Of a stretch of 64,000 nt of DNA, positions 1-64,000 are shown piece by piece; positions within the stretch are counted from its first letter, which is position 1, and every line of letters starts with the position of its first letter. The notes beneath the pieces were generated by a model, which had not been told where the DNA came from, did no database searches, and saw only the letters and a list, made by a program, of their open reading frames with translations. The translations under genes were made by a program, and so were the position numbers. The DNA is from Blastocladiella emersonii ATCC 22665 (Eukaryota > Fungi > Blastocladiomycota). The stretch spans positions 868,001 through 932,000 of the forward strand of contig JANHCV010000014.1 in assembly GCA_025594325.1 (NCBI GenBank). The letters are read 5' to 3'.

Positions 1-92
1 GCGCCGACCTCGTCATTGTCGCCAATCAGTTTCTCAGCAGCGCCGAGTATCGGAATGCCGCTCGCGAAGCCGTTGGCGCAGACGGCTATGCC

Positions 93-1547
93 ATGCCGGT
101 TCCACGCATGGCGCGCAACGAGGACCTTGGTTCAGATGCATTTGAAGTCCAGGCGCGCTTCGCCGACCGCATCAACTCGCACGTCCAAAACCTTCGTTCT
201 ACTGAACATGGACTCTCCTCGCCGCGCGTCATTTTCGAGGCGTTCCATTACCGCCGCGCGGTTTTCGACAACCCGGCATCGACGAAACCTGGATATTACT
301 GGCGCGAGGACGACCGCGCTCGCCTCCTTCCGCCCGAGTTCTTTCGCGGGATTCACGCGGGCTTGGTGGTTGGGATCGTCTCACACGACGTGGGAACCAC
401 CGCATCGTTGCCTGAAATCGACTCAGCTTTTAACTTGCTCGTCAACCACCCGCCTCCCAGTACTCGGATTGACCGCGCAGCGTTCTTCGCTCAATTTGCG
501 CGACAGCTTCCTGAGTCCATCGAGCTCCCCGCCGTGAGGTCGCTTGGTAATTTACTTTTGCGGTTGGACGCTCGCAGTGAGCGTGCTTCAGCCGCGCTCG
601 CGCCTGCGCCAGCGACTTTTGCCCAACGGTTTGCAAAGCTCATTGCGGCCCAGGCTCCGCAGCTCGCGGACCCACAAATGACGCGTCTTGCTGTCCTCAA
701 CAGCGCCGGCGCGTCCCCGATCCAAATTTCCGCAGCGCTGGCGCGGACTCGCGTTCCCGAACCACCAATCTCTGATGCATGGCTCTGGGCTGCATCCGTA
801 GGTCTCGGCTCATGCGAGAATCAGCAGCTTTCAATGCACTTTCGCGAGGTTCCCGCTCGTACCTTGAAGGCGGTAACGTACTGGAACGCGAGGGAATTGC
901 TTCACTTCGTCAACGCCACGATCTATGCCGTGGAAACTCGTGCTGCAACGGGCGACGCCGTTTCTGAGGTCCACACCACGGCTGCAGTTGTGCCGGCACT
1001 CGCTCCGCCCAAGAGCGCCCGCTTGGACAACGACGCGCTCGCAGCCCAAATTGGCGCAAAACTCGCTTCCTTGGCCCAATCCTCGCGCGGCCGGACGGCC
1101 GTGTTCTGCCAGTCCCCCGCGCTTGCTGCCCTCATTGTGCGTGCAATCAACGCAAGCAAGTACCACAGCGCCGTGGATGGAGCTTCGCCCGATCCGAAAC
1201 TGCGGCACGCCGCGATCCACGCATTTCTCTGCAGCGAGCGGATCAACGTTATTGTGCTCTCGCTCAATGCCGAGGACGGGAGCGTGATCGACACGCCTCC
1301 GCCGTTCCCGCGGCAGCTTGGGCGAGTCAAGAACGTCATCTTCGCCCATCCGATCCTGGCCCCGTCGGACCATGAGGCACAGGCCATGGTGGACCGAGCG
1401 CTCGAATCGGTGGTCGGGCATCCGCATGTGACGTGGCTCGTGGACGACGTGACGTCCGAGGCCGATCCCTTGCGGCCGCTCCGCAAGTTCCTGAACCGCG
1501 CGTCGGGCATGGCTGAGTTATGGGCGATTCTCGACCAGTTCGTTTGA
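93..1547 (+). CDS. Hypothetical 484-aa protein with a degenerate SF2/SNF2-like helicase C-terminal lobe
   Basis: Intronless ORF. The C-terminal part RTAVFCQS...RHAAIHAF...VIVLSLNA...NVIFAHP...EAQAMVDRA parallels the SNF2 HELICc pattern (R..AI..F...VFLLSLKA...VI..DP...E.QA.DRA). No Walker A/B seen. Confidence 0.55.
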   Translation: MPVPRMARNEDLGSDAFEVQARFADRINSHVQNLRSTEHGLSSPRVIFEAFHYRRAVFDNPASTKPGYYWREDDRARLLPPEFFRGIHAGLVVGIVSHDVGTTASLPEIDSAFNLLVNHPPPSTRIDRAAFFAQFARQLPESIELPAVRSLGNLLLRLDARSERASAALAPAPATFAQRFAKLIAAQAPQLADPQMTRLAVLNSAGASPIQISAALARTRVPEPPISDAWLWAASVGLGSCENQQLSMHFREVPARTLKAVTYWNARELLHFVNATIYAVETRAATGDAVSEVHTTAAVVPALAPPKSARLDNDALAAQIGAKLASLAQSSRGRTAVFCQSPALAALIVRAINASKYHSAVDGASPDPKLRHAAIHAFLCSERINVIVLSLNAEDGSVIDTPPPFPRQLGRVKNVIFAHPILAPSDHEAQAMVDRALESVVGHPHVTWLVDDVTSEADPLRPLRKFLNRASGMAELWAILDQFV

Positions 1548-2065
1548 GTGAGCAGTGTATTTTACAGTATGAAACAAAGTTTGTTGCCGTGTAGCGGCCT
1601 TCGATTTCTGGCCGGAATCGTTGAAGGAAACGCGGGATAAATGCAATCTCTACGCCTTAGATTATCAACGACGACCCACGGCGTGGTGCTTCTGAGGCAA
1701 AAGGACTGTGCCTTTCTCACGTTGACGCAGCGCTCAGCACAGATCAGCAGTGAAAGAAAGCCGATTGGCGCTTCCATTGGTGCCACGGATCCACCTACAC
1801 GCTTTGTTTAGTAGGCTCTTGGGTGACGGTTAGGTGGTAATCGAAACCAAGAGCCTCGCCGTCTTTGGTGACCGCGTCAGAAACTGCAATCGCCAGCTGT
1901 GCGCACGGCCAAAAAGTAAACCTGAGCCTTGATTGATTTGATACCAAATTACCGCGGCTAGACTATTGACAAGTCGGCGCGCAAGTAGCCCAGCTGCGCA
2001 GCCTTACCTCCACTTTTGTGTACCACAGGCGCGCTTGGCGAGCAGTGGACCAGTCAGCATATCTC

Positions 2066-2115
2066 GCTCAGTTACAAGAAAATTTCAGAAGCTCAGCTAC
2101 AAGAAAATTTCAGAA
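2066..2115. repeat. 25-bp tandem duplication, 2 copies with 1 mismatch
   Basis: gctcagttacaagaaaatttcagaa at 2066-2090 and gctcagctacaagaaaatttcagaa at 2091-2115, just downstream of the minus-strand ORF ending at 2186. Confidence 0.9.
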
Positions 2116-2185
2116 ATTACAATACATTGAATAACAACAAAACAAAGCAAAGTCCGCCACCCAGCGCTGATGTGGAACAAACACG

Positions 2186-4534
2186 TTAACTGTGCAGCTC
2201 GGCCTCCTCAAGCAGCTTGGCCACGGCCGCGGAGCTCGATTTGAGAGCGTCCGACGGCGGGAAGATCCGCATAAGTGCGCGAGCATGATCATCGTTGCCG
2301 TCGGCAACGGCCGCAAGGGTGAGCGAATCGCTCACTGTCGGATCAAGGCCGGGGTTGAGCTGAGTCGGATCGTCCGCCACCTTGAGCAACGCTGTGACGA
2401 CCCACGGAAGGGAAAACATGCTGGAAGGGAATTCACGAATAACCAGCGCAACGTTGTGCTCGACCATGATGAGGAACAGTCGCAACCGAAGGCGGTCAAC
2501 GTTGCGGGAGGTGAGGCTGGGATCAAACGAGAAGCGATAAATTGAGCAGGCGCTGAGCGTGAGCGCGACTGTTTCTGGATAGCGCTGGAGAAGACAATCG
2601 AGAACTAGAAGCACGGCATTGTCCAGCGTCTCTTGGTTGATGTCGAGATCGAGATCATTGTCAGTACAAATGGACTGAAGGACTCTTGTACCAAGAGAGT
2701 GAACCAACGCTCCTCGCAAACTAGCCATGTGCGTGTCGTTCCCGCCCAAGAGATCAGGCAGCTCTGCAACCGTAATGGAAGAGTCACCACAGCCAACTGC
2801 GCAGCACAACAGGAATAAAAAGCGGGACACGCGTTGGTAGTTGTGGTGAGGGCTCCTGCCGCTGAGCGCTGTGGGAAGCCACTCCAGGGTCCGGCGGACA
2901 ACGTAGCGTGGGTCAAGTCCTGAATTGGACTCTGAGAGGAAAAAGTCAAAGGTAGATGGGTGCGTGGCAAAGTAGCCCAGTTGCGAGTCAAACAGCTCTT
3001 GGGGCTGAGGCAAGTTGTCAAACAGCGAGCAGAAGTGGAACAACTCAGCAAGATGGAATTGTTCAGGTGGTTTCCGCCCTTGAGGCTCACAACGTGTCGT
3101 AATCGTCGGGTACACTAGACGACAACGATTTGGGCAGAGTGTTTTTGTCAGTTTGATACAGTGAAGGGAGAAGGCAGAAGTACGTTTTGACGCACCATTA
3201 GTCATGACCTGAGCAAGCTTGCCAGGAGACACATGCGCTTTGAGATATTCAGCAATGAGCAGCATGAGCTCCGGATTAGCGAGCGACTCACGCACAAGCT
3301 CTGGCCAGAAATCGGGATTCTTGTCAAGCGCACCGATTTCAATGAAGCGGGGGATTAAGTCATGGTGACCCCTCCCAAACCAGTGGGCAAGCCGTTTCCG
3401 AAGTTCCGGGCCGAATACACCCTCCATACAATCAGCTGCGTCGTAGCGCTCAAAGAGTTCGCAGAATAGCATGTAGCCTGGCTCGCAGTTCTTGCACGAG
3501 TAGCAGGCTATGGCTGATTCTGTGGGATTGTCCAACACCCAGCCGTTGTCAGTGAGCCAGTCTAGGAAAGGAAGGACGTGGTTGAGGTCACCAGTGCAGC
3601 AAGGGCCGCGATGGCTAATGGTGCAAAGGAATAAGCAGGTCACAAAATAATCTGAGAGCCACGCCATAAATAGGGCGCGGTCAACGCCGTAATGGCGGTC
3701 AACAATCCCTTGGATGGCCGTACGATCCCACAGCGTCGCTGCGACCAATGCAAGTGCCATCGCATAGGTGATTGGCTGAGCGGTGTCTTCATCGTCATCG
3801 TCATCCTCATGTCGAAACTCATGCACTGGATAACATAGGTATAACTCATCACGCAAGCCTTTGTCTTCTGTGAGCCACAAGCGCGACCAAGTCGCAAGTT
3901 GAGCCCGATCAGTGAGCAAGCTTGGGAAGAGCGCCACAAGATGGTCCATGCACGCAAACATGGATTCAAGATCACCCGCGTGCAAGAAGAAGAAAGGCAA
4001 CGAAAGCCCTTCTGGAACGGCACGGAAACCAAAAGAGTGGTGAAGCGCATCAGAACCGACAGGAACGTCGGAAAACGGGGTCAAGGCATCAAGAATGGAG
4101 GTGGGAAGCGGCTGGTTCCGGCGGTAAATGTATGCAAGAATCGGTTTCGAAAACGGGTGCACAAAGTCGACTGGAGCGCCACGGCGGTTGGCGGGCAAGG
4201 AGGCATGGTCCTGCACGCACAGAAGACTCGGAAAGTGCAGCTTAAGGTACCACACAAACGGCATCTGAAGCTGACGAGTTCCGGGGTTTTTCCAATCGTG
4301 CTTGAGACCTTCGGCTCGGGCTGCAGCATATTGCTTGTAAGTAGTGCTCATAATCTTGCGCGCAACCCAGGCGCGCTCGGCTGGCGACCTAGCGGCGAAA
4401 GCACAGCGCATGGCGCTCGAAGAAGCGACCACAAGTGCGCGCGGTTCGGCAAGAGCGACAACTTGTTCAAGGATGTCAAAAGGCAAGTCAGGCCCTCTGT
4501 CGGAGGGCCCCTGGTCATGTTGCATCAGCTTCAT
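2186..4534 (-). CDS. Hypothetical 782-aa protein with MKLMQ leader and F-box-like N-terminus (divergent singleton)
   Basis: Uninterrupted ORF. N-terminus DLPFDILEQVVALAEPR matches the LPxxLLxxVLQLAxPR start of the local family. Also has an acidic tract HEDDDDDEDT and CYSCKNC. Upstream ATCATGTGAC motif at 4661-4670 (minus strand). Confidence 0.75.
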   Translation of the reverse strand: MKLMQHDQGPSDRGPDLPFDILEQVVALAEPRALVVASSSAMRCAFAARSPAERAWVARKIMSTTYKQYAAARAEGLKHDWKNPGTRQLQMPFVWYLKLHFPSLLCVQDHASLPANRRGAPVDFVHPFSKPILAYIYRRNQPLPTSILDALTPFSDVPVGSDALHHSFGFRAVPEGLSLPFFFLHAGDLESMFACMDHLVALFPSLLTDRAQLATWSRLWLTEDKGLRDELYLCYPVHEFRHEDDDDDEDTAQPITYAMALALVAATLWDRTAIQGIVDRHYGVDRALFMAWLSDYFVTCLFLCTISHRGPCCTGDLNHVLPFLDWLTDNGWVLDNPTESAIACYSCKNCEPGYMLFCELFERYDAADCMEGVFGPELRKRLAHWFGRGHHDLIPRFIEIGALDKNPDFWPELVRESLANPELMLLIAEYLKAHVSPGKLAQVMTNGASKRTSAFSLHCIKLTKTLCPNRCRLVYPTITTRCEPQGRKPPEQFHLAELFHFCSLFDNLPQPQELFDSQLGYFATHPSTFDFFLSESNSGLDPRYVVRRTLEWLPTALSGRSPHHNYQRVSRFLFLLCCAVGCGDSSITVAELPDLLGGNDTHMASLRGALVHSLGTRVLQSICTDNDLDLDINQETLDNAVLLVLDCLLQRYPETVALTLSACSIYRFSFDPSLTSRNVDRLRLRLFLIMVEHNVALVIREFPSSMFSLPWVVTALLKVADDPTQLNPGLDPTVSDSLTLAAVADGNDDHARALMRIFPPSDALKSSSAAVAKLLEEAELHS

Positions 4535-5923
4535 GGGTGCCGCTGGGGCGGGGTGGCGGTGGGGGAGAGAGAACAGGATGTCCGCTGCCTCGCCGAAGGC
4601 GTTTGTGCGCGGGTCCGTGTGGCGTCAGGGCTCGCCCTGCAAAGCGCCACGTGCCACAAGGTCACATGATGCTCACGCCGCCTCGCGTCGGAGATCTGCG
4701 CTCACCCTCCCAATGCACTTGCCCCCAGCGCGTGCAACCTCGCGCGCGAGCAGCTCGCGTTCGTCCTCGCGGATAAGGTGATGCCGAAGCCTGCTGAATT
4801 CGCGCAATCGGTCTTTTCGCAGGTGACTGATCTGAAAAGTGATGTTGGCAAGGCAAGCGAAGCGTCGCGGGAAGAGTCGATTGAAGGGGTCCGCCGATTA
4901 AATAAGAGCGCGCCGGCGCTCCCTGCCAACCACTCTCCTCGGACTCCATCACGGCCTTGCCCAACAAGTTACGACACTTGGTCGCTCCAGGTGGTGGCCT
5001 TCCCAATCAGCACCATGTGCAGCGATGCCACGGGTGAGCCCCGAACGCTCCAGTTTCGCGACCAGGCATCGCACCGCAGCTCTGTTGGCACAATGGAGCC
5101 GCGTTCACACGCTGGGCATCGCGCCTGGAGCAAAATCGAGACCGAGGAACGACAAATAGAGCTTGAAGTCGGCGGCCGTCGCGCCGCAAGCAAGCAACAT
5201 GGCGCGGGCTTTGTATCGCGCCGGGAGCCAGCTTACGCACGGCAAGTGTATCCGTCATGGCTGGCAGTTGAGAGCATGAACGGAAGTCGCGGTGGGCGAC
5301 CATCCACGGCGTGATGCTTCTGAAGCACAGAGATCCCAGCACGGATCGGCGGTGAATGCAAGCTGATTGAAGCGTTAATCGATCAGGCTACAGATCCAGG
5401 TTGAGGCTCGGTCTGCGCTTGCGCGATAGCTGGGCAGGAAGCCAAACCGGGTCCTCGTATTGCTAGCGACCTCGCCCGCGAACCGCGCGCTCACCAACCG
5501 TGCATGTGGCGGTCGAAAGATACACGAAAGTCGTGACCGATCGGATCCGAGAGTACCACGGCTCGACGATCGACGAGTCGAGGCGCAAGCAGCTCGGACT
5601 ACGGCGGCTAGTCCCGTTCGCCTGTGCCGCGGATGCGCTCGGTGAACGGCGGACCAGAGGGCAGAAGGATAAGCTCGTTCCACGTGTATTGCATCAACTC
5701 TTCAATGAGGCGTCCATTAAATTCATGGTCGGGCGAGGAGCATGGGGAGAGAGTTCGAGGCCAAGGGCGTGCTTCTGCCCCTGCTTCTACCCGCTGCTGC
5801 ACGTCCCCTCGACATAGTCCGTTCACGAATCCGAGCCGCCTTCACACGCACAGCAAGCGGCTCGTACAAGCCGAGGACCGAGTGACACGAGAAATAGAGT
5901 CTATATCATACACAGCACTCGCC

Positions 5924-8299
5924 TCACTGGTTCTTCTTCTCCTCGACCGACTTGGGCTCCGCGTCCTCCCCCTTCTCGCCCTCGCCGGCCTCCTTGATGA
6001 GCGGCTTAACCTCACCCTCCTGGTCCTCGTCGCCCTCGGCGCCGCCCTGGCCAAACTCGTTGACGCGGGTATGGTCGACGGGGTACTTGTACCGCTGGAT
6101 GAGGTAGATGATGAAGACGACGTCGTCGCGGAACGCGGCGAGCCGCTGGAGCCACGGCATACGGATGATGAACACGAAGAAGTCGTCGACGATCGTGGTC
6201 TAGAAACGGGGAGCGAGCGTGGGGGGCGAGGTGAGTGGGCGGCGATCGCGGGCAGAGCGGGTCGCGCGTGCGGAGGACACCGATCGCGGGTCGCGCGAGT
6301 CGTAGGAGAAAAGGGCAGCACGTACAAGGAACTTGTACGCCATGGTGCGCCCGTTCATGTGCGCGACGCTCTGCAGCTTGTAGTTGACGTACAGCTGGGG
6401 CAGGGACTACGTTCACGCGCATGCGAGTCAGCCAACCGAACTGAGCGAGCCACCGTCTGCCACCACGGAAACCGCGAGCGTACCTGCATGAACCCGAACA
6501 TGTAGACGGCGCCGACGGCCGTGTTGAGGATGTACGAGTACCACGACTTGTGCTCGCTGTAGAGGAGCGAGTAGACGGCGTAGGCGGCGAGGAGCGGGTA
6601 CATGACCCACTTCATGAGGGCAAAGGCCTCGTCGTCGTACTGCTTGGTGCCCGTGTTGGCGTAGCTGTCCTTGTCGTCCATGCGGAGGCGCGGGATGATG
6701 CCCCACAGCTTGTTCTCCGTGTCAATGGACATCTGGACGGCCTGCGACACCTTCCAGAACTCGATGGCGAGCCCAACGGCGTTGGAGACGAGGATCACGG
6801 CCGACGTGTCGGTGCTGTTGTCGAGCAGGTACAGGAACACGATGACCTGGATGCCGAGGTTGACGAACATGGACCGCACCGAGATGCCCTTGACCGACTT
6901 GCGGTCCTTCCAGAACGACACCTCGTTCTTGAACGCCAGGAACTCGAACAGGCTGTGCAGCAGCGACACGATCATGGTGGTGGCGAGCAGCACCGGGTTG
7001 GTGTCGCGCATCATGCGCTTGAACTCGTCGAGACTCGAGTTGCCCATGTCGGTCCCCGCGCTCATCATCTTGGCCTGCGTCGACAGCGACTGCTGCATCG
7101 ACAGGTACAGCTGCGCGCGCGTCGGCGAGAGCGGGTACAGGCTGATGTGCACGGGCAGCGTGGGCGTGGCGGTGGCCGAGGGCTCGATCAGGTCCTCGTC
7201 GAGGATCCAGAAATCGTTCATCCAGACCATGGGCTTGTAGGCGCGGTCGTCACCCAAAAAGTCGTAGTGGTTGGCGATGAAGGGCGGCATCTGCGACGGG
7301 ATCACGTAGTTCTCCTGCGGCACGTAGTTGATGGTCAGGTTGCCGCTCCAGTAGTGCAGCATCTCACGCGGCTTGCCCGTCAGCGCGCCGACGAGCGACG
7401 CGACGGCCGACTCGGGCTCGGGCTCGTCGGCGTCCGTCTTCTCGGTCTCGGTCTCCTCCTCGGCAGCGTCGTCGGATGACCCGACGAGCAGCTTCTTCTG
7501 CTTGACGACGCGGCGCTTGGGCTTGAGCTTGGTGAGGGCGACGGGGCGCACGACGACGTCGCGCGGGTCGTACGCGGCAGCGGCGGGGTCGGGCGAGGCG
7601 CCGTTGCGGGTGAGGAAGACGTGGGCGTAGTAGGACCCGTTGGCGTAGACGTTGGGCGGGACCGTGATGTTGAACGAGGCCGTCTGGTGGGTCTCCCACT
7701 GGGCGTACTCGAACTCGGCGGGCGACGACCACAGCAGCGCGCTCGGGTCGTCGAACGCCGCGAACTCGGGCGACTCGGACCCGTACACCCAGGCCTTGAG
7801 CACGTCCTGCGGCGCCCAGTGGTTGAAGTGCATTTCGGCCGACTCGTAGTTGAGCGACCCGCCCATCATCTCGGCGAGGGGGTTCGCGTCCGCGGCGGCC
7901 GCGTCGGCAGCCTCCTCGACGGCAGCGACGGCGGGCGGCGGCTCCCGGCGCGCAGCCTCCTCCTGCGCGGCTACGACGTGCGGCGCCTTGTACCCCGCGG
8001 GCTTGCGCTGCGGGACTTGCGCGCGCATCCGCGCCTGCGCCGCGGCCAGGTCGGCCTTGGCCTTGGCGCGCTCCTCGGCCGTCTTGGCCGGGCCGCCGGC
8101 GTTCATGACGACTAGACGCAGTCGGGTGTGAGTGGGCGGCATGCAAGGGAGCGCACGGGAAGAAGCGTAGCGTACACTTGAAGCCCGTCGTGACAATGTA
8201 CGCCCACATGACGGTGCGCGCGATCTTGCCGAACGTCCACTCGTTTCCGCTGGCCGCAGCAGCCGCGGCCGCAGCGGGGGCGGCGACGGGTTCCGGCAT
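5924..8299 (-). CDS. CLPTM1: CLPTM1-family (cleft lip and palate transmembrane 1-like) membrane protein, 4 exons
   Basis: Exons complement(8299-8176, 8111-6484, 6406-6326, 6199-5924) total 2109 nt and splice in frame with GT-AG introns. Motifs include LHSLFEFLAFKNEVSFWK, PQLYVNYKLQSVAH, and DDFFVFIIRMPWLQRLAAFRDDVVFIIYLIQRYKYPVDHTRVNEFG. Confidence 0.93.
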
Positions 8300-9102
8300 C
8301 GTGAAGTGTTGATTCGTAGCGTAGAGATGCGTTGCAGCGTTGCGGAAGGGAGAGCGCGGACTGTGGCGAGGGCGGCGGGCGCACAAGTGGGCGTCGGCGC
8401 CGCGAACTGCTCGCTCGCCACGTGGCGCCGCCCACCACGTGGCGCGCCGATCCGGTCATGCAGTGTCTCCGCCTCGCTGCGAGACGCGTCGCGGCCACGC
8501 GTCTGTGTTCATTGAGTTCCGCTGAGGCCTCGTTGGACTTGTACACTAAGCGCTTGGCGCGGGTTGCGCTGCGCGGCCCGGGCGACCCGCGGCGTTGTGT
8601 CGCGACCTGCCCCTCACCGTGTGCAACACCGCCTGAGTGCGCTATTCATCGCCCCACAGACGTTGATGACTACTTCGATGCAAACTTGGTCACTCTTGAA
8701 CGCTCGCGTCGAGCGGGAGGCGAAGCAAAGGCCAAGCCCGCCGCGGGACATCACGTGCGCGGTGCGAGACGCGTCGCGCGCGCCGTGTCTCCAACCGCGC
8801 GACGCGTCGCCTTCTCCACACCGCACGCCGCGCCGGGACGCAAACGCGGGAGACGGCGATGCGACTTGCTGAAAACTGATCCCTGAATGGCGGCGACCCA
8901 AGACGCGGCGCCGCGGGGGCTCGCGTTCCTCCTGACGCCTGATCACCCCGCCTGCTCGGCCTAGTCTCTGCACAACCACCCGCAACAACAACAACTGTAT
9001 CTACTACTACATGCAACCGATGTGATCACACCACGCCGATCTGAACCCATCCCCTCGTCTAGCCACTCTCTTGCCGCGACCGCCTTTTGATCGCCGCCAG
9101 CC

Positions 9103-12100
9103 ATGAGCTCCAATACCCCGTCGCAGGGGCGGCGCGAGCTCGGGGCCGTCCCGCGAGACCTGCAGCCCGCCGCCGCGCCGGCGGCCGTCTCGTCTCCGAC
9201 ACTCGTCTCGCCCGGCACCGACCGGTTCTCGTCCAGCGTCGCGCCCGGCGGGACCGCGGCCGCGAACGTCTCGCAGCGACGCCGCGCGCACTCGGGCCTC
9301 TCGCAGTCGCAGTCTATGGACGGCATGGTACGGTGATCTCGTGGAAAGTCGGTCGAGCGGTAGCAAAGCTGACTCTCGCGCTCGTGTAGGCCGAGGTGCC
9401 CGTCGCAACTACGCCGCTCATGGCCCAGGGTCCGTCCGCCTCGCTTTTCACCAACCATCCGCAATCACTGACACCCGCCCGCCGCCGTTTGTAGCACGCG
9501 ACCTCGGCCCGAACGTGGCCGGTTTCAACAACCAAGTCCCGCGGCCCATCGACACGTCGGCGGCGCTGCCGCAGATCAACCACGCCATCGACCTCGGCAC
9601 GCCGCTGACTCAGACCTTCACGTCGCCGCACAGCGTGCACAGCCACGCTGGCTCGTCGCACTCACACTCGCAGCACCTCGGCCCGCCGGGCATGATGCCG
9701 GGTTCCTCGTCGTCGGGTCTCGTGCTCGTCGACCGGCACCCGAGCATGGGCCGGCACGCCAAGCCGAAGCGCCTGGTGCGCAAGCCGTCGGCGCGGCAGT
9801 CCGCGGCCGTGCAACCCGCGCCGGTGCCGCCGCAGCTCAGTCTGACGGAGCGCGCGCTCGCGGCGTCAGGCGCGATGGGGCTTGTCGAGACGGACCGCGT
9901 CGGCATGTCCGAGGGCCGGTGGTGGACGGTCATGGCGCGCGTCATGACGTGCTGGGCGCCGGGGTTTATTCTCAAGAAGACGATCGGCGACGCGGCCAAG
10001 CAGCAGGCGTGGCGCGAGAAGGTGGCGCTGTGCATGCTGATTCTGGTGGTGGGCGGCGCCGTCGCGTACCTGACGCTCGGGCTCACACGCACCATCTGCT
10101 CGGGCACCGACCGCAACGCCTTCTCGTACACGCAGGTGCGCGAGTTCACAGCCGACCGCCAGCCCAACTCGTTTGTGATCCGCGGCGAGCTGTACGACCT
10201 CACCAAGTACCTGGGCGTGCACAACAATTTCGCGTCGTTCAAGAAGCTCAACACGACCGCCAAGCTCTTCTTCCAGTCGCTCGCGGCCGCCGACGTCACG
10301 GCGCTGTTCCCGAACGCCGTCGACGAGTGCCAGGCGGTCATCACCAGCGCGGTCTCGTTCCCGTGCATGTCGCCGAGCTTCCCGTACATGGCGTACTGCC
10401 ACAACGTGGCCAAATCGGCGCCCGTCATCGACGCGCTCAAGGTCGGCCAGGTGCGGTTCCCGTGGGAGGACGTACTGGGCTCGAAATCGCTGCTCGTGTA
10501 CAACGGGCGCGTGCTCAACATGACGGCGTACCTCAAGGCCGGGACCAAGTTCCTGGGCAACGACTTACACGCCGAGATCGTCGAGACGCTCGGCACCGAC
10601 GCGAGCTACCGGCTCGCGCGCAACGAGCGGTTCGCGCGCGCCGCGCACTGCATCCAGTCCATGTACACGGTCGGGTTCATCGACACGGACCCGCCCGGGT
10701 GCATCGCCAGCAACATCATCATGTTCATGTCGCTGCTCGTGATCCTCGGGCTCATCTTGACCCGCTTCTTCCTCGCCGTCATGTTCGACTGGTTCCTCGG
10801 GTGGAAGCTCGGCAAGCTCCAGGTCTCCCGCGCCGCCTACGACCAGATGCGCCCGCGCGCGTCGTCCCGGTTCTCGCAGCTCATCCGCCCGCGCACGCTC
10901 ACGGCCAAGGGGTCCAAGGACAACATCCGCATGCAGGACGTCAACAGTGCGGCGGCCGCGAGTGGGACGGCTACCCCACCCAACAACGCGTCGCTCGAGG
11001 TCATGATCTCCGCGGCCGCGCTCGGGACCAGCGACGCGTCGCTCATGCCCGGCGCCACGACGGACCAGCCGTCGGTGCCCGACGAGCTGCGCCCGTACCA
11101 CACGGTGGTCCTGGTGACGTGCTACTCGGAGGGCGAGGAGGAGCTCAAGAAGACGCTCGACTCGGTGTCGGCGACCGACTTCCCGGACGACCAGAAGCTG
11201 ATCTTCGTGGTCGCCGACGGGATCATCACGGGCAAGGGCAACAAGCTGTCGACGCCCGACACGGTGCTGAGTCTCATGGAGGAGGTGGTGCTGGGCCCGA
11301 CCGAGCCCATGTCGTACGTGGCCATCGCGGACGGCGCCAAGCGCCACAACAAGGCGCGCGTGCACGTCGGGTGGTACCGGTGCGTCAACCACCGCACGCC
11401 TATCGTGCTCGTCGTCAAGTGCGGCGCCGAGGACGAGCAGGGGAAGCCCAAGCCGGGGAACCGCGGCAAGCGCGACTCGCAGATCATCCTCATGGACTTT
11501 TTCTCCAAGATCCTCCTCAACGAGCGGCTCTGCCCGCTCCAGTTCGAGCTCTTCTACAAGATCTTCGGGCTCACGGGCGTCAACCCGATTAAGTACGAGA
11601 TCTGCCTCATGGTCGACGCCGATACCAAGCTCCTCCCCGACTCGCTCGCCCGCATGGTCGCGCTCATGGCGCAGGACCAGCAGGTCATGGGGTGCTGCGG
11701 CGAGACCCGCATCGAGAACAAGTCGCAGACGTGGGTGACCCGGATCCAGGTGTTTGAGTACTACGTGAGCCACCATCTTGGCAAGGTGCGATCTTTGGGG
11801 GTCGGCGACGCGCGCGCGGCCATGGACTGACCTCGTGCTCGCGCTCTTCGCGCGTCCAGGCGTTCGAGTCCGTGTTCGGCGGTGTCACCTGTCTTCCCGG
11901 GTACGCATCGCTTGCGCGGACACGCTCGCGAGTCGCCGCGACTGACTGACCCGCCCCGCGTCGCGTAGCTGCTTCTGCATGTACCGCCTCAAGGTGCAGC
12001 GGCCCGACAAGCTGTGGGTGCCGATCCTGGCGAGCCCGCACATCATCCAGCAGTACTCGGAGAACGTGGTCGACACGCTGCACAAGAAGAACCTCCTGTC

Positions 12101-13124
12101 GCTCGGCGAGGACCGGTTCCTCTCGACGCTCATGCTCACGGCGTTCCCCAAGCGGAAGGTACGGCGCGGACCGCGCTGCCGCTCGCGCCTTGGTCGCTGA
12201 CGCCCGGGTGTGTAGATGATGTTCGTCCCGCGCGCCATCTGCCGCACCATCGTCCCGCACACGATGAGCATGCTGCTGTCGCAGCGGCGGCGGTGGATCA
12301 ACTCGACGATCCACAACCTGCTCGAGCTCAGCCTCGCGCGCGAGCTGTGCGGCGTCTTCTGCTTCTCGATGCAGTTCGTCGTCATCATGGAGGTTATCGG
12401 GTCGGTCTCGCTGCCTATCGCCATCGCCATGACCTAGTACGTTCTCCCCGAGTTCGCGGTCCGTGCGCGCGCGGAATCTGACCGTACGGCCGTCGTTGTA
12501 GCTACCTCATCATTATGGCGTTCACGGGTGACGTCCAGGTGATGCCGCTTGTGATGCTGTTCTGCGTGCTTGGCCTGCCCGCGGTCCTCATCATGCTCAC
12601 GACGCGCAAGGTCGAGTACCTCTACTGGATGCTCATCTACCTCGCCGCCCTGCCCATCTGGAACTTTGTGCTCCCCGTCTACGGTACGCTTGACTGGTTT
12701 TGCGGCGGTTGAGAGCGCGACTGACCCGCGGCATCGTCTCGTTCCTAGCGTTCTGGCACTTTGACGACTTCAGCTGGTACGCCTGCTCCATCAACCAACC
12801 CCTCGCACCTCACCCTCCACTCACACTTTTTGGTCGGATAGGGGCGAAACCCGACTCGTCGACGGCGAAGCCAAGCAGCACGACCACAGCAACCGCGAGG
12901 GCGACTTTGACCCGACCAAGATCCCGTTCCTGTCGCTCGACGAGTGGATGCGCCTGCTGTATTCGGGCGGGCCGACCAAGGGCCACTCGCCGCCCATGCC
13001 CGCCACCGACGCGCCGTCCATGTCGTCCGACCTGAAGAAGATGCTCAAGCTCAAGAAGGGGAAGAACCGCGCGCCGGCGCCGGGCGGCGGTGGAGACGGC
13101 GGTGGGGAGCAGGGGCCGAAGTAG
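9103..13124 (+). CDS. CHS3: Chitin synthase, division 2 class IV (Chs3-like), 9 exons
   Basis: Exons 9103-9327, 9390-9429, 9495-11785, 11860-11900, 11969-12158, 12216-12436, 12502-12683, 12749-12776 and 12842-13124 splice in frame. Motifs: [11 protein letters not shown], cytochrome-b5-like segment, [68 protein letters not shown]. No myosin head. Confidence 0.95.
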
Positions 13125-13799
13125 TTGGAGGACCAGCTGATGATAGGCGAATAGAATAGATTGTTGACGTCTTCGTAGCACAGGTCATGCGGCTGCGGAT
13201 GTTCGACGAGAAAGAACATGGTCACGTTAGCGTCAGAACATGCTAACCGCGGGTGTGCGTGTAAATCGAGGGCGGGCAGGCTGTCATGCGACGATCTTGC
13301 GCTCATTCGGGCGTCTGCAGCTCCCAGCCCCAGGAATCAGGAACTAGAGCAGGACGGGTCATAGTCAAGGCTAAAGCAGCAACGTAGGGGAACACTCCAA
13401 CTTGAATCTGACTCATTAAATCATTTTTTGCCCACATTCTTTGTTCGAGCAGAAGGTTATCATCATTTCAAGTTCGTGGTTGAGTTGGATTGAAACCATA
13501 AATCAACAAGCTGCGACTTGGGTGGCGAGATCAGCTTCGGTCAAGCGCGCCGATCGACCAGCGAAGTGCTGCAAGTCGGGGCGATCGGGTGCATGAGTTT
13601 TCATCGATTGCCGGCCCAGCAGCAGAGATGTGGAGCGGATTTAAAAGGAGGGAGGGCTGAAGCTCGGGAGGAGCGCACATGGCGGGACGCGTGTTTGATC
13701 GGACCTTTGAGCGTCACCTGACGCGTTGTCGTCTCTCCCTCCACTTTCTCGATCTTTCCTGCCCGGACTCCACTCCACGCTCCCTGCCTGCCGCTCGTC

Positions 13800-16261
13800 A
13801 TGAAGCCAATGAATAAATCACAACTTAACTCGATGCAACCTCTCGCGGATAACGACAGCACTATATCTATGGCGTCTCTCACGGAAACTGCGGACTGCGA
13901 CGAAGCGCACCTCGCGAGGCTGCCCGACGCACTCGTCACCCTGGTGCTCCAGCTCGCGCAGCCCCGCTCGACGCCTTGTACCGCATCTCGCCTTCTCGTT
14001 ACCTCGGCTCGCGAGCTCTCAATCTACCGCATCTGGGCGCCCGTGGTGCTTCGCCGCCACATCCACCCGGTCCTGCGTGGCGAGTACAAGGTGGCTCGCA
14101 ACACGCGCATCTTCAACGAGCTTGCGTTCATCGTCGACCAAGTCTTCTATAACCGGCTACTCGAGAACCGCGTCAACGACGTCGGTAACCCGGATGCGCA
14201 GCTTCTCCTTGCGCTCATGAAGGGTTTCCTGTACGACCAGCGCCAGCACGCGCGCCGGACCGCTGCGACCTTCGACAAGCAGTTGAAGTGGGCGGTCAAC
14301 GAGTGCTTTTATACTTCCCCAAACGCGGTTGCCGAGCTTGCAAAGCTCCGGCCAGACTATGCCACTCACGCTCACCTCGTCGCGCCTTACCTGATCCTTG
14401 GCGCCGCCGTGCTCATGGACGATGCCGACTTGCTTGAGACCCTGCTCGTCGCTGTCCAACAAGAGCTCCCCGCCGTTTTCGACGTGCGCATGCTGCCAAC
14501 GGCTTGGTGGTGCTTGACGATGCAGGGCGAGCTTTCCCTGGCCGGCTACGGTTCGATTGCGCAAATGGACCCCGAGCTCGAGCGCAGTCTGAAGCCAGCC
14601 CCGCTTCTGGAGCATCTCCTTCTGCTCTCAGCCGTTCTTTGGCGGCCCAACGCTTTCCGCGTGCTCAAGGACCAGCGCTTCGAACTCAGCATTGATTTGT
14701 TGCCGCATGTCTTTGGCAACAACACGATCGCGCCGTTCGCGATTGCGACCCTCACCAAGCAGACTCTCACGCCCAAGGAACTTATGCCCATCGTCGACTG
14801 GCAGCTTCGCACGCGCACGTCCGAGCCGCTCATCACGGCTAGCGGGGCCCACATCATCCATTACCTTCTCGACCCGCTGCCTCGGGATTACATTGGCTAT
14901 GCCGCCCAGCACTTTCCCGCCAGCCTCACCGACAGGCTGGGACCGCGCAATTTCGACGTGATCCGATCCCAGATTATGAAGTGGACCGTTGACGACTTGG
15001 ATCCAGAATTCGTTGCTCTGCTTGACAGTCTCGGTTTGCTCCAAACTGCGGCATGGAAACACCTGCTTTTCAAGGGCCTGTCCGAGGACAACGGGACTGG
15101 TGCCGGCAGCCTGTCAGCGTTTGTGGCGAAGCAACTTGGGCCGCGCCTCCAAGGAGTCCTCGTCGAGGGTACGTTACGTTTGAATGTGACCACCGAACCC
15201 GCCAGATCTCACACAGCTCGTTACGGTAGCATTCAGCACCAGCCTTCTGCTTGCCCACGAGTGCAGCCGTAGCACGGCTAACATCCTGTCTTACGGATGC
15301 TGCCACCTTGATCGCGATCAGTTCGAGGCCACGCTTTCCGACTTTGCGACTGCTCTTCGGAAAGCTCTTTTTATCATGCAGTGCGAGATCAAAGGCCCGA
15401 TTGCTCGCTCGTGCTCTATCTTGCAAGCTTTGAGCCGGATCTTTGGCTCCACAGAGGAGCGCCGGCTGAGCCTGTGGCTCCTCTTCCATCTCGCCAACGA
15501 GTTTCTTGCTATTGCCCGTAAGCCGCGGGTCCAGGACCTGTACAGCATTGCGTGGCTTCCGGCCATCGTTCTCAGTGACCCAGTGACCCGCGACGCCGCT
15601 CTCGCCCAAATCCGCGCCAAGCGCACCACCACCGCGCGTCATCATGCTCAACGGTCTCATCAGCACCAACGTCAAGACGCTCTACTCGCTGCGCGACGAC
15701 GGCGATTCCATGCCCTCAAAGCCCGAGGAGACGCCACACTGCACGCTTGAGGTGCACGCGTCATGGTCCTCGGCCATGGCTGACCTGCACCAGCTGATTC
15801 GCAAAGGCACGGCCTCGACCAACACGGCCATCGTGTGGTTCCCGTCCAACTATGCGCGCACCATCCGTGCGATCGTGCAGGACAAGTCGCATGGTGGACT
15901 TCGCGGCCGCTGCGACAGTGAGCTTGCCCAGAACCCAAACGGCGCCTGCTCGCGGTGCGGCGCCGCGATCGTTCCGCGCGTCGAGAAAGCGCTTCGGTTC
16001 TTGCTTTGCACTGAGCCCGCGGCCGCGCTCGCTGATCTTGGGCCCAACGTCGCGCTCCCGCTCGACTTTTGGGCGCTCGTACCCAGCGGCGGGCTCGACG
16101 GCGTCAAGGACTCCAAGTGGGTCTCGGACATGGCCCGCAGCGCAATCCGCGAGTACGACGTGGGGACCGCGCTGGCCGTGATTCACAAACTTCGCCGCGT
16201 TGCGCCAGTGGCGACCACGAGTTCTGCTGAGTTTCTCGTCGCGACTTTCAAGCTTCTTTGA
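13800..16261 (+). pseudogene. Family copy P1 (F-box-like + novel two-exon family), frameshifted
   Basis: Exon 1 13800-15168, intron 15169-15229 (GTACGT..TAG), exon 2 to 16261. A ~11-nt deletion near 15637 (TTAR-[xFLx]-IMLN in paralogs) shifts the frame. It could also be an assembly indel. Confidence 0.8.
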
Positions 16262-16426
16262 TCAAGCGATGCCCGGGGTGCTTGCGAGAGGCCGCTGAGA
16301 ACGAGCCGCTTGGGCGGGAATATATATACAGTCGAACGCGTCGGGTGAGTGACTCGGATGACACGCGTGGTGAGAGCTATGAGACACGCGAGTCGCTCGC
16401 TCTCCCATAGAGGACACGCAACAACC

Positions 16427-18887
16427 ATGAATCGAATGGATTCGCATCACGACTCTATGCAATCTGTTACTGGCACTGCTGCGGACCATGTTGACCGCGC
16501 GCCTGCGGCTCCATCAGTGGGAACCTCGGATGGACTCGTGGAGCTCGCGGTGCTTGCCGACCCCGTCCTTACGTTGGTCTTACAGCTGTCACGCCCGAGC
16601 TCTGCTGTTTGCGCTGCATCGCGCCTCTTTGTCGCCTTGGCTTGTGACCCGCGACTCGTTCGCATCTGGGCGCCCGTGGTGCTCCGCCGTTTTCTGAATC
16701 CGCGACTGCACGCTCGGTTCTTGCAAAAGCTGAGCGATGTGCATTTACCACGAGTTATTCTACCTCCTCAACCAGGACGGCTTCAACTCGACGCTTGGGC
16801 CTCTCGTTCGTGAACTAGCGAGTCCGGACGCGCAGCTCATGCGCGCGCTCATGACTGGCTTCCTCTTTGACCAGGGCATGCTCGCGCGCAAGCACCCATT
16901 GACCATGGAGAAGCAGTCGGCTTGGGCGCTGTCTGGGATCATTTACGCGTTGGCCGATCCGGCGGGCGACTTGGCCAGAAAGCGACCAAACTATCTCGCA
17001 CTCTCATTTGGCCGCGCCGTTTCTCATTCTCAAGGCCGTTGTGCACATGGACGACGCCGACCTGCTCACGGACCTGTTGGACGCCGTGCAGCGCGACCTC
17101 CCCAGCGTCCTCAAGATGAGCCTTCCGCCGTCGCAGTGGTTCGGCCTCACTTTGGCGGGCGAGATCGAGCTTATGAAGTCCGGCCTGCTGTCGTTTCTGA
17201 CTCCTGAATTCGAGCGCAGACTCGTTCCTAACTCACTGCTCGGATATTTGTGCCTACTTTCGGCCGTGATGTGGCGTCCCAACTCGTTTCGCGTGCTCAG
17301 CGGCCCGCGCTTCCGCATCGACATGAAGCGGCTGGCCCACACTTTCGGAATCAACACGGTCGCGCCTTTGGCACTCTCGGCGCTCCCCGGCCAAACCCTT
17401 TCTGACCCGCCCGCCGAGTACATGCCGATTTTTGACTGGCTGCTGCGTGAGCGCAAGCCCGGCTGCATGTGGTCTCCGCGGAGAATCCATCTGATCAACT
17501 AACTTCTTGCCTCAGCCCCGCGCGACTTTGTACGGTACGCTGCACAGCACCACCCGACGTGTCTCAACGAGGGGATGGAGCCGGGCGACTTGGCGGTGAT
17601 CCGCTCCAGAATCAAGGAGTGGAAGTACGAGGAACTCGATACGGACTTCATTGCCCTTCTCGATGGCTTCGATCTCTTGAGCACGGGCTCGTGGGCGGCT
17701 ATTCTTTCGATTAGTCTGGTTGAGGATGGGGGCACGGGTACCAGCGACGTCTCGGTGTTTGTGGTCGCTCATCTTTGGTCGCGGCTCACACCGGTTCTCG
17801 TGGAAGGTACGCGTGTCGTGGGATGGCTAAAACTCAGCCGTTGACAATACTTGCGCGCTTGCCCCGCGTAGCCTTGCGTATTCATGTCGCTACCAAGCTC
17901 GATAATGGACGCAGCACGACCTCTGTTCTGGCATACGCGCACCGCCAGCTTGGGCATGCGCAGTTTGAGGCTGCGCTCCCTGACTTTGCGGACGCGCTGC
18001 ATAACGCCCTTTCATTTATGCGGTTGCTAGCGGGCAACCCTCAAGCGTTTTCGCAACTTCTCATGCGAACAGTCAGTCGTCTCTTTAGTTGCACCGACGA
18101 GCGCCAGCTTAGCTCGTGGCTTCTATTCCGCTTCGCCAATGAGTTCCTCGCCGTTGTTCGCACAATCGATCTTCGTGACCTTCACGACTTGGGGTGGATC
18201 TTTGTTGTTTGCCTCGGCGATCCCGCGACACGCGAGGGCGCGCTCGCCCAAATTTGCGCCAAAGGCACCAACAAGGCGCGGCGGTTCCTTCATGTGGTTC
18301 TCTGTGGTCTTCTCGAACAGTCTCACAAGTTGCTGTACTCGCCGAACCCGCGCGAGAAGACGGACCGCTGCACGCTCGAGGCACACTCATCATGGACCGC
18401 CGCCATGTACGATTTGCACCGGTTGATCCGCAAGAGCACGGACTCGGTTGACAGCGCTGCAGTCTGGTTTTCGCCGGACATGGCGGACACTGTCCGTGCG
18501 CTTGTGCTGCGCAGAAGTCGCGGCGGTCTCCGCTATCGCTTCGAGGAGGGGCTCGCCGAGGACCCAACCGCAACGTGCTCGCGGTGCGTCGCGGCAGTTC
18601 TCCCGCGGGTTCAGCAAGCGCTCCAATTCTTGCTTTGCGTCGAGCCTGCTGCGACACTCAAGATTTTTGAACCTGATCCGGCGCTCCCGCTCGAATTTTG
18701 GCAACTCGTTCCTGACGGCGCGCTCGATGGCGTCAGGGATGTCGAGTGGGTCAGGAGAATGATTCTCAGCACCAACCGCGATCTTGGCACGACCACGGCG
18801 CGCGTAGTGCTCCGCGAGATTCGACGCTCTGTGCCGAGGGCGGCGACGGGGCCGTTTGAGTCGCTGTTTGCGTCGCTCAAGGTCTAG
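16427..18887 (+). pseudogene. Family copy P2, two frameshifts plus premature TAA
   Basis: Frameshifts near 16735 and 17005. In-frame TAA at 17500-17502 where P8 has TAT (INYLL). Intron 17807-17871. Exon 2 is intact to TAG at 18887. Confidence 0.85.
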
Positions 18888-19174
18888 TGAATGAGCGGCG
18901 CGGGTGGGTAGCGTGGTTGTGATCACCGAGTTTGCGTCAAGGTTTCCAGAGTGTATAATTTTCTGCTTGACGCTGGGTACCTTGAACAAGGCCGTGCGAT
19001 CGCTAGGACGGGTGACAGGTGAGTGCGAAATGAGGCGGGAGGGAAACCGCAGCCAGCCTCGAGTGCCATCAACCTCGAAGATTGGGGCGAAAGCTAACGT
19101 GTCTTCAACTCCCAGTTCATAGCTAATTTGGAGTCTTGCACCGCGAAAGCGCTTCGTGAGACATGAGATGCGAG

Positions 19175-19196
19175 ACGCGTCAATCAATCATGTGAC
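19175..19196 (+). promoter_or_regulatory. Composite ACGCGT (MCB-like) plus ATCATGTGAC (E/M-box-like) element, P3 copy
   Basis: ACGCGTcaatcaATCATGTGAC. Near-identical arrangements occur before P4, the 32307 gene, P8, P9 and P12. Confidence 0.55.
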
Positions 19197-19485
19197 ATGC
19201 ACGTGAGATGACCGACGCGTTGAACGATCGGCACGACCGCTACGTTGCAGCTCGGCTCACTCTCACACGGCTCTGAAAGTGGCGAAAACTTGTGCAAGGT
19301 GTGCTGGGAGCTTCATCTCGCAAATCTGTTGCCGTGGGAAATGGAGCTACCACAGCTCGCGGTGGGAACTGGCGCAATTTTGCGCGCCCCAGCGCAGTTG
19401 CGCTGCGCCCGCAATCTCAAGCTCACCCCCCATTTCTCGGCGCCGAGGCTCGCCCTCTCTCTCTCCAGACGATGCTCAAACAACC

Positions 19486-20905
19486 ATGAATCCGATGGAA
19501 ACACATCACGACTTGGTGCAACGCGATGCGAACAGTGCCTCGAGGCATGATGCCAGCTTGGGCGTCCCCGCCGTCACGTCGTTCAGTTTGCTTCCCGACG
19601 AGGTTGTGACCATGATCTTGCAGCAGGCGCAGCCGCGTTCGGTCACCTGTGCTTCAGCCCGCATTTTGCTCCCCGCCGCACGGGACCCTTCAATTTATCG
19701 CCATTGGCCGCCCGTGGTGCTTCGCCGTTACATCAACCCGCAGCTCACGGCATCTCTTGAGCAACTTCCTTTGGGCTGGGCCCACTCTGATATTGGTATC
19801 GTGGCCTGTCAGTCGGATTGGAATCGGTGCTTGGACTCGCCGCACGCTGGGATCACGGAACCGGACTCGCACGTCCTCTATGTGCTCATGCATGGGTTGA
19901 TCTACGACATCCGTGCCTATGCGAAGCTGCACTCGGAGATATTCCCAAAGGCATTGGAATGGGCCCTTTGTGCTCATGTACAGGGACCAGATGGCGAGTA
20001 CGCCAGGAACCCACCACACTATGCAGTGCATCCGCACCTTGTTTCTCTCCTGATCATCCTTGCCAAAGCCGTGTACATGGACGACACTCACTTACTCGGG
20101 GCGCTGATTGACGCCGCCGAACGAAGCATCCCCGCTCTGTATATTTCCACTTTCCCGCGCCTTTGTGGTGGGTGTTGACGTTTCAGGGTCAGCTATCTTT
20201 TTTCCGACTTCGTTTGACCGCAGAAATGATTGGTTCCATTTTTTGGGTCCCGCTCCTTGGGCAGCTACTGCTTCACACGGCCGTCTCTTGGAGCACCAAG
20301 TTCTTTTACGTTTTCAGCGACCTACGATTCGGCCTTGACGTGTTCTGCCTTCCCCATACGCTCGGCGACAACGTGATTTTGTTCCTCGCGATCAACGAAC
20401 TCGTTGAGCATAAACATCGGCCGTATGTCGAGCTCTTGCCGATCCTTGACTGGCTGTTTCGGGCGCGGAGACCGGGACCAATGCGCACGCCTAACGGAAC
20501 TCATCTTGCAGTTCTCCTAATAGGTCGAGTGCCTTGGGGTTGCTTCGCCTACGTCGCGAATCGGTTCCCAACTTGCCTTACCAAGGGCCTCGAGAAGGAG
20601 GACTTGAACGAAATCTCCTTTGAGGTCCAGACGTGGGACCTCATGGACGAAAATGCCTTTCGCCTCGCCCTGCTGGACAAGTTTGGCTTTCTTGACAACA
20701 CGGCCTGGGGTCACGTCATCTTGTGCGGCCTCGTCCAAGATGAGGGGACTGGCGATGGTGCGCTCTCGCTGTACGCAGCAAGCCGACTTGGACTTGACTT
20801 TGAATATGTGTTCGCCGAAGGTGCGTCAAATGTGACTAGCATCTAATCCCGATCGGCACTTCAACTAACTGGTTGTCTTGAATAGCTCGTCAGCGCGACT
20901 CTTGA
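19486..20905 (+). pseudogene. Family copy P3, frameshifted and missing exon 2
   Basis: Frameshift near 20162. Conserved donor at 20821 and acceptor at 20885, followed by TGA after 6 codons and unrelated sequence. Confidence 0.8.
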
Positions 20906-21218
20906 GTAGCACACTGAGCTCAGCAGCAGATGGCCCTTTCCTTAGGTAAGAATCTTAAGAAAAGTGAGGGGGAGCTGCCTGGGCGCAGCGCTGCCACCGC
21001 GGCGCGTGCGGCGGAGCAAGGCGGAGAAAGGCCGCCCATATCCTTTGAGGTGCCTAGCGTGCGCAGCGGCGGTCGCGCGCGTGAATTGTGCGAGGCGGCG
21101 CGGCCTGAAACGCCCGCGGGCTGGCGCGGCGGCAGCTTGACGCGACTTCGGGCGCCCTGCTCCTTCACGTCACGATGACGCAACACGGCCCGCTTGCCCA
21201 GGGTCCTTCGCCGGTCCT

Positions 21219-22020
21219 TTGCGAAATCCGTGCGCACGGCCACGGCCGCGGTGGTCGCCGCGCGCCCTGCCCCGCTGCCCGCCTCGGTCGCTGGCCACGG
21301 ACATAATAGCCGACCGCGGCCCTCACCCATCTCGCGCTCTTCACCTCGCCCTCGCCCACCACGATGCTCGAGTGGTACATGCCCTCATGGAGTCCCAAAC
21401 GGCGGCCACGCGTGCTGACCACCAACCATGTAGACGTCGCAGCAGGACTCCCTCGCAACCGTGCGCGCTCGCGCCAGGCGTTCTTCACGGTACGCTGCCC
21501 CGCCGCCGACCGCTTGCTCGCCACGACCGCCGGCTAACGGATCGCGTTCTCCTCTGCGTGTAGATGGCTGCCGTGCCGCGACACGTCGCTCGTCTGTCCC
21601 AGCTCGCTCGACCCGCTCGTGATCCTTGACGTACGTCCCCATCTACTCGCGCAAGCTCGCTCTTCGGATCCCCGACTCACCGCTCTCCTCGCCCATCGTC
21701 CTCCAGCACGGCGTCTGCATCGACACGTCCAGGTCCAGGTCGCGATCGTCGCCGCCGTCGTCCTCAACAACCTCGCGAGCGGTCCGCTCGCGCAAGGCGC
21801 GCCATCTTCGGGACGGCCGCTGCCGTTGCGTGTGCGGGTCGCTGCCGCTGGCTGTGCGGGTCGCGGGCGGCGGGGTGGTGCGCGCGCGTGTTGGGCGGGT
21901 GGCCCTGCTCGAGGAGGGACCCTACCCGCGCGAGTGGTGCAGCGGGGGCGGCAGCGGAAGCGCGGGAGCGCGACCCGGTGCGCGCGATCGATCCGCAATC
22001 ATCATGTTTCGGATCCTCAT
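21219..22020 (+). other. GC-rich spliced locus of uncertain coding status
   Basis: Three canonical introns: 21375-21433 (GTACAT/CTGAC/TAG), 21490-21563 (GTACGC/CTAAC/TAG) and 21631-21706 (GTACGT/CTCAC/CAG). Only one frame stays open across them and its product is unrecognised. Confidence 0.35.
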
Positions 22021-22334
22021 GACCGACCTAATCTCGCGCGCGCGCGAGCTGGCGGCGGGATCGCCCGCTCGCGGCACCGGATGGCGGCGTTGCCAAGGGC
22101 TAAGAAAAATAAGAACTTCTTCCTGTTCAAAAAGTGCCTGCTTTTGCCTGTGTTCTCGCTCTAAGAAATGCGCGGTTTGCTGCTGTGGAGCCGGTGGGCG
22201 GGGACGGCGATTCGTTGAGTTTGTGTCTGGTTCCGTGAAGTCCGTAGGGATATTCTCTTCGTGTTCCTTCAAGCTTTGTGCTAGGAAGGCAGGGTGCGAC
22301 CTCCGTGCCGGACAGGGGATCGACGCGGGGAAAG

Positions 22335-22366
22335 ACGCGACAATCAATCATGTGACGGCGACGCGT
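22335..22366 (+). promoter_or_regulatory. Composite element, P4 copy
   Basis: ACGCGAcaatcaATCATGTGACggcgACGCGT, about 70-100 bp before the ATG at 22435. Confidence 0.55.
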
Positions 22367-22434
22367 CGTCAAGCCACTACGCTTCTCACGGCGCGCGTTC
22401 GGCTCGCCCTCTCCGTCGACCCACCCCTGCAGCC

Positions 22435-24833
22435 ATGGATCGAATGAAAGACTCCCCGCACTTAATGCAACATGCTCTCGGCGCTGGCGACGATGCCGAG
22501 ATGCCGATCGTTGCACCACCGGCCGAACTCGCCACGCTTCCGGACATGCTCCTCACGTCGATTCTTCAACTCGCATGCCCTCGCTCGATCTCTTGCATCG
22601 CATCTCGCGCTCTTCTCGGCCCAGCTCGCGAGCTGAGCCTCAACCGCATTTGGGCGCCTGTCGTGCTTCGCCGCTTCATAAACCCTCGGATTCTCGCAAA
22701 TTACAAGGCCATGCGGAGCAACCGCAGATTTTCCGAGACTGCTTTTGTTCTTGACCAGTCCTTTATACTTTCATTCCAAGCGACACCGATCGAGGGAACC
22801 GCGTGGCCCAGTTCGCAGCTCCTGCTCGCGCTCATGAAGGGCTACCTATCTGACATTCGTTGCCGAGCGCAGGGCAACCGTGCAATTTCCCAGGAAGCGA
22901 TCTATTGGGCTATAATGGACTACGTCTGCCCGTTGACGGACGAGCAGCAAGGACTCCAATTCAAAGTCCACCCGCAACTTATTGCACCGCTCTTGATCCT
23001 TGCAGACGCTGTGCGACGGGACAAGCTCGTACTGCTCAAACAGCTGCTTCGTTCTTTCGGCCGAAAAATCCCTGGCATCCTCAAATTTTGCCTACCAGCG
23101 GACGCTTGGCTACATCTTACTATGTCGACCGAGATTCTGGTTCCTCGGCTGCCTCAAAAGGTGGTAGGCCGCGGTGAAATCCCGTTCCTTTCATACCTCC
23201 TCGTCCTTTCCGCGGTCTCGTGGAGCAGCAAATGCTTTCGCTTTCTAAGCGGCCCACGCTTCATACGCGATCCGAGCCTAACAATTGACCTGGAAATGCT
23301 TGCACATGTACTCGGCGATAACACTATAGCCGCGCTTTCCCTCTCACAGCTTGTCCACGAGCATCGGCCTCCCAAAACTCTCAAACCGATTTTTGACTGG
23401 GTCATGTGCACTTGCAAACCGGGTGTCTTGCAAGTTCAAGATGGATTCCACGTCGTAGTCGACTTGGTGCGCGGACCATCTCGGGCCTATCTCCCCTATC
23501 TCGTCGAGCATTATCCCGACCCTATCAAGTTTGGCTTTGATCGTGGTTACAGGACCTTAGCATGGAGCATATTCTCGAAGACGGATCATGAAAATGTTGA
23601 CTTGGCCTTGGTCATGTGCCTCGAAGCGCTCGAGGTTCTCGGCGGTGCCGGGGCTTGGGCTGACGTGCTTTCTATTGGACTACTGCAGGACGAAGGCACT
23701 GGCACTGGTGCAGTTTCAAGGTTAGCTGTTGATCGGCTCGGCCCTCTCCTCAAGGATGCCATCCCGTTGGGTGCGTAGGGAAGGTTAGGGTCAATTGCAG
23801 TAACCCTCTGACCATCGCTTGTTTCGTTAACCATTTAGCGACCGCTTTTGGTTTGAAAGGGTCTCGTGAAGGCCATCACGCCGCAACGAGCGTCCTAATT
23901 TTCGGACTCAGCCAGTTTGGGGGCGCGCAGCTTGAAGCTATGATGCCCCAGATTGCCGAAAATATTTCAGCAAGCTTTCACATTCACCGGGTGATCGGTT
24001 CCAACCTGTCCGCACACACCGCGCTCATGGGCTCTTGTTTCGAGCACCTATTTGCTTGTACCGTGCAGCAGCAGAGCCCGTGGCTTCTCTTCTGCCTCGC
24101 CGACGAGCTGTTTGCCACACTTAAACACCCCGATGTACCAACTCTCGGGGCAGTTGGGCGGGTGCTGGCTGTTGTTTTCGCCAATCCATCGATGCGGGCT
24201 GATGCACTTGACCGCATCAGCAAGAGCGGCACAGCGGCATCGTTCTTCGCATCCATGCTCACAAGCCAGCTCGAGCAGCGCGCGACGCGGTTTCCGGCCA
24301 ACTTGCCCGCGGAAACCGATACCTGCCTTCTCCAGGCCCATGATTCGTGGTTTGAGGCCATGTCCGAGCTCCATCAAATCGCACACAACGCCCAGGCGAC
24401 CGACCCAGCCTCGCTACTCTCCGCGGAAGTGATTTCACTGATCCAGCAGCAAATGCTCAACGGGCCGCAGAACAGCCTTCGCGCACTTCTCGACGCAGAG
24501 CTAGCCAATGCCGCCTGTTGCGGAGCTTGCCCTCGGTGCGGCGCAACGTTGGTCCCGCCGCTCCGCCGCACGTACGAGTTTCTCGCATTGACCGAGCTAC
24601 GCTTGACGCTCGAGGCGGTCCAGACCGGCTCTGTGGTCCCGCTCGCTTTTCGGGAGCTAGTTCCGTCCGGCGCTCTTGACAACGTCAAGGACGCGGCCTG
24701 GATTGCTGACACGGCGCGCAAATCGAAGCACAAGCTCGATGCTGACACGGCGGCGGCTGTCATTCGTGAGCTCCGCCGCGTCGCGCCAGCTGCTTCGAGC
24801 TCGACCGCTTTCAGCGATGCGATCCTCGAGTGA
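22435..24833 (+). CDS. Family copy P4, intact
   Basis: join(22435-23770, 23839-24833). Phase-1 intron GTGCGT..TAG splices in frame with no internal stop. All family motifs are present or closely matched (IWAPVVLRR, CPRC, VPSGALD). Confidence 0.85.
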
Positions 24834-25128
24834 TGCTTGCACGCTCGAAGCTCCATGGCGCGCGGCTGCCTTGATACGGCGGGCCGACCAATATATTTTT
24901 AACCCGATTGCATTTCCAATCATCTGCCTACCACGTACCCGAAGTTAGGTTGAGGGGTTTGGACAAACAATGCGGCCGGAAAACGCGTCGAAACGCGTTG
25001 CGACAGGAGTGACAGGTGATTCAGCTGATGCTCGCCGAGGGCCGAGTTGAGGCGGCGCAGCGGGCGGCCGTCCCGCCGCGGCCGTTCTCCTCCTCCAGTT
25101 GTTTCCCAAAGATGCCCTGTGCTACATC

Positions 25129-27192
25129 ATGCAACCGAAAAAGTCCATGCAAACGCAAATGAAAGTCAAACTTGCTATTCCCGAGATCATAGACCGGATC
25201 CTCGTCGCGGCCATCAACTCGCACGTCCCCAGCAATGTCGCCCTTACCGGTGGCATTGTCGACCTGCGCAAGCTTTCCGCATACTCTCGCGTCTTGCCTC
25301 GCGACCAGATCCCGGGTGTTTTTCGAGCTCTGTCGGCACTTGTGGTGAAGCTTCCGATCAGCACAGCAAGCAACTTTGGACTGCTTAACTTCCTTCGCTT
25401 CCGCTCCGGATACGGTCTTCCCCTGCTTTGCGACTTTTCTTTCCTCACCCAGGCTGCGTCCAGAAAAATGTATGACGTCCTCGACTTTTGGCGCGACTCG
25501 GGGGTCCAACTTCACAACCTCGGCAGAATCCTCGAGCTGCCCGAGACTGCTCGCGTCCTCCTGTTTGGAACTGTCTCCCCGCCTTTCCACTCAGACGCTC
25601 CAAGCCGATTTGCTCGCGGTGACGCTCTCTGCCGAGACCTTCTCGCAGCCGTCCCTCGGGGCGAGACGATGATTTCTATCGACCGCGCGCTTCTTTCAGA
25701 GGAGGGCACGACTTTGCTTAACCGCGCCCTATCGGTCCCTGGTCACCCCGTCACTTCGCTCACCCTTGTCATGGTCGACCTCAACTGGGACCGCCTTCGT
25801 GCGATTCAGCTTCCGTCCTCGCTAGAGTCGCTCCACCTTGAATCGAACCGACTCGCGCATCGGTGCCCCGCGGACCCGGCGCCTTGGCTTCCAAACACGC
25901 TTTCGTCGCTGACTCTTCGCAAGGAATGCCTTGGTTATGCGGGTCTCGCCGACCACCTCAAGCACTTGCCATCGGGCCTCACCTCTCTGTCGTTGGACGA
26001 GTGCGAAATGGACTTGGCCGCTTTCAACCATCTCGCTGCCGGTCTGCCTGCTTCGCTTCGATCCCTGTCCATCACTCGATGCTCGATGGGCAACCGGGCT
26101 TTGGCGGCGCTGGCCCAGAAACTTCCCTCAACTTTGCTGTCGCTAGACTTGACCAAAAATGCCCTCTCGAACAAGGGCATGATTGCGCTCGCCCAGCACT
26201 TGCCCTCCAGCCTCGAATCGTTGATCCTTGATGACAACCCAAAGGTCGGCATGCCCGGCCTCCACGCCCTCCTCAACGCTCTCCCGGCTGGTCTTCAACG
26301 TCTTCAGCTGCGAGATGGTTGTACTGACGCTTGCGCCCTTGTGGCCCTCGCTGGTCGCGAACGCCCATCACTTAAGCACCTCGACCTCTCAGGCAGCGTT
26401 TGTTATTCGGTCGACTGGAACTCGCACCCAAACTTTAGTTTTCTTGCCGGGTCCGCTTGGAACACGACTCCAGCCTTCCCTGCAATCGAGGAGCTACGCA
26501 TGGCAGGCTTCCAATTTTACAAATCAGAGAACGCAACGGCCGTGCTCCCGCGGATCCTTGGCCCCAAGCTTCAGCGACTCGATCTCAACGGTTGCGGGGT
26601 CGGCGACGCTGGCGTCGACGCGACTCTTGAATGCGCAACGCCAGCCCTTACCCACCTCGACCTGACAATGTGTGGCGTCCAAAACGCCGGTGCAGCATCT
26701 CTTGCTACGCAGCTGCCCGCGTCCGTGACTTGGCTGAATCTTGACGGCAATGGGATTGGCGATGAGGGCTATCTCTTCTTGCTCGAGCTTATCAACTCCC
26801 GCCGAGCCACGCTGACAATCGAGCTTGACATGGGAAGCATGCCTTGTGCTACCAAAAAGATCTACGAGGTTTACTTTGGCGCGCCCGCTGGGCCCGTCGC
26901 GCGCGACAGCTCGTCTGACTCGAGCTCGTCTGACTCGAGCTCGTCTGACTCGAGCTCGTCTGACTCGAGCTCGTCTGACTCGAGCTCGTCTGACTCGGAC
27001 TCGGATTCTGACTCAAGCTCTTCGGATTCCGACTCGAGCTCGTCCGATTCCTCAGACTCGAGCTCGTCGGACTCATCAAGCTCGAGCTCGTTGGATTCCT
27101 CGGACTCAAGCTCGTCCGATTCCTCCGACTCGGACGATTCGCAAGCGCACGACGTGCAACTTATTCACAATTTGATCTTGCCTTGGCTTTAG
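25129..27192 (+). CDS. F-box-like/RNI-type leucine-rich-repeat protein with Ser/Asp-rich tail
   Basis: Single ORF. N-terminal LAIPEIIDRIL. About 10 LRRs, such as LPSGLTSLSLDEC, LPSTLLSLDLTKNALSNKGMIALA and LTHLDLTMCGVQNAGAASLA. Two ACGCGT sites at 24983 and 24993. Confidence 0.85.
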   Translation: MQPKKSMQTQMKVKLAIPEIIDRILVAAINSHVPSNVALTGGIVDLRKLSAYSRVLPRDQIPGVFRALSALVVKLPISTASNFGLLNFLRFRSGYGLPLLCDFSFLTQAASRKMYDVLDFWRDSGVQLHNLGRILELPETARVLLFGTVSPPFHSDAPSRFARGDALCRDLLAAVPRGETMISIDRALLSEEGTTLLNRALSVPGHPVTSLTLVMVDLNWDRLRAIQLPSSLESLHLESNRLAHRCPADPAPWLPNTLSSLTLRKECLGYAGLADHLKHLPSGLTSLSLDECEMDLAAFNHLAAGLPASLRSLSITRCSMGNRALAALAQKLPSTLLSLDLTKNALSNKGMIALAQHLPSSLESLILDDNPKVGMPGLHALLNALPAGLQRLQLRDGCTDACALVALAGRERPSLKHLDLSGSVCYSVDWNSHPNFSFLAGSAWNTTPAFPAIEELRMAGFQFYKSENATAVLPRILGPKLQRLDLNGCGVGDAGVDATLECATPALTHLDLTMCGVQNAGAASLATQLPASVTWLNLDGNGIGDEGYLFLLELINSRRATLTIELDMGSMPCATKKIYEVYFGAPAGPVARDSSSDSSSSDSSSSDSSSSDSSSSDSSSSDSDSDSDSSSSDSDSSSSDSSDSSSSDSSSSSSLDSSDSSSSDSSDSDDSQAHDVQLIHNLILPWL
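26905..27140 (+). repeat. Coding minisatellite GACTCGAGCTCGTCT (DSSSS)
   Basis: Five perfect 15-bp units at 26917-26991, then degenerate units. Encodes about 78 residues that are almost all S or D. Confidence 0.95.
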
Positions 27193-27443
27193 TTGCCCGA
27201 GCGAGTCAATGTGACGGACGCGTGCAAACGGTTGGTGAATGTATTTTGAACTGCATTGAAGGTGCTATACATGAGACCATCTGCCAAGGTTATTCATGTA
27301 GCATCGAGTTTGAGGGTCAGATGCCGTCAACAGGTGCGTTGCGTCGCGAACGGCAGGCCGAGCGGAGCGGCGAACATGAACGACGCGTAACGCGTTCCCA
27401 CGCCGACTCCTCTCCTCTCACTTCGCCCAAACGACCCGAGACC

Positions 27444-27925
27444 ATGAATTCCAATGAACCCCACTTGGTGCAACACACGCAGCCGGACCTCCCGCTTTCA
27501 TTGATCGAGGATATCCTCGTTTGCGTCGTCCTTGGCGACTCGCGCAGCGCGGACCCGCTTCCCCTTCTGCACGTCGCCCCAGGCCTCGACCGGGCAGCAT
27601 AAATGTGCTCGAGCTCTTTTCCCAGCGCATGCCGTGGAGGGACTGGCTCCTTGATGCCGATTGGGACGAACTTGCTCTGGATCTGGTCAAGACCGAGCAG
27701 ATCAGCTCTCTCGACTGGCTTAATTGCAGCCCAAAAAATATCACGTCGAGTTGGGCAGCTACTACGAATCCTTTTGGTCGGAGCCCTTCAAACTCGCGAG
27801 CAACCTCAAATAACTCGATTGGTTCTCAAAAACCCTCCCACTCGCACGGGTGGAAGGTTTCAAGTGCCCCGAGAACTGGGGCAACGTTTCCAAGGGTGAT
27901 GACGAGGGCATGACCATAGCGCGAC
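27444..27925 (+). pseudogene. Ankyrin-like-repeat gene relic A1 with large internal deletion
   Basis: The start DLPLSLIEDIL...DPLPLLHVAPGL matches A2 and A3, then jumps to the GSxxxL...WxDLxxDL segment. Frameshifts, TAA at about 27810, ends at CPENWGNVSKGDDEG. Confidence 0.75.
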
Positions 27926-27951
27926 ACATGCTGGTCTTCGTTCGAGTGTAG

Positions 27952-28400
27952 CTTTTGCCCTCTCTCTCAAACCCACTGCGGCTTGTCCGCCACAGCGACT
28001 ATTGCGGTTTGTTCGACAGCACCGCGGGGAACTCATGGACAAGCTCGTCCACGCGTTTGCAGCGGCGCTTTGCGACGTGACAAGGGCTCCACCTGCTGGC
28101 GAAAGTAGCCACATCACTCCCTGCTTGCGCCCTAGGCTATGCAAGTGCTTTCTGGCCACTTTCTCAAGCAAACTCGAAGTTGACGTGTGGGATCTCCTCT
28201 TGCTAGCCAATGCCACGTTGTCGCGCGTCCCGATTGCCATCTGCCCGGCATTTGCATGGCTTCCTGTTGTGATAATGCACGACAAGACTCTTCACCCCCG
28301 CGCAATTGCAATTATGCGCGAGCTCAACACAGTGCAGCAATTCTTTGGTGTCATAATTCGCACCACGATTTGCGCATTCGAAGGGCTCCACTCAGCCATC
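27952..28400 (+). pseudogene. Family fragment P5 (start of exon 2 only)
   Basis: Begins at a family-type acceptor gtgtAG|CT TTT. Reads AFALSL...WDLLLLANATL...AWLPVVIMHDK..AIAIMRE, then is cut by the antisense PIF1 sequence. Confidence 0.7.
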
Positions 28401-30794
28401 CCTCGGGCCTTGTGCGCCGTCAGCGCGTACGCGAGCTCGAGCGGGAACTGGGCTCGATGGATCGTCTTGGATGTGCCGGCCACCTTGTTCTGGAGGCGGA
28501 ACGAGGCGATCTCGCGGCGCAGCGGGAAGCAGCCGTCGGGGATCCCGGGTAGCTTGGGCATGCGACCCAGATCCTTGTTGGGCCGGATGATGACTGCATC
28601 AATGTCATTGTTCGAGTCGGTGGCAAAGCCTTCAACACGGCCAATGACGCCGTTGACGATGCCGCGACTACACGATGCGAAGCGAGGAAGCGCTGGTGAG
28701 TCCACGCGCCTAATGGCCGGCGAATATGACGCGGAGACGTACAGCGTGTTGATGTTCCGCGTCACGATGACACGCGCGCCAGCAAACAGCTTGAGGGTAG
28801 ACGGGATGTGGTCCGTCTTGCTTGAGGGAAGCAGTTTTGCGAAGTCGAGCATGTGCCAGTCGCTGTCGCCCTGACCGCTGCTCTTAACAACGAGCTGCCG
28901 CCAAAGGAGTGGTCCGGTTGTGGAGGGCTTGCGGACGAGATCGACGCACTCGAGGTCAAAGATTTCGTCGGGTTGGAGACCGAGGCGACGCGCGTGTTTC
29001 GCGGCGGCCATCGAGTTCCACGCGTCGCGTACCGAGTTCTGCGCCGTGATGAGGACCTGGTCGCTCCAGTCGTCGAGCTGGCCTGGGTGCTGGGTGCTGG
29101 CCCAGTACGACGTCTGCTCGCCGCGAGCCGAGGTACTCGATCACGCGCTGCGAGACGTTACAGTTGTGCGGGTCGTTAAGCACGTTGTGCAAACCCGCGT
29201 CGCCCGACTGCCGCATCTGCTGGACGAGGAAGAAATCCGAGTCGAAGGCGAGCCACTGATCGCGACCAATGTTGGCGTCGGTTGGAGTTCTGCTGACCGC
29301 TGGCGGCTCCTTGCGCTTGGACGCGCGCTTCTTCTGCTGCTGCTGCTGCTGAGGCTCGCCGTCGACCTGCATCAAGTCACCATCATGAGCTGCATCCACC
29401 TCGGTTTCGGGTGCCCATTCGACCGGCTGCTCAGATGGAACCGTGAGCGAGCGGGCCATGACGGGCTCGAACTGGAAAAAGTCGCCAAACGCGAGGACGT
29501 GCAGGCCGCCAAACGGACGATGGTCGCGGCTCGGGTATAGCGCGTCGAAGCACAAGTGCATTGCGGCGAACAGCTCGGCGCCGACCATGGAGATCTCGTC
29601 GAGAAGGACAAACTTGACGGAGCGGAACAAGCCCTCGAGCTCGGCCTTGGCTTTGTCGCCCATCGGCTTGGTCGCCGAGACGACGGTGCCGATACCGCAC
29701 ATGGCGTGGATCGTGGAGCCGCCGATGGGCGCCGCGGCTGCGCCGGTTGGCGCGCAGATCTTGAGCCACAAACTGCTGCCCTTGGCGACGAACATGTCGC
29801 GGATCGAGTTAATGACGCGACTCTTGCCCGTGCCCGCCTCGCCGTGGACGAGCATGAGGAGCTGCTCGATGTCAGCGTCGCCGCGCTTGATGGCATCGAG
29901 CGTCGACTCGACGTGCTCGACGACGCGGCGCTGCTCGACGTTGAGCCCTTGAAGGCACGGGGCGAGTTGCTCCTGTCGCGCGAGCTGCACCCGGACGGCT
30001 GGCGGTGCGACACCGCCGTCTGCTTGAACGAGTCGAGCGCGAGGTGGCTCCGCCGAGCGTTCTGCAGCAAACCAACGGGCATCCTCGTCGGCCTTCCTGG
30101 CCAGATCGGCGTAGTTGGCGAGTTGCGCGAACCACGCCGGATCCGAGTCGACCTTGAGCAGCTGCTGGCGAAGCTCGAGTGGCAGAGCAGGCACGGGCGC
30201 GTTCGAGTTTGAGAGCAGTCCGTTGTGTACTGCCGACATGAGGAGCATGGCCGCGTGCTGGTCGTTCTGGGAGATGATCGAGAGGATCTCGTGCAGGAAA
30301 GCGTCGTTGCCGTGAGCTTCTTGCGCGATGCCGACGGGCATGATCTCACCGTCAGCCTCGTCGTCGTTACCCATGCCAGTACCGCCGGCGCGTCGAAGGT
30401 CGACCTGCTCGGGCGTCGCGCTGTTGTTGGCCTCCGAATCGTCATCCAGCTTGCCGGGCGACGTGTTCACGTAGTCACGAAAGTTGTTGATCCACCGGAG
30501 CCGGTCGCTGCCCTGCTCGAGCGTGCTTTTGAAGAGATCGAGCGTCTGCGACCACGTCTCGCCGCGAGCCGGAGCCACCTCGTTGATGGCGCGGAACGGC
30601 TTGAACAGGATCGTGGAGATCATGGCGCGCGACTCGGTGCTGCCGATATCGGACGACTGGCTGACCTGCTTGTTGAACAGCGGCACGGGAACGACCATGC
30701 TCGCGCGCATCGCGGCGACGCGATGTGTCTGGCGCACGCCACGAGTGCGAGACAGGAGGCGCGAGACAAAAAACGCGAGACACAATACGCGCAA
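28400..30794 (-). mobile_element. PIF1-family helicase copy 1 (Helitron-type), disrupted and 3'-truncated
   Basis: Motifs GEAGTGKS, APTGAAA, GGSTIH, LLDEISMV, FGGLHVLAFGDFFQFEPV, QQMRQSGD, LKLFAGARVIVTRN, GIVNG and QFPLELAYALTAHKARG. A 7-bp duplication tgggtgc at 29084-29097 shifts the frame. Intron 28742-28668. The YVALSR-type final motif and any HUH Rep domain are absent. Confidence 0.8.
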
Positions 30795-31139
30795 GCGGTG
30801 AATAAAATCAAAGCGTCAGGGAAGCGTGTGGATGCCCACATAGGACATGAAGGACGGAGGAAATGTAGAGGATATGCACAGTGGCCGCGGGAGGAGCGGG
30901 AAGAGTGAGAGGTCAGGTACACGGAGAGTATTCCGACGTCGAACTGTGCCCCAGACGATTTTAGTTGAGTTGCATAGAGTTAGAGGGTAGATTTATTAAG
31001 AGGATTTGGAGAAAATTGAGGAGAAGATAATTCGAGCTCGACCGAGACGCGTCGCGACGCGTGTTGATGGGAGTGGCAGAAAAGTCAGGCGTGCCAAATG
31101 GCCCAGCTTGAGTGCGAATTCAGCTCCACAGAAACTCAG

Positions 31140-32106
31140 CCTACTGCTGAGAAAAATACCCTTCGAGGAGCGCTCGAGATGGTCAACAATGAAGCGAGTC
31201 GTCCCGGTATCAGTCCCGCCACAGCAAGTGTTGTTTTGCTCGTGGCCAAGCGCACGCTTGTGTTCGGATGCGGGTGCCCCGAGGTAAAAGGAGAGGCAAT
31301 AGCGATGGTCGCTGTGCAAATCCAAGAGCTCAAGAAGCGATTCAAAAGCGCTGCGCCACGGCGCCTGGTACGAGAGCGGGCAGTCCGGGCAGACCGTCAA
31401 TCCGGGCAGACTCGGGAAGATGAGATTCTTGTCAGACGAGAAGTGAGCCGCCAGCATCGCACAGAGAAGTTTCGCTGCAACGTCTCGATGGTCAAGTAGC
31501 TCGATCGCGCTATCCTTGATCACCTCGACACCAAGGATCGATGTCACGAGCCACGAAATTGCGTGCGACGAGGTGATCGATGGGAAGGCGTCCTCCATCC
31601 GATTGGGAATAAGGAGCGTGACGATGGTGAAAGCATCGAGTCGGTCGGCCGTTGGCTCATCCACATCGAGAAGGGCGACGATGGCAGCGAACCGACGAGC
31701 CGTATCGGGGTCCTTGATCTTGAACATTTCGTCCGTGAAGCGTTGGACAAGGTCGGGATGGTCGGTCGCGCGCGACAAATAGACCAAGCCGTCAAGGACG
31801 CGCCCGCTGATCGGAGCCTCGTTGCAGGCGCTTGCAAAAGCTACCCGACAGACATAGGTAACAGTGAATGGCCACGTTAGCGATCGAGGATGATGCAACT
31901 GTACCTTCGACAAGGACTGATTTCCATGTCGACTCGTGTTTCGGGTACTCCTCTCCGATCAGTTGCGACGATGATCTCAGCGTGTCGATGGCCGCTGAGA
32001 GCTGCTGTGAGACCAGCTGAAACGCGTGAAACTTCTCGCGACACTCGGTTGAGCAGGGCGCGCTTTGCGTACTCGGAACCTCGTTAAGGAAGATAAAAGC
32101 GCACAA
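31140..32106 (-). pseudogene. Family fragment P6 (end of exon 1, intron, most of exon 2; closest to P10)
   Basis: TWKSVLVEG, intron 31904-31841, then AFASACNEAPISGR, aligning to P10 (TWEAVLEKG|AFSAAYNEPSISGR). No N-terminus, and the C-terminus is replaced by unrelated sequence. Confidence 0.75.
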
Positions 32107-32306
32107 TCGGAAGCTCTAAGGTACTTCACCACCAGTTTGCGTACTCGCAATCGCCGGGTCGGAGCGCGAGCGGCTCGGAGACGCGTCGATCAACCATGTG
32201 ATGTGTGGCGCTGTTGTGGTTCGCGTGGCGCCGCCAAATGCCTTCGTTTTCGCACGCTCGTCCGGGAGGAGTCCGGTCCTCTCGACGACCTGGGGAGTAC
32301 TGCATC

Positions 32307-33894
32307 ATGGAACCGGATGAAATAACTGCTTGCAATATGCTCGAGGGATCTGACTCGTTTGGCTTTTCGGACCTTCCCGCGGAACTCGTCGGTCACGTCC
32401 TGCGGCTTTCTGTCCCTCGGCTCGCCATCCCACTTGCTGCAAGCGGCTTTGCTGAAATCGCCCTTGAATCTGCCAACCAGTGGGTTTGGCGATGCACCTA
32501 CCTTTTCCGGCCCGACTTGTGCGAGTGGGGCGCCGTGCATCCGTGCGCCGCAGACAAGTGCCCGTGTGACCGTCATGACTATCGCCACCCCGTCACCCCG
32601 CGGTCGTCGGAAATGCCACTTGCTCCTTACCTACACCATCTTGCTTGCCTTGAGCGGGATGCGGCATCACGCCGCAAGACTGACCGTGTGCGCTGCCTTC
32701 CATCGGCCGATGTGTTTGACGAACCCATTGTTGCCCGACTCATTGAGAACTACTTTAATCACACGCTCGAGCCGATCCCTGCGCCCAACACTCCGGGAGC
32801 AGATTTCGGCACATCGCCAGAAGCGCGACCAGTTTCGCCTCACTTGCTTGGCCTGGCCCAGCTCGCCATGGTGTTTGTCGCGCAGGGCCGCATAAATCAG
32901 CTGACCTACGTCCTCGATGTACTCTTGAAGTTCCCGGCCACGCCCAGCGAAATCAAGTTTGACTTTTGGTCGAACATTGACCCGGACTGGCGTGCTTCAA
33001 GCTCCTCGTTCTCCACTTCACTATCAGAGGAAATCCAATCTTCAACCTCTATTGACTATCTTGTGCTCGTGGCGCTCAAGTGGTGGCGGCCCAACGTGCT
33101 TGAGCACCTCCATCAATCCGCTTCCGCTGCAAGTGTTCACGCGAGACGCGCGTCTCAAGTTGCCTGCAATCGTTATCCCAGCTGTGCCTTCCGAGGATGA
33201 GCTCATCGATGCGTTTCACAGGTACCGCATTGGTCGCAGTGTACCAGCCCAAACTTCGTCAGCAGCGCTTGTCTCAACTGCGGATGGTGCGGGTGCGTCC
33301 AGGAAGCTTATCCCGTTTCGCCCAATGGAGTGCGCGAACGTACCGCCTGCCGATCTTCCTGACGCGACTTGGGACCTGTGGCAGTTTGCTGTTCATCTCA
33401 TTCTCACCAAGGTGACCAAATTCCGACTGTGTGCTTCAACGATTACCGGGCGAGCGCGCGACGTGCTCTTTTCCGAGGCGGCCTTGATCGAGACCGATTC
33501 GCGGCGCCGCGCAGAACTTGCGAACGGGACGCGTGGCCTTGGAACGGAACGTGCGTGGATCATCGAGCAGCTGTACCGCGCTTCACCCAGGGTATTGCGT
33601 GACGAATATCTCCGGGTCACCGCAGACAGTCCTCGGGGCGTGTGGCGGATGATTCCGCCTGGCGCGCTTGATCACAACTGTCCGTTGACTCTGCTCCAAA
33701 CTGCAGTATACCTGGTCATGCTGCAGGTGAGAGATCGGCGACTGGACACCCGCGCTGGCCGCGAATCGATTGCGGAAATCGTTACAACTGCCCTAGCAAC
33801 GATGGCCACGGATCCTTTCCGCGAGTTTTTCCTCGAGGCATGCCGTTTGAACGGACTCAATGCAGCGCGGGTGATGCCCGCGAACATGAAGTGA
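32307..33894 (+). pseudogene. Divergent F-box-like gene, one frameshift
   Basis: FGFSDLPAELVGHVLRLSVPR at the start. Family-like LVLVALKWWRPN and WRMIPPGALD. Frame change near 33105. Composite promoter motif at 32181-32201. Confidence 0.65.
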
Positions 33895-34048
33895 ATGAGT
33901 AACCGTGATTGATGAAAGGACTAGGGGTGTGTGCGTTACACACTCTGTCTCAGCAGTAGGCGACTAGACTGGCTAGCAATGCCTGGAGGCGGAGAAGCTT
34001 GGCGTTGATACTTAGTGCTTAGTGGGCTCGTTGAAGAATCGGTCAACG

Positions 34049-35330
34049 TCATGCGACGACGTACAGCATGTTGATTGTTCGCGTCACGATGACACGCGCG
34101 CCAGCACACAGCTTGAGGGTAGCCGGGATGTGGTCCGTCTTGCTTGAGGGAAGCAGTTTTGCGAAGTTGAGCATGCGCTGGTCGCTCTCGCTCTGACCGC
34201 TGCTCTTAACAACGAGCTGCCGCCATAGGAGTGGTCCGGTTGCCGAGGGCTTGCGGACGAGATTGACGCACTCGAGGTCAAAGATCTCGTCAGGTTGGAG
34301 TCCGAGGCGACGCGCGTGTTTTGCGGCGGCCATCGAGTTCCACGCGTCGCGCACCGAGTTCTGCGCCGTGACGAGGACCTGGTCGCTCCAGTCGTCGAGC
34401 TGGTCTGGGTGCTGGCCCAGCACGACGTCTGCTCGACGCGAGCCGAGGTACTCAATCAATCAAGCGCAATGAGACGACGCAGTTGCGCAGGTCCTGGAGC
34501 ACGTTGAGGAAGCTCGCGTCGCCCGACTTTCGCATCTGCTGGACGAGGAAGAAGGCCGAGTCGAAGGCGAGCCACTGATCGCGACCAATGTTGGCGTCAG
34601 TTTGAGTTCTGCTGACCGCTGAGCGCTGGCCGCTCTTTACACTGCGATGCGCGCTTTTTCTTCTGCTGCTGAGGCTCGCCGTCGACCTGCATCGAGTCTC
34701 CATCATGAGCAGCATCCACCTCAGGTTCGGGTGCGCGTTCGACCAGCTGCTCGGATGGAACCGTGAGCGAGCGGGCCATGACGGGCTCGAACTGGAGGAA
34801 ATCGCCGGACGTGAGGACGTGCAGGCCGCCAAACGGACGATGGTCGTGGCTAGGGTACAGCGCGTCGAAGCGCAAGTGCATGGCGGCAAAGAGCTCGGCG
34901 CCGACCATGGAGATCTCGTCGATGAGGACAAACTTGACGGTTCGGAACGACGCCTCGAGCTTGGCCTTGGCTTTGTCACTCACCGGCTTGGTCGCCGAGA
35001 CGACGGTACCGATACCGCACATTGCGTGTTCTTGAAGAGATCGAGCGTGTGCAACCACGACTCGCCGCGAGCCGGGGCCACCTCGTTGATGGCGCGAAAC
35101 GGCTTGAACAGTATCATGGAGATCATGGCGCGCGACTCGGTGCTGCAAATGTTGGACGACTGGCTGACCTGCTTGTTGAACAGCGGCACGGGAACGACTT
35201 TGGTCGCGCGCATCGCGACGATGAGCTTGCCAACTGCAGCATGCGTCTTGCGGAACTTGGACCGCGGCTCGGCGTGGCGACCGCGCTTGGCGCGTGGCGC
35301 GTTGCCGTCATCGGCATCGTCGTCGGGCAC
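34049..35330 (-). mobile_element. PIF1-family helicase copy 2, internally deleted
   Basis: Closely similar to copy 1, but joins LDLFKN directly to AMCGIG, so Walker A and motif Ia are lost. Frameshift near 34460. Similarity ends in the intron after RTINML. Confidence 0.8.
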
Positions 35331-35408
35331 GGACTGCTGCGATCAGTTCTTCGCGGACTAGATGGGCTCCACACGACAGCACAGGATAAAGTCGTAGAGC
35401 GAGAGCGA

Positions 35409-35956
35409 CTAGAGCTCGCTGGGTCGGTTTAAATAGTGATCGGCAGCGATCGTGACCTTGTCAGTGATCGGGCGGTTCGAGAACGTGATGTGCTGGTTCG
35501 TCGTCCTGCTGCTCGAGCCCACGATCATCGTCGACTGTCGCAGCGTTGTCCTCGCCGACGCGCTGCGCGTCAGTCGTGTTGCTCGCTGCGTCTGAGCGAC
35601 GGGTTCGTGACCATGCGCGGGAACTGGTAGAGCAGGACGTGGGCGAAGCTGTACGTCGTGTAGACCCACGTCTCCTCGCCCTTGCGGATCAGGTCGAGTG
35701 CAATCTGCTGGCCGCTGATCTCGCGCGACGTCGTTGAGCGGTTGACGAGGCCGCGCAGAATGGAGCCGACTGAGAGCGGGAGCAGCACCGCCGAGTTGAG
35801 CTCGCGCTCGCGCAGTTTCTTGGCGTGCTCGAGGAGGGCGTACGCGTTGTGAAGAAACGCGATGCGCCACGGCGTGATGTGGCGCCGCCGCTTGTTCTGA
35901 CCAGCCGCCGCCGCTCCGCCGCCCAGCGACTGTCCTCCCGGCGCTCCGACGAGCAT
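35409..35956 (-). CDS. Hypothetical protein, probably frameshifted near 35590
   Basis: Host-like codon usage from ATG 35956 (MLVGAPGG...WRIAFLHNAY...YQFPRMVTNPSL). A second frame continues STMIVG...DHYLNRPSEL. Confidence 0.35.
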
Positions 35957-36341
35957 ATGTAACCAAGCCCTATCCGGCGATGCAAGACTCGATGCAACGT
36001 AAAGTTTGGCTTGCGATTTATTCCTTGGCCTCGTTGTGAGGCACAGCTGTGGGCGCCGATCAACGGCCTGACCACCCCACGACTCGGCTGCTGCCTTCCA
36101 CGCCAGCACTCGAAAGCTTGAGACGTGCTCCTTTACAACGCGTTGACGTGGCGCACGGTGACGTGGTCGTGGCGGCCAGGGTGGTCGACGTGGCAACGCC
36201 ACGTCGGTCCGATCAGGGGACGGACGGCCACTGGATTCACGCCCCGGTTTCGCCTGCGCGCAGGTCCTTGAAAGCACCGGTCCTCCCACGGCCAAGCTCT
36301 CGCTCTCCGCACACTCTGATCAGACCCCCTACTACGTCAAC

Positions 36342-36943
36342 ATGCCCGTCTCCAAGGACCCGATCACCGGCAAGCCCACGACCGCGGCTGTTCAGCCCAA
36401 CACGATCGTAAAGCTCCTCCAGGGCTTCCTCGACCTCGCCGCGATCGTACGCCCACTCCGCCTCGTCCCTGGCTCCCCACACCATCTTACCTCGCCGCCT
36501 TGTAGATCGGCCGCCTGGTCACGCTCGCGTGGGTGACCGAGCAGCTCCTCAACGGCCCGTCGCAGCTCCAGTCCATCAAGTGGATGGCCGAGGCCGCGCC
36601 CGAGAAGCTCAACCTCGACGCCGTGATCAAGCTGCACCACGCGCGGTGGGCCGCCCGCGCTGCAATCCTGGCGGCGTCCGCCGTCCAGCTCGCCGTCTAC
36701 GCGTGGGCCGTCTTCGCAGCGCGTAGGGGCAAGCGGACCGCCGAGGTCGCCGCGACGGCTTTCGTGATCATCTCGGCGGTGGTCCTCGCGGTGCTCCAGT
36801 ACGACCCGGAACGCTACGGGCTCCCGTCGCTCGACATGTTCGAACTCAGCCTGATCCCGCTGATCGTTGCCGCGGGCACGCGGATCGCGACGGCGGCGAG
36901 CTGTGGGGCGATTGGAATGGTTGTGGCCGCGGTCGGCGAGTGA
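36342..36943 (+). CDS. Small multi-pass membrane protein (180 aa), unknown function
   Basis: join(36342-36446, 36506-36943). GTACGC..TAG intron splices in frame. Several hydrophobic helices and GC3-rich codons. Confidence 0.7.
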
Positions 36944-37070
36944 TTCTTTCATGCATACAGCTTGTATTAATCGTCTGCGAGACATCACGTGTGTATTCGG
37001 TGAACTCGGCGCACGTTGTTGCGCGCTCCGCCCTCTCTCTCCCTGATCCCGCCCCTAAAAAGCTAGAAAG

Positions 37071-38255
37071 ATGAACTCACATGAATACAACTCCATGCAA
37101 CGCAAACTACCGGTTCTTTCAAAATCGATCGTCGAGGAGATCCTGATGCAGGCCGTCCTCGCCGACTCGCGCGGCACGGACCCGTTCCCGCTCCTGCGCG
37201 TTGCTCCCGGCCTTGCTCGCCTTCGCCGCCTCGTTCTGCACGTGTCCATGCACCCGCGCTTCTGCGACCTGGCGCTCGAGCGCAACCAGTCCTCGCTGCG
37301 CGAGCGGCTGATTGAGTCGCGCGAGCCTGCTGCCGAGGGTGACCAGTTCGACAACGAGGACTGCGCACGCTCCGAATTTTACGGCGCGCTGCTCTGCGCC
37401 TCGCGTGGCCCCGAGGAGCTGGGCGACTGGATCGAGTCTACGCCCCGCCTGCGCAACACCACCCGGCTCATCGAGGTGGCTTCTGCGCACAACAACGACG
37501 AAGCGCTGGACTGGCTCCGCGAGAGCGACTTTATCGAGGACGAAGAGTACTCGGAGCGCGCCTTGGACGAGGCCTTTTGCTCGCGGAGCTGGGACGCCGT
37601 TGACTGGTGGCGGCGGTCCGGCTTGACGCCCAAGTTCACAAAGCGCGCCTTCCCTGCGCTCGTCGAGCGCGACGACTTTGGCCTGATCGAGTGGCTGGAC
37701 CGCGAAGGCCCGCGCGGCGCCATGGGCCACCCGTACAACGGGATCGGCCACCCGCATGAGCTCGGGCAGCTCGCGCTCGTCGCTGGCAGCTACGAGATTG
37801 TCAAGCGGCTGTCGACGCACAAGCTGTACAAGCACTGGATCCGCGAGGCCGAGTGGTACGGCGTCGTCATGGACCTCGTCAAGACCGAGAACGTGCGGTC
37901 GCTCCGCTGGGTGTACTATGAGGCCGAGGGTTACGGCTTCTACCTCGAGGATATGTCTTACTACAGCGAGCTCTGGCAGGAGGCCGTCGAGTGCGCCAGC
38001 AAGCACAACAAGCTCGCGAGTCTTGGCTGGCTCGCCAAGACGTTCCACAAGCACGGGTTCGAGTGTCCCGCGAGCTGGGCGGATGTGAACCCGGGCGACA
38101 ACGAGGACCAGGTCGTCGCGCGGCTCAACTGGTGGCTCCAGGCCGGTGTCCCGCTGCAAGTCGACCTGCAGGCGCTCAACAAGGCGGTCGCACTCGGGTA
38201 CAACCGCGTGTTCGAGTGGTGGATGGGATCGGGGCTCGTGCCAGAGTACCAGTGA
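37071..38255 (+). CDS. Ankyrin-like-repeat protein A2 (394 aa) with F-box-like N-terminus, intact
   Basis: Repeats ASAHNNDEALDWL, AFCSRSWDAVDWWRRSGL, ASKHNKLASLGWL and AVALGYNRVFEWWMGSGL. Leader MNSHEYNSMQ. Confidence 0.8.
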   Translation: MNSHEYNSMQRKLPVLSKSIVEEILMQAVLADSRGTDPFPLLRVAPGLARLRRLVLHVSMHPRFCDLALERNQSSLRERLIESREPAAEGDQFDNEDCARSEFYGALLCASRGPEELGDWIESTPRLRNTTRLIEVASAHNNDEALDWLRESDFIEDEEYSERALDEAFCSRSWDAVDWWRRSGLTPKFTKRAFPALVERDDFGLIEWLDREGPRGAMGHPYNGIGHPHELGQLALVAGSYEIVKRLSTHKLYKHWIREAEWYGVVMDLVKTENVRSLRWVYYEAEGYGFYLEDMSYYSELWQEAVECASKHNKLASLGWLAKTFHKHGFECPASWADVNPGDNEDQVVARLNWWLQAGVPLQVDLQALNKAVALGYNRVFEWWMGSGLVPEYQ

Positions 38256-40313
38256 GTTGGAGTGCGCCTTCACGTCCGCTGTTCTCAGCTGTAGCTTTAG
38301 CGAAGCTGAGTTTCTGTTTGAGCAATTGAAACCTATCAGAGACATCAACCTGCACGTGAACCAAGCTTCGTCTGCAGTTCTGGCCCCCGACCCCAATTCT
38401 CTTGGTCTAGCTCTCATTCCAAGTCCCCGACTCCCCGCATTGGCCTCAGCCCGGTGTAATAAAAATTCTGACACTGCTTATTTGATGCGGCGACCTACTT
38501 GAAAGTCTTCAAATGTGCATCAACCTGGAGTGGCAGTGGAGCGGTCAGTCGGTGCTGTCTCCCACTGCTGCGCCACCCGCTGAGCCACCCGATGAGCCAC
38601 CGCTCTCCGACCCCGCCTGCACCTCCGTCGCCAACCGTTATGACCGCTTTCGAACAACAATCAGCGAAGTATCAAGGTCGCGCAAAAATCATTTTGAAAC
38701 ACCCGGCGCAAAATATAGGTCCTCTATTTCCGCTGGTTCCCTTAACTGTCTTCAATCTGGCCGCCCGAACTTCCGCGCTTCGATCCGCCTTTGTCTTTCT
38801 CTTTAGGCGCAAAAAAGTCAAGAGTTCGTGAATCGCCCGATTACCGAGGTAGTTCAAGGTCATGGATCTCGGTTGTCGTTCGCAAGGAAATGATTTCATT
38901 CTCGGCGATGGGTAGCGTCTACAAAGTGATTACTGAGGGGTAGCGATGACGTGACGTACACATTGACTGGAGAAAGCTCAACATGCACGCAGCAAGGCGA
39001 GAGCGGTGCGACGCGACCCCGAAACAGACGGTGAGTACAACACCGGGGTCCACGACCACGACTGGATCACGCCCGCTAACTGAGCCTAGCCCGGCGATAA
39101 AGAAGAAGGCTCAGCAGCGTCAGGCGTGTACGCGCCCACTGCATCATACTGAAAGTAGTCAGCCGCGAATCGTGCTTGACACCGCGTACCGCGTCGCGCG
39201 GGTCGACCTGCGCGACACAATTCTTTCTCGCTCCAACGCGTCGTTGACGAGGTTACAGGCGAGGCGCACATGCGCATCGTTGACGTGATCGACGTCAAGG
39301 ACTGGCCCTGCGTCAAGATCCCCTTGGGCTCGATCCTGATCGCTGGTCAGACGTCGGCCGCGGGCGAAATATCCTCACGGCGACGCTCGTTACGTTCCGC
39401 TCAATAGCCATCGCCCAGAACGCGAGTCAGGGTGACGCCCATACACTGCGGCGCTTCACGACGTCGTCCAAATTATCCAAGTTTTTATTAACCTTCCCGC
39501 CCACTGCAACACACCGCGCTTGATCCTTCACGCGCCGATCAGCAACCCAGCGACCGTCGCTGCCGCGGACCTGGCCTTGGCCTTCTCGTCAGTGGCTTCT
39601 TCCCTCGCGAAGAGTGCCGCCGATGCAGCCTCGTACCAGTTCGGAGAGGTGGATCGCAAGCTTACGAACCGCAACACAGAAAGCACACGGCGGGAACAGG
39701 TGCGTGAGGTCGACTGGTTCTTAGACTGCTTCTCATGGACCGAGACCATGAGCAGGTGCTCGGAGAACGTTCTCTCCAGCAAGGCTGCGGACGATCCGCG
39801 CTCAGGAACAAGGCGGCGTGGGCGGCCGCGACCTTGGCCACGAGGGCTTCTCCCGCTCCTCAACTTTGTTAACTCAGTTAACTTAACTGGTACGGACTTT
39901 CGGGCAACCAGCGCGACATGTTTGAGTCCAGCCTCAGTTCCGACCATGAGCCACGGCTTCGAGTGCTTGCTCAACCGAAAACGTGATTTTCCGCAGCCAC
40001 GACGCTCATGGCCATGGCGACGTTGGCCATAGACGCGTGCCTGCCGAGTGCGTTGTGCCTGCGCTGCTGTTCTCATCATCGACACGTCAGACTTCAGCTA
40101 CAGCTGAGACCCAAGTGTGTGCGCAGCACACACACCTAGTTGATTATACATCACATTGCTGAGCTCGATTTCTCGTCTTGAAGGCCTCGGACAGCGGCAA
40201 CGCGCCACGCCACATCACGTTTGAGCGGAGCGGCGATCGCCTGCATTCACGCAACTCGTTGATCGCCGCCGCCCACTCTCCCTCTCCTTCCCAACGCTAG
40301 ATCACGCTCAACC

Positions 40314-41486
40314 ATGAAGCTCAATGAAGACCACTCCATGCATCAGAGTCAGCCGACTCTCGCGCTCTCGATCGTCGAGGACATTTTGATCCGCGTCTTC
40401 CTTGACGACCCGTCGCTTACCCGCGTCGATCCGCTGCCACTTCTCGCCGTTGCGCCCGGCCTGAATCGGCTCCGCCGACTTGTCTTGCGGCTTGCCATTC
40501 ATCCCAACTTCCGGGCTTACGCTTTGAAGCCCGAGAACGAGCTGCTTCGCGACCGGCTGATCCAGTGCCGCGGGCCGGGCGACGATTTGGGTCGCGGCTT
40601 CGAGGACCCGGTCCGCTCCAAGTTCTACGCGCACTTACTCTGCGCCTCGGGCTATACCGACTTGCTCGACGAGTGGCTCAACTCGAACCCGCGGTACTAC
40701 GATGCGGCGGAGCTCGTCGACGAGGCGTCGGCGCACGGCCAGTGTGACGTCTTGGAGTGGCTCGAGTCCAACGAGCTGTTCAAGGGCTACTCGACGCGCG
40801 CCCTCGACGAGGTCATTTGCCGCGGCCACTGGCACACAGTCCAGTGATGGATGCGGTCGCGCTATCGCCCGCTGTTCACGGACCGCGCGGTGCAGGCGGC
40901 CATCCAGCAGGACAAGTTTGGTATCATCGACTGGCTCGAGCGCGTCAGCGGCCTTAGCGTCGGCGAGCCCGAGGACCTCGCGCACATGGCGCTCAAGGCG
41001 GGCAGCTTTGACATGCTCATGACCATGTGCGAGAGCAAGGTGTGGCGCTCGTGGCTGTCCAACATCGACTGGGAGGATCTTATCATGGATCTGCTCGCCG
41101 CCGAAAACACCAAGTCGCTCGACTGGATCATGTCCGAGGCCGACGCATTCGGCGCCGACCTGACAACCAACTACTTTGGCAAACCGCTTTGGCCCAAACC
41201 CATCGCGCTCGCCAGCCGCCACAACAAGATCAACAGTCTTACCTGGCTCTCGCAGTCGCTGTACGGCCACCAGTTTATCTGCCCCGCGACGTGGGCGGAC
41301 GTGAACAGCGGCGACGACGAAGACCAGGTTCTTGCACGGCTCGATTGGTGGCGGCTTCGGTCGGGTGTGACGCTTCCAGTCGACACGGGCGCGATCGACA
41401 AGGCCGCCGAGCTCGGGTTCCGCAAGGTTGTCGCGTGGTGGAAGGCGTCGGTTCTCGCTCCAGGTTACTTTGCGGGTCAGGAGTAG
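40314..41486 (+). pseudogene. Ankyrin-like-repeat gene A3 with one premature TGA
   Basis: Colinear with A2. TGA at 40845-40847 where A2 has W (VDWWRRS versus VQ*WMRS). Otherwise in frame to TAG at 41486. Confidence 0.85.
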
Positions 41487-41686
41487 CGCTATTGTGTATT
41501 TCAAGGGGTCATTCGATGCGAGAAATAGATTCAGAATTTGCCAGTCTTTCATCTTATGCAAACCAAAACGAGCCTCGCATCCGCATGCACGTCGCGTTGA
41601 TCAGGCGCACGTGTTCGCGTTCCCATGCTGCGAAACGCGACGCGACGCGTCGCCGAACGCGCTCTCTTCCGATCGAACCGCCAAAC

Positions 41687-44133
41687 ATGGATTCAATGAA
41701 GGAAACGCATCCCGACTTGATGCAATCTGCTGTATATGGTGTCGACGTCGAGCCCGTGGCAGCAGCAGTGGAGCCCGTCGCTGCTGCCCTACGCTTCACG
41801 GAGCTGCCCGACGCCGTCGTGACCTCGACTTTGCAACTGGCGTGGCCGCGTTCGACCGTCTCCACTGCTTCTAAATTTCTCACTGTTGCCGCTCGCGAGC
41901 TCTCGATCAACCGTATATGGGCGCCCGTTGTCCTTCGCCGTTTCATGAACCCGGTCCTTGTCGAGCTGTACAAGAAAGCGTACCCCAACCGTATCTTCAC
42001 CCAGATCGGCTTCGTTCTGCATCAAATGACTTTTAACGCGCGGTTTAAGACGCCCGTGAGCGGAATCGTTGGTCCGGATGCGCAGCTGCTCGAGACACTC
42101 ATGAAAGGCTTCTTGTTCGACCAGCGCCAACACGCACGTCGGAGGGCCGCGACAATCGAGAAAGAGCTGTTTTGGGCCGTAAAACGTTGCTTATACATGG
42201 CTCCCGACCCAGTTACTACCATTGAAAAGCTTCGGCCAAGCTACGCTACTCACGCGCACCTCCACGTGCCCTTTTACATCCTCGCTGCTGCCGTACTCAT
42301 GGACGACCCCGAGTTGCTCGAGCGCCTGCTCTCACTCGTCGAGCGGGATCTCCCCGTCATTCTCTCGATGCGCGTAATGTTTGCATGGTGGGGGCTAACC
42401 ATCGAGGGACTGATGGTCACGCACATGTACGCCTCTTTCGCGCACATGGGACCGGAAACGAACAAGCTCCTATCCATGCCGTTTATCGAACACCTGGTCC
42501 TGCTTTCAGCCGCCCTGTGGCGCGGTAACGCTTTCCGCGTTCTCAGCAATTCGCGTTTTGGCATCGATATGCAGACTCTCGCGCACTCGATTGGCGACAA
42601 CGTCATGGCACGGCTCTCCATCGTCAACCTGGTTTATCAAAATCACTCTGGTCCGCCCGCAGCCCGCATCCCCATTCTCGACTGGCTTCTACGCACGCGC
42701 AAGCCTGGCGCGCTTCGGTCAGACCGCGGGGCGCACATCCTCGACGTCTTGCTCAACCCACTTCCGCGCGATTACCTGCGCTACGCGCTCGAGCGCTACC
42801 CGGCTTGCTTTACCGAGGGAACCGAGGAGCGCGATGTTGAAGCGGTTCGAATCCGGATTTTCAAGTGGGGGGCGCCAAAACACGTCGACTTGGACTTGAT
42901 TGCGCGACTGGACGGGCTGGGTTTTATGAACTGCAAATCGTGGGCACGCATTCTCGGAATTGGCATGGTCGAGGAAGTTAACACTGGAATCAGCAGACTG
43001 CCCTCGTTTGTGTTCGAGCGGCTTGGGGAGCGATTCACGGAAGCTTTCATTCTGGGTGCGTTCGAACCTGATCCTGGAAACCACAAACCCTGACACACTC
43101 CATTGTAATAGCGTTTTATTGCAGCATCTTCGCGACCGGAACTTTCAGCCGTTGCACATCCCGCATCCTGCACTACGGACACCGCCAGCTCGGGCACGAG
43201 CGGTTTGTGACCTTGCTGCCTGCACTCGCCATGGCAGTGCATAGCGCGTTCGTTTCCTTGCGGCAACGTGTGGCCGACCCAATCGAATTCTCGAAAGCCA
43301 TCGCGCAGGCACTTGATCGGGTCTTCGGTCGTGCCGAGCGGCGCCAGCTCAGCCCATTGCTGTTGTTTCGCCTTGCCAACAAGTTCCTCACTATCACCCC
43401 CAATCCACAGGCGCATGACTTGCATTGTATGACGTGGCTCCCTGCTGTTGCCCTTGGCGACCCGGATACACGCGAGGCTGCGCTTTCACATGTCCGCGCC
43501 GAAGGTGCCGCGATCGCGGTGTATTACCTTTCCTTCTTTCTCCATATCCTGACGGACACCAGCGACGAGTCGACTTTACCCCCGCAGGACTCGCGCGAAG
43601 CGCCAGTGCACCGTTGCGCGCCTGAGACACACGCATCCTGGTTGGCTGCCATGCTTGACCTGCACGGGCTGATTCGCGAAAGCGCTAGCTCGCCCAGCTG
43701 CGCGGATGCGAGTATCTGTGCTGATTACGCCGAGTCCATCCGCAATCTTGCTCGGGACACGCTTCAGGACGGACTCCACGGCCACGTTGAGCGCGAACGT
43801 CTCGACCACCCGAACGCCACTTGTCCGCTGTGCCATGCGCCAGTGATCACACCCATGGAGCAGGTGCTCCGGTTCTTTCTCCGCGCCGAGCCCGCGGCAT
43901 CGCTCGCAGCGATTGACCCGGAAACGGCGCTTTCGCTTGACTTCTGGAAGCTTGTACCTGATGGTGCGCTCGACGGCGCCAAGGACGCGAAATGGTTCGT
44001 GACCATGGCGCGCACCTCGATCCGCGAGTTCGACAAGGTCACGGCGAGCGCGATCATTCGCGAGCTTCATCGCGTCGCGCCCGCGACGTCGGCTGGCGCT
44101 GTCAAGTTCCTGCTTGCGACCTTCACGCTTTAG
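41687..44133 (+). CDS. Family copy P7, intact
   Basis: join(41687-43055, 43112-44133). Intron GTGCGT/CTGAC/TAG splices in frame with no stops. Confidence 0.85.
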
Positions 44134-44504
44134 CAGTCGAGCGGCCTGGTCGGTACCGTCCTGGCAAGCGTCGCCGTCTGAATTCAGTCACTAAAGGTCA
44201 TTCTCTTGCATTCCACACATGTTGAGGAAAACCGAAGTCGCTCCGCATGGAGCCTCTCGCGGCACGAGACAGGAGACATGAGACGCGTCGATCAATCACG
44301 CGACAGTCATGTGATGTGACTGACACCACATTTTTGAGCACATCCGGCCATGTTCTGTTGTGGGTGCTCGGGATGTCGATTCTGTGTCCACATGAGAAGA
44401 AGAACACGTGCTGAAACATCAAGATTCGAGCGACCCAGGACGCATGGGAAGCTGACCGGGTGGAGCGAACCGTCGAAGCTCCCGCCGCGAACGCACTCCC
44501 AACC

Positions 44505-46957
44505 ATGAATCGAATGGACTCCCGTCATAACTCGCTGCAAACTGCCACAGAGGAGGCCGAAATCCCGTCGGTGGCACCGGCCGCGGAACCTGGTGTTGTC
44601 GTTGCACCCGTCACGGCGCTGCCGGACGCCATCTTGACGCTGGTCTTACAGCTTGCGCGGCCGCGCTCAATCTTGTGTGTTGCTTCTCGTTGCATCATTG
44701 GACCCGCCTGCGAGCCTTCGATCAACCGGATTTGGGCGCCGATCGTGCTCCGCCGCTCCTTCCGCCCGCAGCTCGCTGACTTGTACAAGCAAAATTCGCG
44801 CGGACTGCGCGTGTTTCACGAGCTTACGTTTCTGCTCAGCCAGACATACTTTAACTCGACGCTCAAATCACCGCTCCCAGGCGTCCTTGGTCCAGATGCG
44901 CAGCTTATGCGCGCGCTGATGACCGGGTTCCTCTTCGACCAGCGCCAGTACGCGCGCAAGCACGCTTCGACCCTCAGACGCGAGACGGCTTGGGCGTTAG
45001 CGGATATTTTCTATTCCTCAGTGGATCCGGTTGGCGACCTTGCCAGAGCGCGGTCGAACCAGGTCCTGCACCCGCATCTTGCTGCGCCGTACCTTCTACT
45101 CTGTGCCGCTGTGCACATGGACGATGCCGACCTGCTCACTGACTTGCTCGCCGCTGTTGAGCGAGACCTTCCTAGCGTTTTGAAGCGAGCCCTGCCGCCG
45201 TCGAAATGGTTCGCCTTAACACTGGAGGGTGAGCTCGAGCTCAGCAATTCCTGCATTCTTGCGGTTTTAGGCGACGCCCATGATAACAAACTTCAACCCA
45301 CTTCGCTGCTCGAGCACATGTGCTTGCTCTCGGCTGTCATGTGGTGTCCCAACTCGTTCCGCGTGCTCATCGACCCGCGCTTCCGCATCGACATGATGGG
45401 GCTAGCGCATGCATTTGGCGAAAACACGGTCGCGCCTTTTGCGCTCGCGACCCTTCCCAAACAAGACTTTTCGCGCCCAGCTGCCAATTACATACCAATC
45501 TTGGACTGGCTGCTGCGCAAGCGCAGACCCGGCCGCATGTGGTCGCCCGCCTGACTCCATCTCATCAACTATCTGCTTGCGCCGATCCCGCGTGACTTTG
45601 TACGTTTTGTCGCGGAGCACCACCCGGCCTGTCTCGCCGAAGGCATCGAGGAAAATGGTTTGCGAAACGTCCGACTTCAGGTCAGAGAGTGGAAGTACGA
45701 GCACCTCGATGCGGAGCTGCTCGCTCTCCTCGACAAGCACGGTGTGTTTAACGAAGGTACGTGGGCGGAAATTCTCTTGAAGGGCCTGGCGGAGGACGAC
45801 AGCACGGGTACCAGCGATCTCTCAGTATTTGTGGCCGAGCATCTTGAGTCACGGCTTGCTCTTGTACTCGTCGAAGGTATGCGCGTAGCTCGAGTGCTCC
45901 AGTCGACCTGTGGTGACATATTCTCGCTCCTCTTGTAGCATTCCGAGTAAGTGTTCTCGGCATTTACGAGGGTGGCCGCAGCGCGACCAACATCCTGGTC
46001 CACGCTTACCGTCAGCTTGGGCGCGAGCAGTTTGAAGCCGCGCTTCCCGACTTTGCGGCAGCACTGCAGGGCGACTTTGCCGTCATGGAGGAGGCGGCAG
46101 AAAATCAGCTCTCGGTCTCGCGGTTTATTGTGCTGACTCTAAACTGCATATTTGGGTGCAGCGAGCAACGTCGACTCAGCCCGTGGCTCCTGTTCTGCTT
46201 GGCCAACGAATTTCTCGCTGTCGCTCGTTCGCCAAACATGCATGATTTGCACGTTCTGGCTTGGCTCCCTGCCATTGTTCTCAACGACCCGAATATGCGT
46301 GACGCGGCGCTTCAGCAGGTCCGCGCCAAGGGTTCGACCACGGCGCGCATGTTTCTCTCTATCCTGCTCAACCATATCGTTGGCAGCCATACCAAGACGC
46401 TGTACTCGCCAACTCCGCGTGAGGAATCGCAGCGCTGCACGCTCGAGGTCCACGCTTCCTGGACAGCTGCCATGACTGAACTTCACCGGCTGATCCGCGA
46501 GGTCATGGGCTCGGCCTACACGCCGACCGGGTGGTTCCCTCCGGACCGTGCGGGATCTGTTCGAATTATTGCGCAGGCCAAGGGCCGCAGCGGGCTGCAG
46601 GGCCGCACTGACGACGAGCTCGCCGAGTACCCAAACGGCGTCTGTCCGCGGTGCCGCGTCCCGGTCGTTCCGCGCCTGAAGCAGGCGTTCCGGTTTCTGT
46701 TTCGTGCCGAGCCCGCGGCATCGCTTGCCGAGCTTGGACCCGACACGGTGCTCCCGCTCGACTTCTGGGAACTTGTGCCCGATGGCGCGCTGGACGGCGT
46801 CAAGGACGCCAAGTGGCTCATGAAGATGGCGCGGAGCACCAAGCATCAGCTCGACGCGGACACAGCGCGCGCGGTCTTCTGTGAACTCCGTCATGTTGCT
46901 CCGGTGACCACGGCCGGTGCGGTTGAGTCGCTGTTCGTCTCGCTCGAGCTGCAGTGA
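44505..46957 (+). pseudogene. Family copy P8, single premature TGA
   Basis: TGA at 45552-45554 where most paralogs have Gly. Intron 45877-45938. The rest is in frame. Confidence 0.85.
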
Positions 46958-47121
46958 GCAGTGAGCAGTGAGCGGGCATCGAGTGTGATTTCTTCAGTGT
47001 GGCGCGGGAGCGACCGCCGAGTTTATATCAGTTTCGTTTCCTCAACTTCATCGACTTTGGTTTCTAGATACGCTATGTTTGTGATGCCTCGTGTGCCCAC
47101 GAACCGCATCGAGAGGGGGAG

Positions 47122-47185
47122 ACGCGTCCATCAATCATGTGACCACGACGCGTTGTCAAGCCACTTTGCTTCTCACGCGACGCGT
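47122..47185 (+). promoter_or_regulatory. Composite element, P9 copy
   Basis: ACGCGT at 47122, ATCATGTGAC at 47134, and ACGCGT at 47148 and 47180. Confidence 0.55.
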
Positions 47186-47221
47186 TCAGCTTGCGCTCCC
47201 GATGATCGGCTCACCACGACC

Positions 47222-49652
47222 ATGAAACGAATGAAAGACCACACCGAGTTGATGCAAGCTTCTCTCGGGCATGCTGAAAGCGCTGACCTACCGTCCGCAG
47301 CACCCTCGGCGGAACCCAACGACTGCGCCGCACTATTCGCGGCGCTTCCCGACACTCCTGTCACATACATTCTCCAGCTCTCGCGGCCTCGCTCGAGATA
47401 TTGCAGCGCTTCGCAGTGTCTATTCGAAGCAGCACGCACACTTGCAATGAACAGGGTTTGGGCGCCGGTCGTGCTCTGCCGTTACATAAATCCTGTGCTT
47501 TTCGCCGAGTACCTGGCCTCGCGCGATTCAATCTTCTTTTATGAAGCTGAGTTCGTGCTTGAACAGCCATTCTTCAATAGCTTGCGCTCGTCTCCCATCG
47601 ATGGGATTGCGTATCCTGACCCTTTGCTTCTCATCGCGCTCATGGAGGGTTTCATGTACGACCAGCGAAGTTACTCGCAAACACACCCTGTGGCCTTCGA
47701 GAAGGCTTGGACCTGGGCCCTGCCAGTGCGTCTTTTGAAGCCAAACGACCCAGCCGTCAAGTTAAACATGCCTCAGCCAATCGATGCCACGTACATGGCT
47801 GCACCATACCTCATTCTTGGCGCAGCCGTGGTCATGGACGACGCCAAACTCCTCGAGACTTTGTTTGCTGTCGTCGAGCGCGACCTGCTCCTGGTCCTCA
47901 CTGTGGGCGCTTGTCCGACAGCCTGGTGGGGATAACCTTGCACGGCGAGCACTACCTGGCCAAGCACGGCGCGAACACACAAGTGCGCTTGGACCCTGCG
48001 AGTATTCAGAATCAAGCATCGTTTCTCGAACATCTCCTCCTGCTTGCAGTCGTCACTTGGCAACCCAACTCCTTCCGCTTTCTCAAGGACGCGCGTTGTG
48101 GATTCGACATGCAGTTGCTTCCGCACACGTTCGGCGACAACTCCATCTTGAGTTCCGTGATTGCGGCTCTCGTATTACAAAATCGCCCGCCCGCCGAGCT
48201 TATGCCGATCTTCGACTGGCTATTGAGCACTAGAAAGCCAGGTCCGTTGCTTACCACCCGTGGCCTTCCCATCATTTGCTACTTGTTTGATCATTCGCGG
48301 GTGCCAAGCGCATTCTTGCGCTACGCGTCGAGGCTCTACCCGAGCGTCCTCGCCGATGGATTGTCGCCTCGCATTGTGGAAAAGCTCAGAAAGCATGCGA
48401 TTCGTTTGACGTTCACCAAGCCCGGCATTGATCTTGTCGCCTCGCTCGACGATCTAGGACTGCTCGACACGGCGACTTCGACTTGGGCACGGATCCTTTT
48501 CTTGGAGATGACAAAGGATGAGACGAGTGAGTTCTCTTCGTTTATTGTTGCACAGCTTGGGCCTCGCCTAAGATTCGCACTCGTTGAAGGTACGCGCGAG
48601 CTGAGCGCCGTGCCAGCAATTAGTCTCCGCGGTTGCTTACCCCACGAATAACTGTAGCTTTCCGTGAGGGCGTTCTTTACGCTGAAGTTGACGGCCGCAG
48701 CGTCAAATGCATGCTTCTTCGCGGCTATCGTCGGCTTGAACAACACCACTTTGAAGCCGTAATCCCCGACTTGGCGGCTGCGTTGCGAGACGCTCTCGAT
48801 TACTTCAAAGAGCGTGTGAAGAGCAAGCGAGCTAATTCGTACCTGGCGAATCGAATGCTGGGGCACATATTTGGATGTGGGGAGCAACACCGGCTCCCCC
48901 CGTGGCCCTTGTTCTTATTCGCCAACGAATTCCTTGCCATCCTTCACAACCCTCACATCTTTGACCTGTCTAGCTTGGCATGGCTCCCTGCCATTGTCTT
49001 GAACGACCCTTGTACGCACGATGCCGCTCTCGAACAGATCCGAGCAAAGGGTACAGCAACTGCTCGCCTGTTTCTTGCCATCATATTCAACCGCCACCTT
49101 GTCATCCGCGGCAAAGCAATCCTTGCACCGGCCCCAAACGCGAGGACCGCCCGTTGCTCACCAGTGCCCGACGGTTCTTGGACGGTGGCCATGCTGGAAC
49201 TGCAGCAGTTGCTGTTTGAAAACACGGGCTTGCCCGTTGCGTGCTTTCCTTCCGACTCCACTTGTCGCGCAATCGTCGCCACGCAAGGCAAAGATTGTTC
49301 CAGTCCTTTCGAGTCGAGGTTGGCCCAGTGCCTGATTGAGGCCTGCCTGCGGTGCTCCGAAATCTTCATCCCGCACGACCAGGCGTTCCAACCCTTGCTC
49401 TGGACCGGGCCTGTTGCTATGTTCGCGGAATTTGGTTACAAGACGGCGCTCCCTCTCGATTTCTGGGAGCTCGTGCCAGACGGTGCACTTGAAGACGTCG
49501 CGGACACCAAGTGGGTCACGCAAATGTCGCGGGTGCTGCGTGATTTTGACACAGAGTTGGCGCGTGCAGTCTTTCGAGAACTCCACCATGTCGCACCCTT
49601 GAAGACAAGCCGACTGGCTGAGTTTCTAATGATTACGCTCGAGCTCGATTAA
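47222..49652 (+). pseudogene. Family copy P9, single 1-nt frameshift
   Basis: WWG then taaccttg at about 47933, lacking one base relative to WWGLTxxG. Intron 48590-48657. Exon 2 is intact to TAA at 49652. Confidence 0.8.
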
Positions 49653-51001
49653 TGAACGGCTCTTGGCTTCTGGCTGCAGTTGATTGTGCGGTTGTTATCG
49701 TAGTTGTTGCGCCAATCAGGTAGTTGCGCAATCCGCAAGCTGTTGCTTGACAACGGGGCAGCGTGTGCACATTTCCAAGATTCAAGGACGTCCGCACCTA
49801 ACAACAAATTGCATATTTATTCCCGCTCGCTACGTTGACGGGCTCCGTCGCTCGCGCTTCTCATGAACGCTAATTTCCGACACTGCGCGCTCAAACACGG
49901 GAAGACTCTTGCGCGCCCGCGAGATCCGTTTCAGCTCGTCGAGATGACAAACCTCCATCCCAGGCGCGCCAGCGATGCGACGCACGTCCGCATCCTGGAG
50001 CACATTGACAAGGGCGTCGTCGGGAATCCATTCCGTGAGGGCTGGGGCGACTGGCGAAAGTGCGTCAATCAGATCGGCCAACAGCCGCTGCATTTTACTT
50101 TGCAACTTGGCCACAATCAAACGAGTCGTGCCGGTGCCAGTGGGAGCGCAGCATGTGTTGGCGAGCTCGTAATCGTGCGCATACTCGTGGTTCGGTTTCG
50201 GCGCGGCAAGGTAGACGGCGAGCGATTGGGACAGGTCAGTCTCGGGGCTCACAAGCGCGAGGAGCGAGACGAAAGCGTTGCGCCACGGGGTTTGATACGA
50301 GAGCGGGCAGTCAGGACAGGTCATGAAGCCGGGGGGAAGGGTTGGGAAGATAGGGTCCCTGTCGGACGAAAGATGCGCAGCGAGCATCGCGCACAGCAGT
50401 TGGCCAGCAGTGCCCAAGCCACGAATGACCTCGAGGGCGCGACCTTTGGTCCCCTCAACTGCCAGAACCGAGGTTGTCAGCCACGAAAGCGCGTGAGAAG
50501 CTATGATCGTTGGAAAACTGTCCATCTTGGTGGGAAGCAGTCGCGTGACGATTGCTAGGACATCGAGTCGGGCGGCCGTCGGCTTGTCCACGTCAAGCAG
50601 TGCAACGATGGCCCCGAAGCGCCGGCCCGGATTGGGATCTTTGAATTTGAGCGCCTCAGCCGCAAAACGCTCGGTAAACTTTGCATGGCCCGCTGCAAGC
50701 GCTAACGCAAGCAAACAATCAAGGATGCGGCCGCTGATTGAGGGTTCGTTGTAGGCGGCTGAGAATGCTGTAAAATGTGCAATAGGTGAGTGGTTGGCTA
50801 GGTTTATCCACAGGGAGACAAGCAAAAGGAACGTACCTTTCTCAAGTACCGCCTCCCAAGTAGCTTCCCGAGGGGTCATGGCGGTGCAAAGTGAACCAAC
50901 CACGTCATCTTGCTGTTCAAGCAAGGCACGGCAAAGCAGCTTGGCAAAGTAGTCGTGTCCAAAAAATGCAAACGGATACGTCATCGGGAAATTGGGGGTT
51001 A

Positions 51002-51291
51002 AGATCTCGAAGAGATCTAGCTAGATCTTTCATAGATCTTAGGGTTTCGGGGGCCAAAATAGCCGGGGAAGATCTAGGTAGAAATCCACTGCAAACCTAT
51101 GTTTTCTATAGATCTCACCATAGATCTATCCCTCCCGTCCAGCCGAGCTCGACTCCGTCAGGGCCGATAGATCTTTGCAACGAACGTAGATTCCCCGCCG
51201 CTGAGGAGACCTGTGAGATTTTCAAGCGATCTTCGCCAAGCGAGAGATCTCAGCACACAACGGGAGAGTTCGATGAGTGAGAAACAGATCT
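51002..51291. repeat. Left subterminal AGATCT array
   Basis: Ten perfect AGATCT at 51002, 51013, 51023, 51034, 51070, 51110, 51122, 51169, 51245 and 51286, plus variants. Confidence 0.92.
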
Positions 51292-51307
51292 GTATTGTGC
51301 ATCAAAT

Positions 51308-52151
51308 CTACGCGTCGTCGTCGTCGTCGTCGCTATCCAGCGCGACTCCGTACGGACTCGCGCCTCGGGCACCCGCCGCCGAGGCTGCGGTCGCAGCGGC
51401 AGCGGCAGCGGCGGTGGACTTGGTGAACGACCGGCGCACGACCTCCTCCGTAATCATGCGGACAAACGGGTGAGCGGCCCGGCGACGCTCGATGCTCGCA
51501 ACCAGCGAGTGGAAGTAGCTGCGGCGGAACATGTCGACATCCACGATGGGCGCCGCCGACCCCTGCACGTACGACTGGACCACGGGAGCAAACTACACAG
51601 ACACGTTGGGGCGTGAGCTACGAAGCGAGTCAGGATCGTGCGCGACGCGTACCAGCTCGATGAAGTACACCATGTCGACGAGCGTGCGATCAGGTGCGAG
51701 TCGATCCACGATGGCGAACAGGTGCGGCCCGGGCAGCTTTGCTACGTCGGCCAGCGGTGGCGTTAGCGTGGGCGACCAGACACGCGAAAACACACGCACG
51801 ACTCGGGGAGGGGGACAGGTCGCCTAGGGTGCGCGAGCGGGTGCCATGGGCAGTCAGCTTGACGATGCCGCGGGCGTAGGTTCTATAGGCGGGGCGGTCC
51901 GGGTCAGATCGCTGGTTGGGAAGCAGCCCAAAGCGGACGATCGCAAACATACGTCGTTGCCCTGCGGTTCCAGTCGAACGTGAGGTTGAGCAGCACCTCG
52001 GACTTGCGGTTGCTGGGCGCCGTCGCCGCGCGCGCGCCACGTCGTGCGGGATACCGATGGCGGCGACGATACGCGGCGCCATGAGCATGCGACCGCAGGC
52101 CGTCTCGAGCCCCAGGAAGGATAGGACGGCAGGATCGACGAGAGCGTCCAC
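51308..52151 (-). CDS. Spliced gene of unknown function inside the TIR element (5' part unresolved)
   Basis: Introns 51952-51883 (GTATGT), 51799-51742 (GTGCGT/CTAAC) and 51652-51593 (GTACGC) splice in frame. They give SNRKSEVLLNLTFDWNRRATTTYARGIVKL...KLPGPHLFAIVDRL...VYFIELFAPVVQSY...DSDDDDDDA*. Probable slip in a (GC)n run near 52030. Confidence 0.6.
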
Positions 52152-53271
52152 GTCGCCGACGCCAGCGAGGTTCAGAGCGTCCGGGGGGCGAAGGGTGGCG
52201 TCGGCCGGCTTGGGCGGGCAGTATCAGCCGCGGCGGGACCTGGACAGCGGGAGCACGAGAGAGGCGTCAGTGAGGGCAAACCGGTGCGACGGTCAGCGGC
52301 GCGGCGTGAGGCAGCAGTTGGTGGCGGCCGTGCGAGGTGACGAGGTGGCGTGCACATGACGGCGCAGGGAGGGTCTGGCTCGTACCCGGCGCAGGCCATG
52401 GCGATGTGCCCGATGCAGTCCTGGAGCAAGTGCATGGAGTTGGATGCGTCGTAGGGGAGTTGGGGGGAAGGACGAGTGGCGGGGGAGGAGAGAGGAAGTC
52501 GGCGCCGGCGAGGGTGGGCGGTGGGCAGTGGCGACCGAGCATAGGACTTGGCCCAAAACAAACGCCGCCGATCCTCACGTGCGCTTGACCGCCGCCTTGC
52601 TTGACAGCTTCGCCGCGTCGCGTCGGTCCATGTCTCCTCCCCTCTTGTCAAGCATACACAACGCAGGTCTGAAGATCTCATTCCTGACACGCTGCAACTC
52701 CCTCGCCGCGTGGTTCCGTGGTCGAACGATCTCGAAACAGCTGCGGATCCTGGCCGTCGCTGCTCTGCCCGACCTGCTACGTGGTGAGATGCGCGAGCCG
52801 GAACTCGCTGATCCGTCCTGCAAAATTGTTGGCGGCTCTACAACATCGTGATTACGCCCGCTTACGACCTCGCTCCCGCTTGAAGGCACACTGGCAGGCA
52901 CCCGCAACCTTGATTCCTGTCGTGCCCGTGCAGCTCTTCAACAGCTCCATTTTCACGTTCCTTGACGCCGATCCTGCACACCGCCTCGAGGGAATCGATG
53001 CCCCTGGCCCTTTCTCCTTCCCACTTCGTTGGTCACGCTGCATGTGTGGTGCTCCCTGTTTGCTCACTTGAACCACGATTCTCCCGACCCGCCTGTGCGA
53101 CGCGCTGATGCACGACTGAGAGATAGTCCAGTGAACTGCTTGATTTATTCCAAACGCGACTATGGAGGACAAAGGCAGCGATGATCGGTATTGTGATTTG
53201 AGAGTCAAGGACGCGCCGCGCGAGTTTTGTCTCAAAGTCGTTCGCTGCGCGAGTGCAAGCGCTCGACTCCT

Positions 53272-53450
53272 TCCTAGATTTGTGGTCGAACACCATAGAT
53301 TACTCGTAGATCTATGTCGGGAGCCAAGATCTTCGCGAGCGGAACCACTCCGGACTGGTCGAGCGGGGCTAGATTTCCGCAGGGCTAAGATCTTCGTAGA
53401 TCACAGTGATCTAGGAAGATCTTCGTGATCCACCGCAGCGGGGTGATCCC
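53272..53450. repeat. Right subterminal AGATCT array
   Basis: Perfect AGATCT at 53308, 53327, 53388 and 53417, plus AGATT, AGATCA and TGATC variants. Confidence 0.88.
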
Positions 53451-54667
53451 CCATTTCCCGATGGTAGTCGACTCGATATCGCGGTATGTTATACGGCGCC
53501 CATTGTCATCGACCAACAGGCTTTTCTTGACCATCCAATCAACTTCGGTTCTGCCCCAGGCGTCCAAGTCCGCGCCAACCTGGGTGGGCGCGCGGGCCAT
53601 AATGAGAGGAAGTGCAAACGGTACGTGCTCAATGAGCAGATCAAGGGCCGTCTTCTCCCCCACAAACGTATTGGACCAGCCGTGCTTGTAGAGTAGCGCC
53701 ATGATGCCGGCCACGCGCTTGTACGATGGAGCCCGATCGCACATTCCATAATACACCGGGACGGCGGTAACCTCGTCCTCCAGTGCGCCAATAAGCTCCT
53801 TCGTGTTGACGCCATACTGCGGGTTCAACAACAGCTCGAACGTCTCGTCCTGCCAGTAGTTCACAGCAAGGAAAGCCAAGACATCCATCAGGCGGAGTTC
53901 AAACTGGGAGTTTTCGAAGGGGTCGGGATGCTCGTAGTCAAAGGGAAGCACCGAGTCGCTTAACATCTTGGCCCACTCGGACCACAGGAGAGCGAGTTCA
54001 AGCAGCTCTGGCCAGTAAGCTTGGATATCGTCGAGTACCTGCTGAAGGAGAAGGGGGGAGCCGGTCATGGTTGCATGTGTCGCGACGATCAGGTGAACGG
54101 CAAGCGGGTTCTGGAAGAGTTGTCCCGGCAAGGCAAGCTGAGCGACTTCGACAAGCTCAATGACATGAAAGCCGGACTCCTCGGCGGCATCGGGCAGCAA
54201 TGTGCGACGCTGCGCCTCGGCTCGGCGCCTGGCACACGGAATGAGGGCATGCATCAGCGGAACGGTGCGAGAGTAGCTGGCGGCGAGTGTCGAGGCAGTC
54301 CGAGCCTCATCTCGCGGATTAGGGTAGTGGCGAGTATCTGGGATTTGAAGTAAAGTTGAGACACATTCCAGAGCACCCTCGGATGACTGGGAAGCGAGAC
54401 GGGAGATGATCCATGCAGGGAGTGCGAGCGGATCGGACGCAAAGCGATGCATAGCTTTCGAGGCGAGGACGACCGTCACGCGCGGTCGTGCGAGCTGGAC
54501 CACAGCAAGCACGAGATCGGTTGGAAGATTTCCAAAGCGGAGCGCCCGCATCGTTCCCGGTGAAGGTGGCCGAGTAGATTGCATAGTCATTCATTGGTGT
54601 CACCTCCATTTGCTTCATGACAGCGTCTGCAACGGGAGAGCGAAGCGCGTCGTGGCGTCTTCCTCCC

Positions 54668-54702
54668 ATCACATGACCGCCACCCGCCCATGAGCAACGC
54701 GT
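54668..54702 (-). promoter_or_regulatory. Composite element, P10 copy (minus strand)
   Basis: ACGCGT at 54702-54697, then GTCATGTGAT at 54677-54668, upstream of the ATG at 54590. Confidence 0.5.
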
Positions 54703-55160
54703 CGCGAAGTGCCCGTTTCCCCTCCCAGTTATGCGAGGCTGTTCCATCGCGTCGGAATTTTTTTCTCCCGAGCCACCTAGTCGCTTCACTTCTGGTAGTC
54801 AGCTGGAATGCCGCATGACGTGAAGAGCGTGCCTGCTTGGCGCTGAGCAAGTCGTCAGTCTCCGTTTCGGCGGCAAACGCATTGAACGAATGGTTGATGG
54901 GACAACGAGTGCGAACATTTCCCTGCCGTGATCGCCCTCCGTTTGTTCCGCCAGTTCAACGGATGTCTCGAGCAGCTGACTCGCGCGTCTTGTACACAGC
55001 CAAGCGCCCCGGCTATCATACGGAACCTTCGCAGGCGCAGACAATAAATTGTACGATAATTGGCGAGGTCGCTGATCAATTCGCTCACTGGCATCAAAAA
55101 CAACAAATCGGTAGTCTATCGTGGAGTGCTGGCGGTGCATTCTCTCCATGAGCCGGCTAC

Positions 55161-57578
55161 TCACAAGTCTGGCGAACCGTCGAACGTGTCCTCGAGCAGC
55201 ATCGCGTCCAGCACGTTGAGAGCCTCTGAGCTGCTGCGAGACGCCGACATGGCGCAAAGAGCTTTGCGGAACTCGGCCATTCGCACGGTCTGCGGCCCCA
55301 CGCGCACAAGTTCACGCATCACGGCGTCTGCCGGATCATACTCTGTGAGACGGACAGCAGCTGCAGCAAGCAGGGTCGTGCCCCAGATCCCGTCGAGCGC
55401 ACCGTCCGGAACGCACCTCCAAAACTCGATTGGGAGGTCTTGAGCTGAGTCGGACGTCTGGAGCAACTCGAGGACGCACTTCGAGTCCATGCGTACGAGA
55501 AATTCGACCACGCGATGCCAAGGATAAGGAACAAGAATGTCACCGCAGGTGCACGAATTCTCGCGCCGCTGCCACATCGCAAGGATAGTGTCAGCAAAGG
55601 CGGGATCCATGAGCATGTTTGTCATTTCGGTCCCGCCATGGCAAGGCAGGTCCGAGATGGAGAGCGCCCCGTCGTGAATCACAAGCAGCTCGGCAAGCGT
55701 GTCAAAGAACGACTGCTGGCTCGAGAGCGGGCAAGTTTGACACGTGGTGCGCCCATTGCCGAGGGGCAGCGCAACGTACGTATGCGGTTGACGCTGTGTG
55801 GAAAACAAGAGAAGCGAAATATGAGCTGCGGCCGTGCCCATTTCGCGGATCACCGTAACAGCCGAATCGTGAGTTGCTGGGTCACGAAGTGCTGCGACCG
55901 TGAGCCAAGCCATATAAAAGAGGTCTGCTCCATCGCGCTGAACCAGCGACGTAGTGAGAAGCGCGTTTGCAAGCAGAAAGTAGGGCCAATACGTTATGTT
56001 CTCCAACTGGCGTAGGTAGTGATGGGCAAACAATTTTTCTGCAACGCCGGGGACGACCATGGGAAGAGCGCGATCAAATGTTGGTTGCAACTCCGAAGCG
56101 GCGCTGGCCATGAGCTCCTGGATGCGGTCGGGGAAATGGCAAACGGCAAAATTGACAACCTCAGTCGGCTTTACAACCGAGCCCAAGAGACATTCATTAA
56201 TGACTAGACAGGGCATCGAAGCCATTAGCATTAGCGGTTGAACGGCATGGGATAGCCAGCGTTTCCAGCAAAGCGTAACAGTTGGTGTACCTCGAGCAAG
56301 CACAGCGCCAAGTCGATCTCCAAAGCGCTTGTCAACAAGAGCGGAAAGCGCCAATGAGCTGTCTTGCGAAAAAATAAGTTGGCGCAGTTTGCAGTCCCAG
56401 AACCAGTCGTTAAGAATGCCGTGCTTCATCAGAACAGCAAGAAATGGCGCAAAGTCGGGATCCAGCGTCCACGACCCATGCGCACAATGGTTGATGAGAG
56501 TCAGCAAGTCATCCGGATCGTTTGCGGGATCAGGCAGGAAGCCACGGTGCTGGGCCGCAAGGTGCGCAAGGAGCACAGGAGAGGGAAACCTGCACAGTTC
56601 GAGGGCAAGGAACGTATCACCGACTCTGATGAGCGGTGGATTGCTCCAGGTATTGACCAGCATAAAGTCGAGAAAGTAGATGGCATCCTCGATCGAAGCA
56701 TTGTCAGGGTCAGCGATTCCGACACACACCAAGTTCGCGGCAAATGGCTTGCGCGTGCTTATGAACAACATATCCGTGTCGCAGCCAAAGCGAGGGTCCA
56801 GGATCACCCCTAAGGTCTCCCGCTCCACCAAAGTGAGCGCAAGGAATGCAAGCACATTGGCAATTTGCGGGTCGGGTGACTCAATGCTGAGCTCGTCAAG
56901 GAGGATAGGCAGCTCAGCATGCATGTACGCGAGGTTCGAGTGAAGCTTGATCCACTTGGCCCACGGCATACGCGCCAAAAGAATATCAGGAGCTTTTGTG
57001 AGCGTGGCTTCAAGCAGGAGGCCAAGCGTTGATGACGGGGCATTATAAACTACTTCAATGAAGCCCTGGAAAAGCGAGTGGATAGGGTACTTGGTGGTAG
57101 GAAGGTAACGACGCTGGACTTGGTTAAGTGGCTGGCGAAGCAGGTTGGCCATGCGGTCGGCGGTGTTTTCCAATCCTCGTAGCAAAGCCTGTATGATGTC
57201 AAGCAGACAGTATACGGTGGCAAGGAACAGGGGCTCGATGTCATTGAACTTGAGTGGCCGGTCGTCATCTTCATCGTCGCAAACGTCGAGCACAGCGCTC
57301 ATCAGAGTCGCAGGAGTGGAAGCGCCGTCGTCCGGACAAGTCCCAGGGTGATGTTCGATAAACAAGTCATTCCAGCGGCGTTCAATCCACATTCGCTTCA
57401 CCTGCAGTTCACCGGACAGGAGCGCGAGTGCGCGCGAAGCAAGGCGGACACAGGGCCGCGGCGTGACGAGCTGGAGGACCATTGCCGTGAGCTCGGCCGG
57501 CAGCGACGAAAAGTCGAACGAGTCATAAATCGCAGTTTGCAGCAAGTCTCCTTCATTTTCCATGGGTGGTGTGTTCAT
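55161..57578 (-). CDS. Family copy P11 (divergent), intact
   Basis: Open 805-codon frame containing an in-frame 87-nt family intron (56290-56204, GTACAC..TAG). FSSLPAELTAMVLQLVTPR at the start. Also WLTVAALRDP, CQTC and LPIEFWRCVPDGALDG. Confidence 0.82.
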   Translation of the reverse strand: MNTPPMENEGDLLQTAIYDSFDFSSLPAELTAMVLQLVTPRPCVRLASRALALLSGELQVKRMWIERRWNDLFIEHHPGTCPDDGASTPATLMSAVLDVCDDEDDDRPLKFNDIEPLFLATVYCLLDIIQALLRGLENTADRMANLLRQPLNQVQRRYLPTTKYPIHSLFQGFIEVVYNAPSSTLGLLLEATLTKAPDILLARMPWAKWIKLHSNLAYMHAELPILLDELSIESPDPQIANVLAFLALTLVERETLGVILDPRFGCDTDMLFISTRKPFAANLVCVGIADPDNASIEDAIYFLDFMLVNTWSNPPLIRVGDTFLALELCRFPSPVLLAHLAAQHRGFLPDPANDPDDLLTLINHCAHGSWTLDPDFAPFLAVLMKHGILNDWFWDCKLRQLIFSQDSSLALSALVDKRFGDRLGAVLARGTPTVTLCWKRWLSHAVQPLMLMASMPCLVINECLLGSVVKPTEVVNFAVCHFPDRIQELMASAASELQPTFDRALPMVVPGVAEKLFAHHYLRQLENITYWPYFLLANALLTTSLVQRDGADLFYMAWLTVAALRDPATHDSAVTVIREMGTAAAHISLLLFSTQRQPHTYVALPLGNGRTTCQTCPLSSQQSFFDTLAELLVIHDGALSISDLPCHGGTEMTNMLMDPAFADTILAMWQRRENSCTCGDILVPYPWHRVVEFLVRMDSKCVLELLQTSDSAQDLPIEFWRCVPDGALDGIWGTTLLAAAAVRLTEYDPADAVMRELVRVGPQTVRMAEFRKALCAMSASRSSSEALNVLDAMLLEDTFDGSPDL

Positions 57579-57722
57579 AGCGACTGGTGTGCGAGGAGCG
57601 CGGGAGCAAGGGCGGCCGCCAGCGGCTCAAAGCAACGTTGGGGCAAGCGTGGGCGAGCGCCACCTCACCTCACATGTGCGACCGTCCGCTTATCTCGCTC
57701 CCTCCAAGAACACTCTGCGACC

Positions 57723-59588
57723 ATGGAAGCAACGAAAGGCTCTATGCAACTTGCGCCTATGACCCTCGAGACACTGCCGATCGACGTTGAGCGAGCGGTC
57801 GCGCGATAATTGTCACTCGGTGACGCGCCTGCCGTCCGCGCTTGCAGCCGCGCCCTCGCATCTTCTCAACCGTGGCAAGGCCGCGCCGAGTGCCGCATGC
57901 TGTTTGCGCTCGCAGCAGGCGACCAAGCTACTTTTATGAACCTCGCACCTCCGTACTATGGCCCTCGGGTCCGCCGAACCAAGCCGAAGTCCGGATCGCA
58001 CTCAAACAAGCACCAGCAACCCCGCGAGCTTGTTGCCCGCTTTCTGGAAACCATGGTCCGCCGCGACGTTGGTCCGGGACCCGCGTAGAAAATCTTGCGT
58101 ATTTATTGCCACGGAAAGCTTCCCCTCGACCTAGCTCTCTACGTCAAGCTCCACCAGATTGCGATCGAACGGCGCGCACTCAACGCCTTGGCGGCGCTCG
58201 TGACGCTCAAGAACCGCAACGGCAAGAACCGTCACAATACGTACTTTGTGTACTGCGACGCAGCAAAGGACCCCATTCCGCATTGCTTGGCCATTCTCGA
58301 CAACGTTGACGTTGACGTTGCGCCCGACGTCGCCGCCCCGCTTGTGCGCGCGACCATCTTTACCGCCTGGCGGTACCAAAAAACTTAAACTTTTTATCCC
58401 AAATTCTCGACGTGCTCACACGCTGCCGCGCGCGCTTTGATGAAAATGTCGCCGCAGTTTGTTCTTGAGCTCTTGCCTGATGCGCCGCGCCAAGAGCAGC
58501 TGCACGCCGACGATCCCAAGTGGTGCCCCTGGTCCTTTTTTCTCGCCTTCATCCGCGAATCGCACCGTGGTGGCGGAGCTCTGGCCAATGCACGGCTGCT
58601 TGCTGATCTCACCATTCTTGCCGACCACGCTGGCTACCGCGGCAGCGAAACGAACTTCCTCCGCATCGACTACGTTGACGGCGTTGAGCGTGTCCTCAAT
58701 CGCGTGCACGCGCTGCTTCCTGCTTCGTCCAAGGTCCACGCAGCGTCGCCTGCCAAGCTCAACAACCTTCTCCGGCTCATTGGCAAACATGTCATTGGCT
58801 GGAATCTCCACCGCAGTGCGTGGCTTACGATCTCAAGGCTTCCAAGTGTACACCACGGCTTTGTCGAGGAGCTCATTGAACAGCTTCGATGGTGGTGGCC
58901 GCACCAGGCTGCGCTGGAATCCATCCTTGAATCAATCTTCCAGTGGGGCCATTCACCCCGCTTTGATGCGTCGTTCGTGGTCGAGCTGGCGCAATGCGTT
59001 CCGCTTATTCTGTGCCATCGCCACCTCGTACTTCCAGCAGCATACGATTGCACCGAGGACCCTTTTACTTGGACGCTGCGAACCGAGCCGTACACGGACG
59101 CTGAGTGGCGCGATCTTTACGCCGCAACCGTCGCAGCAGCGCACGAAATTTGGCGCGCGTACTTGGCTTCGCTTGAGGACTTGGTAGGCCGGTGGAAGCT
59201 GCTTATGCGGCCGTGCAAGTGCGGGATTCTTTAATCGTTGATTGATCTTGATTACCCTGGTGCGCCGTTGCCGGGGACCAACGAGCCACTTGATGCTGCG
59301 CCGCTTGGCGTCAACGGACTCGGGCTGCAAATGGTCACGGTCGCCGAGGTGTATCTCAGTGAACCGGGACGAGTGGAAGCGTTTGCCAAGGGCGTGAACA
59401 CCTTGCGCGGGCAGCCATGGCGCCTCTCGCTGCAGTTTGTTGATCTGCTGCTCGCGGCGGAGTGGGCCCCGAAGCGCAAGGACTCGATTTTCAAATTCAT
59501 TCAGCTGGCAAGGGCTGACGGTCGCATCTCGGATGAGCCGTGGATCAAGGTCAAGAACTGGTACAATTCCTCGGTGTCGCGCGAGTGA
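57723..59588 (+). pseudogene. F-box-like gene with four in-frame TAA/TAG and no frameshift
   Basis: One frame from ATG 57723 to TGA 59586-59588, interrupted at 57807 (TAA), 58086 (TAG), 58386 (TAA) and 59232 (TAA). N-terminus LETLPIDVERAVAR*LSLGDAPAVRACSR is F-box-like. Confidence 0.75.
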
Positions 59589-59815
59589 TCTGGTTTCCGA
59601 TGAGAGTACATGCATCGCCATTTCTAACGTGTTGATGATAATACGAACGACCTCCTCCGATTTGATTTATCGGGTTCACACTTCGCGACGTTGCCGTGGA
59701 CTTGAAGGGCAGGAAAGCTCGGAGAAACGCGTCAAACAATCACGTGAGCGACACGCTCGTCAGTTTCTCACGCGTCGCGCTCAGCTTGCGCTCCTCGGGA
59801 ACCGGCTGCACGACC

Positions 59816-62090
59816 ATGAATCGAATGAATAACCTTCGCGACTCGGTGCAATCTGCTCCCAGCGGCGCCGGCGACGTGGATGTGCCGTCCGTTGCACCCT
59901 CGGCGGAACCCGACGAGCGCGACGCTCGCTTCGCAGCGCTTCCCGACACGCTCATCTTGTTGGTTCTACACCTTGCACAGCCTCGCTCAATTTCCTGCGT
60001 CGCTTCGCGCTGCCTCGTTGGGCCTGCACGCGAGCTCTCAATCAGGTCTCCTTTGCCAAAACAATCGAGTTTGCCTTGGCCGGGCCTCGCGCTCCTGATG
60101 CCAGCTACCTTGTCGCGCTCATGAAGGGCTTCTTGTTTGACCAGCGCCAATATGAACGCCGGGACTCGACAACGTTTACGCAAGAGTCGAAATGGTCGTT
60201 GCATTACTACCATTGCACGTGTCCCACCCCGATTGGCGACCTCGCCAAACTGCGACACGTTTACGCGTCGCATGCCCACCTCGCCGCGCCCTACCTCATC
60301 CTTGCCGCCGCTGTGCTCATGGATGACGCGAGCTTGCTCGAGCAGCTGTTGAATGCCGTGCAGCAGCATGTCCCGGCTGTTCTCGCCATGAAAATGCAGC
60401 CCATGGAATGGTGGCATCTGACCTGGCACGGGCTCATGTTCCTGTGCAAGTCGAAACTCCACACGGTTGTGGGCGAGGAGCCCGAGAACAAGTTGCCGCC
60501 GATGCCCTTCCTCGATCACTTGCTCCTTCTCTCCGCCGTCGCGTGGCGAAGCGACTCCTTTCGCATCCTCAGCGCGTCGCGTTTCGGAGCTGACCTCAAG
60601 GCGCTCCAGCATGCCTTTGGCGATAACGTGCTCGGGTTTTTTGCGATCAGAGCTCTGAATAACCAGACTCGCCCATCCGAAGAGCTCATGCCTATCTTCG
60701 ATTGGCTTCTCAGCACGCGCAAGCCTGTTCCGGCTCAAATCGTCAGCGTAGTGCACATCGCGATCATCTTGATTTATTCGGCCTTGCGCAACTTTCTTTC
60801 TATATCATGCCGTGCATCGGTACCCGGCCTGCCTTACTGACGGCCTGGATCCGACCGATCTGCATCTGATCGCGTTCCAAGTCCGCACATGGACGTTAGC
60901 AGACATGAATACCAACTTGATCGGGCTTGTGGATGACTTGGGTCTGCTCAGCTCTCTTTCGTGGACGAACATTGTCTTCGCCGGGCTGGACCAGGACAAT
61001 GAGACCGGTTCTGGGGAGCTTTCTCAGTTTGCGTTCAAACAGCTCACGTCGGGTTCACGGATTTCGGCGGTGCTGGCCAAGGGTACGTAACCGTCCGCTC
61101 CCACGCACGATCTTGAAAAACCTCCGGGATTGCAGTGTTCCGTGATACCCTGCTCTCAGCTGACACGGATAGCTGCGATGCGATGCACATTTTGCTGCTC
61201 AGCTCTCGCGAGCTCGGGTGCGAGCAGTTTGAATCTGCGCTTGCAAAGTTTGCAGCTGCGCTTGCCGAGGCCCTGATTGTCGTTCAGGTGGAACTAACCG
61301 TCCCTTCAGCATACTCGCAGTTGGTTTCGGCGACACTAGGTCACCTGTTTACGTGTGGCGAGGAGAAGCTACTCAGCCCCTGGCTCCTGTTCCGACTTGC
61401 AAACGAGTACCTTGGCGTTGCTCCTGCACCGCGTCTCCAGGAATCCCACGCCATGGCATGGCTGCCTGTTGTCGTACTTGCCGATCCGGCCACACGCGAC
61501 GCCGCGCTCGCGCAAACCCGCGCCAAGGGTGCAGTCACGGCACGCCGGTTCCTTTTCATCACGCTCAACCGCCTTCTCGGCCGTTAAGCGATAACCCTCT
61601 ACTCGCCGACCCCGCGCGAAGAGACGAATTGCTGTGCTCTCGAATTTCATCCATCATGGGCTGCTGCCGTGTCGGACTTGCACCAGATTATTCAATTGAG
61701 CACGGACTCGGCTGGCCCGTGGCTCTCTAGCGACTGCTCCGACTTGATCCGCCGCATCATTGAACGAGAATTTGCGCAGGGTGGGCTTGGCTTCAGATTC
61801 AACCAGGAGCTGGCCGATTTCCCGAACGGGACGTGTCCGAGATGTGGCGAGCAGATGTTCCCGCGCCTCGAACAGGCGCTCCGGTTTCTTTTCCGTGCCG
61901 AGCCTGCCCTTGCTCTCGCGAAGCTCGGTTCCGAGCAAGCGCTTCCGCTCGATTTCTGCGAACTCGTTCCCGACGGTGCCCTCGACAGTATAAAGGACGC
62001 CAAATGGGTCGAGGACATGGCTAACAGCGCCAAGCACGAGTTCGATGCAGAGACGGCGCGTGTCGTCGTCCGCGAGCTCCAGCGCGTCGC
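59816..62090 (+). pseudogene. Family copy P12: deletion, frameshifts, TAA, and an LTR insertion at the 3' end
   Basis: About 38 codons missing after ELSI (~60044). Frameshift near 60790. Intron 61083-61135. TAA at 61585. Family similarity stops at ELQRVA (62090), where TGTAAGGG begins. Confidence 0.85.
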
Positions 62091-62980
62091 TGTAAGGGTG
62101 AGGGTCCCAAGGGTGGTTCGACGGGCGAGTATTACGTGGGTAATAAATGGTCTTGTTCCGTGAGGAGCGAGGACCGGGCGGACCGCTCCTCCGGCTTATG
62201 AATCAATCACAAACAGACACGTCCGAGACGGGAAACCGGTGACGCCACTTGCGCCGCGGTCCGCGTGCGCGTTGCGCCACACCTGTCACGCTGCGTCGTG
62301 ACACTATCCCCCTCTCCCCCCCCGAGGTCCGTCACGGAGGTCGGGATCGAGGATCGGGGTGCGTCACGACGACGTGATGGACCGTGCGCCGTGGTTGCGC
62401 GATGATCGGGTCGGGTCGCCACCTCGCGCGGGATCGGGTGCGCCATGAGGTGCGACGTGATGGTCGGGTCGGGTACTGGTCGGGTACTGGAACGTGTTCT
62501 TGGTCTCGTTGACGCACTTGACGTCGTGTCGATCGTCTTCTTGAGCATGAGCCAGCACCGGATGTCGAAGGCCATCTCGACGAGCACGAAGATCGGGTAC
62601 CACGCGTCGAGGTGGTAGGCGAGCTGCGGGTCGAGGATGCGGTCGAGCGTCGGCTGCGGCTTGAGCACGGTGATGGCGATGGCGACGACGACGTGTCCTT
62701 GAACGTGAGCGACACGTTGAGCGTGAACTTGGTGACGATGAAGGCGAGGACTTGCCCGTGAACTCGATCGGCTAGTCGCGCGTGAACTTGACGATGACGA
62801 CGACGTGCCCATGAACTTGAGCGACACGTCGTGCGTGAACTTGGTGTAGGCGATGACGCGCCATTGAACTTGATCGGCGCGCCGTACGTGATCTTGAGGG
62901 CGGAGATGACGATGACGATGACGTGGCCATGAACTCGGCCGACATGTTGTCCGTGAACTTGAACGCGAGTACCGAGCACA

Positions 62981-63195
62981 GCGGCGCGTGCGTGGCCCGC
63001 GGATCGAGACGAACGTGTCGGGCGACTGCTACGAGTCGGGCGACTTCTCGAACCGCGAAAGCTGCAACCCGTGTTGCAGCCCATGCCGGTGCGCGGCGCG
63101 TGCCGTGGCCCGTGGTCCGAGACGAGCGTGTCGGGCGACTGATACGGGTCGGGCGACATCTCGAACCACGTCTGCTGCGACCCGTGTCGCAGCCC
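62981..63195. repeat. Tandem ~112-bp duplication, each unit containing an 8-bp hairpin
   Basis: Units start at 62981 and 63093. Hairpins GCTGCAAC-CCGT-GTTGCAGC (63061-63080) and GCTGCGAC-CCGT-GTCGCAGC (63174-63193). Confidence 0.85.
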
Positions 63196-63677
63196 GTGCT
63201 GGTACTTGGTCATCTTCTGCTGCTGCGCATCTCGTACTTGTCGAGGTGCAGGCCGTGGACCGTCGCCACGCCTGCCGGTCGGCCCCGCGACCGTTGATGT
63301 ACTTGGACGTGTTCTCGCCGTACTTCGCACGGCGCCCCATCCCCCTCCTAACGGCCGACGCCCTCGTCGGCCTCGGCCCCATGGCCCAGCGTCGGCGATG
63401 GTGGGTGGTCTGGAGCAAGGAGTGGGCGCCGTCGAGCGGATCTGGTAGTTGTTGAAGGCCTGCGAGAGATGGCCGCGGATCTTGCGCGACTCGTTCCCGC
63501 AGGGGTTCGCGACGAGGAACAGGAACTCGGTGATCGGAAAAAACGAGGGCCACGACTCGATGTCGGCGGCCTCGAAGCACTTGATCGTGGCGCTCAGTCG
63601 GCGCCCTTGGTCTCGATGAAGTGCACGGCATGCGCAAGCTTAGTCTCAGCGAAGCTGCGCAGCGCCCGCGTGTCGTC

Positions 63678-63800
63678 GGCGTCCGCGACGCCCTCGTGGT
63701 CTCGGCGTCCGCGACGCCCTCGTGGTCTCGGCGTCCGCGACGCCCTCGGTCTCGGCGTCCATGTGCGACGCCAGCTTGGTCTCGGCGTCCAGGCGCGACG
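63678..63800. repeat. 26-bp tandem repeat ggcgtccgcgacgccctcgtggtctc
   Basis: Two perfect units (63678-63729), then degenerate copies. Confidence 0.85.
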
Positions 63801-64000
63801 CCCGCGCGCGACGCCTGCGTGTTCTTGGCGTCCGCGACGATGCCCGTGGACTCGGCGCCCTTGAACTCGGCGCCCGTGGACTGGTGGTGCCGGCCGACCG
63901 CCGCGATCTCGGCGGTCTCGAACGACGCCCGTGGTCTTGATCATCCCTTGATACCGATGCCTTCGGTCTCGATGCCCATGGTGTTGGCGCGACGTAGCCC

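Follow-up and report, generated by a model that had tools for sequence, protein, structure and literature searches.

Introduction

Large, fast-evolving families of F-box receptors are textbook cases in plants and nematodes, where they have been tied to conflict with pathogens. Plants and Caenorhabditis contain hundreds of F-box genes, with FBA, Kelch, LRR or FTH/DUF38 domains, and these genes show birth-and-death evolution. ASB9, ASB7 and FEM1B, in turn, contain ankyrin repeats and serve cullin ligases as substrate receptors. Blastocladiella emersonii is a model organism for phototaxis and optogenetics. No comparable families were found reported in the literature for zoosporic fungi, and the genome paper of B. 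emersonii describes low gene duplication and leaves the families treated here unmentioned (PMC9730499).

The window analyzed here is a stretch of 64,000 nucleotides of the B. emersonii ATCC 22665 genome, and it is one of many gene-family islands whose members are tandemly duplicated, diverge fast and often decay. As in the plant and Caenorhabditis expansions, an N-terminal F-box-type motif is placed on variable repeat domains, with hundreds of copies, tandem clusters, fast divergence and many pseudogenes. The Blastocladiella box differs in that it is too diverged for Pfam and has a QLAxPRS core of its own, the main body (an ankyrin-like solenoid and a Cys-containing C-terminal domain, in two exons) is unnamed, the families belong to a zoosporic fungus that diverged early, and a fixed nucleotide element lies in frame in the leader. 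We consider it rather probable that these genes form a lineage-specific, birth-and-death repertoire of predicted SCF substrate receptors. An F-box-like expansion of the plant and nematode kind appears to be new for B. emersonii.

Gene content of the window

The cluster extends from 2186 to 62163 and holds about 20 genes or relics, close to the 19 or so counted in an earlier note made from the sequence alone. Spliced genes were searched one exon at a time and the exons were never joined, and broken genes were left unrepaired. An alignment that mixed full-length proteins with single exons was discarded because the fragments were stretched across the whole length; per-exon and full-length-only alignments were kept. 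The features are as follows.

S1, 2186..4534, - strand: intact ORF of 782 aa; the leader is MKLMQ and the box P-type (box HMM E=3e-13)
P1, 13800..16261, + strand: exon 1 at 13800-15168, intron at 15169-15229, frame change in exon 2 near 15.65-15.7 kb
P2, 16427..18887, + strand: broken; exon 1 changes frame twice; in-frame stop at 17500-17502; intron at 17807-17871
P3, 19486..20846, + strand: exon 1 alone, with no exon 2 downstream; frame change near 20.12-20.16 kb
P4, 22435..24833, + strand: intact reference copy; exon 1 at 22435-23770, intron at 23771-23838, exon 2 at 23839-24833
LRR gene, 25129..27192, + strand: a leader and an L-type box (AIPEIIDRILVAA) precede two A-type ankyrin-like repeats and then LRR_6 repeats; the tail is acidic (Ser/Asp)
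A1, 27444..27910, + strand: ankyrin-family relic; box, then a stop at 27600-27602
P exon-2 relic, 27987..28370, + strand: first third of the domain (exon-2 HMM E=1.9e-27)
P exon-2-like fragment, 30996..31958, - strand: without a matching exon 1 (exon-2 HMM E=1.3e-19)
S2, 32307..33894, + strand: strong P-type box (box HMM E=2.6e-23) on a divergent body
L-type start relic, 35978..36037, + strand: 19 codons (MQDSMQRKVWLAIYSLASL) and a stop; bears the 12-nt element
A2, 37071..38255, + strand: intact, 394 aa; leader, A-type box and ankyrin repeats
A3, 40314..41486, + strand: ankyrin-family copy interrupted by a single in-frame TGA (40845-40847)
P5, 41687..44133, + strand: apparently intact; intron at 43056-43111
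P6, 44505..46957, + strand: in-frame stop at 45552-45554, intron at 45877-45938; CTGCAA replaces ATGCAA in the leader
P7, 47222..49652, + strand: exon 1 changes frame near 47.93-48.0 kb; intron at 48590-48657
P8, 49830..54590, - strand: exon 1 at 53385-54590 (box HMM E=2.4e-18) and exon-2 domain at 49830-51020 (exon-2 HMM E=8.9e-27), split by an inserted element
P9, 55161..57578, - strand: intact and intronless, 805 aa; box, body and C-terminal domain in a single ORF
S3, 57723..59588, + strand: dead copy with four in-frame stops, from a canonical F-box family of about 12 members
P10, 59816..62163, + strand: broken; frame changes in exon 1, in-frame stop at 61585-61587

The P family

The P-type box has the consensus LPxELxxxVLQLAxPRSxxxxASRxL...W. 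A profile made from P boxes only picked out 12 genes of the window, S1 and S2 among them, with E from 3e-13 to 2e-24, and gave no match (E>10) to A1-A3, the LRR gene or S3. The window had been described as one shared 5' cassette on at least four different C-terminal modules; what we observed is several box types, each bound to its own body. The description of S1, S2 and S3 as unrelated singletons has likewise to be abandoned, since the first two bear the P-type box and S3 derives, as a dead copy, from a family with a canonical F-box.

The novel two-exon module proposed for the P genes was borne out by a common phase-1 intron of 53-68 nt, at an identical position in the seven copies (of seven) that could be checked. 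Of 40 loci sampled across the genome, at least 25 have a P-type exon-2 domain behind the P box. The AlphaFold2 model of P4 exon 1 (pLDDT 87.3) consists of short N-terminal helices and then a solenoid, with helices at 37-46, 51-56, 58-64 and 67-79. The best fold matches of the exon-1 body were nearly all ANK proteins, with Z of 6-8 and rmsd of 5-7 A, values that are indecisive for a helical repeat. Ankyrin sequence profiles did not match this body, Foldseek with the P model gave nothing at E<0.1, and a word-index protein search with P9 found no match. The P-family body would be an ankyrin-like helical solenoid with a Cys-containing C-terminal domain; it belongs to no named family and adds an unnamed architecture with a confident fold.

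S1 is a divergent member of the P superfamily: its body matched, at E=1.5e-11, a P exon-1 body HMM made without S1, and locus L049 holds a paralog that agrees with it in type and length. Its C-terminal 300 aa or so were not recognised. The S2 body matched the P body HMM weakly (E=0.002), and S2 stands for a genome-wide subfamily (loci L033-L038, L054, L067 and L070) with the leader MExxExTxCN.. and the motif ATSGFA..TQWVWRCT. The paralogs of P9 at L046 and L057 show 37-39% identity to it. From an internal Met onward, P1 agrees in its N-terminal sequence with the annotated protein KAI9152629 (P0016, 745 aa).

The ankyrin and LRR families

The ankyrin-like repeats noticed before in A1-A3 are true ankyrin repeats: the family profile matched Ankyrin-1 in PDB at E=3e-11, together with many other ANK chains, and the paralogs L079 and L082 pass Pfam Ank_4. 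In A2 by itself the repeats went undetected by Pfam. The AlphaFold2 model of A2 (pLDDT 86.5) shows short N-terminal helices (18-31, 38-42 and 49-58) and then a solenoid. With the P and A2 models alike the best fold matches were ankyrin-repeat proteins; for A2 Foldseek reached E of 0.005-0.05 at best. ASB9, ASB7 and FEM1B were among the fold and sequence matches. A2 is 99% identical to the annotated H9P43_009427, and a word-index protein search with A2 found this own annotated copy and nothing else. In A1, the stop is followed by a fragment in another frame that resembles, by eye, the C-terminal repeat region of A2.

The LRRs at 25129 were also confirmed (LRR_6 E=2.7e-19, 68 bits, above the Pfam cut-off), and the paralogs L091 and L102 pass LRR_6 as well. 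A word-index protein search with the N-terminus of this gene gave no match. The A and LRR genes have a box distinct from the P box, which it resembles in the first helix alone. Both families have two ankyrin repeats in common (profile match 98%, E=1.3e-13), and they are mosaics in which a box and the two shared repeats are followed by more ankyrins or by LRRs. The idea of a shuffled repertoire finds support in this pair only. A single family uniting P and A, both with ANK-like folds, was considered but found no support, as the profile comparison aligned only the leader and the first helix (P=0.0036).

Like the FBXL proteins (Skp2, TIR1, Grr1), the gene at 25129 and its approximately 150-330 paralogs combine an N-terminal box with RNI-type LRRs (LRR_6) downstream of it; unlike the FBXL proteins, they have two ankyrin-like repeats between box and LRRs, homologous to the A-family repeats, and the L box is only putatively an F-box. 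With the ASB (SOCS box), FEM1 and poxvirus ANK/PRANC proteins, the A family shares an ankyrin solenoid joined to a short adaptor-docking motif, predicted here. In Blastocladiella, however, the docking-type motif is N-terminal and F-box-like, whereas the SOCS or PRANC box of the ASB and poxvirus proteins is C-terminal.

Relation of the N-terminal boxes to F-boxes

Each protein would consist of a short leader and an F-box-like motif of about 50 residues and three helices, most likely docking on Skp1 of an SCF ubiquitin ligase, and of a repeat domain that would select the substrate: the solenoid and Cys domain in P, the ankyrins in A, and two ankyrins plus LRRs in the LRR family. The repertoire may then have diversified through changing targets.

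The proposal that the N-termini are F-box-like holds best for the P type. When the P-type box was aligned by hhalign with 24 F-boxes of the same genome, all PF12937-positive, the match reached 92.4% (P=5.1e-7) over 49 columns, with the LP and the distal W in register. The score was 32.9, against a highest score of 13.4 in 150 column shuffles, and the alignment of window P boxes only still gave 72% (P=3.4e-5). For the A-type box the match was weaker, limited to 19 columns in the first helix (28.7%), and the L-type box gave no significant hhalign match. With a canonical F-box HMM, E was between 2e-4 and 0.05 for many P boxes and between 0.004 and 0.07 for some A boxes, and the matches always fell where the box lies. 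In addition, the Atlas language-model neighbours were all F-box clusters, both for the P N-terminus (top score 0.91) and for the LRR N-terminus (0.84).

We regard as unlikely, although it deserves serious attention, that the N-terminal box is a family-specific helical cap or another interaction motif, on repeat proteins whose work, such as scaffolding or binding, lies outside the ubiquitin system. The likeness to F-boxes would then come from distant ancestry or from convergence on a pattern of LP plus an amphipathic helix. This reading is consistent with the outcome of the Pfam search (PF00646/PF12937) that the earlier note had proposed, in which the P, A and L boxes were all missed, the paralogs of S3 being the exception. 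Hmmscan with the Pfam F-box models found none at E<=10 in 16 N-termini, and the genome's 70 PF12937 matches all fall outside the window. The invariant QLAxPRS core of the P box is absent from the canonical F-box consensus, the A and L likeness is confined to one helix, and Foldseek and VIA-align with the models retrieved no solved F-box protein, in searches that took the small N-terminal motif together with the rest of the model. In a PDB sequence-profile search FBXW7 was the sole F-box match (E=0.35). A cap does not readily explain, however, a match of 49 columns, the distal W among them, whose score far exceeds the shuffles, nor the subthreshold HMM matches that dozens of members show at the expected place, nor Atlas neighbours that are uniformly F-box. 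Furthermore, a box at the N-terminus with LRR or ANK repeats behind it has the position and the architecture of an SCF receptor, which argues for the SCF reading.

Copy number, decay and lineage distribution

The genome-wide copy count called for in the earlier note gave 489 candidate loci for the P family, 240 for the ankyrin family and 329 for the LRR family, with at least 138-150 confirmed matches in each. Taken together, the three families account for between several hundred and roughly a thousand loci; the genome measures 32.7 Mb and has 10,031 annotated genes. Adjacent paralogs in the window share just 27-41% identity, and the window's copies seem to be mostly absent from, or fragmented in, the public annotation. 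Outside B. emersonii only three relatives were found, all weak and all in Catenaria. The families are restricted to Blastocladiales and, judging from the sequences compared, appear nearly restricted to the B. emersonii lineage, as had been proposed.

At least half of the window copies are broken by stops, frame changes or insertions, and so many pseudogenes suggest that a large share of the copies has no role, which counts against the SCF reading. The decay, together with the PIF1-helicase ORFs interspersed among the copies, a near-identical inverted copy of 28-36 kb at a distance of about 133 kb, and the few copies included in the public annotation, would also fit families of mostly non-functional, selfishly amplified DNA, arisen by segmental or tandem duplication in repeat-rich islands and then decaying, with the conserved 5' end a mere requirement for duplication or transcription and no cellular role; but this is quite improbable, since intact ORFs of 780-840 aa that retain conserved motifs, intron phase and confident folds at 20-40% identity require purifying selection on many copies, and the Catenaria relatives show that the family is old.

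The leader and its 12-nt element

As the earlier note had seen, nearly all starts bear a leader, of the form M...[SLT]-[MLV]-Q, and a signal peptide-like start was not seen. The leader M..SMQ corresponds to a 12-nt element, AACTYSATGCAA, with 384 copies in the genome compared with 2 for a control; the element is under nucleotide-level constraint. It also occurs upstream of unrelated ORFs (contig C1), and for this reason the leader was ruled out as a family-specific peptide. It is doubtful, but worth stating, that several hundred SCF-type receptors could form a hypervariable repertoire and a conflict-driven recognition system, their mRNAs sharing the hitherto undescribed 5' element AACTYSATGCAA with those of other genes as a transcriptional or translational switch, for example in a life-stage or stress programme. 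The in-frame element offers a concrete handle on gene regulation in B. emersonii.

Skp1 and canonical F-box genes

The genome has three Skp1 loci (C15:2012492-2012704, C1:792512-792658 and C1:3199651-3199794), whose presence fits the SCF reading; that there are only three for hundreds of putative partners speaks against it. On the other side, the window also contains a pseudogene of a Pfam-positive F-box family, S3, which has the same kind of leader as the other window families. Read with X at the stop, S3 scores 20.7 bits against the F-box profile of its own genome, and the intact paralogs of its family pass PF12937.

Gene families of the window

Throughout this analysis stops were read as X, broken genes were left unrepaired, and spliced genes were treated exon by exon, with the exons unjoined. 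The assembly of this saprotrophic water fungus comprises 32.65 Mb in 21 contigs, and the window (C6:868001-932000), with a GC content of about 60%, contains fungal housekeeping genes such as CLPTM1 and a chitin synthase in which CHS4 and cytochrome-b5 domains were identified. One family dominated when six-frame ORF segments were compared all against all; besides it there were a family of three members and a PIF1-helicase element in duplicate. The dominant family, P, has ten copies (P1 to P10). Other units and reference copies are:

2186-4534, minus strand: S1
22435-24833, plus strand: P4, intact reference copy
25129-27192, plus strand: LRR gene
27444, 37071 and 40314: A1, A2 and A3, ankyrin family
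27987-28370: P exon-2 relic, found with the exon-2 profile
30996-31958: P exon-2 relic, found with the exon-2 profile
32307-33894, plus strand: S2
35978-36037: LRR-family start relic of 19 codons
55161-57578, minus strand: P9
57723-59588, plus strand: S3

Counting P copies, relics, S1 to S3, A1 to A3 and the LRR gene, we obtained about 20 units, in agreement with the figure of about 19 in the earlier note.

In a P gene, a first exon of some 445 codons is separated from a second one of about 330 codons by a phase-1 intron, which is 53-68 nt long and conserved in position in all seven checkable copies; P9 departs from this layout, being a single intronless ORF of 805 aa. Identity between adjacent copies is only 27-41%. 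P4, P5 and P9 are apparently intact; frame changes were found in P1, P2, P3, P7 and P10, and in-frame stops in P2, P6 and P10, while P3 is without exon 2 and P8 is interrupted by an inserted element. A PIF1-like helicase/AAA domain was recognised (Pfam PIF1, E=1e-20) in the ORF set at 28956-30794 (minus strand), to which the set at 34052-35342 (minus strand) is homologous; lying among the family relics, these sets may represent a Helitron-type element.

Box types and the bodies behind them

Twelve genes of the window have in common the N-terminal box LPxELxxxVLQLAxPRSxxxxASRxL...W. A profile of this P-type box, built from 37 loci sampled genome-wide and 11 window copies, matched exactly those 12 genes among 618 window ORF segments (E 3e-13 to 2e-24), and left A1-A3, the LRR gene and S3 unmatched. 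S1 and S2 are among the 12, and therefore carry a P-type box. Furthermore, S1 matched a box-free profile of the P exon-1 body built without it (E=1.5e-11); for S2 this match was weak (E=0.002). Each of them stands for a subfamily present elsewhere in the genome. S3 has four in-frame stops, its start scores 20.7 bits against the genome's own canonical F-box profile (with X at the stop), and its intact paralogs are above the PF12937 cut-off; S3 is thus a dead canonical F-box gene. Of the three genes once taken for unrelated singletons, two thus have the P-type box, and one of these the P body too.

The exon-1 body of P gave no sequence match in database searches. The folds closest to its model belong almost without exception to ankyrin-repeat proteins (Z 6-8 across 200-270 residues), which is suggestive of an ankyrin-like fold, such matches not being decisive for a helical repeat. 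The exon-2 domain (window 23839-24833 and paralogs; residues ~480-800 of P9), with its LPLDFWxLVPDGALD motif and Cys pairs, matched no sequence in Pfam or the PDB. Relics that lack exon 1 contain it, and S1 and S2 either lack it or have it in a form that cannot be recognised.

The ankyrin-like repeats of A1-A3 are borne out, since the A-family profile matches Ankyrin-1 (E=3e-11) and many other ANK chains, and paralogs are above the Ank_4 cut-off; on these matches, A is a true ankyrin family. The LRRs attributed to the gene at 25129 were found as LRR_6 repeats. Within the conserved N-terminal 130 residues of this gene are two repeats that share homology with the ankyrins of the A family (98.1% probability, E=1.3e-13, 57 columns), and its first helix resembles the A type (90.9%, 16 columns). 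Judged from this homology, the A/LRR pair is the one clear case of modular reuse.

A P exon-2-like domain lies about 1.85-2.65 kb downstream in at least 25 of 40 sampled box-bearing loci, and therefore box and body types travel together. The proposed shuffling thus finds support in the A/LRR pair, with its shared ankyrin repeats, but not in P. The observation in the earlier note is largely real, but one shared 5' cassette on at least four C-terminal modules is an overstatement: we distinguish three or more box types, every one tied to a body of its own, and in addition a pseudogene with a canonical F-box.

Relationship of the boxes to F-boxes

The earlier note read these N-termini as F-box-like and proposed checking them with HMMER. 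None of 16 N-termini matched the Pfam F-box models at E<=10, and none of the 70 PF12937 matches in the genome lies inside the window. For the P type, profile-profile comparison gave a different picture. When compared with 24 F-boxes from this genome, every one of which exceeds the Pfam cut-off, the broad P-box alignment reached 92.4% probability (P=5.1e-7, 49 aligned columns), and both the LP and the distal W fell in register. The score of 32.9 compares with a maximum of 13.4 in 150 column shuffles and 6.7 for the reversed alignment; the window-only alignment gave 72% (P=3.4e-5). Run against the six-frame translations of 80 loci, the canonical F-box profile matched many P boxes (E 2e-4 to 0.05), as well as some A boxes (E 0.004-0.07), at the correct position. 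The language-model neighbours of P4 residues 28-95 (top score 0.91) and of LRR-gene residues 1-135 (0.84) are all F-box clusters, to be taken as leads only.

For P4 exon 1, AlphaFold2 (42-row alignment, pLDDT 87.3, pTM 0.85) predicted short helices at 37-46, 51-56, 58-64 and 67-79, followed by an all-helical solenoid; for A2 (pLDDT 86.5) it placed helices at 18-31, 38-42 and 49-58 ahead of the repeats. Fold searches with both models returned no F-box chain, the small motif not being separable as a query. The A-type box is like the F-box and the P box (28.7% and 8% probability) in its first helix only, as is the L-type box, whose similarity is not significant. When whole P and whole A were aligned, leader and helix 1 alone aligned (P=0.0036).

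Taken by profile-profile comparison, the P-type box is probably an F-box. For the repertoire as a whole, an SCF-adaptor function is the best available reading and a somewhat favoured one, well supported by profile comparison for the P type, although Pfam membership failed.

The leader and its 12-nt element

The short leader described earlier does open nearly all members, in the form M-[NKDE]-x(3-9)-[SLT]-[MLV]-[QH], encoded by (N)AC-TYS-ATG-CAA. Its Gln codon is CAA in 32 cases and CAG in one, unlike the gene bodies (248 CAA, 415 CAG) and the VLQLA box (2 CAA, 27 CAG; Fisher p=1.5e-12), and therefore the constraint acts on nucleotides. The TGCAA core is kept even where the leader ATG is changed to GTG or CTG. 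Exact matches to the 12-mer AACTYSATGCAA number 384 in the genome, and those to its reversed control 2; within the window a relaxed form is found seven times, where 0.5 would be expected:

13828, 19511, 27463, 35987, 37090, 41715 and 59841: 12-nt element

Canonical F-box genes also carry it. On contig C1 none of 20 sampled sites was followed by a box, so the element is not family-specific; there it lies among other, clustered upstream ATGs, at a distance of a few to ~60 nt 5' of the ATG of another ORF or in short uORF-like frames, at times immediately 5' of GGTAAA. In most family genes a CT-rich GCTCTCC box is located ~45-60 nt upstream. No literature on the element was found; promoter, initiator and translational control are candidate roles.

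Scale and distribution

A mixed N-terminal profile gave 489 candidates in the genome, and all 150 scored were significant, on at least 12 contigs. With A2 as query there were 240 candidates and at least 138 matches, and with the N-terminal 150 residues of the LRR gene, 329 and at least 150. An exhaustive search of 1.84 billion representatives with a profile of seven full-length members returned only 60 proteins at E<=0.001. Among the 20 examined, B. emersonii accounts for 17, entered as "hypothetical proteins" (one mis-named), and Catenaria anguillulae for three, in keeping with the proposed lineage specificity. The Catenaria proteins retain the LPxELxxxVxxLAxPRS box and showed no Pfam domain. 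The expansion thus appears nearly restricted to one fungal lineage. What is distinctive here is its size, this apparent near-restriction, a P architecture that has no name, and a leader constrained at the nucleotide level. F-box, ankyrin and LRR families go unmentioned in the B. emersonii genome paper (PMC9730499), and our literature search found no further paper tying Blastocladiella to F-boxes in substance.

The three families are concentrated on the mid-sized contigs C2, C4, C5, C6, C11 and C16-C21, and sparse on the largest, C1 and C3, a distribution that suggests compartmentalised "accessory" islands.

In the public annotation (KAI915xxxx, H9P43_0094xx), many family entries are fragments or begin at internal Mets. 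Between P1 and A2 only about three genes seem annotated (H9P43_009425 to 009427), although P4 and the LRR gene are apparently intact; underlying this count is the assumption that H9P43_009427 is the window A2 and not its 99% identical copy. That copy lies in a near-identical inverted copy of window 32300-60100 (C6:900.3-928.1 kb), found at C6:731.0-767.6 kb, ~133 kb away, where the copies of P5, P6, P8, P9, P10, S2 and A3 score identically and the S3 piece is 100% identical. Either a true inverted segmental duplication or an error of assembly may account for it. Window 13800-27192 (P1-P4 and the LRR gene) has a second, direct copy ~210 kb upstream, at C6:674-693 kb, in which the LRR N-terminus is 100% identical (C6:682374-682823) and the P copies have diverged.

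Follow-up and report, generated by a model that had tools for sequence, protein, structure and literature searches.

The window analysed here, a 64-kb stretch from the genome of Blastocladiella emersonii ATCC 22665 (GCA_025594325.1), contains on its minus strand a host gene that is split by an element of 2482 bp (50982..53463; its strand, taken from the gene that it carries, is also minus). The upstream half of the host ORF, coding for the N-terminal part (375 codons, 53464..54590, minus strand), runs 79 nt into the element before reaching a stop, and the downstream, C-terminal half (383 codons plus stop, minus strand) occupies 49830..50981. Deleting the element together with 2 bp in silico restores a single ORF, with 375 + 383 = 758 codons followed by a stop, that extends from 54590 to 49830 on the minus strand. 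A preceding sequence-only reading had claimed that removal of the element and one GT would fuse two ORFs through the junction ACT ACG TAT (T-T-Y); the open frame and the junction were both recovered, but the length given there, 735 codons, had to be corrected. The empty site is predicted to read ...GGATACGTAGTCGAC..., with a single GT. The host frame also stays open when 5 or 8 bp are deleted, so the 2-bp value is fixed by the GT repeat and not by the frame. The joined (empty) form was not present in the contigs; the locus is present in the runs of a single sample, whose contigs bridge both junctions.

The interrupted ORF has paralogous stretches within the window, one at 31173-31841 (55% identity) and another at 55161-57578 (24-34%), the latter collinear with both host halves. 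No Pfam family was found in the two halves, and the 805-aa paralogue had no match in a database search. An ESM Atlas search with the N-terminal half provided a lead to F-box-like proteins, and the host ORF is possibly a member of a lineage-specific, F-box-like family. As regards the annotation of this genome, the public protein set lacks the split ORF of 758 codons as well as the neighbouring one of 805 codons.

The termini of the element are inverted copies of CATCGGGAAAT. The left terminal inverted repeat (TIR; CATCGGGAAATTGGGGG, 50982..50998, plus strand) is kept in all copies, with the variants CATTGGG and CAGTGGG, and the right one (53447..53463, minus strand, reverse complement CATCGGGAAATGGGGGA) is defined by the inverted-repeat match and the table of copies. 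Inverted termini matching at 16/17 bp had been described, and inverted termini are indeed present, but the ungapped match is one of 16 nt with 94% complementarity (50982-50997, CATCGGGAAATTGGGG, against 53448-53463, CCCCCATTTCCCGATG), and the 16/17 figure requires one gap. Besides these two ends, no further match to the terminus was found inside the window. The GT direct repeat reported on both flanks is there as well, at 50980..50981 on the left and at 53464..53465 on the right.

Eight independent full-length copies and one miniature of 140 bp (L011 3746-3885, with an AA target-site duplication, TSD) were retrieved from the same genome. Similarity breaks off at the same two ends in all of them, the full-length copies stopping at the very bases that delimit the element in the window, which bears out its description as a TIR transposon with sharp ends and a 2-bp TSD. 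Seven full-length copies are 95.3-98.6% identical to it, and the remaining one (L005), which has a nested insert, 86-90%. The internal gene is annotated 12 times, so that the family comprises at least 12 gene-bearing members, each about 2.5 kb long, as well as miniature derivatives. In the Logan contigs the element interior has 3-10 times the assembly depth of its flanks, and other flanks, no fewer than three, diverge at 50982 and at 53463/53464. The family ends, exact and common to the copies, begin CATYGGGAAAT, and all ten members start with CA and finish with TG. Perfect 2-bp TSDs of no fixed sequence (GT, AC, TT, AT, TT, CA, AA) flank seven of ten insertions, for which the chance expectation is about 5e-7 (1/16 per insertion), and in no insertion does the duplication extend to 3 bp, the flanks sharing 2 bp only. 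The targets are GC-rich, coding-like DNA. With a nearest copy at 98.6% identity and with the two halves of the host ORF still open, the data agree with the recent insertion that had been suggested. The element is a real, recently inserted cut-and-paste transposon that splits a host gene.

A host-like spliced gene lies between the TIRs (see below), as in the gene-capturing MULEs (Pack-MULEs), and an origin as a Pack-MULE, or as a hAT or Tc1/mariner-type non-autonomous element, had to be considered. MULEs generate TSDs of 8-11 bp, hAT elements of 8 bp, and Tc1/mariner elements insert at TA. Here the flank duplication is 2 bp only, and the dinucleotides (those listed above plus the TC and GC discussed next) are never TA; besides, the protein search and the annotated copies reveal no parental copy of the gene beyond the element. 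This explanation, already contradicted by the TSD table, is extremely improbable.

The copies L004 and L013 have reciprocal flanks (TC/GC and GC/TC, respectively). These two copies, 99.96% identical, lie on one contig in inverted orientation at a distance of 34.5 kb, and their flanks are unrelated. Such reciprocal flanks would be the expected trace of an inversion by recombination between two inverted copies, and we propose a 34.5-kb inversion of this kind at JANHCV010000012.1 854603-894073. L005 is an old copy of 5.1 kb with a CAGTGGG end and without TSD; considered as an autonomous relative, it was rejected, its nested insert being a Helitron2-like sequence of 2.6 kb. A fuzzy search of all loci for further termini returned known members only, and scanning the window and the loci for paired TIRs of the CATCG type with a 2-bp TSD gave no new ones. 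A TIR pair on either side of CLPTM1 (window 5117-9877) can be put down to chance, as can the four matches from a TIR scan of JGI metagenome contigs.

Another conspicuous component of both ends is the hexamer AGATCT. The left array (51002..51291) consists of ten perfect palindromes, the first four spaced 11, 10 and 11 bp, and the right array (53308..53448, spacing about 9-10 bp) of four perfect ones, at 53308-53422, plus four variants with a GATC core; GATC-core sites at this end lie at 53399, 53408, 53427 and 53445. These counts agree with the ten plus four copies noted before, but AGATCT is not strictly confined to the two ends, as had been stated, because there is one more internal copy at 52673. 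The window as a whole contains 24 AGATCT sites versus 11.5 +/- 3.6 in shuffles (none of 100 reached 24), and 15 of them are inside the element, that is, in 3.9% of the length, with 9 in the remaining 61.5 kb. Across both ends the spacing within the arrays is 9-12 bp, and eight of the ten left-array sites are unchanged in all four copies aligned. In En/Spm, the motif repeats of the subterminal regions are the binding sites of the accessory protein TnpA. By analogy, the AGATCT arrays, with their spacing of one helical turn, look like candidate binding sites for a transposase or an accessory protein. Exact ends, a 2-bp TSD and a palindromic candidate binding site at helical spacing make the family a tidy study model, to which the miniature derivatives, the proposed inversion by two copies and the ORF-breaking insertions are further assets.

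The interior of the element is occupied by a five-exon orphan gene on the minus strand (51308..52435; exons 52435-52386, 52012-51953, 51882-51800, 51741-51653 and 51592-51308) that encodes 188 aa. Its four introns are all GT-AG, and its spliced translation is identical to P0001, a hypothetical protein at NCBI (H9P43 locus tags). The same five-exon gene is found in every full-length copy and shows signs of purifying selection; the element is not an empty shell. Two copies with 34 differences in the rest of their sequence have an identical gene. Seven independent young copies together contain 20 synonymous and 17 non-synonymous variants, when 16.4 and 36.3 were expected from the element's own non-exon mutation pattern; non-synonymous changes are thus about half of the prediction (Poisson p = 3e-4, omega ~0.38), a signal that depends on 37 variants and on a gene model predicted ab initio. 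In the comparison with the old copy L005 omega was 0.76, and the gene has stops or frameshifts in several copies. No RNA runs were listed for it.

Compared with 1.84 billion representative proteins, the 188-aa protein matched copies of the element only (a 1206-aa match to P0001 was discarded as a tandem-repeat artefact). Pfam recognised no family in the internal ORFs, two ESM Atlas searches with the exon translations returned only unrelated, low-recognition matches, and the AlphaFold single-sequence model was uninformative (pLDDT 36.7). From its pattern of variation, the orphan protein is most likely the product of a gene that the element keeps for its own spread or control and not a decaying passenger. 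This gene, which each full-length copy retains and in which amino-acid changes are fewer than predicted, is the sole feature of the element that goes beyond routine annotation.

A transposase is not among the products of the element (Pfam, all internal ORFs). Together with the TIRs, the TSD and the multiple copies with the same ends, this supports its earlier description as non-autonomous. Neither was a Plavaka or CMC transposase found by Pfam in about 190 kb comprising the window and the flanks of nine loci (195 ORF segments, with a minimum of 170-210 aa), where the only families were PIF1 helicases, LTR-retrotransposon domains and two PIF/Harbinger DDE_Tnp_4 genes. Because no matching transposase was found in these ~190 kb, membership in a superfamily has to be read from the ends and the TSD length only, and the likeness of such features to those of Plavaka can be due to convergence. 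A CACTA-like (CMC) affinity had been suggested and we judge it the best reading. CACTA/EnSpm, Mirage, Chapaev and Transib together make up the CMCT clade. The CMCT lineages have 5'-CA..TG-3' ends and TSDs of 2-5 bp, and the PlavakaB families have 5'-CATCA..TGATG-3' termini and TSDs of 2 or 3 bp (PMC12730594, December 2025). The family described here has the CA..TG ends of CMCT/Plavaka; its terminus, CATCG..CGATG (variants CATTG and CAGTG), agrees with that of PlavakaB at four of five bases, and its 2-bp TSD is within the PlavakaB range. The PlavakaB ends in Figure S2 of the same paper include CATCACGAAACAGGG and CATCAGAAATTTGGTG, both of which resemble CATCGGGAAATTGGGG (PMC12730594), and the element end matches that of PlavakaB-1_AuSu at 11 of 17 ungapped positions (manual count). 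The termini are therefore not unusual for the clade, since similar PlavakaB ends and TSDs have been described (PMC12730594), and the portrayal of an uncharacterised CMC-like family with unusual termini is not borne out in that form.

The resemblance to PlavakaB-1_SLL, -2_SLL, -1_SCH and -1_AuSu (PMC12730594) includes the CATC start and GATG finish, the 2-bp TSD of no fixed sequence and a TIR in which a GG(G) block comes after a GAAA/AAAT core. There are also differences. At the fifth position of the terminus our family has G or T and PlavakaB has A; the autonomous PlavakaB elements are 6-9 kb long whereas ours are 2.5 kb and have no transposase, the likeness lying in the ends and the TSD; and instead of the PlavakaB TET/JBP gene we find dense AGATCT arrays and the five-exon orphan gene. 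The published PlavakaB families all come from Agaricomycotina (PMC12730594), and the host here is not a basidiomycete but a blastocladiomycete. Judging by its ends, the family is most likely a new member of the described PlavakaB lineage (CMCT clade), and the lineage, until now delimited in mushroom-forming fungi only, would thereby reach into an early-diverging phylum of fungi. We found no description of transposons of Blastocladiella emersonii in the literature, the genome paper having no repeat analysis, and DNA transposons were scarce in the single blastocladiomycete that a 2017 survey included.

The best explanation overall, which we consider probable, is a non-autonomous transposon of the PlavakaB lineage that is moved in trans and has its own conserved orphan gene. 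The family would be mobilised by a Plavaka-type DDE transposase whose gene lies elsewhere in the genome; this putative enzyme would recognise the CATC ends and cut the target with a 2-bp stagger, and the AGATCT arrays would serve to position it. Non-autonomous members moved in trans, as proposed here, are well represented by the dSpm/I elements of the En/Spm (CACTA) system of plants, with which the family also shares short TIRs, a short motif repeated in both subterminal regions and insertions in genes. However, canonical CACTA/EnSpm elements have CACTA or CACTG ends, a 3-bp TSD and, in En/Spm, an asymmetric motif of 12 bp, as opposed to the CATCG ends, 2-bp TSD and 6-bp palindrome found here. 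For Mirage and Chapaev, which also belong to the CMC superfamily, Yuan and Wessler (2011) reportedly gave TSDs of 2 bp or 2-3 bp and CA..TG-type ends; the ends of these animal lineages start with CAC.

To our knowledge, the PIF/Harbinger-ISL2EU-Spy group is the other eukaryotic group known for 2-bp duplications, and mobilisation by an ISL2EU-like member of it would explain the TSD length. ISL2EU has a TSD of 2 bp (PMC4122938), Harbinger relatives have TSDs of 0, 2 or 3 bp (PMC12730594), and the two DDE_Tnp_4 transposase genes lie less than 10 kb from copies of the family. The TSD length fits, but other features do not. The ISL2EU TSD is typically AT, in AT-rich targets (PMC4122938), and here AT appears in one of nine, the TSDs being varied and the targets GC-rich; autonomous ISL2EU elements encode a THAP-type transposase and a YqaJ ORF, neither of which was found in the ~190 kb of window and nine loci. 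In the one Harbinger element that could be delimited (L006 15459-19362), the TIRs are 69 bp long, begin with GGAGAGG and are unrelated to CATCGGG, and the TSD is of 3 bp (ATT); PHIS ends, here and in Figure S1 of PMC12730594, start with GG and not with CA. We regard this origin as very unlikely.

The PlavakaB-like ends could also be convergent and the family belong to an undescribed transposase lineage, with the 188-aa protein as part of a two-component machinery, e.g., as the binder of the AGATCT arrays. No matching transposase was found near any copy examined, homologues of the protein among the representatives searched are confined to the element, its gene is depleted in non-synonymous changes, and a more diverged subfamily (Logan joints and L005) retains the ends and pieces of the gene. 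However, ends and TSD are close to the described PlavakaB lineage, and the protein shows no recognisable catalytic or DNA-binding domain and no informative structure model; given its size, 188 aa, and the lack of a recognisable domain, it cannot itself be the transposase. A new transposase lineage appears to us distinctly unlikely. More speculatively, and still on the unlikely side, the 2.5-kb elements might be one half of a two-component system whether the mobilising enzyme is a Plavaka relative or an undescribed one, the 188-aa protein binding the AGATCT arrays or counteracting silencing, like TnpA of En/Spm. If this were so, selection would keep the orphan gene since the copies that encode it transpose better.

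The sequence-only reading had described an element with inverted ends at 50982-53463 of the window and a GT repeat on both flanks, and both features were borne out. The left terminus reads CATCGGGAAATTGGGG from 50982 onward, the other end (to 53463) matches its reverse complement at 94% over 16 nt, and GT lies directly outside both. The motif AGATCT appears 24 times in the window (11.5 +/- 3.6 in shuffled sequence), with 15 of the 24 inside the element. The subterminal sets of 10 and 4 copies that had been claimed are indeed found at the left (51002-51291) and right (53308-53422) ends, but the motif is not confined to them, one more copy lying at 52673. The leftmost four copies are spaced by 11, 10 and 11 bp, and in the right array perfect copies alternate with GATC-core variants every 9-10 bp.

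A query with an internal ORF retrieved three proteins, all annotated as hypothetical, from Blastocladiella emersonii ATCC 22665; their clusters hold 12 annotated gene copies. The window lies on JANHCV010000014.1 of GCA_025594325.1, and its own copy is locus L002. Full-length copies of the element, 95.3-98.6% identical to that of the window, were located at other loci of the genome (L001, L003, L004, L006, L011 with its duplicate L012, L013 and L014), together with an older copy at L005 (86-90% identity) and a miniature member of 140 bp (L011 3746-3885). In every copy compared, similarity is bounded by the same two terminal bases. In the single sample available, Logan contigs, which are evidence independent of the fetched genome copies, show a depth across the element 3-10x that of the flanks and at least three other flanks starting exactly at 50982 or 53463/53464. 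One form among these contigs has three skips relative to the window copy; this relative is either more diverged or carries internal deletions. The L011 and L012 stretches (JANHCV010000011.1, 446415-463186 and 509272-526043) are inverted, 16.7 kb long and 99.97% identical over their entire fetched length, each carrying one full-length copy and the miniature; the pair reflects either an assembly artefact or a large segmental duplication in inverted orientation. At L006 11775-11900 a lone end-like sequence, CATTGTTGGGAAGGGGG, precedes five copies of AGATCT and a poly(A) run; no partner end appeared within 8 kb, and the sequence probably represents a relative of the family that is truncated or has diverged.

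The flanking dinucleotides of ten insertions were tabulated in window orientation. They are identical on both sides in the window copy (GT), L001 (AC), L003 (TT), L006 (AT), L011 (TT), L014 (CA) and the L011 miniature (AA). The flanks of L004 (TC/GC) and L013 (GC/TC) are reciprocal. These two copies (L004 4996-7462, JANHCV010000012.1 854603-857069; L013 6996-9462, JANHCV010000012.1 891607-894073) lie 34.5 kb apart in opposite orientation on contig 12, differ at a single base out of 2468, and their loci have nothing in common beyond the element ends. Such flanks would be expected if one copy had originally been flanked by a TC duplication and the other by GC, and the two had recombined to invert the stretch between them; they point to a 34.5-kb inversion, or else an assembly flip, via recombination between transposon copies. 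With the reciprocal flanks so explained, nine of the ten insertions fit a 2-bp duplication without sequence preference, the sole misfit being L005 (CG/TC), the oldest copy, with a mutated end CAGTGGG. The search for further copies proposed earlier has thus yielded several with the same ends and mostly consistent duplications. The transposon is real, young and non-autonomous, exists in multiple copies and has a target-site duplication (TSD) of 2 bp.

The TSD table rules out MULE, hAT and Tc1/mariner. Two groups are known for 2-bp duplications, ISL2EU and the CMCT clade (CACTA/EnSpm, Mirage, Chapaev and Transib). The duplications of ISL2EU are typically AT and lie in AT-rich targets (PMC4122938), which does not fit this element. 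The CMCT lineages share 5'-CA..TG-3' ends and TSDs of 2-5 bp, and among them the PlavakaB families have 5'-CATCA..TGATG-3' termini and TSDs of 2 or 3 bp (PMC12730594, December 2025). The ends given in the Figure S2 text of that work (CATCAGAAATTTGGTG, CATCAGTAAATGTC, CATCAGCATTTTGGGAG and CATCACGAAACAGGGAC) have in common with the element end, CATCGGGAAATTGGGGG, a CATC start, a GAAA/AAAT core and a G block; a manual ungapped count against CATCACGAAACAGGGAC gave 11 matches in 17 positions. Judged by its ends, the element is a putative member of PlavakaB, and this would be the best available assignment. The CMC-like reading made earlier from the sequence remains the best one; the termini, which it had called unusual, closely resemble those known from the PlavakaB lineage (PMC12730594), so that the element would add to a known lineage and not represent an uncharacterised kind.

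No ORF inside the element has a Pfam match, and no transposase was found among these internal ORFs. A wider Pfam scan covered about 190 kb in total, made up of the window and the sequence flanking nine loci. Among its 195 ORF segments were LTR-retrotransposon domains, PIF1 helicases and two transposases of Harbinger type, and no CMC or Plavaka domain. Near the L006 copy there is an apparently complete PIF/Harbinger element (L006 15459-19362). It has GGAGAGG ends, its 69-bp terminal inverted repeats start GGAGAGGTTGCGCAG and its 3-bp duplication is ATT; the ORF at 15552-16778 encodes a DDE_Tnp_4 transposase (E = 1e-18), and another gene lies on the opposite strand. The earlier reading had proposed looking for longer, transposase-bearing copies. 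The old 5.1-kb CATCG-family member at L005 is non-autonomous: the additional 2.6 kb is a nested insert of a second repeat family (L005 7686-10305). This insert starts with TCTCAGCTGTAGC, which recurs in inverse form close to the 3' end, followed by a GC-rich hairpin, GTGTGTGCGCAGCACACAC, and then CTA/CCTA; the base before it is T, and GTT comes next after it. We take this layout to fit Helitron2/Helentron-type elements. A second copy of its ends lies at 38283-40138 of the window. Elsewhere in the window, at 28956-30794, a minus-strand ORF with a PIF1-like helicase domain (612 aa, E = 1e-20) is probably Helitron-derived.

The conserved orphan gene inside the element is the most interesting loose thread. 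NCBI annotates a minus-strand gene for a hypothetical protein of 188 aa, with exons at 52435-52386, 52012-51953, 51882-51800, 51741-51653 and 51592-51308; its four introns are all GT-AG and its spliced translation in the window is identical to the NCBI protein (P0001). It matched no Pfam family, a search of 1.84 billion representatives found no relatives beyond copies of the element, its single-sequence structure model was uninformative, and no RNA run was listed for the gene. The gene is intact in the window copy and L001, those of L003, L006 and L014 contain stops, and some copies have frameshifts. Of the distinct variants in seven independent young copies, 20 are synonymous and 17 non-synonymous; the expected numbers are 16.4 and 36.3 when the non-exon columns of the element supply the mutation spectrum, CpG context included (Poisson p = 3e-4). 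Silent changes have thus accumulated as neutrality predicts, and amino-acid changes reach about half of the neutral expectation. Comparison with the old L005 copy gave omega = 0.76, and the reading frame remains open. There is, from this, moderate evidence that the protein mattered in the lineages that were transposing.

Deleting the element and two bases restores one open minus-strand frame, as the sequence-only reading had held, although of 758 codons (375 + 383) and not 735. The upstream half runs 79 nt into the element before a stop, and no empty allele was seen in the one sample. The interrupted ORF matched no Pfam family; an Atlas search with it suggested, as a lead, proteins of F-box-like type (score 0.95, with 173 features shared), and the window has paralogous stretches at 31173-31841 (55% identity) and, collinear with both halves, at 55161-57578 (24-34%). 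The latter and 49830-54590 (minus) are long ORFs of 805 and 758 codons arranged in tandem, which belong to a single divergent family and are absent from the called genes and the public protein set; the 805-aa ORF had zero matches in 5.8 billion proteins. Long open frames also surround two other copies, that of L014 sitting in a PIF1-helicase ORF of 805 codons related to the one at 28956-30794 of the window, and that of L003 in an open frame of 456 codons.
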